Made by a program: the position numbers and the translations under genes. The notes under the pieces were generated by a model. That model saw only the letters and a program-made list of their open reading frames with translations. It had not been told where the DNA came from and ran no database searches. A DNA stretch of 64,000 bases, from positions 214,900-278,899 of the forward strand of contig QPMI01000545.1 in NCBI GenBank assembly GCA_004431415.1. Direction: 5' to 3'. The stretch comes from Cyanophora paradoxa CCMP329. Taxonomy: Eukaryota > Plantae > Glaucophyta. This document shows positions 1 through 64,000 of this stretch, piece by piece. How positions within the stretch are numbered: the first letter of the stretch is position 1; each line of letters opens with the position of its first letter.

Positions 1-3000
1 TGGCGCCGGTGAGGCGGGCGGCGGCGCGGTTCCAGCGGGCGACGCGGAGGCGACGGTCGAGGGCGATGAAGGGGCACGCGGCGGCGTCGACGAGGCGCTG
101 CAGCTCCTCCCCCGCCACCCGCGCCCGCCGCTCCCCCTCCGCCACCGCCGCCTCCATCGCCTGCGCGCGCGCGCGGGGGGGCGGGCTTCAGCCTGCTCTT
201 AGAGCAAATGAACTTCGTTCGCCTCGCGGACCTTGCGCTGGGATATGTCGCGGACGATGAGGACCTGCAGGCCCGGGCCCTCCCCGGCGCCCTCCCCCGC
301 GCCGGCGCCCGAGGGCATGCGGCCCGTCGAGATGTCCACGCAGAAGCGCTCGGGGGGCGCTCCGGGGGCCGGCCGCGTCAGCGCCCCGCACTCCAGCGTC
401 GCCCCCTCCGAGCGCGGGTCCGAGAGGAAGGCGGCGAGGGCCGCCCGGTCCTGCGCTCCCGGCCGGCTGAGCTTCGGGGGGGCGCGAGGGCGGGGCGGGG
501 CGGGCTCGCCTCTGGGGCGAAGAAGGAGAGGACGGGCGGGCGTGCGGCCAGCTCCGCGTCGGCGTCGGCCCGCGGCCCGAGCGGCGAGGGCGGGTAGAAC
601 ATGGCGCGCGCTGCGGGCCGGTGAGCAGTCCGGGCGGATAACTTAGCGATGCCTTCGGCGGGTCGGACCGGCGGCGTTGGCGTGAGCGACGGCGCCCCCG
701 GGGAGGGGCGTGACGACGAGGAGCGCGTCGGAGATGGTCGAGGTGACCGCGACGGCCTGCCGCGCCTTCGCCAGGGCGTCCCCCACCTGCCCGGGCCGGC
801 CGGGCTCGGCGGAGGCGCCTCGGCGCTCGCTCGCGAGGGCTCGGCTCGCGCACGCGGTCCAGCTCCGAGATGACCGAGTAGTGGTCGTGGGGGCGCACGG
901 GGCGGCCGTCACGCCGGAGAGTCGGCGGGCGCGCCACGAGCGGAGCCTCGGACGGCGCCCCGGCCGCCGGGTGCGGGCGCGGGCGCGGGCGCCACCCGCT
1001 GCTGCTGCGGGTGCTCCGGGCCGTGGACGACGATGTGGTGGAGGGCGACGGGGCCCGCGGAGGCCGCCGCGAGTGGCACGGCCGGGCCGGCGGGAACGAC
1101 GCCCACTGCGAAGGGCGAGGGGGCCTGCAGGGGCGCGAAGGGTACGGAAAAGCGCGAGGATGCAGCCGCGGGCGGCGCGAAGACCCCGGGAGGAGGAGGG
1201 GCGGGCGGGGCGGCGTGCCGGGGATCCGGGGGCGAGGAGGCGTGGAGGAGGGAGGCGCCGACGGCGGGGCCCGGGCGGAAGACGGGGCGCGAGGTGCGCC
1301 GCAGGGGCGCCGCGGCCGCGGGGGAGCCACGGCAACGCCGTCGACGCCGTCTGCAGACGCCAGCGCTCCCTCCGATGCCGCCTCCATCGAATCCGACGGG
1401 CCGGACGCCGGCTCCAGCGCCGGCGCCGGCAAGGGCCCCGGGGGCGGCGGCAGAGGGCCCGTGGCCGCGGCGAGCGGGGGCGGGGGCGGGAGGTCCGGTC
1501 GCGGCGGGGGCGGGGACTTGGCGGTGTGGTCGGGGTCCAGGCAGAAGTACGAGAGCGCCGAGAGGTCCTTCTCAAAGCGGCCCATCACGCGCCGAACCTG
1601 CGGCGGCGGCGCTGAGTAGAGGGGCGGGCGGGCGGGCGGATCGAGCAGGCGCCTCGAAGATGACGAAGAGGCCTAGCACGAGGACCGTGAAGCCTGCCAC
1701 CGAGGAGACGACGATCACGACGATCTGCAGGTGGTCCAGCTTCCCGTACAGGTCTGCCAGACCATCCGCATCAGCGCGCTGACAATGATAGGGAGGCAGA
1801 AGGGAACGGCGGGGACCGTTTTTGGGAATGGCGACGCCAAACGCGAGGTGAAGGGTCCGGTTCCGAGAGTCGCCGGGCTGGCCGATCAGCTTCCGCCAGC
1901 GCCCCGCGTAGTCGACGCCGCGGACGGAGAAGCGCATCGCTGCAGCGCCCATGAATATCGAGTGAAACGAAGCTTTGAGATGAAGCGAACAGCTGCAGCG
2001 GGTGATCGGAGCGGCGCACGCTGCATGAACGGGGTGTCTGCGGTGTGCTGGGTTACGTTGGGGTTGCCGTCTACGCTCGTGTACATGAACGACTCGAATT
2101 TGCTAAGGTCCTCCGGAAGGGATTCCATGAAGGCCTGAGAGGCGAATCGAATTCGCGGGGGGACGCGTTGCCGCGTGCGCCCCTCGCACCTTCAGCTCGG
2201 GGTCCGCGATTTGATCCGTCGGCACAAACTCCACGGAACTTACGCTCCCTGGCGGGGAGTGCCGCAAGACAGCGCTGTTGTTCTGCGCGAGGGACCGAAA
2301 CCGCCGCGTGGGCGGGCGCCTTGTTTCTGGGATGGAGGCGGTGCGGACCCGAGTGTACGCGACGGGGCGGAAGACGCCGCGCTCGTCGTTCGCTACGACC
2401 ACAGCGAAGCCTGCTCATGATCAGACCTTCAGCGGGCCGGCGCGTTCGCTGCCCGACGAGACGAGGACAAGCTTGATGAGAGATCTAGGGAACGGACCGT
2501 CCTCGGGAATGTGCAAGTTCTCTACGTAGGAGTGCAGCCCGGGGAGGGAGATGACGAGCTGCGCGGTCCGATAATGATCAACTAGACTCGAATTCTAGGC
2601 ATCGATCGCGAGGCCCCCGGGCGAACCACTCCGCGGGCCTCGCTCTCGTTCCCCGCAGCCGCGCCAGGCGGCGGCGGCCGCGTCGAGGGGGGCACGACGG
2701 CGGGCGGGATGACGTCGCCGAGGAGGCCGGGCAGGCTCAGGTTGGCTACCGCCGACTTCGCGAAGAGCGGCGTGCTGTACGGGAACGTCGACGACGCCAC
2801 CTCGGCGTCGAACTGCGGGGCGGCAGGTCAGGCCGCATCCGCGATAATTTAAGAGGAGAGCTGTAGAAAAAGGCCGAACCGGAAAAACCGGCGTCCAGGA
2901 CTGCGAAACGTGTGCATGCCGCCGACATCAGAGCGTCCAAAATTTTGCGGGCGCGCGCAGTCTGCTGTAGAAACCATAGGCGTACCGGCCCTCCTGACAG

Positions 3001-4476
3001 AATCGGATCGTAGATCTGCGGCCGTTTCCTGCGCGGCAGGAAATGAGCCGCCCGGGGGCGCCAAAGCCACTATTCACCTCTAGGCTTCACCTGAGATCCA
3101 CGGTGTTGTTTCGGATGACGTGGTAAGTGACGATGCGTCCCGCGCGGTCTATATAGGAGCTGTACGAGTCCGTCACCTGAGATTCAAAGTGTAAGCCGGA
3201 TTACGCGAGGCCAGGCAGCAGAGCAACGGAGGGGATTCGCGCCTGCATATCCGGCGGATACGACGTATTCCTGCGCCATTCCAATAGCGAAATGGGGTAC
3301 GAAGCATCCGGAAATCGCTGCGCCGCGTTCGGTATTCAATGAGGACATTCTTCAGAGAGCGCGGACCTGCATCCAGAGGGGGTCCAGCTCTCTTTGGATG
3401 ACCGCCGCTTCGCGGTTAGGGAGGCTTAGCTGCGTGGAGGGCAGGCGATCAGCGGGGCATTCTCCCCGGGCCCGATCGCGAGGCCCAATATTAATTGCAA
3501 GCTTGAGCCCAAGCGTTGCGCACCGCTATGAACTGTGTTGCGCCCCCGAGCCCTCCCGCGGCTGTATCGAGGAGGATCTTGAGGACTTCGGGGAAGTCGC
3601 TCGAGTTGTACGGCCTGCGCGCGCGGGCCCGTCGGTAGAATAGGGCATACGGGACAGATGGGAAGCTCGAGATCGGAGGAGGGTGAACGCGAACCGGTCG
3701 CCGAGTCTCTGAGTGACGCGAGCCGCGAGGCGCGTGGACATGCGCATAGTGTTCCGCCGGAGCATGGACATCGTCTGGAGAAGCGCAGTGGTCATGCCCG
3801 TAGTGATCATGATCATGAGCACGATGCGAGGAATTTCGAATTCGAAGGCGTGAGCGCGGCGAAAGGTCCAGTTCTAGAGGCGCAGAACCACGCGGCACAA
3901 GAGGCGCAGTTCTATAGCTATACCCGCGGCGTGCGCGTGGCGGCCGCGGGGGCGGATCCGGACCTGGTCTGCCCGTTCGCCGATTTGCTGGACGCGGCCG
4001 CGGAAAGAATGAGCGCCATGTCACGATCATGATCAGAGCGGTGCGCAAGCACCTCGAGGAACAAGAAGGAGAGTCGATCCGTTGTCTGCCGAGCGAGCAC
4101 CGCCGAAACCACCCCGATTGTCTGCGCGAGAGACAATTTCGGAAGATCTAGAGCTCATGGACGGGCCCTCGCGTGCCACGTTTCAGCATTGGCCTCGGCC
4201 TCAATTCTATCTCGAGAGCGGTGCGCAGGAGGGGCGATCTAGCATTCAAAGGATTCGAATGACGCCGGGCCGGGCTCGAGCGCGCTGCAGGCGAAAGGCG
4301 CATGGGCGGAAGGCGCACGACAACGCCAAATACAACGACGATTATGAGCATCGGAAAGATCGCCCGCCCGAGCCTGCGCCCATCGTTAGCGGCGCGAACT
4401 CATCCGAACGGCAAAGCGCGCGCGAACGACGGCAGCGCGAGGCTACGTACCCGATGTGGAACGCTTTCTTCGCCAT
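1..4476 (-). CDS. Multi-exon two-TM sensor/receptor protein: extracellular domain, HAMP-like linker and PAS/PAC domains; 3' end lies beyond the left edge
   Basis: Manual minus-strand translation. Start MAKKAFHIG (ATG at 4476). TM1 is ..MLIIVVVFGVV and TM2 is LQIVVIVVSSVAGFTVLVLGLFVIFE. PAC motif VLIVRDISQRK at about 233-265. PAS start EELQRLVDAAACPFIALDRRLRVARWNRAAARLTG at 1-110. Exons are separated by short GC-rich introns ending in cgcag. Exon joins are approximate. Confidence 0.65.
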
Positions 4477-4764
4477 GACGCTCGCGCTGCTCGCATCACG
4501 CGCTGCGAACCCAACCCCAGCTGCAGCGCCGATCGTGACCTCTACCCCCGGGCCCGGCCGCGGCCAGCACTGCGCCCGCGCCCGCGCCCGCGATCTGATG
4601 CGCGTAGAATGAATTCGAATCAAGTGATTGCATCTGTACACATCGCTATCTGCTTCCGATCCGCGAGCGCTCGTCCGGCCTCAGCGCGGTATACGTATCG
4701 GTTCGACAAGACCGGCCCCTGCAGCTGTACATGCACACGCAGCTCCAGCTAGCCCTAGCCGGCG

Positions 4765-6269
4765 CTAGGAGAGCCTGAAGACCGAGCGCTCGTCAACCCT
4801 GTCGCGCGTCACCGGGTTCCGCGGCTCCCGCGAGCTCCTGCAGAGGCGCCGGCGCGTCAGCGCCGGCGCCCGGGGAGGAAGCCGCCCACGAGGGAGCGCG
4901 CGCACCGGAACCAGTCCTGCAGGGCCGAGTCCCTGAAGAGGTGCACGTGCCAGTCTGCGCCGCGCGCGCGTCAGGATCTGCTGAGGGTGGCCCGCCCTCT
5001 TGAAATGCTGTTAATCTAGGCGCCGGCCGGGGCGCGTGGGCCCGCCCTCTTCGCCCCCGCCGCGGGCACGGACCGTCCGGGGAGCGGGCGGCGGTGGCGT
5101 GGCGGGAGCCGGCGCGGGGCTGCGCCAGCGCCGCCACGTCGCCCGTCAGGCGGCCCCGCGCGTCCAGCAGCGGGTCCAGCCTGCGGGAGAGAAAGGCCGG
5201 GCCGGTCAGCTCAGAGGGAAGGAAGACGGGGCGGGGGCTCGAGGGGCGCGCGTGATGCAGCAGGTCGGGTCCTTCTCGCTGAGCGCCCGCACGAGCGCCT
5301 GCGAGGATTTCAAATTCGAATAATCGAATTTGAATTCGAATTGGGGGGCACGACGGACCGGCTTGAGGACGTCGGGGAGCGCGACCGCCTTCTCCCGATT
5401 CATGCCGAACTGGGAGGGGTACGCGCTTTAGGGGAGGGGTAAAGAAAAGAGACGGGGGTACGCGCACCTGGGCCACGAGGAGCTCCTCAAGGGATTCCGC
5501 CTCGTCTCGGCTGACGCCGGCGGACCCGGAGGGCCCCGCCCCCGGCCGCCCTGCCGCCGCCGCGGGCGCGCGGCGGGCGGCGCGGAGGGACGGGCGCCGG
5601 CCGAGGCGGCGGCCGCCTCGCCCCACTGCCGGATCATCTCCGGCGTCGCCGGCGGCGCGCTCGGGACGGAGGCGGGGCCGGAGGAGGAGGAGGAGGGAGA
5701 GGAGGAGGAAGGGGCTGCCGGGGCCGAGGGCCTGGAGGCGGAGGCTCCCGAGCCGGACGGGCCGGGCACGGCCCACGGGGGCGGCGCGGGCCCCGCGGAT
5801 CCGGCTCCGGACTCCCGCGCCTGTGCGAAGAGCATCGTAATGACGCGGCCCGCGAGGTCGGCGATGTCCTCGCCGGCGCCGCCGTTCCTGCCCGCGCCGG
5901 CGCCCGTCCGCGCGCTGGGGCCCGGCCCGCATTCCGAGCGCGCCTCCGCCGCGTTGGAGGGGAGGGTCAAAGCGAGGATGCCGCCGACGGCTCGCACAGC
6001 CGCCTCAGTGCGGCCCTCCCGCATGGCGCGCACGACCCGGCGCAGCGTCTCCGTCAGCTGCTGCCGCTGAAGGGCGTCCAGGTTCGGGTTGCGCTGCGCT
6101 ATCATGTCCCCGATGACGGTGACCCCTCTGCAAGCGCGTCAGCAAGCGCTCAAGGCGCCGACCAGCTGACTGTGTCGGCGGCGTCTGCACACATGTCGGA
6201 GAGGACGGCATTGGTGAAGAGGCTGAAGAGCCCTTTCGCCACCCACACGACAAAGGAGGCGAAGCTCAT
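4765..6269 (-). CDS. Multi-exon protein with a C-terminal U-box/RING-like domain
   Basis: Starts MSFASFVVWVAKGLFSLF. C-terminal exons give TCCIT..LDP..HVHLFRDSALQDWFR..RNPVTRDRVDERSVFRLS*, matching the U-box pattern CxIT..DP..HxF...W....PxTR. Confidence 0.5.
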
Positions 6270-6719
6270 GAAGCCACGCGCTCTCCGCTCTCGCGCGGCC
6301 GCGCCCGAGCGCGGGCGACCAACTCAGCCGACCTGCACTGGGCGTCAGCAAAGAGAACCGTACGCTGATGCGTCTGCATATTTACGCGCCTCTAGGCTTC
6401 CAAAGCGCGTGCAGACGAAGCTCCGCGGGAGCTCCGCTGAGCTCGGCCCCCGCTCAGCTCAGCGCGATCTCCGCTCGATCGCCCTTGCGCTCTTGATCAA
6501 GTGGATGCGCTCTTCCTGCACGCCGCTTACGAGCCCTGTGATGGTTCAGCGGTCCAGTTCGCCGTACCCCCAAAGTGGCTCCAGGCTCCAGCCTTCAGCC
6601 TGTCTGCCGCGGCAGTCAACTACCGCTCCTGCTCCGTGTCAGTGGAGTTCTAATCGGCTTGGTTGTGTCGGCCGCATACGCGCGGCGCGATCCCCCGGCG
6701 CGAATTCTCGGCCGCGAGC

Positions 6720-9700
6720 ATGGCGAAGCCGAAGAATTCTGGCGTCGTAATCGAAGCCAAAGGCCAGTTCCTCGAGAAAGTCGAGCCCGAGAAACTGACG
6801 AAGGATAAGCCGCCGGCTAGCCAAATTGATGGCCTCGATCTGTCGTACAACTACTTGACAACGCTCTCCGGCGTCGCTCCGTTCTGCCGGCTACTCCGGC
6901 TTGATGTATCCGTGCGCCCGCCGCCGAGAGTCGCCGTTGCGTTTGTCTCGGGCCGCCTTCTCACTGTCTTCCTTTCGTCATTCGCAGCATAACCACATCG
7001 GTACGCGGCTCGCGTGTAGCGCGGTCGCGTGCCCGGCTCGGTTTTCAAACCGACCGGCCCCCCACCGCCGAATCCCTCCGCCCCTAGCGGAAAAGGAATC
7101 CCTTGCGAGCTTCCGACTTTCCGTTTCGGCAGATGAGCTCCAGCAGCTGGCCATTACCATTACGAGCCTCAGCGCGGCGTACAATCGCCTCTCGTCTCTG
7201 ACAGGCATCGAGGACCTGCGGGCTCTCACCGGTGCGGCCTGTCGCCTCCCCTGACGCGGCGCGCGCGCGCTGAAAACGATCCCGTATCGCAGAGCTGGAC
7301 GTGTCCTACAACTCGATATCGGACCTGCGGCAGGTCGGATCGCTCATGCACCTTACGACGCTGCGCGTCGCCGGCAACAAGATCCGCTCCGTCGAGGGCC
7401 TCGAGCGCCTTCAGCGGCTGAAGAAGTGCGGCGCCCTCGGCCCCGGCCCACGTGCGCGCCGCTGAGGCCCACCCCCTCCCCGCAGCCTCGACCTGAGGAA
7501 CAACCTGCTGGCCGCGCCGGACGCGGCGGCCCCGCTAGCCCAGAACCCCCGCCTGGCGAACCTGGAGCTGTCGGGCAACCCGCTCACGCGGTCCGCGGCG
7601 CCGTCGCCCCTCCGCCCGGCCCGCTCGCGCCTCACGCCGCCCGTCGCGTGCGCAGGGCCCGCGGCTGGAAGCTGGAGGTCCTTCAGTTCGTCATGTCCCT
7701 CGAGTTTCTGGACGGAGAGCGTGCGCTACCCCCCGGGCCCCCGCGCCCTCCCTTCTCCTTCCTTTTCCGAGCCCCCTCTTCCTCCTCGCAGGCCTGGAGC
7801 GGAGGTTGAACCGCCCCCCGAGCCCCGCGCGGAAGCCGCTGCCCCCGCGGCCGCCGCCGGAGCCTGTGGCGCCTGGCCAGCAGACGCAGCCAGTCCCGCA
7901 GGGGAGCCCCCTGCGCCAGCCCCTGAACGACGGTGCGGCCCGTGGGGGGGGCGCCCCCTCGCGGCCCGCGGCGGGAGCGCTCACCGCCCGCCTGCCCGCC
8001 CGCACGCTCGCAGGCCGCTGGCCCTTTCTTTCGGGGCAGTCGCCGTCCCGCGGCCCCTCCTCCCTCGCCTCGTTCGACTTCGGCTCGGAGTCGGGCCGGC
8101 GCACCTACCGCTCGCCTTCCCCGCCCCGCTCCCTCGCCTCGGCGCCCTCCCTCGCGGCCTCCTCCTCCTCCCGCCTCCTCCTCATGCGCTCGCCCTCTCC
8201 CTCCAAGGAGGACCTCCGGGCTGCCGCCATGTCCCTGAAGAAGGGTGCGCGGGCCGCCCGGGGCGCCCCGCCGCCGCGCCGACCCTGACGCCCCGCCCCA
8301 CCCCCGCAGAGCTGGGGCTCTCGCCGCCGCGCTCGGCGCGCCGGAACCTGGGGGAGCCTTCGGTCTTCCTCGCGGCGTCGGCCCTCGAGCAGCCGCCGCC
8401 GGCGCCGCCCTCGCTGGTCGGGACGCACCGCGCGGCCTCGCCGGCCGCCTCGCAGTCGCGCCTGATGGAGCTGTACGACCCTCTGGACCCCACCGTCGCC
8501 CTCGCCGCCGCCGCCGAGGACTTCGAGCTGCGCCAGTCGGCCCCGCGCGCCCGCCGCGGCAGCGGGCAGCTGGCCCTGGGCGCGCCCAGTGGGAGGAGCT
8601 GGCGGGCCCGCCGCGCACGCCGGCGTCGCCGCTGCCGGGGCGGCCCTCGTCGCGCATCGGGTACGTGCCCGACCTGCCGAGCCCGGAGCACGACCACGAC
8701 GAGGGGACTACCCCTGGAGGCCGCCGCCGCGCTGCAGGCCGTCGTGGAGGCGACCTCCGAGGAGGAGCACGGGGCCACGCCCCCGCGCGGCCGCCCCGCC
8801 TGGGCCCCGCCGCAGCCCCCGCAGCCGCCCGCCCCCGTCCTCAGCAGCGCATACGCCGCGGCGTACCGCTCGCCCTCCCCGCCCCACTCCCGCTCCCTCT
8901 CCGTCGACGTCGCGCCGGCCCCGCGCTCCCGGCAGGGCCCCGGGCCCCTGTCGCCGCCCCGGAGCGCCCGCAGCGTCGGCGCGCGCTCCATTTCCAGCTT
9001 CTCGCGCGCCTCGGCGCGCTCTGGCGGGAGCGGCAGCGTGGAGCCGGCGGTCCCGCACAGGCACTCCTGGGCCCTGCGGGTGGCCGGGAGCCCGCGGGCC
9101 GGCACCGAGCTCCTCGCCGACCTGCACGGCTCCTCCCGCGCCCGCTCCCTCGCCGCCGCCACCGACGGCCCCGGCCCCGGCATCCTCCGCCCCGCCTCCT
9201 CCCTATCCTCCACCTCCTCCTCCGCCCCTGCCGTGCCCCGCCCGCCTCCTTCTCCTCCTCCCTGCGGGATCTGTACCCCCGTCCTCCGCGCACGGCCCCG
9301 ACGTGGAGCGCGCGCTCGCCGCGCGGCCCGCCCGCTCCCCGACCCGCCGCCGGCGCGCCCGCACCCGCCCTCCAACCGGCCGCCCCCCAGCTCTCCAGCT
9401 CCCTCCGCGTACCCGTCGTTCGCAACGCCCTACCCCGGCCCCGCCCGCCCGCTCCCTCTCCCCGGCGCGCAACCGGACCGCCCCGCCCGCCTCCTGGTCC
9501 TCCATCTTCCGGGCCGCCTCTGCCTCCGCCTCCGCCGCCTCCGCCGCCGCCGCCGGCAGCGGGAAAAGCAAGCCGCCCGCGCAGCCGCGGCGCGCGCCGC
9601 TCAACGAGAGCATCAGCGCCTGGGACGCGGGCGACGCCTCCTCTGGAGCACCCTCGGACCTCGCCCCCTCCCCGCCCCGGAGCCTCCCCGGCTCTCCCGC

Positions 9701-10966
9701 CCGCGCCCCCGCCGCCTCCGCCGCCCCCGCGACGGCCCCCGTGCAGCGCTCCGCCCCCGTCCTGCAGCACGGCGCCCACGCACGCCGCCAGGGCCGCCGC
9801 AGCGCCGAGGGTGCGCTTTCGCCGCCGTACCCCCGCCGCGCTCTCTTCCAACGCCGCCGCGCAGTCGTCGTGTGGTCGGGGGCGGCGCTGGAAGGGCTCG
9901 CGCAGCTGCTGCGGAGCCCGCAGGCGGCCGTCCGCAGCAAGGCCCTCCTCGTCCTCGCCGGCGTCCTCGACTCCGGTACCCCCCGCCGGCCTGGACTCCG
10001 GTACCCCCCTTCCCGCCGCTGACCTGTCTTCCCAGACGAGAACGCGCGGAACGCCCTGTCTCTGGACATCTGCCCCTCCCTCGCCGACCTCCTCCGCTCC
10101 TCTGACCCCTCCGCCGTCCGCCTCGTACTCCCTTTGGGTTCCTCCCACTTCCTGATCCCGTACCCCTAGGTCGCGGACACGTGCCACTGCGTCGCCCGCC
10201 TGGCCGCCGTGTGGGATCCGCAATCCTCCCCCGTGCGTCCCCGGGCTCCCGCGGGCCGTGGCGCCGCCTCTCCGGTCCCTGACGCCGCCGCAGAACGGGC
10301 CGCACCTGCTGGCGCTCTCGTACCCCCTCCTCACCGTCGCGGCGGGCCCCGACCCCGGCCTGCAGGCCTCCGCCATGGCGGCCCTGGAGGCCCTCGCCGG
10401 TGCGCCGTACCCCCCGCCGCCTCCTCCCCCCGGCCGCTGAGTCCCCCCCAGCGAAGGGCCTGACGTCGGAGAGCCCGCCGCCGCCCTCTCCCACGGCGGC
10501 GCGGCAGCCTGGGGAGGGGCCGGGGCCGGACGCGGCCGGGGCCGGGCCGGAGCCGGAGGTGGCGCGGCGCCTCGAGTTCGAGGGCCGCGGGGGCCAGCAG
10601 GGGCCCCCTGGGCCCGAGCCGGCGCCCGAGGCGGGGGCGGGGGCGGAGCTGGACGAGTCGGGGCAGGGGGAGGCGCTGCTGCGGCGGAAGCGCTCGAACC
10701 GCATCGTGCACCAGATCCTGCACCCAGAGGAGGCGGCGGCGGCGCCCCCCGGGGCGGCGGGCCCCGCCTACCACCAGCTCTCGCTGGCCGAGCTTGCAGA
10801 CCGGCCCCTGGGCGACCTTTCGCCCGACTGGCGCACCCCGTCGCCCCCGCCCCCGCCGTCGCCGCCGGACCCGCCGCCGCCGGCGCGGTGGCCCCCGGGG
10901 GCGCCGGCGGCCCCCCGCCGGACTCCATGGATGTGGACGCCGAGGGCCGCGCCGCCCCATGATTAG
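6720..10966 (+). CDS. Multi-exon leucine-rich repeat protein (SDS22-like LRRs and LRRcap) with a long Pro/Ser-rich middle and a C-terminal ARM/HEAT-like segment
   Basis: LRRs: LDLSYNYLTTL, LSAAYNRLSSLTGIEDL, LDVSYNSISDL, LRVAGNKIRSVEGL, LDLRNNLL, LELSGNPL. Cap: LEFLDG. Later segment LEGLAQLLRSPQAAVRSKALLVLAGVL. The 3' end is approximate and the region could be two genes. Confidence 0.7.
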
Positions 10967-11479
10967 TATACTCGAATCCGGCCGTGGGGACGGTGCGGTC
11001 CGCACTACGGTACCCTACGAACGGGCCCCCCTCCGGGGCCCGCCGGGCCGGGCCCCATGGGCCATGGACCATGACTCATGAGGGTTTGCGTCGCTCGACG
11101 GGAACGCGTCGACGTTGCCGTCGACTCCGACAAGTCGCCGTCGATCGCAACTCGCGAGTTGCCCTCGACGCTGTCAACCGATTAAAGCGGACTCGAGCGG
11201 CCAGCCTCGAGCTCAGGCTGCGCGCGGGGTCTACCCGGCTAGCCGATAGGAGGTGACTAGCACAAAATACTATGATACAGAATCAAGAGGGATCATGAGA
11301 AGGGACACGATCAGAAGAATGCAAAAGATAAGGAGAACGAGCACGAGGAGAAGGAGTAGAAGAGCTTAATTGCAAGGACGGTCGTAATTTCCCTCGTAAA
11401 TCGATATATGGAGTCACATTGGACCGGAGTAGACTCACTTGAAAAGGCTCACATTATATTGGACCGGAGTGTTATCCGA

Positions 11480-13190
11480 TGATCGACGCGTATACGAGTA
11501 CGGTACGACCGTGACCGTCGCGATCGGACGTACGCGCCGCGGACCGCGGTCCGCGGTACGTATACGTATACGTACGTACGCCGCGCGCCGATCGCGAACG
11601 CCCGGCGCCGGCGGCCGCGGATCCGGACCGCGGTACGCGTACGCGTCGACTCGTTAAACGTTCGATATCGATCGATATATCGCGTTCGAATTCGCGTAAA
11701 TACTAATATACTATGATAAAAATTCAAAAACATTCACGTCCAGGAAGACGTCGCGATCGACGTCGACGTCGACCCCTTTCGAATTCATGTACCAGTAGAC
11801 TGGCAGTAATAGCCTAGTAGGTCCAGTACGTTACTGTACGTATACCCGCTAAACTACCCGCCGCAGCCTCCAATTCACGCACGCGAGTCGACGTCGGCGC
11901 CGGCGGCTCGGCCTCACCGCCGACTCGCGATCGGCGGCGAGTCGGCGCCGACTCGGCGAGTCGGCGGCTCGCCGAGTCGGCCTCACGATTCACGATTCAC
12001 GAACTTTCGGAATCACGATTCATGACTCCGGAATTCGGATCCGGCCCATCATGATCATCCGGGCCGAATGGCCCGAATCATCCCGGAGACTGGGCCGGAG
12101 TCCGACCGACTACTAGTACTACGGTACTAGTACTCCGACGTCGACCGACCATCCAATGCATCCATGATGATGAATAGCTATAGCTTGACATGATCCCCTT
12201 AAGCTTAAAATTCTTATCAGTGTAGGCTGTGTTAGCCTGTGTAGCGGCACTGCTGCGGCAGTGCTGCGGGCCTGCGGCACTGTACGGTCTGTACCGTGTT
12301 ACCGCCGGGCCGGTTGCAATTGGTCCGTGTAACGTAACATGTACACATAAATACTGGACTCACTTAATTAACAGAGTCCCAAATTAACAGACCGAAATTT
12401 TGACATAGTCTGTTAATTTGGCACTCTGCTAATTTGCTGCTGTTCAGTACGTATACGTACTAGTCGTCTCATACAATCTACCCCCCAACATTAGCGCACC
12501 ATACAAGCCAAAATTAAATTGTTTAGTCTGCTAATTTAATTGGGACTCTGTTATTTCGCCTATAATTATAAGGGATCCGGATCGGAGGGCCAGATTTTAA
12601 AACCTGTTATAATTAATTAACGGGCTGTTAATTTAGTGTAACACGGACGTTACACGGTAGTCTGTCACAGTGTAGCGGCAGTGTACCGGTAGGCTGTGTA
12701 TAGCCTGCGCAAGCTGGTCGGGTCGATCGCAAATTCGAATTCGCAATGGCGCACTCATCAGTAAATTGCGTTTAGGATGCTCCATGCTCGATTGACGCCG
12801 GCATGGCCATGGCATGGCCATTCGAATTCGTTCGAAGCTCGGCGCGCATGGATCGATATCGGAATGCCATCATGGATATCGGATATTCCGTCGCCAATGA
12901 CTCGCCAAGAGTCGCCATCCGACTCGATGATCCGAGTCGACGACGACTCGACGTCGACGTCCATGCGTGGAATATTTAATCCGGCGACCGACCGGCGTAT
13001 ACGAACGTATGCGCGTGAATCCGCGCGCGCATGCACATATATGGCCAATTCCAGGCCAAAGCGTTGGCCGCGCGCGCCGGCCCGCGCGCCCGGCCCGCCG
13101 CGCGGCCGATTCCCGGAGTCCGATGTCGATGGTAGTCGATCGCGATCATCATGATCATCGACGCGATGAGATAGCTATAGCGCTATAGCT
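11480..13190. repeat. Intergenic low-complexity tract built of overlapping short palindromes
   Basis: Examples: ggtacgtatacgtatacgtacgtacg, ttcgatatcgatcgatatatcg, actactagtactacggtactagtact, atagctatagcgctatagct. No credible ORF. Confidence 0.7.
12325..12657. mobile_element. Degenerate MITE-like / foldback element
   Basis: AT-rich island bounded by an 11-bp inverted repeat, ccgtgtaacgt (12325) / acgttacacgg (12647). Internal motif taacagagtcccaaattaacagac (about 12369) recurs in imperfect inverted form at about 12408 and 12526. Confidence 0.35.
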
Positions 13191-13436
13191 GCCAGCGGAA
13201 CGCTTTTGGAAGTGCAGGCTCCGCATCTGCAGCTACACGTATTCGGCGTTCCGCCGGCGCCTCATCTCCTTCTCGCGCCAGCTGGCAGCAGGGAGCAGCG
13301 CTGCATTTCCCGCCGAAGATCGCAGGAATCACTCTCTCTGCGCTTTCCCCAGCCCGGCCGTCTTACTTCAGCCGCCACCGCCGTCGTTTCCTTGCGATCA
13401 CCCACGGCCGCGCCGTTGATCGGCGCCGGGAGAACC

Positions 13437-14491
13437 ATGGCGCGCTGGACATACGCGTATCACTTCCGCAACCGGCGCGGGAACAATGCGGCGATCATGC
13501 TGCGCGACGGCCGTGATGGCGTCCCGCGCACGCAGTCCGGCCCGTGGCTCGACCTCATAGGTGCGAGCCTTCGAGAAGTCTGGTTTAGTTGTTGCCGCCA
13601 AGTCCTGCCTCTCGCAGAGGCCGTGGCGAGCGCTTTCCGCATCCCATACCTGGAACTCCTTCGCAACCCGAACTATGACACTGTCGACGCTCTTCAGCGG
13701 CTCACCTTGACGTGCGCCTCCTTCGATACTGCTCGCACTGAAGCGCATGCGGTGTAATTTCTGACGCGCCCTCCGCGCGCAGTGGGCACTACTACATGCC
13801 GCCCGGCCAGAACATCCCCCTGAACGAGCGGCGCTTCCGCCTGCCGGGCAACGCGGCGCGCATGCGGGAGCGGGCGCTGCTGTGCAAGATGAACGGGTGG
13901 ATATCGGAGGGGCCCCTGCCGGGCGCCTCGCGCTTCGACGGGCTCCTGGACGCGCACGACCTCTGCGCCCCCTCGACGCCCCTCAAGGTCCTCTCCGACC
14001 GGGCCTGGCCCTCCCCCCGCAAGCTCATCCGCGCCCGCTACGGCTCCGAGCTGCCCGACTCCGATTCCGAGCAGCCGCCCCACAAGCGCCCCCGCCGCTT
14101 CTGCGACCTCGCCGCCGCCTCCTCCTCCTCCTCCGCCTTCGACTCGGCCCCATCCCACTGCCACGCGGAGGCGCCCTGCGCGCCCGCGCCCTGGCCCCCC
14201 CTTCCCCCCGTCCAGGCCCCCCCGCAGGCCGATCGCGACGCCGGATTCCTCCCCCGGCTCGCCGACGCCTCCCCCCCCTCCGCCTTCTCCACCCCCTCCG
14301 CCTCCGGCTCCTTCTTTACTCCAGCCGGCCCCTCCTCGCCCGCCCCGCAGTTCTTCGATCCCTGCCCCGGCCCCGCAGCCTTCGCCTGCCCCTTCGCCCT
14401 CCCGGCCTCCTGCGCATGGGCAGGGGCACCCTTCGCCCCGGACTTTCGCTTCTACAATCCGCCCGCCCAGCTCGCGGGCGGGTACTCGTAG
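13437..14491 (+). CDS. Hypothetical protein (about 3 exons) with Pro/Ala-rich C-terminus
   Basis: MARWTYAYHFRNRRGNNAAIMLRDG..., spliced to EAVASAFRIPYLELLRNPNYD and then to the ORF 13796-14491. Coding-like codon usage. Confidence 0.5.
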
Positions 14492-14925
14492 CCGTCGCTT
14501 TCGCTGCCCACAGCGAAGCTTCCTCAATGTGCTCTAGTAGGATTTTTCAGCGTACGAAGGCAGTCTCGTGCTCAGTTGTTCCTATTTAAATTATTTGAAC
14601 GCTTTTCCAACTTCAATTTTGAAACCACCGTCAGACTCGGCGAGATTCAGACTATGCCAGGCAGCCTCGCAGGCAGCTTGCGATTTAAAATGATGTATAC
14701 GTAATTATAACGGCTATCCGCATGCTCCACGGTATACCAAACTCCATTGCCACTCCCAGAGAACTGCCGAGCGCCGTCCGGCCCCCCGCGCCCTGCCATG
14801 CCGTGACCCGGCGCAGCTGCAGCCCCGCAGCGCCTCGCGAACTCGCGGAGCCCTCTCCATAGATACAGAGCACCGGCCCGCTCGCGGCTGCTCGCGGATG
14901 CTCCCCAGGGCCTAGCTAGGCGCTT

Positions 14926-16321
14926 CTAAAACCTCCTCGCGCTCCCGAAGGTCCAGGACGGCTTCGTCTTGTTCTGGTACGCCGACTGGAACTCCTCTTT
15001 CGGCTTGTAGATCGGGCCTGCGCGCCGCGCGCCGTGCCCGTCGGTACAGCGCCGGAGACTTTCAGAAGCCGCGGCTCGAACGGACCTGGGCTGTTTACTG
15101 CTAAGAATTGGGCGGTGTGCTCCCTCCCGAAGTACTGCGCCCGCGCCGGCTGCTCGGCTGCCACCGGCCGCTGCGCCGCCGTGCCGAACTTGAAGGCAGC
15201 CGCGCACGTCTGCGCGGGGCCGCCCACGGCGCTCAGGGCGGGGTCGGGGCGCGGGCGGGGGGCCGGGGGCGCTCGCTCGCCTGCGACTGGTCCGTCTGCT
15301 CGGGCTCCCCGACGAGCTTTGGGAGGTCGTACGCCCCCGGGCCCGGCGTCGTCTCCGCTGCGCGAGCGGGAGCAGTCGGCGCCCGCGCCGCCGGCCGCCG
15401 GCAGGCCGCGGGACGTCGACAGGGCCCCCGCACCTTTGGACTTGGGCGGGGCGCGCTGCGGGGAGGTGCCGAACCCGAAGGCGGGCGGGGAGCGGCGGAC
15501 GGAGGCGTAGTGCAGGTCGGGCGTGTAGGCGCCGGGGCCCACGTTCGAGACCTTGGGCCGCGACTTCGCCGTCCGCATGGAGCCGTCCTCGGGGTGCGGC
15601 CGCTGCGGCGCCGTCCCGAACCGGTGGCTCGGCGCCCCCCGCAACGAAATGTCCGTCTCCGATCCCACCGCCGCCCTCAGCGCGTAAGAGCCCGGGCCCG
15701 GGCTGCTGGCTGCGCCCGGCCGCCCCGTCAGCCGCGGCGCCCCCGCGCGGGAAGGCCGACGCCGGACGCACCTCCGAGCACCGATCCCCGGTTCGGTCCG
15801 CTACCAAACACGTGTGAGGGACTCCTCCTGTAACCGTTCTGGCCCTCGCCGCCGACTGTGGACCTGATCTTGTAGACCGGCCCTGGCGCATAGCTGGTCC
15901 GTATCGCGTCCTCGATGAACGTTATGCCAGTGCTGCGGCGCGCGCTCGTTAGGGCGGTCGGCGTTCCTCGCGGGCCCGCGGGGCGGCTTGCCCTTGTATG
16001 GACCACGCCGGGGCTTCACTCAAACTGTTCTGCACATACGGCGCCTTGCCTACGTAGGTGCCCAGATCATACTGCAAAAGAGGTCAGACAACGTCGACGT
16101 CGAGAGCTAAGCTTAGAGCTCGGCGAGGCGTCAGCAGCCCTCTCGATTGCAGCGAGATCGCTACATAGCTAGACCCGCAGCTTAGACAAGATCCCTTCCG
16201 ACATCTAATGGCGCGTTGGGCCTGCGGGCTGCTGGCGCAAGCATACCTGGCCCGGGCCAGGCGCGTTCTTGTCCGGCTGCGCGACAGAGAAGGACGAGAA
16301 GCTTTCCATCGATTCCCTCAT
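14926..16321 (-). CDS. SHIPPO-1 (PGPGxY) repeat protein, ODF3-like flagellar/microtubule protein
   Basis: Repeated PGPGQY, APGPVY, PGPGSY, GPGAY and TPGPGAY, each followed by an S/FxFG motif (SHVFGS, HRFGT, FGFGT, FKFGT, WTFGS). Start codon is approximate. Confidence 0.8.
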
Positions 16322-16499
16322 CCTCTCTTGCCGGGACGCGCCTCGGCTGCCGGGCGGCTGTGGGGAAACGGGGGAGCCCGCCTGCATCGCAAGGTACTCT
16401 GCTGTACAACTGACGCGCGGCAGATGGCTTTCCCAATCGCTTGTTACAGTTTAGATTGATGCTGTCGCGGAATAGGGTTTGAGCTCGTACCCCCTAGAG

Positions 16500-18147
16500 A
16501 TGAAAGCCGACCCGCCGCAGACGCCTGCCGCGTCCCCTGACAGCGCTGACGCGTTCACTTGTACGCAAAATGCGATCCGCTGCAAACCCGTCGAGGAGCC
16601 AAAGTTCGCCGTCGACTGCATGTGCGTCTGGCCCAGCTAGCCTGCCGCCCGCGCCATGCAGCGCTTCTCCCAACGCAATCTAAGCCGTTCGAATTCGCAG
16701 GCTGGGACGCACGGCTCGGCTTCTGCGGTGCGCCGGGTTCGACGCCTTCTTCGCGCCCACGAACCAGAAAGAGGCGCTCGCTGCGAAGGCGGAGGATGAG
16801 GGACGGTGCGCCGTCGCTAGCGCTGTGCACGCGCACACCTGTCGCCCGCCGGTCTTGCAAGCGTGCCGTCGCCGTGTACGTACGCACCCTTTTCCCTCCT
16901 CGCAGCGTGATTATCACGCGGGACGTGTCAATCGAGAGCCTTCTCAAGCGCCGCGTGCTGGACCGCGAGGGGAAGCTGGTCGCGATTCCGCCGCGAAGAA
17001 GTCCTGGCCAGGGGCCGCGCCCGATCCTGTTCAGCGACCCAGGCCTCCTCGGGGACAGCGACGAGGACGACTGCGACGAGGACACAGATCCAAGCGACGC
17101 AGGCCTTTCTCGCAACCGCGCACGGTCTAGGAATAGGGTGCGGCTGCGTTCGTTCCCGTTCTGCTGCTGCGGCTTACTGGCGAGCCCCACAGGCGCTCGT
17201 GAAAGCCGTTCCCAGCGATCGAATACCCCGTGTGAGCGCGCCTCTTGCTAGTCTTGCCATTGGGCGTTCGCACGCCTTGCGCCGCGTATCTGAAATCCGG
17301 CGCAAACGCAGGTCGTCGTTGTGACCGCGGAAGACGCGAGGGACCAGGTCGGTGCGCGACGCTCCCCTTGTTCTATGGAACGGGCCCCTAGATCTGCGCT
17401 AAAAGATGGCGCGTAACCACAGATGAGATCCTACGCGCTTTGAACGTGCACGGTGAGCGCGCCCTGCAGCCTGCGGCGGGTCGACTCTTCAGGCGTGACG
17501 CATTCAACGAATCGACCGCAGTTCAGTTCGAAAACCTCTTCTCGAGATGGTGAGCCCAGAGCTGCAGCTTCTGTCGCCCCGGCCCGCGAACGCCGTGCGC
17601 TCACGGCGCGCCGCGCAGCGTCAAGTGCTGCGGGGCCAAGTGGCTCTCCGTCACCCCGGAGCATGCTCGGGTGCGTGCTGGCCATGGCCATGGGACCCTC
17701 CGGCCCGAGAGCGAGGTGCTGGCCGCTGCGCTGACCGCCGGGCACCGGCCGGCGCGCCCTCAGTCCGTGGGGATCAGTGAGAGGACCTTGTCGAGGGTGC
17801 GTGCCCCGCCTGCCTTCTCGGCCGCTTCCCTCCGCTGTATCTGACGCCTTCCAGCAGGTCTCTCAGTTCTGGGCGTGCGGCGACTGCGGGTGCATATTCT
17901 GGGAGGGCAGGCAGTTCCAGGGGTGTGTGCACGCGCGCCGCGCCCTGCCGCGCCGGCACACGCGTTCGTTTACCGCTCCCCGCGCCGCTCACTGAGCGTC
18001 CTGCCCCGCAGCGCGATGGACTGGATGACGGAGCGGCTGTGCCGTCTCGACTGCGGGCGGGGCGGGGCGGGGGCCCCCGTGGGGGCGCCCGGGCAGCAGC
18101 GTGCGTCTTTACAGGAGGATCTGCAGGCGAGGCCGGACTCTCATTAA
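16500..18147 (+). CDS. Mut7-C (PIN-fold) RNase domain protein, multi-exon
   Basis: PKFAVD..LGRTARLLR..RVIITRD..VKCCG..FWACGDCGCIFWEGRQF matches the Mut7-C N-terminal motifs and its C-terminal Zn ribbon. Confidence 0.8.
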
Positions 18148-18375
18148 TATTGAGGCCAGACGCTGCACATTCCCCGCCCTCTTTTTTCTATCGTGCCCTA
18201 CTCGCATGCCGCCGGCCGCAGCCGCGCCGGCGCCGGCGGCGCTAGTTCTGGCCGCGCACGCGCGGCGCCGGCCACCACCGGGTCCGCTTGAGGTACTCTC
18301 AGTATCAATTAGCTATAGTTATACTGTTCAAAAGGTACAGCGCGTGATTATAGGCCGCTGAGCGCTAGCTTGATC

Positions 18376-21300
18376 ATGAGCCCGGCGGGAGTCGTTGGAC
18401 CCGGAAGTTGGCCTGAACCGACCAGGGGGGGTACCCTCGTCCCGCGCGCAAGTTCGTTGGGAGACGCTGCGGCCAGCAGCTGGCCTTTCGGGCAACCAGC
18501 AGCGATGCAGTCGGGCAACTTCATCCTCCCGACAGCAATCGCAGTGCTCCACACCTCGCGGCAGAATGCTGATCTCACATCGGTTATGCCGCGCATGCAC
18601 ACCCAGGAGGGATGCATGGGCGTTCGTTACCACGAGCCTTCCGACAACTGGATGATGTTCTTCAAGACGCAGGCCCAGCGCGATGCTTTCGTTGCTAGTT
18701 CGCCCTTCCCAGCCACGTTGTGGCGCAGCGGAACGAAGACCAGCGTACCGCTTCAGATTTCCGCATACGATAGCCCCGATGCGAACAGCTTACTCATCGC
18801 CTGGATGAAGACGGTCCGGCGCGATAACAAGACACCCGACCAAGCCGCTGCGGCCTCGGGTCGCTCTGCTGTGGCGGATGACGATGACAACATTCCTCTC
18901 CCCACCCAGACTCCTGCCCCTACGCCCCCGGTGCCGTCCCGCCACGAGTCGCCCTTGTTTTGGAGGCGCTCAGCTAACATCTGTTGCCTGCGCTTTCGCT
19001 CCGTTTTTATGAACAGCCTCCAGCCTTCCTCGCTGCAGCCGCGGCGCAGCATGTTCGTTCGCCCCGGCCTCCGAGCCCTCATCGCTTAACGGCCCGCCCG
19101 CGCAGTCTTCAACCCCTCAGCCCGGCTTCCAGAGCTCTCAACGTGAGCGGTTTTGTAATCTCTTCGTGCATATTGGGAAGCGCTAAGGAAAAGTCGCTAC
19201 GCAGCCCTCGAGGACTCCCAAGTCAGTGCCCGCGGCGGTCCCCCGCTGGACAGCTCCCAGATCAGACAGCAGCAGCAGCTTCAGGCATGCTCTTCTATTC
19301 TGCTTTTCCATTTCGCACCTTTCCTAACCGCGGTTTCGAATCGGCAGGCCGAGATGCGCAGGAAGCTGGCGCGCCACCTGATGGAGCTCGAGAACGAAGT
19401 CCAGACGCACATCTCGCGAACTTCGGGGCGGGGTTTGGATGGCAAGCCGGCGGCGAACGCGCTGGTGTTCTGCTGCTTCCCGAACCCCGCGCACCCGGAG
19501 CTCGGGCGCCAGCCGAAGCCCCGGAACTGGGACTGCATCACGTCGGACCTCACTCCCCGCATCGACGGCGTCGACAGGCCGCCCACGGTCAAGCACATGC
19601 AGCAGCTCCGCGGCGACATCTCGCTCGTGATGGAAGTGCGCTCGGGGCTCTTTGGCGGTTCTTTCTTCCGCTCTTTCGCGCCTCACGCGCAGCGCGCTGC
19701 AGGTGCTCCAGCGTAAGGAGCAGGACGAGGAGAACAACGCGGTCGACAAGCAGAGCACCGAGGGCCGCATTGGCACGCTTGTACAGGTCCGTGCGCCCGC
19801 GCCCCGGCTCCCTGCCAGCCGGGCGAGCGTCCTCCGCAGAGGATAAAGACGGAGAGCGAAGAGACGGCGCTCAAGCAGTCGATCGACGACCTGCACAGGA
19901 TCGCCGCCCACTCCGGTGACGCCCCCGCCGCGCCGCGCGGCCCCGCGCGCCTCGACCCGGCTGACCTCGGCGTGCAGAGCGGAACAAGGTCATGATTCGC
20001 GACGCGGGAGCCATCCCGCCGCTCGTCGGCCACCTGCAGGTGCCCTCCCCGTCCATCCTTGGCCGCCCGGCCGCCCGCCGAGCCGCCCCGCCAGAGCCGG
20101 AGCGAGACCGTCAAGCGGAGCACGGTATCGCTCCTCGCGCGGCTCGCCAACATCGGTGCGCGGGGCCGCCGCCCGCCCCGCCCGGCCGCCGCTGACCGCC
20201 TCTGCCCCTCCAGAGCGCTGCAAGACGGCGATCCGCGACGCGGGTGCCATCCAGCCCCTCGTCGAGCTGCTCGGCTCGCGCGTCGAGGTCCGGCCCGCCC
20301 GGCGTCCCGCCCCCCGCCGCGGCTCTCCCGGCGCCGGACCCACGCCGGCCCGCGCAGGTGCTGCAGGAGAAGTCCGCGTCGATCCTGGCCAAGCTCGCCG
20401 TCAACGACGTCGACAAGAAGCTCATCCGCGACGCCAAGGCGAGTTTGCGCGCCGCCCGCCCCCCGCCCCGCACGCCCGCCCCCGCCCGCCCTCCTGAGGC
20501 GGCCGGGCGGCGCAGGGCATCCCGCCCCTCGTGCGGCTGCTCTCCTCCCAGAACGAGGCGGTCCAGACGAGCGCCGTCGCCGTCCTCGGCAACCTCGCCG
20601 TCAACGGTGCGCGCCGCGCCTGCGCACGCGCGCGGCGGGGCCGGCGCCGGGGCCGACGCTGGGCGCGGCGGGCGCGGGGCAGAGCGGAACCAGGAGGACA
20701 TCCGGGAGTCCGGGGCGATCAACCCGCTGGTTGCCCTCCTCGGCTCCCGCAACGAGATCCTGCAGGAGAAGTCCGCCGGGGCCCTCTGCAACCTCGCCTA
20801 TAACGGTGACCGCCCTGCCGACCCCGCGCCGGCCGCGCGCCGGCCGCGCTGACGCCGCCGGCTCGCAGACAAGAACCAGGAGGTGATCCGGGAGGCGGGG
20901 GCGATCCCGCAGCTGGTGCGCCTGCTGGCCGCCCGCAACGAGCTGGTGCAGGAGAACGCCGCCCGTGCCGTCTGGTACCTCGCCGCCAACGGTGCCCCGC
21001 CCCGCCCCGCCCCGCCCGCCCGGTGGCCGACTCGGCCGGGGCCAGTGCGCAACGAGGAGTACATTCGGGACGCGGGCGGTATCCCGCCGCTCGTGAAGCT
21101 GCTCGCCTCGGGCAACGAGTCGATCCAGCTCAACGCCGCCGGCGCCATCGCCTACCTCGCGCCCAACGGCACGCCCCCGCCCGTCGCCCGGCCGGGCCCT
21201 CAGCAGCCCCTGTGACGCTTGGTCGGGGCGCAGAGCGCAACCAAGACACGGTGGCGGAGGCGGGCGGCATCCCGCCCCTCATCGCCCTCCTCAAGAGCCG

Positions 21301-22132
21301 CAACGAGAAGCTGCAGGAGAAGGCCGCCAGTGCCTTCCGGTACCTCGGCCGCTCCGGTGCGCCCGGCCCCGCGCCGCTCGGGCTCTGCAGGCCGCCGCCG
21401 ACGGCCCGCCCCGCCCCGCGCCGCGCCGCGCCGCGCAGACCGGAACAAGGAGCTGATCGTGTCGGCGGGCGGCATCCCGCCCCTCGTCGCCCTCCTGAAC
21501 TCGCCCAACAAGAACGTCCAGGAGAGCGCGGGCGGCGCCCTCGGCAACCTCGCCGTCTCCGGTGCGCCCGGCCGCGCCCCGAAAGCCCTCCCGCCGGCCG
21601 GGCGCCGACGCGCCGCCACGCAGACAAGAACCAGGAGATCATCCGGGAGGCGGGCGGGATCCCTCCGCTGGTGGCGCTGCTGCCGACGTGCACGGAGCCC
21701 GGGCGCGTCGGGCCCCTGGTCGCCCTCTGCAACCTCTCGGTCAACGACCGCAACAAGGAGCTCATCGTGCAGGCCGGCGGCATCCGGCCCCTCGTCGCCC
21801 TCCTCGCCTGCCGGGACGAGACCGTCCAGGGCTGCGCCGCCGGCGCCCTCCAGAACCTCGCCGTCTCCGACCGCAACAAGGACCTGATCCGCGACGCCGG
21901 GGGCATCGGGCACCTCGTGCAGCTCCTCCAGTCCCGCAACGAGACGATGCAGATGCACGCCGCCGGGGCGCTCCGGTATCTCTGCGCCACCGCCGAGGGC
22001 CGGAGGGTCCTCAAGCAGAGCAACGGGATCCCCGTGCTGGAGCAGCTCCGCCAGTCCCGCAACAGCTACGTCTCCAAGTGCTCCGTCCTCATCCTCAACT
22101 CCTTCGGCAAGAGCTACCGCCCCGCGCGGTGA
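18376..22132 (+). CDS. Armadillo-repeat protein (Vac8-like ARM array) with an uncharacterised N-terminal region
   Basis: About 10 repeats of the form N(Q/K)xxIREAGGIPPLVxLLxSxNExxQExAAGALxNLA. Stop at 22132. Linking the exons at 18376-19640 to this gene is inferred. Confidence 0.8.
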
Positions 22133-22362
22133 TCGGCGCCGCCCCGCCGCCGAGGGGCGGCCGGGCGCGTGCGCGGCCGAGCCACGGCCCGCCCCGCCCC
22201 GCCCGACGCACATGCACACGCACATGCTGGCGAGTTGCCGCCCCCGCACCGCAACGCGGGCGCGCGCGCTCCCCGATACCCCCATTACTAGATTCCACAC
22301 CAGTCGTCCAACCTATTAAACGTCGTGCTCACGTAGTAGTTTTGTCTTATTTCAATGAAGCG

Positions 22363-23655
22363 TCAGTCGGATGCGGCGCGGGGCGCGGGCGGGGGCGCCC
22401 CCGACCTCGAGGCGGCCGCCCGGGGCGAGGCGGGACACGAAGGCGCGGGCGGCGCGGGCGCCGCCGTCGCCCAGGGCGAGGTGCCCGAGGGCGAAGGAGG
22501 GCGTCGAGTGGGCCCAGAGCAGCTCGACGCCCTCGCCCGGCGCTGCGACGAGGGCGAGGAGGCCGGCGTGGGGCCCCGCCGCCAGCCAGGCCGCACCCGC
22601 GGGCCCTGCCCGGCCGCCGCCGCGTCGACGTCAGCGGGCGGCGCGGATCGGAGCCCACTGGGCCGGCGCCGCACCTGAGAGGACCGACTCTTCGAATAGG
22701 GCGCGGGCCGCCTCGTCGGGGCGGCCCCGGGCTCCGCCAGGCGCCGCGCGAGCGAGCGGCAGAAGTCGGCGCGCACGAGCGCCTCCCCCGCGCCGCTGCT
22801 GCTGCACGCGACGCCCGGCCGCGAGGCCGCCGCGGCCTGCGCCCAGCAGCCCGCCCCGAAGACCGCCGCCTGCGCGGCCCGCTCGCTCGCTCGCTCGGGC
22901 CCGGCCGCCGGCGCGGATCGGCGAGGGCGGACCTGGCCGACGCGGCCGCTGGTCTTGAAGAGGAGACCGCCGCTGGAGACCGCGGCTGCGCAGGCCCCGC
23001 CCCTCGCCCACGCCACCGCCCCGACCTTCGCGCCGGGGCCCCGTCGACCTTCGCGCCGGGGCCCCGTCGTCCGGCCTGCGCTCCGAGGGTCGGCCGATTG
23101 CGTGCGGGCCGCCGCAAGAGAGGGAGGCGAACCGGGGAGGAGGCCACGGGCGCCTTCCTCGAGGATCGCCGCCGCCAGCCTTACGGGGTTGCGGACGCCA
23201 GACACGGCCCCGCAGGCGCCGAAGGCTTCTCCCTCACTCCGCATGATCGAGGCATCAAGCTCCACGGAACCGGTGGCTGTGAGGTTCGCGCCAACGCCCG
23301 CGTTGGTGAGCTCGTTGTCCTACGAGGGTCCGCGCGTTCGCTTGCGCATCATCGCTAGCTATAGTAGCATAGCTGCACGCGCGCGCGCACCTCCAGGCAC
23401 TGCACCGCGGCCGCCACGCACTCGGTCACGCTCTGGCGACCGCGTTAGCTGCGCGGCATGCGCAGCTGCATTGCGCGCCGCGACGGATCGCTCGCGCGAA
23501 CCCGGCCGGCCTAGGCCTACGCGCACCTCGCTTCTCGCGTAGGCGTCGGCAGCTGCTTCGAGAGCGCGCTTGCAGGCCCGCACGTAAGCCAGCTCCTTGG
23601 AGCGGGCGTGCTGGCCTGCCCCGGCGTGTACGGCGACGACCAGGGCGGGCTCCAT
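22363..23655 (-). CDS. TASP1: Taspase-1 / threonine aspartase (asparaginase-2 Ntn-hydrolase), apparently with an internal deletion
   Basis: Motifs VAVHAGAG, TNAGVGANL..VELDASIM, FGACGAVSGVRNPV, VGAV..AAAVSSGGLLFKTSGRVGQ, AAVFGAGCWA and SSSGAGEALVR. Confidence 0.8.
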
Positions 23656-23853
23656 CGGCAGGGTATGTACATGTCGCGGCGGCACCGAACGCACATTGCG
23701 TGTACCCCCCTTGCATCTTGACCCAAGGCGCCTGCGCATGGCAGCAGCATCCGCAGCGAGCGTCCGCAGATAAACAAGCACACGGACCTAGAAAGAGTCG
23801 ATTCGGGTTGGTGCCCAGGGGGTGCGACATTGCGTCAGCCGCACGAAGAAGCT

Positions 23854-26000
23854 ATGGCGCTGGCGGTAGATATCGGAGGCAGCCTAGCAAAGCTCGTGTA
23901 CTTCGAGCCCCGCGCCAGCGGCTCTTCGAACGACAAGCTCGATCTTGAGGTACGCAACGGCGACTGGGCAGCGCTCGTCGGCGGGGAGAAAAGCAAAGAC
24001 GTCAAGCCCGGTGCGCTTAACTTCCACGTCCTGAGATGCGCCCCCGCCCGCTGACGGGCCTCTGTACGAACCGACAGCGAGCTCGGGCTCCCGGGGCCCT
24101 CAGACGGCGGGCAAGCGGAGCGTCAGCACGGATTACGGGCGCCTTCATTTCCTGAAGTTTGAGACACGAAACATCGTTGAATGCATCAAATGGGTCGGTG
24201 CGTACTCCGGCGCGCGCCCGCTCGCGATATCCGCTAGGGACGAGCGCCGCGCGGGGAGCGCGCCGCCGCGCGGCCCGCCGCCTCTTTCTCCGCGCGCCCC
24301 GCGCCTCTTATCGGTGCCCTGTCCGCACACGGCGGCGGCCGGACCGCAGACAAGACGCTGACGGAGCTAGAAGAGAACATGCAGACCAAGCCGGCGCAAC
24401 GCGTGGTTTACGCGACTGGCGGCGGCGCTTTCAAGTATGCAAAACTCTTCCAAGAGCTCGCGAACATATCGCTAAAGAAGGTGGACGAGATGGAGGTGCG
24501 GCGCGCGCGCGCGCGCGTCTCGCGTGCTTGCGGCGTCCAGGAACCCGCCGTCTGACGCGGCACCGCGCGCAGAGCATCATCACCGGTCTCAACTACCTCT
24601 TGAAGCACGTGGAGGACGAGTCCTTCGTCTTCATGTCTGCGCTGAATAAAAAGAACCCCAAGATCTACGCCTCCCTCTCCGTGCGCGCAGGCCTCCCCGT
24701 CGCTCGCCCGAGCCGCGTCGCTGATTTCTCTCGCAGGAAAACCCTTTTCCCTACCTCATCGCCCACATCGGCAGCGGCGTCTCCATAATACGAGTGCCTT
24801 TCCCCCTCTTTTCTTTCTTTTCTTCTTCCTCTGCTCACGCCCCCGCAGGTCGACAGCGAGCACCAGTTCGAGCGCGTCAGCGGCACGAGCATAGGCGGCG
24901 GTGCGAAGAAGCTTTGCGCCAGCGCGCGGCGCCCTCGCCCGGGGCGCGCCTCACTTCGCCTCCCGCCGGCGCAGGCACCTTCCTGGGGCTCTGTCAGCTC
25001 CTCACCAACTGCCAGAACTTCGACGACCTCCTCAAGCTCTCCGCGAAGGGTGCGCGCGCGACCCCGCCCCGCCCCGCCTCCCGCGCCCCGCCGCGCCCCG
25101 CCCGAGGCGCAGCCGGCAGGGGACAACACGCGGGTGGACATGCTGGTGGGGGACATCTACGGGACGGACTACTCGCGGGTCGGGCTGCGGGCGGACACCA
25201 TCGCGTCCAGCTTCGGGAAGGTCCTCATGCGGCCCGGGCACCAGGGTCTCCCCGGCCTCTTCGGGCGCACCCTCCGCCGCACCGTCGGCCTCTGGATCGA
25301 CTTCCTCCGCCAGGCCCGCACCCCGCCCCCGCCCCCGCCCTCGCTCGCGAGCGAGCGAGCCGGCGGGCGCAGGTCCCGTTCGTGAGGCGGTTCGTGCCGG
25401 GCGTGCCGGGGGCCTCGTGCGGCTGCTGCAACGCGTGCGACCACTTCCGGAGCGAGGACATCGCCATGGGCCTCCTCCGCATGGTCTCCAACAACATAGC
25501 GCAGGTGCCCGGGCCCGCGCGCCCCGCCCCGCCCCGCGCCTTCCTTCCGCCTCCGCTCAGATCAGATCGGACCAGATCGCGTACCTGAACGCGCTGCGGT
25601 TCGGCCTGAACCGCATCTACTTCGGGGGCCACTTCATAAGGGACCACCGGTACACGATGGACACCATCTCGTACGGCGTCAACTTCTGGAGCAAGGGCGA
25701 GGTCAGGGCCCTCTTTGCTCTTGGCTTACTGCAGCTTTATCCCCCCTTAGCTTATCGAAGCTTTACTGGAGCTTATTTCTCTTGGCTCACTGAAGCTTTA
25801 TCCCCCCTTAGCTTATCAAAGCTTTACTGGAGCTTATTTCTCTTGGCTTATTGAAGCTTTGGTCTTACTGTCCGGCCCAGGTCAAGGCGCTCTTCCTGCA
25901 GCACGACGGGTACCTCGGCGCCCTCGGCGCCTTCCTCCACTCGGGCGACGCCGGCCTCCGCGCCTCGGACGCCACGCGGTGCGCGCCCCGACTGGGGTAA
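23854..26000 (+). CDS. PANK: Eukaryotic type II pantothenate kinase (Fumble family), multi-exon
   Basis: Motifs [85 protein letters not shown] and [15 protein letters not shown]. Confidence 0.93.
25718..25860. repeat. Minisatellite of about 61 bp x 2.3 in the last PANK intron
   Basis: Unit ctcttggcttactgcagctttatccccccttagcttatcgaagctttactggagcttattt, repeated with a few substitutions. Confidence 0.8.
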
Positions 26001-26193
26001 TCTGTGAACCAAATATCATATATATGTGGGCCTTTGTGAAGCGTTGAGCTCTCGAGCTTGCCCCTTCGCTGTCAATGTATTGTTAACCCTCGGAGGTTGA
26101 TGAGTCACGCGTTGCGGAGGTTGCATTGTTATATTGCATTCGGGGAGGCACGGGGACTAACACGTCCGACGTACCCCTCGGGGCCTCCGGCCT

Positions 26194-27672
26194 CTAACTA
26201 TGCTCAGACTCTAACTGAATGCTGTACCCCCTCACTGGCCGAAGTGAGACGGTCCCCACTCGAGGTCGGGGTGGGCCATGGGGCCTCCGGCGGGGTACGA
26301 TGCTCCCGCTTGCCAGCTCCATGTACTCCCCCACGGGGTTGTCTTCGTTTGCGAGGTCCCTGTAGTTGCCCTTTACGAGATCCGCCGCCGCTTTGCGCCA
26401 GCGAACGGCCACGTTGTACGTGTTGTCGATGATGTTCTGCACTGTACCTCCATGGGTATTAGGGACGGCCTATAGTCGACCTGTCTCTCACGCAGGTTCA
26501 ATTCCCTTTGGTAGTAATCCACTGCGTCTGGGAGGGCCCTGAGCTCCAACGGGTGCTGGCCGGGTCCGACGAGCTAATGAGCCCGGAGCGTTGCAGCGCG
26601 TTCACAGCCGCCCGCAGCATGATTTTGCCTACCCCCCGCATCGCGTTATTCTGCTCGGGCGTCCCGTACCCCCCTGCGGCCCGTAATCGTTGTAGTAGCT
26701 CTCTATTTCGACTGTGGCCGGGCTAGTACCAACCCGAGGCTGCACAAAGCCGTACAGCCATGCCATAGCGTCGTTGTCCGCGGAGCGGCCGCTCTCGGAG
26801 AGGAAGAGAACACTTCGATTTTGAAGTCCCTCGTCCGCCGGTTGACTCGCGTCATTAGGTTGAGGGGGTAGCGCGCATTGCCGAATTTATCAGGAAAGAG
26901 GCGGTGTAGCTTGAACCATGCTTCCTGATCGCCGTACGACATTCGCTCGCGGCTCGCTGAGAATTTCTACCTGTACCCCTACTCGCGGTCGGGTACTTGT
27001 AGCCGGGCATCAGCCTCGCGCGCTTGCGCATCTCCGCCTCCTCGGGTAGCCAGTTCTTCGGGTCGTTGCTCCACTCCTCCCATTCGCGTATGTCTCGCCC
27101 GACGTCACGTGGGGCGGGGCGTTTATCGGTGGGGCGGGCGGGGCTGGCAGGGCCTGGCGCCGGGGTTGAGGCCCCTGTTCCACGAGTACTCGGGGTACTC
27201 TTCCCAGCCCAGGGGTACCAGATTTGCCGGAATCGGCTCAACTTCGAATTGGGGCTTTTTGGTGTGATACTCATAGTTCGTGACGTACGCCGTCACAGCC
27301 GAGCGCAAGCGCGAGAGGTCGCGCAAATTTACGTCGTCCCATTCCGAGTCCCTTGCCTTCGCGTACCGCTCGAGGATTTGCATGCGAATGTGGTCCGGGA
27401 GGGTCGAGAGTATGCTGAGCTTGGAGCCCAGGGCGAACCAGATGCGCTTGAACTCGTCGATAATCCTGCCCTCGTCGTGGCTCCGGACGTATGAGGCCCC
27501 GCCATAGTTGTAATGGCTGTCCAGCCACCCTGCCCGGCCAGCTCCAGCACCGGCCAGGTTGGCGCTGTCGATTCGGTCGCGAGGCCTGCTCTACCACCCA
27601 GCGTCTAAGGTCCTTGACCTGATCTATGAACTGTGCGATCACGTCCTTGGGCGCTTCCTCTGCATCCGACAT
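26194..27672 (-). CDS. Intronless protein of about 490 aa with a C-terminal GNAT acetyltransferase domain (frameshifted in this sequence)
   Basis: Stitching frames gives MSDAEEAPKDVIAQFIDQVK ... TVEIELLQR..AMRGVGKIMLRAAVNAL..LELRALPDAVDYYQREL. This contains GNAT motif A (RGxGxxL) and motif B (LxLxA..AxxYY). Confidence 0.6.
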
Positions 27673-27722
27673 TTGCAATTGCACACATCAAGAAATTCTA
27701 AACGCTACTGCGAGACCAAGTC

Positions 27723-28387
27723 ATGCATACCGATACAGATTGCGAGACTTGCGAGAACTTGCAACAGGGGAGCGCGGCGTGGCACGCGGCGCGCCGCGAA
27801 AAGCTAACTGCCTCGAACTTTGCGGCTGCGTGCGGCATAAATCCCTGGAAATCCAGGGCCCGCCTCTGGGCGGAGCTAAGCGGCATAGCGGAGGAAAACA
27901 ACTTCGACAACCCTGCGCTAACCTACGGCATGACTATGAGCCCCTCGCGGTCTCTCTCTACAAAACGTCGAACAACAACGTGGACGTGCAACATACTGGA
28001 TTGCACGAACATAAGGAACTGCCCTTCCTGGCGGGCAGCCCGGACGGGCTGATTGGAAGCGATCGTATACTTGAAATAAAATGCCCCTACAAACAAGAAC
28101 TCTACGAAAAGGTCCCAACTTATTACATGCCCCAGCTCCAGGGCCTGCTGGACATAACGGGCCGCGAGTGGGCCGAACTTTTTTGCTTCACTCCTCTGCG
28201 CGTGCAAACGTGGTACGTCAGACGGGACGAGAGGTACATCAAGCTCATGAGGAAGTGCTTACATCTATTTTGGATGCACGTCAAGGAGGGCACGCCGCCC
28301 GAGCCCTACAGCGATCGAATGAAGTCAGAGAACCTCAGCGAGGAGCAGGCGGCGCTGCGCGAGTTTAAGTCGTACGCCCTCCTCTAG
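27723..28387 (+). CDS. YqaJ-like viral recombinase / lambda-type exonuclease, copy 1 (one G missing at about 27927)
   Basis: QGSAAWHAAR..LTAS, SPDG, LEIKCPY and YYMPQLQG. Same as the intact copies except acctacggcatg versus acctacgggcatg. Confidence 0.9.
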
Positions 28388-28508
28388 TGTCCGGACCTTT
28401 CCAATACTCTATATGATTATTGGAGGGTCCGGACACGTCTCTTGGTCAGACTACTTCTGTCCCAGGTCTTTGGAATCTTAATATAAATTTTCCCGGGACC
28501 CGGGACAG
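28387..28508. terminator. Two stem-loops with AT-rich loops between the convergent YqaJ and gene A (repeated in each unit)
   Basis: First: gtgtccggacctttccaata..tattgg(g)agggtccggacac, about 20-bp stem. Second: ctgtcccaggtc..gacccgggacag. Confidence 0.5.
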
Positions 28509-28540
28509 GCTTGGTCGGACTCACCGTAGCTTGGTGTAGC

Positions 28541-31500
28541 TCAGGCCCAGGCCGGGTAGGCGAGTCTGTAATGAATCAGACCGCGCAGGATTTGGTTGAG
28601 CTGCTCGGTGCAGGGGGCGGGAAGGCGAGGCCGCGGAGGCCATAGAGACGTAGCGGAAGGGGTGGGGAGGCGGCCCCTGTTATCCCACATGGCGTCCACT
28701 ATGGCGTTGTGGACCACTTGCTCTGGGAGGGCGGGACGGGCCTGCGCGCACCGTTTCAGGCCCTCAGCAGCCCTCGAAGATGTTGGAGTTGGCGTGCACC
28801 AGCGGGAGGGAGGGCTGGACGGCGGCGGCGAGCCCGGGCCGAGCCCTGGGTGGCGAGGGCCTGCGAGGGCGCCGGCTCCAGCTCCATCTCGAACATACCG
28901 CCCTCGACGTCGACGGTCACGGGCGGCGAGGCCGGGATCGCGCCGGCCTGCTGCGTGGCGGGGACCTGAGCCGAGAAGTTCTCGAGCCGCCACTCGCGGC
29001 AGCCCTGGCACTCACCTGGACGAAGACGGTGCGGTTGGCGACGGGCGGCGTCGGCAGGGCCTGCGCGGGGCGTCACTCACAGAAGCCGAAGGCGCCGGCC
29101 TTGTGGGGCGGGGCGTCGGGGTCGCGGGCGTGCTATAGGCCTCCGAGCCCTCCGATTCAGAGTCACTCACCGGGCTGAGAGGGTGGGGTGAGAAGAGGCC
29201 GAGGCGGGCCTTCTTGGCGGGCAGGAGGTGGGAGCCGTTGAGGGCGCAATCGGCGCCGTGGGCGCACCTCTCTCCGTAGGTGGGCAGAGGGCCGGGGGCG
29301 AGGGCGCCGGAGCCAAGGGCGCCGGAGCCGAGGACGCCGGGGCTGGAGGAGCGGTGAGAGGGGCCGAGGAGGAGAGGAAGGGGAAGGCGCGGGCACCGGC
29401 GCCGGGACGAGGCCCTCCTCCAGCAGCCGCATCTGCGCCTCCTTCGCCTTCTCGTCGATGCGGGCCTCGAACGTCGCCCAGTTGAAGCCGACGGCGTCCG
29501 CCTCCGCCAGCTCGGGGAGGCCGTGCTCGTCGAACGCCAGCGCGGGCCGCCCGCTGAAGCCGAACGGGGCGGGGGCGAGAGCGCGTTGTCCCCGACGCCC
29601 CAGACGGCGCTGAACGCCGCATCGTCCCAGCGCGCCTCCGCCTCCGCCTGGCCCTCGTCCCTTGCCTCGTCCACCTCCTTGGCGGAGAGCGACCCGATCT
29701 TGATGATGGAGGCCTGGATCAGCACAAACTCGCGCTGGAAGAATTGGACGAGCGGGATGGTAACTGCGGGAGAGGGGTGAGCGGGAGAGCGCGGGGCGCA
29801 GGCCAAGGGCGGGGCGCAGGCCAAGGGCGGGGCGGACGCACATTCGATGCCGTAGGCCACCTCCTTGATGTAGCGGCCCCGGCGGCCGATCTCCTTGGCC
29901 AGCATGCTGCACTCCTTGCGCGCCGGGTGGCCGTGGCCCCACTCCATGGCGATCATCGCCTTCGCCAGACGGACGCCCTCGATGTGCCACTCGTCCATCA
30001 GCGCCTCCAGCTTGGCGCAGATGCGCATCCAGAAGAAGACGCGCTTGAGCTTGTCGCGGTCGAATTCGGCGTCGCCGCTCTTGCTGCCCCAGTCGCGCAG
30101 GTCCGTCTCCTCCGCCTTCTTCACCTTCTCGTACCAGCACTTGATCTTCTCCGCCTGGCGCTGGAACTCGTCCGCCCGCGCCGTGAGAACGTCCGACTCC
30201 TCCTGCGCTCCGAGGGCCCGGGGTCAGGGAGGAGAGGCGGGCTAAGCGGGGCGGCGGCGGACCGTGTGCGAGAGCTCGCCGACGATCACGGAGATGGCCG
30301 CCGAGAGGATCTCACGGGCGCGGGCCGGCCCGTTTGGGTGGCCCTCGCGCAGAACCTCCTCCAGCTTCAGCACGGCCGTCCGCGCGAGATCGCGGTGGCG
30401 CTGGCGGGTCTCGTCGCTCCGGCCCTGATCCACGAGAAGCTGGAGCTGGGGCCGCATGCCGGAGTCGCAGACGCTGGCGTACTTCAGAAGGGCCGCGCAG
30501 GAGAGCACCTTCTGCACGCTGACCAGCCAGTACGCGTAGCCCAGCGGGCTCTCCGCGCTCGGGTTCTCCCCGACCTGCGGACGCGACCTTAGCGCGCGCA
30601 GGGGCAGGGGAAAGGGGAAAGGGCGGGCTCTCGCGCACGTAAATGTCATCGGCGCAGGAGAGGAACATGTGATCAACGACGTCGAAGAAGCCGCCGGACG
30701 GGAGCGTGCCGACGCCGTGGTACGCGCCTTGGATGGTCTCGCCGGCGCAGATGCCGGCCTGGACGGTGACGGTGTACTGCGAGGCCGGCGGCCCCTCCTT
30801 CACGTAGACGAAGTTGAGGTCGTACTTCTTGGCGTACGTCGGGTTGATGCGCTTGGTGACGATGACGTAATCGCACCGAACGCCGAGGCCGACGGGCTGG
30901 CCTTCTCCTTCTCCGTCACCGACGCCAGGCACTGATCCCGCGCGATCAAGAGCTGCAGCGGCCCGCGCGTGAGCAAGCGCGGGCACGCGAGCGCAGGGAA
31001 GGGCCCTCACCCCGTGGGCGCCGCCGCTGCCGGATTTGAGGTCCGCGAGGAACTCCTTCTGCTCCGGAGTGCCGGAGAAGATCGCGCGCGGATGGAAATC
31101 GCGATGGAGCGCGATGCTGTTGAAGCAGCCCGCCGCCGCATTGTCGGACATCAGCAACAGCGCCACATCGCCGTGCGTGAAGCCGTACTTCGCCTTCACA
31201 TGCTCCGGCAGCTCGTGAATGCTGTAAGGCACGATCTGCGCGCGGGGCACGCGAGCCGGGGCATGTGAGCCGGGCCGAAGCGGTGCGGGCGAAACCGCGA
31301 ACCTCGTTGAACTTATTCACCGGCGTGAACTGGCCCTTGGTCTTCAAGCGCTTCGGGTGGCCGTCCGTGTTCTGGATCTTCTTCAGCCCGCCGAACGGCT
31401 CGAAGCGCGGCACGCCGGCCGAGTTGAACACGCTATCGCAGGTCATCGCGTTGAGCGCCTCCTCCGCCGACAGGCTGCCGAGATCGCGGGCTATGCTGTC

Positions 31501-31554
31501 CTGCTCGCCGGGCTGCTGCTGCTTCGCGCACGAGCGGAAGGTCGCCGCCTGCAT
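28541..31554 (-). CDS. Gene A: large multi-exon hypothetical protein of the viral element, copy 1
   Basis: Exons MQAATFRS..NKFNE / IVPYSIHEL..GAHG / LLIARDQC..ADDIY / VGENPSAE..ELSHT / EESDVL..YGIE / VTIPLVQFF.., joined by GT..CAG introns (e.g. 31236-31302). The 3' exons are uncertain. Confidence 0.65.
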
Positions 31555-31859
31555 CGCGAGTGTTACTGCCCGCGATGTCTCAACGGATTCCGTTCAACGT
31601 CGTACCCCCGCTGGCTTGTTCCCTCCCCAACTCGCGAAGACTCAGACTTGAAGCCCGCTTCCCCCCCCCTCAAAATGCGTACCCCCCTTGGGCTCGAACC
31701 CCGGTCGGTTTCTCGCTTTTTTTTGACTGCCCAGTCCGGCGATGCAATGCAGGCCGCTCGTTCAAATCGGCTGGGAACTTGGCGCCAGAACCTTCGCAGC
31801 GCGCGCAGCACTCCCAGCAGAGCGCGCGCAGCACCGGCGGCAGCATCGGCGGCAGCAGC

Positions 31860-34714
31860 ATGTCTCGGCTCGCGCTCCCTCCGGAGATCCCGGCTAAGCT
31901 GGCGAAGAACACGCTGTACGACGTTCTCTGCGTCGGCGACAGCTTCGGCGTCGATTGGACGGTTTTCGAGGCCGGCATCAGCGACCAGGCGAAGGAGGCG
32001 CAGGCGCGTGCGCTGGAGGATGGCATGCAGTTCAGCCCGAGCAGCAAGGATGTGCTGCGCAAGACCGAGCTGGCCGAGCGCAAGCGCAAGCTCGCCGCGG
32101 CGCGGACTTTGAACGCCGAGGGTGCCCCCGGCCCGTCGGTGCAGTTCTCCATCGACTCCGTCCTGTCGCGGCTGCGGCTCGCGGAGGTGCTCGCTGCCTC
32201 TTTCTCCCTCACGCGCCCGGCTCGCAGCGGCTGAGGCGCCGCCGCGCTCGCAGGACGCGGACGTGCGGGCGATGCACGCGGCGCTGAACATGACGGAGGA
32301 GAACTTCGACACGCCGAGCAAGCCGAAGCCCGGGCGCGATTCCGACGCCCGCCGGCTGTTCGCGGCGCAGCGCCTGCGGCTGCTCATGGGCGCCGTGCCC
32401 CGGCACATCGCCAAGGGCGAGTGGCGCACGATTGGCCTGCTGGCGGGCCCGGAGGAGTTCTACTTCAACCGCATGGCGGAGGCGGCCCCGCACCTGCTCT
32501 GGCTGCTGGTGCTCAGCTCGGACCCGGCCTACACGCCCGAGGTGCGCCCCCGGCCGCCCGTGCAGCCGCGGCCGCCCTCCCCGCCGACCCCCGCCGGCCC
32601 GCAGAGGCTGGCGAAGGGCATCATGGGCGTCGAGGCGCGCTGCATCATGCGGAACAGCCGCGCGTTCATCACGCGCCACGAGAGCTCGGCGGTCTGGGGC
32701 GAGCGGCCGGACACCGGCGTCCTCACCGACGCCTACGCCATCCGCATCGTGCTGGAGGCGGCCTGCCGGACGTGCCGGGACCGCCACGGGCGCCAGGGCA
32801 TCTGCGCCTTCGACCTGGTTCCTGAGTTCGAGGTGCCCGGCGTCACCATCGGCGACCGCGTGCAGGTGCGCCGTTTCTATTTGGATGCTATTTAGATGCT
32901 ATTTAGACTATTTAGATGCCATTTAAACCCCCTCGCAGGTCATCCGCCGGTGCTCGATGCCGGACTCGCACGGGCGGCCCATGATCCACGGCGCCGTGAA
33001 GTACGTGGTGCCGCGGCGCACCCTCGCCCTCACCTTCTTCGTCCCCGTCTTCGACAAGGCGGCCGCCGCCGCCGCCGCCGCCGCCTCCCGCCCCGCCCCA
33101 TGCTCGCGGCCGCGGAGTCCTCGGATTCCGACTCGGATTCCGAGGCGGAGCGCGAGGCCGAGGCCGCCGCCGCGGCCCGGGCGCTGGACTTCACGGAGGA
33201 GGAGCTGGAGCGGGCGCGGAGCCTGCCGCGCGCCGGCCAGGCGATGGCCGCGGCCTTCCAGGCGGCGATCGGCGAGGCGACGGCCTCCGCCTCGGGCGCC
33301 CGGGCCGGCGGCAGCATGATCACGGCGGAGGGCCTCGCGCGCGCCATGCGCGTGGCCCAGGCCCAGGCCCAGGCGAAGGGCAAGGGCAAGGGCAAGGCCG
33401 CCTACATCGACCTGCGGTTCGAGGAGGAGGAGGCGGGTGCCCCGGCGGCGCGGCGCGATCTCGGCGAGGAGATGGAGGCGGCGGCCCCCAAGGCGGCCGG
33501 TGCGCCCTCCCCGCCCCTAATTTCTGAGCCTAGGGCGTTCCAGAGGCGCAAAGGAATGACCCTGCCCACAGAGGAGGAGCTGGAGGCCGAGCGCGAGATG
33601 GAGATGGAGGCCGCGCTGGCGGCGGCGGCGGACGCGAAGGCCTCGCGCGAGCTGGAGGTGGCGGAGGAGTACGCGATGGAGCTGGAGCGCGAGCGCGAGC
33701 GCGAGGGCGAGCCCGATGCGGAGCTGGCGGCGACGGTGGAGGCGGGGGCGGGGGACACCTTCGAGCCCGAGCCCCCGTCGACGAGTTCTACCCCCTCCCG
33801 CCCTCCCCTCCCTCGACGGCGCCCCGCCGCCGCCCATCGAGGAGTTCTCGGACGACGAGCCCGGCGACGCCGGCCCCAGGCCGCCCCTCGTCTCCCCCGC
33901 CGCCCGCCGCCCCCGTGCCCCCCGCCAGCCCCGCCGCCTCCGACGTCTCCTGGCGCCCGAGCGGCAACCCCTCGGCCTTCAGTCCCTTCCGCCCCTCGCA
34001 GCCCTCGCAGCGCCCGCCGCCCTCCGTCCAGGGTACCCCCTCGCCCGCCCCATCCCCTCGCCGCCGCGGGGCACGCCCGTCGCCACGCCCGCCTCCTCCC
34101 TCGGCCACATGCCCCCTCCGCCCCTCCGGCCCCCGCGCCGGCCGCCTCTCCCGCCGGGCCCAGCAGCGGCGCGAGCGCGAGCGGCAGCTGCTGCGCGATC
34201 AGCGGGCGGAGGCGGAGGCGGACCACGACGACGGCCAGGCGTCGGAGGTGCCCCGGCGGCGCGGCGCGATCTCGGCGAGGAGATGGAGGCGGCGGCCCCC
34301 AAGGCGGCCGGTGCGCCCTCCCCGCCCCTAATTTCTGAGCCTAGGGCGTTCCAGAGGCGCAAAGGAATGACCCTGCCCACAGAGGAGGAGCTGGAGGCCG
34401 AGCGCGAGATGGAGATGGAGGCCGCGCTGGCGGCGGCGGCGGACGCGAAGGCCTCGCGCGAGCTGGAGGTGGCGGAGGAGTACGCGATGGAGCTGGAGCG
34501 CGAGCGCGAGCGCGAGGGCGAGCCCGATGCGGAGCTGGCGGCGACGGTGGAGGCGGGGGCGGGGGACACCTTCGAGCCCGAGCCCCCCGTCGACGAGTTC
34601 TACCCCCTCCCGCCCTCCCCCTCCCTCGACGGCGCCCCGCCGCCGCCCATCGAGGAGTTCTCGGACGACGAGCCCGGCGACGCCGGCCCCAGGCCGCCCC
34701 TCAAGAAATTCTAA
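31860..34714 (+). pseudogene. Gene B 5' half (truncated copy of the helicase gene), copy 1
   Basis: Starts MSRLALPPEIP, with introns at 32187-32253, 32542-32604 and 32866-32938. Truncated at the unit junction (..RPPLKKF*) before the helicase domain. Confidence 0.65.
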
Positions 34715-34735
34715 ACGCTACTGCGAGACCAAGTC

Positions 34736-35401
34736 ATGCATACCGATACAGATTGCGAGACTTGCGAGAACTTGCAACAGGGGAGCGCGGCGTGGCACGC
34801 GGCGCGCCGCGAAAAGCTAACTGCCTCGAACTTTGCGGCTGCGTGCGGCATAAATCCCTGGAAATCCAGGGCCCGCCTCTGGGCGGAGCTAAGCGGCATA
34901 GCGGAGGAAAACAACTTCGACAACCCTGCGCTAACCTACGGGCATGACTATGAGCCCCTCGCGGTCTCTCTCTACAAAACGTCGAACAACAACGTGGACG
35001 TGCAACATACTGGATTGCACGAACATAAGGAACTGCCCTTCCTGGCGGGCAGCCCGGACGGGCTGATTGGAAGCGATCGTATACTTGAAATAAAATGCCC
35101 CTACAAACAAGAACTCTACGAAAAGGTCCCAACTTATTACATGCCCCAGCTCCAGGGCCTGCTGGACATAACGGGCCGCGAGTGGGCCGAACTTTTTTGC
35201 TTCACTCCTCTGCGCGTGCAAACGTGGTACGTCAGACGGGACGAGAGGTACATCAAGCTCATGAGGAAGTGCTTACATCTATTTTGGATGCACGTCAAGG
35301 AGGGCACGCCGCCCGAGCCCTACAGCGATCGAATGAAGTCAGAGAACCTCAGCGAGGAGCAGGCGGCGCTGCGCGAGTTTAAGTCGTACGCCCTCCTCTA
35401 G
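34736..35401 (+). CDS. YqaJ-like viral recombinase / lambda-type exonuclease, copy 2
   Basis: Intact 221-aa ORF with W..R..LTAS, G..E, SPDG, EIKCP and YxxQxQ motifs. Confidence 0.93.
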   Translation: MHTDTDCETCENLQQGSAAWHAARREKLTASNFAAACGINPWKSRARLWAELSGIAEENNFDNPALTYGHDYEPLAVSLYKTSNNNVDVQHTGLHEHKELPFLAGSPDGLIGSDRILEIKCPYKQELYEKVPTYYMPQLQGLLDITGREWAELFCFTPLRVQTWYVRRDERYIKLMRKCLHLFWMHVKEGTPPEPYSDRMKSENLSEEQAALREFKSYALL

Positions 35402-35556
35402 TGTCCGGACCTTTCCAATACTCTATATGATTATTGGGAGGGTCCGGACACGTCTCTTGGTCAGACTACTTCTGTCCCAGGTCTTTGGAATCTTAATATA
35501 AATTTTCCCGGGACCCGGGACAGGGCTTGGTCGGACTCACCGTAGCTTGGTGTAGC

Positions 35557-38500
35557 TCAGGCCCAGGCCGGGTAGGCGAGTCTGTAATGAATCAGACCGC
35601 GCAGGATTTGGTTGAGCTGCTCGGTGCAGGGGGCGGGAAGGCGAGGCCGCGGAGGGCCATAGAGACGTAGCGGAAGGGGTGGGGGAGGCGGCCCCTGTTA
35701 TCCCACATGGCGTCCACTATGGCGTTGTGGACCACTTGCTCTGGGAGGGCGGGACGGGCCTGCGCGCACCGTTTCAGGGCCCTCAGCAGCCCTCGAAGAT
35801 GTTGGAGTTGGCGTGCACCAGCGGGAGGGAGGGCTGGGACGGCGGCGGCGAGCCCGGGGCCGAGCCCTGGGTGGCGAGGGCCTGCGAGGGCGCCGGCTCC
35901 AGCTCCATCTCGAACATACCGCCCTCGACGTCGACGGTCACGGGCGGCGAGGCCGGGATCGCGCCGGCCTGCTGCGTGGCGGGGACCTGAGCCGAGAAGT
36001 TCTCGAGCCGCCACTCGCGGCAGCCCTGGCACTCACCTGGACGAAGACGGTGCGGTTGGCGACGGGCGGCGTCGGCAGGGCCTGCGCGGGGGCGTCACTC
36101 ACAGAAGCCGAAGGCGCCGGCCTTGTGGGGCGGGGCGTCGGGGTCGCGGGGCGTGCTATAGGCCTCCGAGCCCTCCGATTCAGAGTCACTCACCGGGCTG
36201 AGAGGGTGGGGTGAGAAGAGGCCGAGGCGGGCCTTCTTGGCGGGCAGGAGGTGGGAGCCGTTGAGGGCGCAATCGGCGCCGTGGGCGCACCTCTCTCCGT
36301 AGGTGGGGCAGAGGGCCGGGGCGAGGGCGCCGGAGCCAAGGGCGCCGGAGCCGAGGACGCCGGGGGCTGGAGGAGGCGGTGAGAGGGGCCGAGGAGGAGA
36401 GGAAGGGGAAGGGCGCGGGCACCGGCGCCGGGACGAGGCCCTCCTCCAGCAGCCGCATCTGCGCCTCCTTCGCCTTCTCGTCGATGCGGGCCTCGAACGT
36501 CGCCCAGTTGAAGCCGACGGCGTCCGCCTCCGCCAGCTCGGGGAGGCCGTGCTCGTCGAACGCCAGCGCGGGCCGCCCGCTGAAGCCGAACGGGGCGGGG
36601 GCGAGAGCGCGTTGTCCCCGACGCCCCAGACGGCGCTGAACGCCGCATCGTCCCAGCGCGCCTCCGCCTCCGCCTGGCCCTCGTCCCTTGCCTCGTCCAC
36701 CTCCTTGGCGGAGAGCGACCCGATCTTGATGATGGAGGCCTGGATCAGCACAAACTCGCGCTGGAAGAATTGGACGAGCGGGATGGTAACTGCGGGAGAG
36801 GGGGTGAGCGGGGAGAGCGCGGGGCGCAGGCCAAGGGCGGGGGCGCAGGCCAAGGGCGGGGCGGACGCACATTCGATGCCGTAGGCCACCTCCTTGATGT
36901 AGCGGCCCCGGCGGCCGATCTCCTTGGCCAGCATGCTGCACTCCTTGCGCGCCGGGTGGCCGTGGCCCCACTCCATGGCGATCATCGCCTTCGCCAGACG
37001 GACGCCCTCGATGTGCCACTCGTCCATCAGCGCCTCCAGCTTGGCGCAGATGCGCATCCAGAAGAAGACGCGCTTGAGCTTGTCGCGGTCGAATTCGGCG
37101 TCGCCGCTCTTGCTGCCCCAGTCGCGCAGGTCCGTCTCCTCCGCCTTCTTCACCTTCTCGTACCAGCACTTGATCTTCTCCGCCTGGCGCTGGAACTCGT
37201 CCGCCCGCGCCGTGAGAACGTCCGACTCCTCCTGCGCTCCGAGGGCCCGGGGTCAGGGAGGAGAGGCGGGCTAAGCGGGGCGGCGGCGGACCGTGTGCGA
37301 GAGCTCGCCGACGATCACGGAGATGGCCGCCGAGAGGATCTCACGGGCGCGGGCCGGCCCGTTTGGGTGGCCCTCGCGCAGAACCTCCTCCAGCTTCAGC
37401 ACGGCCGTCCGCGCGAGATCGCGGTGGCGCTGGCGGGTCTCGTCGCTCCGGCCCTGATCCACGAGAAGCTGGAGCTGGGGCCGCATGCCGGAGTCGCAGA
37501 CGCTGGCGTACTTCAGAAGGGCCGCGCAGGAGAGCACCTTCTGCACGCTGACCAGCCAGTACGCGTAGCCCAGCGGGCTCTCCGCGCTCGGGTTCTCCCC
37601 GACCTGCGGACGCGACCTTAGCGCGCGCAGGGGCAGGGGAAAGGGGAAAGGGCGGGCTCTCGCGCACGTAAATGTCATCGGCGCAGGAGAGGAACATGTG
37701 ATCAACGACGTCGAAGAAGCCGCCGGACGGGAGCGTGCCGACGCCGTGGTACGCGCCTTGGATGGTCTCGCCGGCGCAGATGCCGGCCTGGACGGTGACG
37801 GTGTACTGCGAGGCCGGCGGCCCCTCCTTCACGTAGACGAAGTTGAGGTCGTACTTCTTGGCGTACGTCGGGTTGATGCGCTTGGTGACGATGACGTAAT
37901 CGCACCGAACGCCGAGGCCGGACGGGCTGGCCTTCTCCTTCTCCGTCACCGACGCCAGGCACTGATCCCGCGCGATCAAGAGCTGCAGCGGCCCGCGCGT
38001 GAGCAAGCGCGGGCACGCGAGCGCAGGGAAGGGCCCTCACCCCGTGGGCGCCGCCGCTGCCGGATTTGAGGTCCGCGAGGAACTCCTTCTGCTCCGGAGT
38101 GCCGGAGAAGATCGCGCGCGGATGGAAATCGCGATGGAGCGCGATGCTGTTGAAGCAGCCCGCCGCCGCATTGTCGGACATCAGCAACAGCGCCACATCG
38201 CCGTGCGTGAAGCCGTACTTCGCCTTCACATGCTCCGGCAGCTCGTGAATGCTGTAAGGCACGATCTGCGCGCGGGGCACGCGAGCCGGGGCATGTGAGC
38301 CGGGGCCGAAGCGGTGCGGGCGAAACCGCGAACCTCGTTGAACTTATTCACCGGCGTGAACTGGCCCTTGGTCTTCAAGCGCTTCGGGTGGCCGTCCGTG
38401 TTCTGGATCTTCTTCAGCCCGCCGAACGGCTCGAAGCGCGGCACGCCGGCCGAGTTGAACACGCTATCGCAGGTCATCGCGTTGAGCGCCTCCTCCGCCG

Positions 38501-38585
38501 ACAGGCTGCCGAGATCGCGGGCTATGCTGTCCTGCTCGCCGGGCTGCTGCTGCTTCGCGCACGAGCGGAAGGTCGCCGCCTGCAT
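35557..38585 (-). CDS. Gene A, copy 2
   Basis: Near-identical to 28541-31554. Confidence 0.6.
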
Positions 38586-39182
38586 CGCGAGTGTTACTGC
38601 CCGCGATGTCTCAACGGATTCCGTTCAACGTCGTACCCCGCTGGCTTGTTCCCTCCCCAACTCGCGAAGACTCAGACTTGAAGCCCGCTTCCCCCCCCCT
38701 CAAAATGCGTACCCCCCTTGGGCTCGAACCCCGGTCGGTTTCTCGCTTTTTTTTGACTGCCCAGTCCGGCGATGCAATGCAGGCCGCTCGTTCAAATCGG
38801 CTGGGAACTTGGCGCCAGAACCTTCGCAGCGCGCGCAGCACTCCCAGCAGAGCGCGCGCAGCACCGGCGGCAGCATCGGCGGCAGCAGCATGTCTCGGCT
38901 CGCGCTCCCTCCGGAGATCCCGGCTAAGCTGGCGAAGAACACGCTGTACGACGTTCTCTGCGTCGGCGACAGCTTCGGCGTCGATTGGACGGTTTTCGAG
39001 GCCGGCATCAGCGACCAGGCGAAGGAGGCGCAGGCGCGTGCGCTGGAGGATGGCATGCAGTTCAGCCCGAGCAGCAAGGATGTGCTGCGCAAGACCGAGC
39101 TGGCCGAGCGCAAGCGCAAGCTCGCCGCGGCGCGGACTTTGAACGCCGAGGGTGCCCCCGGTCACGAGTCTGTAATGAATCA

Positions 39183-39828
39183 TTCTCCGTCACCGACGCC
39201 AGGCACTGATCCCGCGCGATCAAGAGCTGCAGCGGCCCGCGCGTGAGCAAGCGCGGGCACGCGAGCGCAGGGAAGGGCCCTCACCCCGTGGGCGCCGCCG
39301 CTGCCGGATTTGAGGTCCGCGAGGAACTCCTTCTGCTCCGGAGTGCCGGAGAAGATCGCGCGCGGATGGAAATCGCGATGGAGCGCGATGCTGTTGAAGC
39401 AGCCCGCCGCCGCATTGTCGGACATCAGCAACAGCGCCACATCGCCGTGCGTGAAGCCGTACTTCGCCTTCACATGCTCCGGCAGCTCGTGAATGCTGTA
39501 AGGCACGATCTGCGCGCGGGGCACGCGAGCCGGGGCATGTGAGCCGGGCCGAAGCGGTGCGGGCGAAACCGCGAACCTCGTTGAACTTATTCACCGGCGT
39601 GAACTGGCCCTTGGTCTTCAAGCGCTTCGGGTGGCCGTCCGTGTTCTGGATCTTCTTCAGCCCGCCGAACGGCTCGAAGCGCGGCACGCCGGCCGAGTTG
39701 AACACGCTATCGCAGGTCATCGCGTTGAGCGCCTCCTCCGCCGACAGGCTGCCGAGATCGCGGGCTATGCTGTCCTGCTCGCCGGGCTGCTGCTGCTTCG
39801 CGCACGAGCGGAAGGTCGCCGCCTGCAT
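39183..39828 (-). pseudogene. Gene A 5' fragment within an internal duplication of about 1.25 kb
   Basis: Repeats 30909-31554 after the junction at 39161-39182. Confidence 0.6.
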
Positions 39829-40133
39829 CGCGAGTGTTACTGCCCGCGATGTCTCAACGGATTCCGTTCAACGTCGTACCCCCGCTGGCTTGTTCCCTCC
39901 CCAACTCGCGAAGACTCAGACTTGAAGCCCGCTTCCCCCCCCCTCAAAATGCGTACCCCCCTTGGGCTCGAACCCCGGTCGGTTTCTCGCTTTTTTTTGA
40001 CTGCCCAGTCCGGCGATGCAATGCAGGCCGCTCGTTCAAATCGGCTGGGAACTTGGCGCCAGAACCTTCGCAGCGCGCGCAGCACTCCCAGCAGAGCGCG
40101 CGCAGCACCGGCGGCAGCATCGGCGGCAGCAGC

Positions 40134-42974
40134 ATGTCTCGGCTCGCGCTCCCTCCGGAGATCCCGGCTAAGCTGGCGAAGAACACGCTGTACGACGTTC
40201 TCTGCGTCGGCGACAGCTTCGGCGTCGATTGGACGGTTTTCGAGGCCGGCATCAGCGACCAGGCGAAGGAGGCGCAGGCGCGTGCGCTGGAGGATGGCAT
40301 GCAGTTCAGCCCGAGCAGCAAGGATGTGCTGCGCAAGACCGAGCTGGCCGAGCGCAAGCGCAAGCTCGCCGCGGCGCGGACTTTGAACGCCGAGGGTGCC
40401 CCGGCCCGTCGGTGCAGTTCTCCATCGACTCCGTCCTGTCGCGGCTGCGGCTCGCGGAGGTGCTCGCTGCCTCTTTCTCCCTCACGCGCCCGGCTCGCAG
40501 CGGCTGAGGCGCCGCCGCGCTCGCAGGACGCGGACGTGCGGGCGATGCACGCGGCGCTGAACATGACGGAGGAGAACTTCGACACGCCGAGCAAGCCGAA
40601 GCCCGGGCGCGATTCCGACGCCCGCCGGCTGTTCGCGGCGCAGCGCCTGCGGCTGCTCATGGGCGCCGTGCCCCGGCACATCGCCAAGGGCGAGTGGCGC
40701 ACGATTGGCCTGCTGGCGGGCCCGGAGGAGTTCTACTTCAACCGCATGGCGGAGGCGGCCCCGCACCTGCTCTGGCTGCTGGTGCTCAGCTCGGACCCGG
40801 CCTACACGCCCGAGGTGCGCCCCGGCCGCCCGTGCAGCCGCGGCCGCCCTCCCCGCCGACCCCCGCCGGCCCGCAGAGGCTGGCGAAGGGCATCATGGGC
40901 GTCGAGGCGCGCTGCATCATGCGGAACAGCCGCGCGTTCATCACGCGCCACGAGAGCTCGGCGGTCTGGGGCGAGCGGCCGGACACCGGCGTCCTCACCG
41001 ACGCCTACGCCATCCGCATCGTGCTGGAGGCGGCCTGCCGGACGTGCCGGGACCGCCACGGGCGCCAGGGCATCTGCGCCTTCGACCTGGTTCCTGAGTT
41101 CGAGGTGCCGGCGTCACCATCGGCGACCGCGTGCAGGTGCGCCGTTTCTATTTGGATGCTATTTAGATGCTATTTAGACTATTTAGATGCCATTTAAACC
41201 CCTCGCAGGTCATCCGCCGGTGCTCGATGCCGGACTCGCACGGGCGGCCATGATCCACGGCGCCGTGAAGTACGTGGTGCCGCGGCGCACCCTCGCCCTC
41301 ACCTTCTTCGTCCCCGTCTTCGACAAGGCGGCCGCCGCCGCCGCCGCCGCCGCCTCCCGCCCCGCCCCATGCTCGCGGCCGCGGAGTCCTCGGATTCCGA
41401 CTCGGATTCCGAGGCGGAGCGCGAGGCCGAGGCCGCCGCCGCGGCCCGGGCGCTGGACTTCACGGAGGAGGAGCTGGAGCGGGCGCGGAGCCTGCCGCGC
41501 GCCGGCCAGGCGATGGCCGCGGCCTTCCAGGCGGCGATCGGCGAGGCGACGGCCTCCGCCTCGGGCGCCCGGGCCGGCGGCAGCATGATCACGGCGGAGG
41601 GCCTCGCGCGCGCCATGCGCGTGGCCCAGGCCCAGGCCAGGCGAAGGGCAAGGGCAAGGGCAAGGCCGCCTACATCGACCTGCGGTTCGAGGAGGAGGAG
41701 GCGGGTGCCCGGCGGCGCGGCGCGATCTCGGCGAGGAGATGGAGGCGGCGGCCCCCAAGGCGGCCGGTGCGCCCTCCCCGCCCCTAATTTCTGAGCCTAG
41801 GGCGTTCCAGAGGCGCAAAGGAATGACCCTGCCCACAGAGGAGGAGCTGGAGGCCGAGCGCGAGATGGAGATGGAGGCCGCGCTGGCGGCGGCGGCGGAC
41901 GCGAAGGCCTCGCGCGAGCTGGAGGTGGCGGAGGAGTACGCGATGGAGCTGGAGCGCGAGCGCGAGCGCGAGGGCGAGCCCGATGCGGAGCTGGCGGCGA
42001 CGGTGGAGGCGGGGGCGGGGACACCTTCGAGCCCGAGCCCCCCGTCGACGAGTTCTACCCCTCCCGCCCTCCCCTCCCTCGACGGCGCCCCGCCGCCGCC
42101 CATCGAGGAGTTCTCGGACGACGAGCCCGGCGACGCCGGCCCCAGGCCGCCCCTCGTCTCCCCCCGCCGCCGCCCGCCCCGTGCCCCCGCCAGCCCCGCC
42201 GCCTCCGACGTCTCCTGGCGCCCGAGCGGCAACCCCTCGGCCTTCAGTCCCTTCCGCCCCTCGCAGCCCTCGCAGCGCCCGCCGCCCTCCGTCCAGGGTA
42301 CCCCCTCGCCCGCCCCATCCCCTCGCCGCCGCGGGGCACGCCCGTCGCCACGCCCGCCTCCTCCCTCGGCCACATGCCCCTCCGCCCCCTCCGGCCCCCG
42401 CGCCGGCCGCCTCTCCCGCCGGGCCCAGCAGCGGCGCGAGCGCGAGCGGCAGCTGCTGCGCGATCAGCGGGCGGAGGCGGAGGCGGACCACGACGACGGC
42501 CAGGCGTCGGAGGTGCCCCGGCGGCGCGGCGCGATCTCGGCGAGGAGATGGAGGCGGCGGCCCCCAAGGCGGCCGGTGCGCCCTCCCGCCCCTAATTTCT
42601 GAGCCTAGGCGTTCCAGAGGCGCAAAGGAATGACCCTGCCCACAGAGGAGGAGCTGGAGGCCGAGCGCGAGATGGAGATGGAGGCCGCGCTGGCGGCGGC
42701 GGCGGACGCGAAGGCCTCGCGCGAGCTGGAGGTGGCGGAGGAGTACGCGATGGAGCTGGAGCGCGAGCGCGAGCGCGAGGGCGAGCCCGATGCGGAGCTG
42801 GCGGCGACGGTGGAGGCGGGGGCGGGGACACCTTCGAGCCCGAGCCCCCGTCGACGAGTTCTACCCCTCCCGCCCTCCCCCTCCCTCGACGGCGCCCCGC
42901 CGCCGCCCATCGAGGAGTTCTCGGACGACGAGCCCGGCGACGCCGGCCCCAGGCCGCCCCTCAAGAAATTCTAA
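40134..42974 (+). pseudogene. Gene B 5' half, copy 2 (a shorter stub also lies at 38890-39161)
   Basis: Near-identical to 31860-34714. Confidence 0.6.
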
Positions 42975-42995
42975 ACGCTACTGCGAGACCAAGTC

Positions 42996-43661
42996 ATGCA
43001 TACCGATACAGATTGCGAGACTTGCGAGAACTTGCAACAGGGGAGCGCGGCGTGGCACGCGGCGCGCCGCGAAAAGCTAACTGCCTCGAACTTTGCGGCT
43101 GCGTGCGGCATAAATCCCTGGAAATCCAGGGCCCGCCTCTGGGCGGAGCTAAGCGGCATAGCGGAGGAAAACAACTTCGACAACCCTGCGCTAACCTACG
43201 GGCATGACTATGAGCCCCTCGCGGTCTCTCTCTACAAAACGTCGAACAACAACGTGGACGTGCAACATACTGGATTGCACGAACATAAGGAACTGCCCTT
43301 CCTGGCGGGCAGCCCGGACGGGCTGATTGGAAGCGATCGTATACTTGAAATAAAATGCCCCTACAAACAAGAACTCTACGAAAAGGTCCCAACTTATTAC
43401 ATGCCCCAGCTCCAGGGCCTGCTGGACATAACGGGCCGCGAGTGGGCCGAACTTTTTTGCTTCACTCCTCTGCGCGTGCAAACGTGGTACGTCAGACGGG
43501 ACGAGAGGTACATCAAGCTCATGAGGAAGTGCTTACATCTATTTTGGATGCACGTCAAGGAGGGCACGCCGCCCGAGCCCTACAGCGATCGAATGAAGTC
43601 AGAGAACCTCAGCGAGGAGCAGGCGGCGCTGCGCGAGTTTAAGTCGTACGCCCTCCTCTAG
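42996..43661 (+). CDS. YqaJ-like viral recombinase / lambda-type exonuclease, copy 3
   Basis: Same 221-aa protein as copy 2. Confidence 0.93.
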   Translation: MHTDTDCETCENLQQGSAAWHAARREKLTASNFAAACGINPWKSRARLWAELSGIAEENNFDNPALTYGHDYEPLAVSLYKTSNNNVDVQHTGLHEHKELPFLAGSPDGLIGSDRILEIKCPYKQELYEKVPTYYMPQLQGLLDITGREWAELFCFTPLRVQTWYVRRDERYIKLMRKCLHLFWMHVKEGTPPEPYSDRMKSENLSEEQAALREFKSYALL

Positions 43662-43815
43662 TGTCCGGACCTTTCCAATACTCTATATGATTATTGGGAG
43701 GGTCCGGACACGTCTCTTGGTCAGACTACTTCTGTCCCAGGTCTTTGGAATCTTAATATAAATTTTCCCGGGACCCGGGACAGGGCTTGGTCGGACTCAC
43801 CGTAGCTTGTGTAGC

Positions 43816-46800
43816 TCAGGCCCAGGCCGGGTAGGCGAGTCTGTAATGAATCAGACCGCGCAGGATTTGGTTGAGCTGCTCGGTGCAGGGGGCGGGAAGG
43901 CGAGGCCGCGGAGGGCCATAGAGACGTAGCGGAAGGGGTGGGGGAGGCGGCCCCTGTTATCCCACATGGCGTCCACTATGGCGTTGTGGACCACTTGCTC
44001 TGGGAGGGCGGGACGGGCCTGCGCGCACCGTTTCAGGGCCCTCAGCAGCCCTCGAAGATGTTGGAGTTGGCGTGCACCAGCGGGAGGGAGGGCTGGGACG
44101 GCGGCGGCGAGCCCGGGGCCGAGCCCTGGGTGGCGAGGGCCTGCGAGGGCGCCGGCTCCAGCTCCATCTCGAACATACCGCCCTCGACGTCGACGGTCAC
44201 GGGCGCGAGGCCGGGATCGCGCCGGCCTGCTGCGTGGCGGGGACCTGAGCCGAGAAGTTCTCGAGCCGCCACTCGCGGCAGCCCTGGCACTCACCTGGAC
44301 GAAGACGGTGCGGTTGGCGACGGGCGGCGTCGGCAGGGCCTGCGCGGGGCGTCACTCACAGAAGCCGAAGGCGCCGGCCTTGTGGGGCGGGGCGTCGGGG
44401 TCGCGGGCGTGCTATAGGCCTCCGAGCCCTCCGATTCAGAGTCACTCACCGGGCTGAGAGGGTGGGGTGAGAAGAGGCCGAGGCGGGCCTTCTTGGCGGG
44501 CAGGAGGTGGGAGCCGTTGAGGGCGCAATCGGCGCCGTGGGCGCACCTCTCTCCGTAGGTGGGGCAGAGGGCCGGGGGCGAGGGCGCCGGAGCCAAGGGC
44601 GCCGGAGCCGAGGACGCCGGGGGCTGGAGGAGGCGGTGAGAGGGGCCGAGGAGGAGAGGAAGGGGAAGGGCGCGGGCACCGGCGCCGGGACGAGGCCCTC
44701 CTCCAGCAGCCGCATCTGCGCCTCCTTCGCCTTCTCGTCGATGCGGGCCTCGAACGTCGCCCAGTTGAAGCCGACGGCGTCCGCCTCCGCCAGCTCGGGG
44801 AGGCCGTGCTCGTCGAACGCCAGCGCGGGCCGCCCGCTGAAGCCGAACGGGGCGGGGGGCGAGAGCGCGTTGTCCCCGACGCCCCAGACGGCGCTGAACG
44901 CCGCATCGTCCCAGCGCGCCTCCGCCTCCGCCTGGCCCTCGTCCCTTGCCTCGTCCACCTCCTTGGCGGAGAGCGACCCGATCTTGATGATGGAGGCCTG
45001 GATCAGCACAAACTCGCGCTGGAAGAATTGGACGAGCGGGATGGTAACTGCGGGAGAGGGGGTGAGCGGGGAGAGCGCGGGGCGCAGGCCAAGGGCGGGG
45101 GCGCAGGCCAAGGGCGGGCGGACGCACATTCGATGCCGTAGGCCACCTCCTTGATGTAGCGGCCCCGGCGGCCGATCTCCTTGGCCAGCATGCTGCACTC
45201 CTTGCGCGCCGGGTGGCCGTGGCCCCACTCCATGGCGATCATCGCCTTCGCCAGACGGACGCCCTCGATGTGCCACTCGTCCATCAGCGCCTCCAGCTTG
45301 GCGCAGATGCGCATCCAGAAGAAGACGCGCTTGAGCTTGTCGCGGTCGAATTCGGCGTCGCCGCTCTTGCTGCCCCAGTCGCGCAGGTCCGTCTCCTCCG
45401 CCTTCTTCACCTTCTCGTACCAGCACTTGATCTTCTCCGCCTGGCGCTGGAACTCGTCCGCCCGCGCCGTGAGAACGTCCGACTCCTCCTGCGCTCCGAG
45501 GGCCCGGGGTCAGGGAGGAGAGGCGGGCTAAGCGGGGCGGCGGCGGACCGTGTGCGAGAGCTCGCCGACGATCACGGAGATGGCCGCCGAGAGGATCTCA
45601 CGGGCGCGGGCCGGCCCGTTTGGGTGGCCCTCGCGCAGAACCTCCTCCAGCTTCAGCACGGCCGTCCGCGCGAGATCGCGGTGGCGCTGGCGGGTCTCGT
45701 CGCTCCGGCCCTGATCCACGAGAAGCTGGAGCTGGGGCCGCATGCCGGAGTCGCAGACGCTGGCGTACTTCAGAAGGGCCGCGCAGGAGAGCACCTTCTG
45801 CACGCTGACCAGCCAGTACGCGTAGCCCAGCGGGCTCTCCGCGCTCGGGTTCTCCCCGACCTGCGGACGCGACCTTAGCGCGCGCAGGGGCAGGGGAAAG
45901 GGGAAAGGGCGGGCTCTCGCGCACGTAAATGTCATCGGCGCAGGAGAGGAACATGTGATCAACGACGTCGAAGAAGCCGCCGGACGGGAGCGTGCCGACG
46001 CCGTGGTACGCGCCTTGGATGGTCTCGCCGGCGCAGATGCCGGCCTGGACGGTGACGGTGTACTGCGAGGCCGGCGGCCCCTCCTTCACGTAGACGAAGT
46101 TGAGGTCGTACTTCTTGGCGTACGTCGGGTTGATGCGCTTGGTGACGATGACGTAATCGCACCGAACGCCGAGGCCGGACGGGCTGGCCTTCTCCTTCTC
46201 CGTCACCGACGCCAGGCACTGATCCCGCGCGATCAAGAGCTGCAGCGGCCCGCGCGTGAGCAAGCGCGGGCACGCGAGCGCAGGGAAGGGCCCTCACCCC
46301 GTGGGCGCCGCCGCTGCCGGATTTGAGGTCCGCGAGGAACTCCTTCTGCTCCGGAGTGCCGGAGAAGATCGCGCGCGGATGGAAATCGCGATGGAGCGCG
46401 ATGCTGTTGAAGCAGCCCGCCGCCGCATTGTCGGACATCAGCAACAGCGCCACATCGCCGTGCGTGAAGCCGTACTTCGCCTTCACATGCTCCGGCAGCT
46501 CGTGAATGCTGTAAGGCACGATCTGCGCGCGGGGCACGCGAGCCGGGGCATGTGAGCCGGGGCCGAAGCGGTGCGGGCGAAACCGCGAACCTCGTTGAAC
46601 TTATTCACCGGCGTGAACTGGCCCTTGGTCTTCAAGCGCTTCGGGTGGCCGTCCGTGTTCTGGATCTTCTTCAGCCCGCCGAACGGCTCGAAGCGCGGCA
46701 CGCCGGCCGAGTTGAACACGCTATCGCAGGTCATCGCGTTGAGCGCCTCCTCCGCCGACAGGCTGCCGAGATCGCGGGCTATGCTGTCCTGCTCGCCGGG

Positions 46801-46842
46801 CTGCTGCTGCTTCGCGCACGAGCGGAAGGTCGCCGCCTGCAT
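43816..46842 (-). CDS. Gene A, copy 3
   Basis: Near-identical to 28541-31554. Confidence 0.6.
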
Positions 46843-47145
46843 CGCGAGTGTTACTGCCCGCGATGTCTCAACGGATTCCGTTCAACGTCGTACCCCCGCT
46901 GGCTTGTTCCCTCCCCAACTCGCGAAGACTCAGACTTGAAGCCCGCTTCCCCCCCCTCAAAATGCGTACCCCCTTGGGCTCGAACCCCGGTCGGTTTCTC
47001 GCTTTTTTTTGACTGCCCAGTCCGGCGATGCAATGCAGGCCGCTCGTTCAAATCGGCTGGGAACTTGGCGCCAGAACCTTCGCAGCGCGCGCAGCACTCC
47101 CAGCAGAGCGCGCGCAGCACCGGCGGCAGCATCGGCGGCAGCAGC

Positions 47146-48844
47146 ATGTCTCGGCTCGCGCTCCCTCCGGAGATCCCGGCTAAGCTGGCGAAGAACACGC
47201 TGTACGACGTTCTCTGCGTCGGCGACAGCTTCGGCGTCGATTGGACGGTTTTCGAGGCCGGCATCAGCGACCAGGCGAAGGAGGCGCAGGCGCGTGCGCT
47301 GGAGGATGGCATGCAGTTCAGCCCGAGCAGCAAGGATGTGCTGCGCAAGACCGAGCTGGCCGAGCGCAAGCGCAAGCTCGCCGCGGCGCGGACTTTGAAC
47401 GCCGAGGGTGCCCCCGGCCCGTCGGTGCAGTTCTCCATCGACTCCGTCCTGTCGCGGCTGCGGCTCGCGGAGGTGCTCGCTGCCTCTTTCTCCCTCACGC
47501 GCCCGGCTCGCAGCGGCTGAGGCGCCGCCGCGCTCGCAGGACGCGGACGTGCGGGCGATGCACGCGGCGCTGAACATGACGGAGGAGAACTTCGACACGC
47601 CGAGCAAGCCGAAGCCCGGGCGCGATTCCGACGCCCGCCGGCTGTTCGCGGCGCAGCGCCTGCGGCTGCTCATGGGCGCCGTGCCCCGGCACATCGCCAA
47701 GGGCGAGTGGCGCACGATTGGCCTGCTGGCGGGCCCGGAGGAGTTCTACTTCAACCGCATGGCGGAGGCGGCCCCGCACCTGCTCTGGCTGCTGGTGCTC
47801 AGCTCGGACCCGGCCTACACGCCCGAGGTGCGCCCCCGGCCGCCCGTGCAGCCGCGGCCGCCCCTCCCGCCGACCCCCGCCGGCCCGCAGAGGCTGGCGA
47901 AGGGCATCATGGGCGTCGAGGCGCGCTGCATCATGCGGAACAGCCGCGCGTTCATCACGCGCCACGAGAGCTCGGCGGTCTGGGGCGAGCGGCCGGACAC
48001 CGGCGTCCTCACCGACGCCTACGCCATCCGCATCGTGCTGGAGGCGGCCTGCCGGACGTGCCGGGACCGCCACGGGCGCCAGGGCATCTGCGCCTTCGAC
48101 CTGGTTCCTGAGTTCGAGGTGCCCGGCGTCACCATCGGCGACCGCGTGCAGGTGCGCCGTTTCTATTTGGATGCTATTTAGATGCTATTTAGACTATTTA
48201 GATGCCATTTAAACCCCCTCGCAGGTCATCCGCCGGTGCTCGATGCCGGACTCGCACGGGCGGCCCATGATCCACGGCGCCGTGAAGTACGTGGTGCCGC
48301 GGCGCACCCTCGCCCTCACCTTCTTCGTCCCCGTCTTCGACAAGGCGGCCGCCGCCGCCGCCGCCGCCGCCTCCCGCCCCGCCCCATGCTCGCGGCCGCG
48401 GAGTCCTCGGATTCCGACTCGGATTCCGAGGCGGAGCGCGAGGCCGAGGCCGCCGCCGCGGCCCGGGCGCTGGACTTCACGGAGGAGGAGCTGGAGCGGG
48501 CGCGGAGCCTGCCGCGCGCCGGCCAGGCGATGGCCGCGGCCTTCCAGGCGGCGATCGGCGAGGCGACGGCCTCCGCCTCGGGCGCCCGGGCCGGCGGCAG
48601 CATGATCACGGCGGAGGGCCTCGCGCGCGCCATGCGCGTGGCCCAGGCCCAGGCCCAGGCGAAGGGCAAGGGCAAGGGCAAGGCCGCCTACATCGACCTG
48701 CGGTTCGAGGAGGAGGAGGCGGGTGCCCCGGCGGCGCGGCGCGATCTCGGCGAGGAGATGGAGGCGGCGGCCCCCAAGGCGGCCGGTGCGCCCTCCCCGC
48801 CCCTAATTTCTGAGCCTAGGGCGTTCCAGAGGCGCAAAGGAATG
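47146..48844 (+). pseudogene. Gene B 5' part, copy 3 (truncated earlier than the other copies)
   Basis: Breaks at ..RRKGM (48844) into a templated insertion. Confidence 0.6.
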
Positions 48845-48932
48845 GGCCGCGCAGGAGAGCACCTTCTGCACGCTGACCAGCCAGTACGCGTAGCCCAGCG
48901 GGCTACTCTAAACGCTACTGCGAGACCAAGTC

Positions 48933-49598
48933 ATGCATACCGATACAGATTGCGAGACTTGCGAGAACTTGCAACAGGGGAGCGCGGCGTGGCACGCGGC
49001 GCGCCGCGAAAAGCTAACTGCCTCGAACTTTGCGGCTGCGTGCGGCATAAATCCCTGGAAATCCAGGGCCCGCCTCTGGGCGGAGCTAAGCGGCATAGCG
49101 GAGGAAAACAACTTCGACAACCCTGCGCTAACCTACGGGCATGACTATGAGCCCCTCGCGGTCTCTCTCTACAAAACGTCGAACAACAACGTGGACGTGC
49201 AACATACTGGATTGCACGAACATAAGGAACTGCCCTTCCTGGCGGGCAGCCCGGACGGGCTGATTGGAAGCGATCGTATACTTGAAATAAAATGCCCCTA
49301 CAAACAAGAACTCTACGAAAAGGTCCCAACTTATTACATGCCCCAGCTCCAGGGCCTGCTGGACATAACGGGCCGCGAGTGGGCCGAACTTTTTTGCTTC
49401 ACTCCTCTGCGCGTGCAAACGTGGTACGTCAGACGGGACGAGAGGTACATCAAGCTCATGAGGAAGTGCTTACATCTATTTTGGATGCACGTCAAGGAGG
49501 GCACGCCGCCCGAGCCCTACAGCGATCGAATGAAGTCAGAGAACCTCAGCGAGGAGCAGGCGGCGCTGCGCGAGTTTAAGTCGTACGCCCTCCTCTAG
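48933..49598 (+). CDS. YqaJ-like viral recombinase / lambda-type exonuclease, copy 4
   Basis: Same 221-aa protein as copy 2. Confidence 0.93.
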   Translation: MHTDTDCETCENLQQGSAAWHAARREKLTASNFAAACGINPWKSRARLWAELSGIAEENNFDNPALTYGHDYEPLAVSLYKTSNNNVDVQHTGLHEHKELPFLAGSPDGLIGSDRILEIKCPYKQELYEKVPTYYMPQLQGLLDITGREWAELFCFTPLRVQTWYVRRDERYIKLMRKCLHLFWMHVKEGTPPEPYSDRMKSENLSEEQAALREFKSYALL

Positions 49599-49752
49599 TG
49601 TCCGGACCTTTCCAATACTCTATATGATTATTGGAGGGTCCGGACACGTCTCTTGGTCAGACTACTTCTGTCCCAGGTCTTTGGAATCTTAATATAAATT
49701 TTCCCGGGACCCGGGACAGGGCTTGGTCGGACTCACCGTAGCTTGGTGTAGC

Positions 49753-52700
49753 TCAGGCCCAGGCCGGTAGGCGAGTCTGTAATGAATCAGACCGCGCAGG
49801 ATTTGGTTGAGCTGCTCGGTGCAGGGGGCGGGAAGGCGAGGCCGCGGAGGGCCATAGAGACGTAGCGGAAGGGGTGGGGAGGCGGCCCCTGTTATCCCAC
49901 ATGGCGTCCACTATGGCGTTGTGGACCACTTGCTCTGGAGGGCGGGACGGGCCTGCGCGCACCGTTTCAGGGCCTCAGCAGCCCTCGAAGATGTTGGAGT
50001 TGGCGTGCACCAGCGGGAGGAGGGCTGGGACGGCGGCGGCGAGCCCGGGCCGAGCCCTGGTGGCGAGGGCCTGCGAGGGCGCCGGCTCCAGCTCCATCTC
50101 GAACATACCGCCCTCGACGTCGACGGTCACGGGCGGCGAGGCCGGGATCGCGCCGGCCTGCTGCGTGGCGGGGACCTGAGCCGAGAAGTTCTCGAGCCGC
50201 CACTCGCGGCAGCCCTGGCACTCACCTGGACGAAGACGGTGCGGTTGGCGACGGGCGGCGTCGGCAGGGCCTGCGCGGGGCGTCACTCACAGAAGCCGAA
50301 GGCGCCGGCCTTGTGGGCGGGGCGTCGGGGTCGCGGGGCGTGCTATAGGCCTCCGAGCCCTCCGATTCAGAGTCACTCACCGGGCTGAGAGGGTGGGGTG
50401 AGAAGAGGCCGAGGCGGGCCTTCTTGGCGGGCAGGAGGTGGGAGCCGTTGAGGGCGCAATCGGCGCCGTGGGCGCACCTCTCTCCGTAGGTGGGGCAGAG
50501 GGCCGGGGCGAGGGCGCCGGAGCCAAGGGCGCCGGAGCCGAGGACGCCGGGGCTGGAGGAGGCGGTGAGAGGGGCCGAGGAGGAGAGGAAGGGGAAGGGC
50601 GCGGGCACCGGCGCCGGACGAGGCCCTCCTCCAGCAGCCGCATCTGCGCCTCCTTCGCCTTCTCGTCGATGCGGGCCTCGAACGTCGCCCAGTTGAAGCC
50701 GACGGCGTCCGCCTCCGCCAGCTCGGGGAGGCCGTGCTCGTCGAACGCCAGCGCGGGCCGCCCGCTGAAGCCGAACGGGCGGGGGCGAGAGCGCGTTGTC
50801 CCCGACGCCCCAGACGGCGCTGAACGCCGCATCGTCCCAGCGCGCCTCCGCCTCCGCCTGGCCCTCGTCCCTTGCCTCGTCCACCTCCTTGGCGGAGAGC
50901 GACCCGATCTTGATGATGGAGGCCTGGATCAGCACAAACTCGCGCTGGAAGAATTGGACGAGCGGGATGGTAACTGCGGGAGAGGGGGTGAGCGGGGAGA
51001 GCGCGGGGCGCAGGCCAAGGGCGGGGGCGCAGGCCAAGGGCGGGGCGGACGCACATTCGATGCCGTAGGCCACCTCCTTGATGTAGCGGCCCGGCGGCCG
51101 ATCTCCTTGGCCAGCATGCTGCACTCCTTGCGCGCCGGGTGGCCGTGGCCCCACTCCATGGCGATCATCGCCTTCGCCAGACGGACGCCCTCGATGTGCC
51201 ACTCGTCCATCAGCGCCTCCAGCTTGGCGCAGATGCGCATCCAGAAGAAGACGCGCTTGAGCTTGTCGCGGTCGAATTCGGCGTCGCCGCTCTTGCTGCC
51301 CCAGTCGCGCAGGTCCGTCTCCTCCGCCTTCTTCACCTTCTCGTACCAGCACTTGATCTTCTCCGCCTGGCGCTGGAACTCGTCCGCCCGCGCCGTGAGA
51401 ACGTCCGACTCCTCCTGCGCTCCGAGGGCCCGGGGTCAGGGAGGAGAGGCGGGCTAAGCGGGGCGGCGGCGGACCGTGTGCGAGAGCTCGCCGACGATCA
51501 CGGAGATGGCCGCCGAGAGGATCTCACGGGCGCGGGCCGGCCCGTTTGGGTGGCCCTCGCGCAGAACCTCCTCCAGCTTCAGCACGGCCGTCCGCGCGAG
51601 ATCGCGGTGGCGCTGGCGGGTCTCGTCGCTCCGGCCCTGATCCACGAGAAGCTGGAGCTGGGGCCGCATGCCGGAGTCGCAGACGCTGGCGTACTTCAGA
51701 AGGGCCGCGCAGGAGAGCACCTTCTGCACGCTGACCAGCCAGTACGCGTAGCCCAGCGGGCTCTCCGCGCTCGGGTTCTCCCGACCTGCGGACGCGACCT
51801 TAGCGCGCGCAGGGGCAGGGAAAGGGGAAAGGCGGGCTCTCGCGCACGTAAATGTCATCGGCGCAGGAGAGGAACATGTGATCAACGACGTCGAAGAAGC
51901 CGCCGGACGGGAGCGTGCCGACGCCGTGGTACGCGCCTTGGATGGTCTCGCCGGCGCAGATGCCGGCCTGGACGGTGACGGTGTACTGCGAGGCCGGCGG
52001 CCCCTCCTTCACGTAGACGAAGTTGAGGTCGTACTTCTTGGCGTACGTCGGGTTGATGCGCTTGGTGACGATGACGTAATCGCACCGAACGCCGAGGCCG
52101 GACGGGCTGGCCTTCTCCTTCTCCGTCACCGACGCCAGGCACTGATCCCGCGCGATCAAGAGCTGCAGCGGCCCGCGCGTGAGCAAGCGCGGGCACGCGA
52201 GCGCAGGGAAGGGCCCTCACCCGTGGGCGCCGCCGCTGCCGGATTTGAGGTCCGCGAGGAACTCCTTCTGCTCCGGAGTGCCGGAGAAGATCGCGCGCGG
52301 ATGGAAATCGCGATGGAGCGCGATGCTGTTGAAGCAGCCCGCCGCCGCATTGTCGGACATCAGCAACAGCGCCACATCGCCGTGCGTGAAGCCGTACTTC
52401 GCCTTCACATGCTCCGGCAGCTCGTGAATGCTGTAAGGCACGATCTGCGCGCGGGGCACGCGAGCCGGGGCATGTGAGCCGGGGCCGAAGCGGTGCGGGC
52501 GAAACCGCGAACCTCGTTGAACTTATTCACCGGCGTGAACTGGCCCTTGGTCTTCAAGCGCTTCGGGTGGCCGTCCGTGTTCTGGATCTTCTTCAGCCCG
52601 CCGAACGGCTCGAAGCGCGGCACGCCGGCCGAGTTGAACACGCTATCGCAGTCATCGCGTTGAGCGCCTCCTCCGCCGACAGGCTGCCGAGATCGCGGGC

Positions 52701-52763
52701 TATGCTGTCCTGCTCGCCGGGCTGCTGCTGCTTCGCGCACGAGCGGAAGGTCGCCGCCTGCAT
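49753..52763 (-). CDS. Gene A, copy 4
   Basis: Near-identical to 28541-31554, with more homopolymer indels. Confidence 0.6.
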
Positions 52764-53061
52764 CGCGAGTGTTACTGCCCGCGATGTCTCAACGGATTCC
52801 GTTCAACGTCGTACCCCCGCTGGCTTGTTCCCTCCCAACTCGCGAAGACTCAGACTTGAAGCCCGCTTCCCCCCCTCAAAATGCGTACCCCCTTGGGCTC
52901 GAACCCGGTCGGTTTCTCGCTTTTTTTGACTGCCCAGTCCGGCGATGCAATGCAGGCCGCTCGTTCAAATCGGCTGGGAACTTGGCGCCAGAACCTTCGC
53001 AGCGCGCGCAGCACTCCCAGCAGAGCGCGCGCAGCACCGCGGCAGCATCGGCGGCAGCAGC

Positions 53062-56000
53062 ATGTCTCGGCTCGCGCTCCCTCCGGAGATCCCGGCTAAG
53101 CTGGCGAAGAACACGCTGTACGACGTTCTCTGCGTCGGCGACAGCTTCGGCGTCGATTGGACGGTTTTCGAGGCCGGCATCAGCGACCAGGCGAAGGAGG
53201 CGCAGGCGCGTGCGCTGGAGGATGGCATGCAGTTCAGCCCGAGCAGCAAGGATGTGCTGCGCAAGACCGAGCTGGCCGAGCGCAAGCGCAAGCTCGCCGC
53301 GGCGCGGACTTTGAACGCCGAGGGTGCCCCCGGCCCGTCGGTGCAGTTCTCCATCGACTCCGTCCTGTCGCGGCTGCGGCTCGCGGAGGTGCTCGCTGCC
53401 TCTTTCTCCCTCACGCGCCCGGCTCGCAGCGGCTGAGGCGCCGCCGCGCTCGCAGGACGCGGACGTGCGGGCGATGCACGCGGCGCTGAACATGACGGAG
53501 GAGAACTTCGACACGCCGAGCAAGCCGAAGCCCGGGCGCGATTCCGACGCCCGCCGGCTGTTCGCGGCGCAGCGCCTGCGGCTGCTCATGGGCGCCGTGC
53601 CCCGGCACATCGCCAAGGGCGAGTGGCGCACGATTGGCCTGCTGGCGGGCCCGGAGGAGTTCTACTTCAACCGCATGGCGGAGGCGGCCCCGCACCTGCT
53701 CTGGCTGCTGGTGCTCAGCTCGGACCCGGCCTACACGCCCGAGGTGCGCCCCCGGCCGCCCGTGCAGCCGCGGCCGCCCTCCCCGCCGACCCCCGCCGGC
53801 CCGCAGAGGCTGGCGAAGGGCATCATGGGCGTCGAGGCGCGCTGCATCATGCGGAACAGCCGCGCGTTCATCACGCGCCACGAGAGCTCGGCGGTCTGGG
53901 CGAGCGGCCGGACACCGGCGTCCTCACCGACGCCTACGCCATCCGCATCGTGCTGGAGGCGGCCTGCCGGACGTGCCGGACCGCCACGGGCGCCAGGGCA
54001 TCTGCGCCTTCGACCTGGTTCCTGAGTTCGAGGTGCCCGGCGTCACCATCGGCGACCGCGTGCAGGTGCGCCGTTTCTATTTGGATGCTATTTAGATGCT
54101 ATTTAGACTATTTAGATGCCATTTAAACCCCTCGCAGGTCATCCGCCGGTGCTCGATGCCGGACTCGCACGGGCGGCCCATGATCCACGGCGCCGTGAAG
54201 TACGTGGTGCCGCGGCGCACCCTCGCCCTCACCTTCTTCGTCCCGTCTTCGACAAGGCGGCCGCCGCCGCCGCCGCCGCCGCCTCCCGCCCCGCCCATGC
54301 TCGCGGCCGCGGAGTCCTCGGATTCCGACTCGGATTCCGAGGCGGAGCGCGAGGCCGAGGCCGCCGCCGCGGCCCGGGCGCTGGACTTCACGGAGGAGGA
54401 GCTGGAGCGGGCGCGGAGCCTGCCGCGCGCCGGCCAGGCGATGGCCGCGGCCTTCCAGGCGGCGATCGGCGAGGCGACGGCCTCCGCCTCGGCGCCCGGG
54501 CCGGCGGCAGCATGATCACGGCGGAGGGCCTCGCGCGCGCCATGCGCGTGGCCCAGGCCCAGGCCAGGCGAAGGGCAAGGGCAAGGGCAAGGCCGCCTAC
54601 ATCGACCTGCGGTTCGAGGAGGAGGAGGCGGGTGCCCCGGCGGCGCGGCGCGATCTCGGCGAGGAGATGGAGGCGGCGGCCCCAAGGCGGCCGGTGCGCC
54701 CTCCCGCCCCTAATTTCTGAGCCTAGGGCGTTCCAGAGGCGCAAAGGAATGACCCTGCCCACAGAGGAGGAGCTGGAGGCCGAGCGCGAGATGGAGATGG
54801 AGGCCGCGCTGGCGGCGGCGGCGGACGCGAAGGCCTCGCGCGAGCTGGAGGTGGCGGAGGAGTACGCGATGGAGCTGGAGCGCGAGCGCGAGCGCGAGGC
54901 GAGCCCGATGCGGAGCTGGCGGCGACGGTGGAGGCGGGGCGGGGGACACCTTCGAGCCCGAGCCCCCGTCGACGAGTTCTACCCCTCCCGCCCTCCCCTC
55001 CCTCGACGGCGCCCCGCCGCCGCCCATCGAGGAGTTCTCGGACGACGAGCCCGGCGACGCCGGCCCAGGCCGCCCTCGTCTCCCCCCGCCGCCCGCCCGC
55101 CCCGTGCCCCCGCCAGCCCCGCCGCCTCCGACGTCTCCTGGCGCCCGAGCGGCAACCCCTCGGCCTTCAGTCCCTTCCGCCCCTCGCAGCCCTCGCAGCG
55201 CCCGCCGCCCTCCGTCCAGGGTACCCCCTCGCCCGCCCATCCCTCGCCGCCGCGGGCACGCCCGTCGCCACGCCCGCCTCCTCCCTCGGCCACATGCCCC
55301 TCCGCCCCTCCGGCCCCCGCGCCGGCCGCCTCTCCCGCCGGGCCCAGCAGCGGCGCGAGCGCGAGCGGCAGCTGCTGCGCGATCAGCGGGCGGAGGCGGA
55401 GGCGGACCACGACGACGGCCAGGCGTCGGAGAGCGACGGCGAGCCGCCGCGCGCCACCAGGCTGGAGCTGGCGCGGCGGAGCTGGCGGTGCAGCCGCGCG
55501 AGGCGCCCGAGATCGACATGTCCAAGTACGACGACGTGACAACGTACAGCAAGGACAACAAGTCCAAGAAGGAGGCGGCCATTCAGGATGCGCTCCGCCT
55601 CTTCGTCAAGAACAACGTGCGCCCCGCCCCCCTTAGCTGCGCGCCCCGCCCCTTAGAGGCCGGAGGCGGCCGTGGCCCAGCTGCTTAAGGCGCTGGCCCG
55701 AGCCGCTTCGGCCGGTGCGCCCCCCTCCCCGCGTTCGAACCCGCTAACCCCTTTTGCCGGCGCAGCGGATCGTGCGCCAGAGACCCTACGGCCCGAACTC
55801 CCCGCCCACCTTCTACGTCGAGCTCCCGAACCTCTTCGTGTACGACAAGGTCAGCGCGAACAGGCACGCCGGGCGCGGGACGATGAAGGAGGTCATCCAG
55901 CTGCTGGCGATGACCTTCCACAAGACCTACGAGTCCAACCCGGCTCCTTCGAGTTCACCTTCTCGAAGGAGGTGCTCTCGGGCGGACGCGCACGTTCGTG

Positions 56001-58182
56001 GAGGAGTCCCTCCAGCTCGAGGACGTCTGCCCCGAGATGCCCGTCATCCCGGCTTCGCCTTCGCCTGCGACACGCGTGCGCCGCCCGTACCCCTGCGCCC
56101 GCCCGTACCCCCGCCGACGCCCTTGCGCAGATTTCGTGGTGCGGGCGCCGCAGGACAGCACGGGCAGCGCCTGCGTCCTCGTCATGACGCACGAGGAGGC
56201 ACGGGAGCGGTACGCGGGCTACATGAACACCTGCTACATCCAGGGGCGCCTGCCCGCGGGCATCGAGGAGGCGACCGAGACCTGCGACTGGCCCACCGTG
56301 TACGGCATGCTGCACCCTTCATGCCCAACGTCGTCAAGCACCTGGCGGACAACGGCTACGTGACGGCCGACGAGTTCGGCTACGCGGCGGCCGTCCTCTA
56401 CGCCTTCAACCTCGTCGGGCCGTGGAACTTCTGCGACAAGCCCGTCTTCGACCGGGAGCCGCGCGCGGAGATCGAGCCGCCGTCCGAGGGCGCCATGCTG
56501 CAGTACTGCGGCATCATCAAGGGCCAGTCGGGCACAGGCAAGTCGATGGTGACGCAGATCATGACGGAGTGCCTGCCGCCGGGCCGCGTCTGCGTCTACC
56601 GCCCTCCAAGGGCTCGGCCTTCTCGGAGCACGGCGGCGAGGAGGCGATCTGCATGGTGATGGCGGAGGGCCTCGACCCTAAGGCCTGCTCGGAGGAGGAG
56701 CTCAAGATGCGCTCCGGCGACGCCTACTCCCGCAACTTCAAGAACGTCCGCGGCGACGATGTGCGCACCAAGGCGACGCGCAAGGTGCTTGTCATCGTCT
56801 GCAACAGCTTCCCGCAGGTGCGCCCGTTCCCCTGCCCCCTTCCCCTTCCCCGGCGCCCTTTCTCACTTGCCCCGGCGCAGCTCGAGAACCGCATGCTCGA
56901 GTTCTTCGCCCGCGTCGTCCTGATCCCCTCGACCACAAGCCGGCCAAGAAGCGCACCTACCTCCACTCCGACATCCGCGAGAACGAGCTGCCGGCGCTCA
57001 TGGTCGCGGCCTTCACCTTCGCGTGGAAGATCATCCACGCGCTCTCCGACGGCAAGGCCTCCTGCATCCAGGCCTTCGAGCCGGCGTGGCTGCGGGCGCA
57101 GCGCCTCGGCTTCTGGCAGGAGACGGCCTCCTGTCCCTCACCCGCTTCATCATCGCCCACTGCGCCGTCGACCCCACCACCTACGTCGCCGCCCGAACAC
57201 GGAGGGCTACATGACGAGCGTCGCGGGCATCGTCGAGTACATCGCGCGCACGGAGGGCCCGACACCTCCGCCGCCGTCGCGCCGACATCGAGAACGGCCG
57301 GCTGGACGAGACCCTCGCCGGCTTCGGCTCCTGGTGCCGCCCCTACTCCTACAAGCTCGGCGGCGTCTGGCAGACCTACATCCGCGGCATCGTCCCCAAG
57401 GCCCCGCTCTCCCTCGGCGAGAGCCAGCCGGCGCTGGAGGCGATCGCGATCCCCGTCGCCCAGTTCAAGACCCGGCGCCCGACGTCGGCCCTTCCTCGTC
57501 AAGCCCACACCAAGGCAAGGGCAAGCGCACCGCAACTCGGCGCCGGCCTTCCTCCCGCCCAGCCCCCGCCACGGCCCCCAGCAGCGCCCCGGCCAGCAGC
57601 GCATCGACGAGATGCTGCCGCGCCAGGTCCGGCCCGCGTACCCCCGCCTTCCCTCCCGTACCCCCTCCCCCGCCCCCTCCTGATCCAAGGGCAGGGTACC
57701 CCGACGAACGGCGGCGCGGGCCGAGCGGCTACGGGAGCTCGGCCTCCTCCGCGAGCGCCGACGGCCCCAGCCCCCTCCCGGCCCCGGCGCCGTCCTCACC
57801 GCGATCCAGGGCTTCGGGGCCCAGCAGGAGGCCGAGCGGCGGGCGCTGGCGGCGCGCCAGGCGCGCGAGGCGGAGGAGCGGCGCCAGGCCTCTGGGCCCA
57901 GCGCCTGCAGGCCACCATCGCCTTCCGCGCCGAGCTGGACTCCGGCTTCCGCGCCGGCCAGATCGCCGGGGCGGAGGCCTCGGAGCGCTGGCGGGCGTTC
58001 GAGGCGGAGTCGGCGGGCTGGCGAAGGGCCTCGGCTACAGCTACCGGCGCGTGCCCGTGCTCAAGGACTACGCGTCGGCCGCGGCGCGGGAGGCCTCGCG
58101 GGCGGAGATCGACGCGGCGGAGGAGCAGGCGGCGCGCGAGGAGGCCGAGGACAACGCGCGCTTCCGGCACCTGCACCACTGA
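53062..58182 (+). CDS. Gene B full length: Cys/His domain, acidic/Pro-rich linker and D5-like (P4-family) superfamily 3 helicase; intron-containing. May be two genes, the second starting at 54749.
   Basis: Walker A IIKGQSGTGKS (about 56513-56545), Walker B-like ICMVMAE, B' ELK..SGD.Y...FKN, motif C LVIVCNSFP and Arg finger FARVVLIP. Introns at 56076-56130 and 56818-56880. Confidence 0.8.
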
Positions 58183-58230
58183 GGCCCGAGGCGGTATTTT
58201 TTCTCAACCCTCCCTCAATTCGGTCCCGCG

Positions 58231-58414
58231 ATGGCCTTCGAAGCTTATCCTGCCACTACTCGCTAGGAGCGCTGGCCGCGACCCTCACCTGGCTCCTCGG
58301 CGGCACCCCACGGCCTCGGCGGTCATAGGCGTGGCTTCGGCTACGCGCCAAGTCCCTCTACGCCCCGGCGGCGCCTCGCAGGCGGCGGCCGGCATGCGCC
58401 CCGCCGGGCGCTAA
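58231..58414 (+). CDS. Small hydrophobic protein (frameshifted)
   Basis: ATG follows a T-rich spacer. Stitching frames gives ..ALAATLTWLLGG.. Confidence 0.3.
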
Positions 58415-58509
58415 CTTTTCAAAGTTCATTCTCCCCTCCCCCTTTTCCGAGTTCCGAGTCCGTTGGCGTTCCCTTTTAAATTTTCTTCATTCTCGTTACA
58501 CGTTCGAAG

Positions 58510-58984
58510 ATGTCGAGCGCGGTAGAGAAGCTGCTGTGCACCGTGTTCAAATCGGATTCGCGATGCAGCAAGATCGGCGAGGCGGCGAGGGCTAAGGGCG
58601 GGGCGGCGGCGGAGGGCCAGGGTGAAGGCGGCGGATCCCGCGCCGCCGTCGCTGAAAACGATCAAGGGGGCGGGCAAGGGCAGGAGCGTGGGGGCGCTGC
58701 CCTCGTGGCGATCGCGCCGGGGCAGAGGGAGGCGGCGCACGCGGCGACGGCGGCGCTGGCGCGCGGCGGCAGGCGGAGGCCTACCCGTGCCTGGGCCGGG
58801 GGCTGCACCCGCCGGCCGCCGCCCCTACGCCGTGAGCGCCTACTTCGACGAGGCCAACCGGCTGAGCTGCCAGGAGCTGTGCGACAACCGCATGCGGCGC
58901 GCCGTGGACGGGCACCTGCCGCTGCTGGTGGCGCTGGGCGGCTCGCTCCTGATGGTCTGGTACCTGCGCGGCCTGGTCATTTAG
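58510..58984 (+). CDS. Hypothetical protein with a C-terminal TM anchor (frameshifted)
   Basis: MSSAVEKLLCTVFK.. joined to ..LSCQELCDNR..LPLLVALGGSLLMVWYLRGLVI*. Confidence 0.5.
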
Positions 58985-59010
58985 ATAGTTTTTCGAAGTC
59001 TAGGTCAAAG

Positions 59011-59411
59011 ATGGGCTGGGTGGACGCCGTGCTGACCAAGGTCTTCGGACCGAAGAGCGCGCAGCCGCCGCCGAGCTTCAACCTGGCCGCGGCGATCAGC
59101 ACGACGATCGAGCGCAAGAACAACGAGCTCATCCTAAAGAACGACGGCAAGCTTCCCTGGGCCGACGTGGCGCGGGCGCACTCGGCAGCACGCTGACGGG
59201 AATCGATCGGACGGGCGCCGCGGGCGTGAAGGTCGGGCAGGCGGTTGCGGCCGTGCCGGAGCTTGCGATGAAGGGCTGGCACTACGCCAAGATCGCCGCC
59301 GGCGTCGCCGCCGTGCTCCTTGCGATCTGGCTCGCGTGGCAGCTGCGCGGCGCCTACCAGGGCGCGCGCCTGCAGAGCGCCCAGCTCGACTATTTTCTAA
59401 AGGCTAGGTAA
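59011..59411 (+). CDS. Small membrane protein with an N-terminal MG amphipathic helix and a C-terminal TM (frameshifted)
   Basis: MGWVDAVLTKVFG.. joined to ..IAAGVAAVLLAIWLAWQLRG.. Confidence 0.55.
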
Positions 59412-59423
59412 AGCGAGCGAACC

Positions 59424-59797
59424 ATGCGCGGCGGCTCTTCCCCCCGTGTTTCCTTCGCTGAGAACCCGGTGGCGAACGCAGTCGCCCCTACCCCCCTGGA
59501 GCCCGGAGTGAAGCTGGAGCGTGCGAACGCAGTCTCCACCAAGAAGGCCAAGCGCGCGCTGGCGCTGGAGGTCCCGGTCGCGGAGGATACGGAGAAGGTT
59601 GCATTCAACAAGCGCAAGACGTACAAGGCGATACGCGAGGGACAGCTGCTGCCCACGGACTCGGTTCCGGGCTGCCGGGCACCACGGCCGGCGAGCTCCT
59701 AGTGCGCAACCTGCGCCTGCAGTACGTCTCCCGCCTCCGCCGCTCCAAGGCCAAGAAGGCGCGCCTGGACTCGGGCGATAGCAGCTCTAGCTCGTAG
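59424..59797 (+). CDS. Small basic hypothetical protein (frameshift near 59670)
   Basis: MRGGSSPRVSFAENP..FNKRKTYKAIREG, continuing ..ELLVRNLRLQYVSRLRRSKAKKARLDSGDSSSSS*. Confidence 0.5.
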
Positions 59798-59824
59798 GGC
59801 TCTGTACTGTTGTATTCAATGCCT

Positions 59825-60108
59825 TTACCAGTTCCTGTTCCTATCCAGAGCACGACTCGGGTGAAGGGCACGGTCATAGCGAACATGAACTCGGCGAACT
59901 TTGCAAAGTTCATCAGGGTTCCCAGGCGGGGATCCTCCCAGTAGATCGCCTCGCGCAGCGCCTCGTAGACGCGCATGAGGGAGCGCTCGTTCTCCGTCGC
60001 GAAGGCGTCGCCGGGCTCGTCGGGGTCGGGATCCGTGAGCTCGGAGTACTCGTCCGAGCTGCCCGCGCTCTCGGCACCTGCGGCGGGGTCGGGCGAGGGG
60101 TCGGGCAT
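59825..60108 (-). CDS. Small acidic hypothetical protein
   Basis: MPDPSPD..DAFATENERSLMRVYEALREAIYWEDPRLGTLMNFAKFAEFMF. The 3' end is uncertain. Confidence 0.5.
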
Positions 60109-60137
60109 TCTCTACTAGTAGAAGGGCTAGAAAATCA

Positions 60138-60781
60138 CTAGCAATCACGGGCGCCGGAACTCCATCGAGTCGCCGCGCCAGTACTTGTTGCGGAGGCGAG
60201 CAGCTTCATCGGCTCGCCCGTCGAATCGTGCTTCCAGGCCTCGCCGTCCCAGAGGGCCGTGCCGCCGTCCTCTAGCTTGAGGCGGTGGCCCGGCTCGAGC
60301 CGGTTGCCGTCGAGCATGCGGCCGGCCATGAGCGCCAGGTCCCACTCGGTGAGGTTGCGCTGCTCTGCGGGGGTGAGGCCGCGCTCGACGCGCTCGGGCT
60401 GGCGCGCCTCGCGCTCCATGCGGCTGAGGCCTACCAGGAAGAAGATGGGCAACGCAAAGGCCATGAGATCTAGCAGGGCCTCCATTGGGCAAGACTTAGA
60501 AAGGTTCCGGACCAGGCCCGAGAGCTGCGGGCCCAGGCGCCGGGCGGCGTAGTAGAGCGCGGCCGCCGCCGCCGCAAGGATCAGAAGGCGCGGCGGGCCG
60601 CGCGCCGGCTCCTCCAGGGTCAGGTCCACGGTCTCCGGCCCGCGCGCCGGAGCCGCCAGGATCTCGGGCTCGGAGCAGAGGACTTGGGCCCGCGGCGGCG
60701 GCGCTGCTTGGGCGCCGAGGCGGCGGCGGTGAGAAGGTCCTCAGGCTCCTGCTTGATACCTGCGCAATCGGTGAAGTCCAT
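60138..60781 (-). CDS. One or two small membrane-associated hypothetical proteins (ATGs at 60781 and 60485)
   Basis: MDFTDCAG..LLILAAAAAALYYAARR and MEALLDLMAFALPIFFLVGL..ALWDGEAWKH. Confidence 0.45.
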
Positions 60782-60849
60782 GCTTGCTGGGTACCTTGGA
60801 AAATTGTGGGAGGCGTCCGGAGTGTGCGAACGTAGCTCCAATGGGATTT

Positions 60850-61720
60850 GCGTCATTTACGTCCGCGTCATTTACGTCACGGAGTTTGCCGGCGACTCGG
60901 GACTCGGGCCCAACTTCTCCCGGTAAGTTCGAGACTTGAACTCGGCGGGGTACCCCCCGGTGTCCTAGTGTCCTAGTGTCCTAGTGCTACTAGCTAGGTG
61001 GTATCGATATCTAGCTAGCTAGCGCTAGCGCTTGCTTAATTAATTAACCTGAAGGGTCGCGTCATTTACGTCAGCGTCATTTACGTCACGGAGTTTGCCG
61101 GCGACTCGGACTCGGGCCCAACTTCTCCCGGTAAGTTCGAGACTTGAACTCGGCGGGGGTACCCCCGGTGTCCTAGTGTCCTAGTGTCCTAGTGCTACTA
61201 GCTAGGTGGTATCGATATCTAGCTAGCTAGCGCTAGCGCTTGCTTAATTAATTAACCTGAAGGGTCGCGTCATTTACGTCAGCGTCATTTACGTCACGGA
61301 GTTTGCCGGCGACTCGGGACTCGGCCCAACTTCTCCCGGTAAGTTCGTCACGACCAGTAGCTACTAGTACCGCTAGTACTACGTAGTACTACTTAGTACT
61401 ACTTGGTACTACTTAGTACTACTAGCTTAGTACTAGTAGCCACCGATACTGGTACAGCTTTTATAGATTTAAGCATTCATTCAATGTGAATAACGATAAT
61501 AGTAATAATAATAACGATAAGTAATAGGGATACCCTATTTTTCCAAGTCTCGAACTTACCGGGAGAAGTTGGGCCCGAGTCCCGAGTCGCCGGCAAACTC
61601 CGTGACGTAAATGACGCTGACGTAAATGACGCGACCCTTCGGTAACCTCCGCAACCCTTCAGGTAAATGTCAGGTAACTTCAGTTGAGTTAATTAAGCAA
61701 GCGCTAGCTAGCTAGATATC
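60850..61720. repeat. Origin-like locus: about 209-bp tandem repeat x 2.4, a TAGTACTAC/AT-rich spacer, then an inverted copy
   Basis: Units start at 60850, 61059 and 61267 (partial, to 61347). Spacer 61348-61543. Inverted arm 61544-61640, degenerate to 61720. Confidence 0.9.
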
Positions 61721-61979
61721 ACAGCTCTACTTGCCAAGTTGATGGTATCTAGCAGGCCTGCTCCTCCAAGTCTGCACCGCCGCCGCGCCCAGCGCTAGCG
61801 CTAGCTCGATACCGCCTCCGGACTTGATCTCCCTTGGCTCCAGCCACCTGAGGGGCTCAGGCCACCTCCTCCTGGTGAAGCCGGTATCGTTGCTCTTGTC
61901 CAGCTTGAGGTAGCGGTAGGGCGCCGGCGCCGGCCAGTCCGGCCTGTGGCCGCTTGCCTCCTTGGCTATGTCCTTGGGC

Positions 61980-62360
61980 CTACGCGGTCGCAGGTCCGCC
62001 TTGGCCTTCGCCCTCTGCAAGGGGCCCAGCGCCTTGAACTTCGGTGCCTTGGTCGCCGGCAGGGCCTTCGGCTGGGGCTTCACCGCCTTCGGCTGCTGAG
62101 GCCTTAGCTGCTTCGATTTCGGCATACTTCTTGCTCATAAATGAGAAAAGCGCCTCGAAGTCGGCCTTTATCTCCTCCTTGGTCCAGGATGTCACCTGAT
62201 CCGGGTCACCTGAGAACGGCGCATCGAACGCCACGTGGAGCGATTTGCAGGCCTGAGCTATCATTGGCTCGGGCCAGGCCAGCTCGATCAGCTGAAGGTA
62301 GATGTTCAGGCCTTGTCGAGCTTGGCGCCCTGAGAGACTAGCTGGAGATAGCGGCTCCAT
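61980..62360 (-). CDS. Hypothetical protein (may extend to 61727 via a frameshift)
   Basis: 126-aa ORF MEPLSPASL..EEIKADFEALFSFMSKKYAEIE, preceded by attttctaaag. Confidence 0.55.
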   Translation of the reverse strand: MEPLSPASLSGRQARQGLNIYLQLIELAWPEPMIAQACKSLHVAFDAPFSGDPDQVTSWTKEEIKADFEALFSFMSKKYAEIEAAKASAAEGGEAPAEGPAGDQGTEVQGAGPLAEGEGQGGPATA

Positions 62361-62452
62361 GGTACAGCAGAGCTTTAGAAAATGGCGCCAAGTCCAAGTC
62401 CTTTTTTACGGGCGAGGCCTGGGCCGGGGGCCAGGGCCGAGTCCAACTCCGT

Positions 62453-62496
62453 GACGTAAATGACGCTGACGTAAATGACGCGGACGTAAATGACGC
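62453..62496 (+). promoter_or_regulatory. Three tandem GACGTAAATGACGC motifs (CRE/as-1-like)
   Basis: Same 14-mer as in the 60850-61640 locus, with a 15-bp period. Confidence 0.55.
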
Positions 62497-62592
62497 CGAA
62501 TTTTCAAGTTGCCCTCACCTGAAACTCAGCTGAGCGCTCACCTGACCCTCACCTGAACGGCCTCAAAACCGCAGCCCCGCCGCGCCCTCTCC

Positions 62593-62895
62593 TCACACTT
62601 CAAAGCCAAGAGAAATCAAGAATGTGCATCCCACGTACTTCACTGCTGTCTCACCTTCGGCATCTTCGCATACGTCATATACGACGATGAGTTCGACCGA
62701 AACACGTTCTACTTCTGCAAGCTCCTTCGCGACATTTCGTCGGAGCACCGCAAGGGCGATGAGTATGATTGGATTCAACTGCTCCCCCTCAAGAACGAGA
62801 TCGTACTGTGGAGAGAGAAGTGCATTGTAGGCAGGTTCAAGATTAGCTCGATTCGTGTAGCCGTCGTAGAGGATCTGATGGTGAATTGAACACGT
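62593..62895 (-). CDS. Low-GC small hypothetical protein; start not identified
   Basis: ..HQILYDGYTNRANLEPAYNALLSPQYDLVLEG..LNPIILIALAVLRRNVAKELAEVE..LGFEV*. Confidence 0.35.
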   Translation of the reverse strand, partial: TCSIHHQILYDGYTNRANLEPAYNALLSPQYDLVLEGEQLNPIILIALAVLRRNVAKELAEVERVSVELIVVYDVCEDAEGETAVKYVGCTFLISLGFEV

Positions 62896-63003
62896 GTTTT
62901 ACCTGAATCACCTGAGCGCTCACCCGAGGTCAGCTGAAGTCGGGTGGGGCGCCCTTAAATATTTCTAGCGCTAGGCTGAAGCACACTCTAAGCTAACGCA
63001 AAC

Positions 63004-63784
63004 ATGGCCACCGTCCGCAACGCCAACGAGATCGACCCCGCCAAGCTCGCCTTCGAGATCGACGCCACCGCCGCATCAAGGCCAAGTACGACGGCCTGCA
63101 GGGCCTCATGATGTACGCGCCGCCCATGGTCACGATCAACCCGTGCATCAACACAGAGCAAGGCAAGGCGTGGAGCGACGAGAAGAAGGCCTTCGTCATG
63201 GAAGAAAACGGCGGATTTTACACGCTGGACCTCACCGATCTCAGCGCCGTCGACGGCCAGACGAACCCAGCCGCGGACGAGTTCCTCAAGCTGCTGGAGG
63301 CCCTGGACGCGAAATTCTGCGAGTTCGTGCAGCAGAACCAGGCCAAGCTCAAGGTCTCGCCCGCCGCTCCCTCTCCAAGGATCAGATCTCGGTGCTGCAG
63401 ACGCCCAGCGTGCGCATCAAGGTCGACAAGGAGTCGGGCCAGGCCTTCTACAAGTACTCAACATGCGCATCCGCACCCAGACGATGGCGGGCAAGCGCAA
63501 GACCGTGCCCGTCGTCGACATGTCCAACTACCTCATCACCGAGCGCGCCACCATCGGCACCGGAGACCTGGTGGCGGCGCTCATTAAAATCGACACCGCC
63601 TACGCCATCCCCGAGGGCAAGTTCGGCCTCAAAGTGGTCCTTCCTCGCCGTGCAGCAGTGCAAGGTCGGCGCCTTTCGCTTCGCCGGGCGCGCCCCCGAG
63701 CTGGCCTTCAAGCCCTACGACAACGAGGCCGATTTCGAGCCCTACCTAAACCCCGAGTCTATGTACGCAGCCCCCATGCAGTAG
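63004..63784 (+). CDS. OB-fold single-stranded DNA-binding protein of the NCLDV / T7 gp2.5-related type (frameshifted)
   Basis: Stitching frames gives MATVRNANEIDPAKLAF..MYAPPM..YTLDL..EFLKLLEALDAKF..GDLVAALIKIDTAYAIPEGKFGLKWSFLAVQ, plus an acidic/aromatic tail. Confidence 0.7.
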
Positions 63785-63821
63785 CTCGGACGAATAAATT
63801 GTGAATTTTTGGTGCAATTGA

Positions 63822-64000
63822 TTACACGCGTTTACACTCAAGGCCGTTGAACTTGCCGCCCACCGCCCTGGGCTCCGCCGCCGTCGAGGCCGCCGCCTCC
63901 GTCACCTCCTTCATTACCTCCGGGTTCGCTGTTCGCCGCGTGCACCGCCAGCACCGTCTGCACCAGGGCCATCCCCAGGCGCGCCTCGGGCCCCAGGGTC
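63822..64000 (-). CDS. 3' end of a hypothetical viral protein (partial)
   Basis: TLGPEARLGMALVQTVLAVHAANS..EVMKEVTEAAA..GGKFNGL. Confidence 0.4.
   Translation of the reverse strand, partial: PWGPRRAWGWPWCRRCWRCTRRTANPEVMKEVTEAAASTAAEPRAVGGKFNGLECKRV

Follow-up and report, generated by a model that had tools for sequence, protein, structure and literature searches.

The window analysed here, a 64,000-nt stretch of the Cyanophora paradoxa genome, carries a host pantothenate kinase gene (PANK/Fumble; 23853..25977, plus strand; Pfam PF03630, E 3e-6), of which 11 exons are visible in an approximate exon model. The last visible exon (25881-25977) is followed by the truncated start of an intron, and directly thereafter the gene organisation changes, as a preliminary description of this DNA had stated, to that of a virus-like element. 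The host/element junction lies within 25978..26044, with the boundary estimated at 25,990-26,015, and PANK is likely interrupted by the element in its next intron. RNA contigs of 1,903 and 1,926 nt begin near 23700, the visible PANK exons totalling about 1,408 nt. A 4,215-nt contig of DNA run X7 covers 23700-26044 at depth 68.7 with 0 differences and reaches 30-50 nt past the junction, depending on the true boundary, while the contig of run X1 ends at 25787, short of it; a contig of single-copy depth, the safeguard against a chimeric assembly, thus crosses in one of two DNA runs. The element runs off the right end of the window and contributes 16,823 nt of non-redundant virus-like sequence. 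The preliminary description holds in part: the switch in organisation, the length of about 17 kb, the YqaJ exonuclease, the SF3 helicase and the single-stranded DNA-binding protein (SSB) are borne out by the matches given below, while its GNAT is not.

The left end consists of ORF fragments in which no intron was recognised (26194..27590, minus strand). Three of them, the GNAT-like pieces at 26194-26886, matched no acetyltransferase when searched against Pfam, PHROGs and NCBIfam, and the sole pointer to a GNAT is the motif RGVGKIML; RNA cover is nearly absent at 26164-26867. The YqaJ/PDDEXK exonuclease gene (27720..28387, plus strand) is covered by RNA contigs and bears a frameshift in this first copy, the apparent frameshifts in element genes being single-base homopolymer errors of the assembly. 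Intact 221-aa copies start at 34736, 42996 and 48933, and that at 34736-35401 matches PF09588 with E 6e-30. Gene C (28700..31554, minus strand, 3' end approximate) is a large ORFan with at least five GT-AG introns and gave no family or gamadvirus match in Pfam, PHROGs, NCBIfam and the gamadvirus profiles.

Gene B is present as one complete copy of about 1,440 aa (53062..58182, plus strand; full-length model P0082, 1,438 aa) and as partial copies starting at 31860, 38890, 40134 and 47146. An orphan domain containing a Cys/His cluster forms the N-terminus and is joined by a low-complexity linker to a C-terminal D5-type SF3 helicase, recognisable by a Walker A motif (GQSGTGKS), a motif-C-like VIVCN and an Atlas score of 0.95 against DUF5906/D5 clusters. 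The full model also matches a phage primase family (E 0.0023), and no primase domain was detected in the gene. For the N-terminal domain no homolog outside C. paradoxa was found among 1.84 billion representatives, and the N-terminus gave no match in Atlas (best 0.76). A word-based search of longer proteins for the 92-aa helicase core returned nothing, which carries no information because matching models do exist; the single-sequence AlphaFold model of P0085 was unusable (pLDDT 38), and neither P0085 nor the SSB profile had a significant match among PDB sequences.

Much of this region (27688..55453) is built of four tandem partial copies of the unit 27688-34268, which differ from one another nearly exclusively by homopolymer indels. 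Their junctions recur and contain two templated inserts, one of 18 nt from 28561 and one of 61 nt copied exactly from 30490. Such inserts are typical of microhomology-mediated repair, and the tandem junctions have the features typical of real repair products. A chimeric or misassembled contig, combining host DNA with that of a co-cultured free virus and with the tandem copies as assembler artefacts, would be compatible with a junction bridged in only one run by a few tens of nucleotides and with the absence of the tandem junctions among the joints listed. However, the bridging contig has host depth and no differences, the gene models of the element are spread over at least 38 contigs, and two recurrent junctions with templated inserts are hard for an assembler to make, so that we regard such an artefact as highly improbable.

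To the right of gene B follows a group of small ORFs from both strands (58240..60800) encoding hydrophobic, basic and acidic products, which is covered by RNA contigs with three visible minus-strand GT-AG introns. One of these ORFs (59845-60108, minus strand) shows a weak likeness to the gamadvirus gene adjoining RuvC (hhalign E 0.0013, probability 18%), which we mention as a lead only. The adjacent repeat zone (60850..62500) comprises 208-nt tandem repeats, an AT-rich spacer between 89-nt inverted arms, and 11 copies of TGACGTAAATGACGC, against 0.00 expected from 100 shuffles; two minus-strand ORFans lie inside it (61727-62360) and its RNA cover is low. We propose this zone as a candidate origin or enhancer. 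A 30-nt doublet pattern of its repeat motif found no match in IMG/VR. A small plus-strand ORFan (62623..62889), recurring in other copies (fused models P0095 and P0104), precedes the SSB gene (63004..63784, plus strand), which is intronless, covered by a single unspliced RNA contig (63001-63830) and encodes 260 aa in intact copies. The predicted structure of this SSB (pLDDT 73.5) has the OB fold of the T7 gp2.5/ASFV CP312R type, matching ASFV CP312R with E 4e-6 and T7 gp2.5 with E 3e-5. On the opposite strand, the 3' end of a DUF5767 gene (63822..64000) runs off the window. A match to the DUF5767/Mriya_48 motif covers the last 23 codons (E 7e-4 among 922 segments; best reversed control 0.028), the label as a Mriya_48 envelope-type protein being inferred from gene order. 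Virion genes therefore plausibly continue rightward.

Eight introns of genes C and B are skipped in RNA contigs of runs from two studies, namely 29764-29841, 30203-30262 and 30575-30638 in gene C, 32187-32253 in the first copy of gene B, and 55617-55765, 56076-56130, 56818-56880 and 57627-57694 in its complete copy. Three runs were treated as RNA on the strength of these intron-skipping contigs, no listed run being recorded as RNA. At the four tabulated helicase splice joints, DNA run X7 shows depth 0, and several introns are crossed unspliced by DNA contigs at depth 1,700-2,800. Since the RNA contigs show some substitutions relative to the window, transcription is demonstrated for the family rather than for this locus.

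The preliminary description had assumed a single insertion; instead, the element is one of dozens of near-identical, spliced and transcribed copies of a young multi-copy family in the freshwater glaucophyte alga Cyanophora. EukProt holds 46 SSB gene models in 20 clusters on at least 38 contigs, nine copies of 260-264 aa being 97-99% identical to P0096, although these models may derive from the window's own assembly and would in that case not be independent. The YqaJ protein shares 92% identity with a model from C. paradoxa, and at least 9 of the 14 EukProt accessions listed for it have an SSB model 7-14 gene numbers away, a lower bound as 15 of the 22 members of the largest SSB cluster were listed. 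DNA depth leads to the same order of magnitude: element contigs reach 1,558-4,330 against 91.4 for the host in run X1 and 1,096-3,926 against 68.7 in run X7, i.e., 16-57 times host depth, a measure that gauges copy number only roughly. Episomal amplification is not required as a cause of this depth, because the gene-model count of the assembly is already of the same order.

Multiplication could also have followed a different course, in which a single ancient insertion first acquired host introns and afterwards spread within the genome as a particle-less, virus-derived selfish element, either through the helicase, SSB and exonuclease that it encodes or through segmental duplication. Consistent with this, the introns have host-like GTGCGC...GCAG borders, the GC content of the large element genes (70-74%) matches that of the host (69%), the helicase core reaches about half the depth of gene C, which suggests many deleted copies, and many gene models are truncated. 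Truncated models are, however, expected from the homopolymer errors of the assembly, a virion-associated gene (DUF5767) persists at the end of the window, and relatives exist beyond EukProt, with 64% identity for YqaJ in an ENA contig and 88% and 70% for the SSB in ENA and Logan contigs. We therefore give this course of events only a small chance.

With respect to affiliation, the SSB matches the gamadvirus SSB profile with E 1e-27 (identity 26-32%; 22 invariant columns in 31 rows) and thus shares the T7-type SSB (PEV_26) of Gamadviridae. Its identity to the 50 BFVD matches listed is 6-16%, those with names being mostly giant viruses. The phylogeny of YqaJ and SSB, proposed along with that of the helicase in the preliminary description, places the element outside the sampled gamadviruses in both trees. 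In the YqaJ tree, a quick one (167 rows reduced to 115 at 80% identity, matches below 110 profile positions dropped), it stands as a separate clade (100) that does not fall within the gamadvirus clade (95), with a placement among phage-like rows that the tree does not resolve and with no yaravirus rows identified; in the SSB tree, which has no outgroup, its clade sits on a long branch apart from all 30 gamadvirus rows. Loci L011, L014 and L031 were excluded from all comparisons. Comparison of the helicase with two putative gamadvirus helicases revealed no similarity (hhalign probability <1%), and a search of two gamadvirus records did not recover the helicase core. A metagenome scan for YqaJ, with 80 of 179 loci listed, gave at best 44% identity among the matches listed; as its top rows mix phage-like and mriyavirus-like contigs, classification by best-match context was rejected. 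IMG/VR contained one phage-like YqaJ locus at 27% identity and no close relative, and no match to the P0101 SSB.

Two traits of Mriyaviricetes are found in the element, i.e., an SF3 helicase that makes up the C-terminal portion of a large multidomain protein (1,438-aa model) and, judged from 23 C-terminal residues, the Mriya_48 envelope-type protein. Neither a DNA polymerase nor an RNA polymerase was found in the visible 16.8 kb (Pfam, PHROGs). This part of the window also gave no match to MCP, A32 ATPase, VLTF2/3, RuvC or minor capsid protein, and the window none to HUH and HUH_long profiles built from gamadvirus loci. For terminase, portal and the HK97 capsid, which is the capsid type of mirusviruses, no Pfam or PHROG match occurred in the window, and the positive matches point to nucleocytoviruses. 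Genomes of Mriyaviricetes measure 35-45 kb and lack DNA and RNA polymerases. The reference gamadvirus loci contain an NCLDV-type MCP, A32, VLTF3 and A22 resolvase and share the gene order of Pleurochrysis virus 2 (PMC11253617, Table 1). Their block PDDEXK-PEV_27-SSB-ATPase-VLTF3-mCP is not present here: genes C and B and the repeat zone lie between YqaJ and SSB, and the SSB gene is followed by the DUF5767 gene rather than standing beside an ATPase.

The Mriya48 gene is also present in PLV-sized relatives (bioRxiv 10.64898/2026.06.19.733378), and the element could accordingly be an integrase-bearing virus of the Zora/VC102, VC218 or VC134 type, spreading by polinton-like transposition with an RVE or tyrosine recombinase gene in its right half. 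According to that preprint's account, Mriya48 occurs in these groups, often along with RVE or YR integrases, integration genes being absent from mriyaviruses, and dozens of young copies are compatible with an active integrase. In the visible 16.8 kb, neither an RVE integrase nor a tyrosine recombinase was found (Pfam, PHROGs, NCBIfam). This affiliation nevertheless appears rather unlikely to us, as 16.8 kb with no capsid gene imply a genome beyond the 20-30 kb reported for those groups, and the SSB resembles the gamadvirus PEV_26 type, the rival groups being compared by description only.

Among known systems, the Gamadviridae/Mriyaviricetes described as Pleurochrysis sp. endemic viruses (PMC11253617) share with the element the T7-type SSB, a YqaJ-like PDDEXK nuclease, a Mriya_48/DUF5767-type gene, a large SF3 protein with an orphan N-terminus, a predicted nuclear dependence and the lack of DNA and RNA polymerases, the last as far as the visible part of the element goes. 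Unlike them, the element is integrated in dozens of copies, has spliceosomal introns and an internal repeat zone, differs in gene order and carries YqaJ and SSB proteins outside the sampled clades and a helicase that cannot be aligned; the main text of PMC11253617 contains 0 occurrences of "intron", "integrat" and "endogen". The lineage had been called undescribed, which needs qualification: embedded regions related to Mriyaviricetes are reported for a Glaucocystophyceae assembly in a preprint (its Fig. 5f), which also places glaucophyte-derived sequences in its Mriyaviricetes MCP tree (bioRxiv 10.1101/2025.04.19.649669). These regions share host class and virus class with the element and quite possibly belong to the same family, but introns were explicitly disregarded, the sections on these regions give no copy number or expression, and nucleocytovirus insertions are viewed there as mainly accidental. 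The methylated giant-virus elements of C. paradoxa (PMC12344493) are likewise virus-derived gene clusters of the same host, presented as mostly silent and, in the section concerned, with no class assignment, whereas the family described here yields spliced RNA. Endogenous mriyavirus-type elements are further reported from chlorophytes, and the endogenous viruses of the Zora/VC102, VC218, VC134 and "NCLDV-dwarf-like" groups are also small and carry Mriya48, the first three differing by their 20-30 kb size and frequent integrases; "intron", "Cyanophora" and "glaucophy" are absent from that text (bioRxiv 10.64898/2026.06.19.733378). Intron-rich nuclear mirusviruses (PMC12768974) resemble the element as polymerase-poor, nucleus-dependent protist DNA viruses with short GT-AG introns, but belong to a different realm, have far larger genomes and are enriched for introns in virion genes, while the element introns were seen in a replication gene and an ORFan. 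In the literature searched we found no earlier report of such an element in a multi-copy, intron-rich and spliced state.

Established are the junction in the PANK intron, the multi-copy status, the 97-99% identity between intact SSB copies, the spliced RNA, the retention of introns in high-depth DNA and the assignments of YqaJ, helicase and SSB. The proposal of an integrated small dsDNA virus from the mriyavirus neighbourhood is upheld by the bridged junction and the SSB and DUF5767 matches, and we consider it probable that these near-identical, spliced Cyanophora copies represent an integrated, small, nucleus-dependent nucleocytovirus in or beside Mriyaviricetes, which carried its introns before it spread. 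We saw neither a particle nor an episome nor an empty site. Expression of the viral genes would be carried out by host RNA polymerase II and the spliceosome, and SF3 helicase, SSB and YqaJ could conduct strand-displacement or recombination-dependent replication with a host DNA polymerase, possibly starting at the repeat zone (60.85-62.5 kb). New copies may enter chromosomes via recombination or end-joining with no need for a dedicated integrase, none having been found in the visible 16.8 kb. In the present copy, template-switching repair could have generated the four tandem partial repeats, leaving one complete copy of each gene. Beyond the right end of the window, the DUF5767 gene is predicted to be followed by capsid genes. 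More tentatively, and with less conviction than we attach to the integrated virus as such, the family could form a new deep mriyavirus branch, i.e., a persistent, intron-rich, multi-copy provirus that depends on the spliceosome, integrates with no canonical integrase and still forms particles. We know of no virus lineage characterised from glaucophytes so far, and this reading would make the element the first.

Mriyaviruses are the smallest kin of giant viruses and have been put forward as the living group nearest to the giant-virus ancestor; that they replicate in the nucleus has been inferred solely from missing genes. The spliced transcripts are direct evidence that the element family is expressed through the nucleus. 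Screens that are blind to introns would under-call such elements, and two surveys took the absence of introns for granted or disregarded it. This family also raises the question of how dozens of young copies are attained in a group that is said to have no integrases. A 2026 preprint called the missing intron invasion in nucleus-dependent nucleocytoviruses "enigmatic" and suggested that persistent infection admits introns; this idea becomes testable with an intron-rich relative that is integrated in an alga amenable to culture.

The virus-like element is genuine: it is integrated, present in many copies and spliced. It fills the window from ~25,990–26,015 to its end and follows host DNA (1–25,990) of 69% GC that is dense in introns, where LRR, armadillo-repeat and SHIPPO-like genes were read by eye and PANK alone was library-checked. 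As the preliminary description had proposed, the organisation switches after PANK: an exon ends at 25,977, and the next intron starts but is broken off at ~25,990–26,015. A join of both parts, on which the proposal of an integrated element had been made to depend, was seen in one of two DNA runs: a 4,215-nt contig of the DNA run X7 (0 differences, depth 68.7) leads from the host gene across the junction to 26,044, but its counterpart in the DNA run X1 ends at 25,787, within an intronic repeat. RNA contigs of PANK exceed the visible exons by ~500 nt and do not continue into the element, which suggests that further PANK exons lie beyond it. Unlike its neighbours, the PANK intron 25,703–25,880 holds a tandemly repeated stretch that is richer in AT (86 nt, 93% identity); one DNA contig breaks within this intron. 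Between host genes, 11,000–13,200 features lower GC (49–58% in 11,001–13,000) and many short palindromes (e.g., CGTACG, GATATC and TAGTACTA), and may represent a separate repeat or non-autonomous element.

Self-alignment resolved 27,688–55,453 into a 6.6-kb unit repeated in tandem as four partial copies. Once these are collapsed, 16,823 nt of non-redundant element sequence remain, close to the ~17 kb estimated beforehand. The six copy pairs differ by 0–7 substitution calls, mainly swapped neighbours or junction effects, and by 3–56 indels, almost all of them homopolymeric. Since short-read contigs restore bases missing from the window, the frameshifts in the element are assembly errors. Two array junctions occur twice each, and two hold inserts templated within the unit (18 nt from 28,561; 61 nt from 30,490). 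Recurrent junctions and templated inserts are a signature of microhomology-mediated template switching, and because the junctions fit this process, we take the fourfold array to be real rather than an artefact. At the left end, an 87-nt segment and numerous substitutions set 26,099–26,187 and 27,042–27,545 apart from the majority copy; subfamilies, or recombination at this terminus, may account for the difference.

The window stretch is contained in 20 of the 24 sequencing runs listed, all under one organism code, with a word content of 0.76–0.78 in 14 DNA-like and 0.38–0.42 in six RNA-like runs. Among the contigs listed, those of the element reach depths of 1,558–4,330 in X1 (host 91.4) and 1,096–3,926 in X7 (host 68.7), roughly 16–57 times the host. 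In EukProt, whose gene models possibly stem from the window's own assembly and would then not be independent of it, the YqaJ protein shows 92% identity to a model of Cyanophora paradoxa and occurs in at least 14 accessions, the SSB search gave 46 members in 20 clusters and named no fewer than 38 contigs, and models of gene B, encoding an orphan N-terminus fused to a helicase, lie on seven contigs, one being uninterrupted (1,438 aa). As an SSB model sits 7–14 gene numbers from YqaJ in 9 of the 14 YqaJ accessions, this module is repeated as a block. Intact SSB copies are 97–99% identical. The host is accordingly C. paradoxa or one of its closest kin, and the element is a young family. ENA and Logan proteins (YqaJ relative P0002, 64% identity; SSB relatives P0099 and P0101, 88% and 70%) show that the lineage has relatives beyond the EukProt set.

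Contigs of X15, X17 and X18, runs from two study codes treated as RNA, skip three introns in gene C (two in X15 and X18, one in X18 alone), a large minus-strand gene that was an orphan in the database searches made, and, in gene B, one intron of the 5′ portion (X15) and four more of the helicase part (X15, X17, X18), the latter joints having depth 0 in X7. All eight have GT-AG borders and measure 55–149 nt, most with host-like GTGCGC...GCAG ends. Because DNA contigs of multi-copy depth cross introns unspliced, e.g., 29,320–30,956 at depth 2,815, the introns are common to numerous copies and were already in place before the spread or while it was under way. RNA contigs over YqaJ and SSB showed no skips. 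Expression is thereby documented for the element family rather than the window locus, as the RNA departs from the window at some positions. RNA contigs reveal three further GT-AG introns on the minus strand at 58.96–60.15 kb, which lie across small ORFs or antisense to them. Two run opposite small ORFs of the plus strand; splicing of one eliminates a stop codon and the start codon after it in X18, while an X15 contig is unspliced there. The predicted gene B intron 32,866–32,938 contains AT-rich 11-nt units in tandem (GCTATTTAGAT-like), atypical among the GC-rich introns.

The replication genes named at the outset largely stood. The YqaJ exonuclease is certain, the helicase region of gene B (P0085) scored 0.95 with DUF5906/D5 clusters, consistent with the SF3 D5-like assignment, and the predicted OB-fold SSB structure resembles ASFV CP312R and T7 gp2.5, besides many giant-virus proteins at 6–16% identity; the proposed GNAT was not confirmed. 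Direct and inverted repeats of the element carry 11 copies of the motif TGACGTAAATGACGC, marking a candidate origin. It may resemble ATF/CRE sites and baculovirus hr regions.

A 40%-identical YqaJ relative was traced into IMG/VR contigs with NCLDV-type MCP, A32, VLTF3, A22 resolvase and DUF5767. As their gene order agrees with that of Pleurochrysis virus 2 (PMC11253617, Table 1), these reference loci are called gamadviruses here. Profiles built from 44 such loci matched YqaJ (5e-31), the last ORF of the window (7e-4) and SSB (1.5e-7 on fragments, 1e-27 on a full copy), the best reversed control reaching 0.028; capsid, ATPase, VLTF, RuvC and HUH profiles gave no match in the element part of the window. 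In the phylogenies, which the preliminary description had suggested, YqaJ and SSB fall outside the gamadvirus rows sampled, YqaJ forming its own clade with one ENA relative and SSB sitting on a long branch in a tree without outgroup. The helicase was not alignable with two putative gamadvirus helicases, and the gene order differs from that of gamadviruses. These comparisons speak against a simple gamadvirus label. Metagenome loci L119–L130 match Mriya_1, Mriya_51, Mriya_48 and YqaJ, with no SSB, ATPase or capsid gene adjoining in the available stretches, and are possibly rearranged or reduced gamadvirus derivatives.

The element is best read as the provirus of a nucleocytovirus that is small, depends on the nucleus and belongs in or next to Mriyaviricetes; it is probably mriyavirus-related, class membership hanging on the capsid half beyond the window. 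It would be expressed via host transcription and splicing. Its splicing, copy number and gene identities are demonstrated. We infer that its helicase, SSB and exonuclease could replicate it on a host polymerase, that insertion could proceed by recombination or end-joining, and that particles may be produced. In their accessible parts, PMC11253617, which defines the class, nowhere mentions introns or integration, and a recent preprint reports integrases in PLV-sized groups bearing Mriya48 and mriyaviruses without them (bioRxiv 10.64898/2026.06.19.733378). Endogenous viruses were assumed to be intron-free (PMC10120064, as far as accessible), and spliceosomal introns are described as generally absent from nucleocytoviruses, except for decaying endogenous elements, pandoraviruses and some chloroviruses (PMC12768974, likewise). 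A punuivirus preprint mentions such introns (PMC13692296); works discussing nuclear nucleocytoviruses describe no intron-bearing mriyavirus in the passages accessible (bioRxiv 10.64898/2026.08.29.747986, 10.64898/2026.07.28.741200, PMC13768754). C. paradoxa is noted to harbour methylated giant-virus elements (PMC12344493, accessible part). A multi-copy, spliced and expressed family of this kind was not found in the literature searched, which was thin on subscription papers. The lineage is not undescribed in every respect, since its presence in a glaucophyte was partly anticipated by a preprint that reports regions related to Mriyaviricetes embedded in a Glaucocystophyceae assembly and leaves introns aside by design (bioRxiv 10.1101/2025.04.19.649669, accessible part), but its intron-rich, transcribed and recently amplified state is novel.
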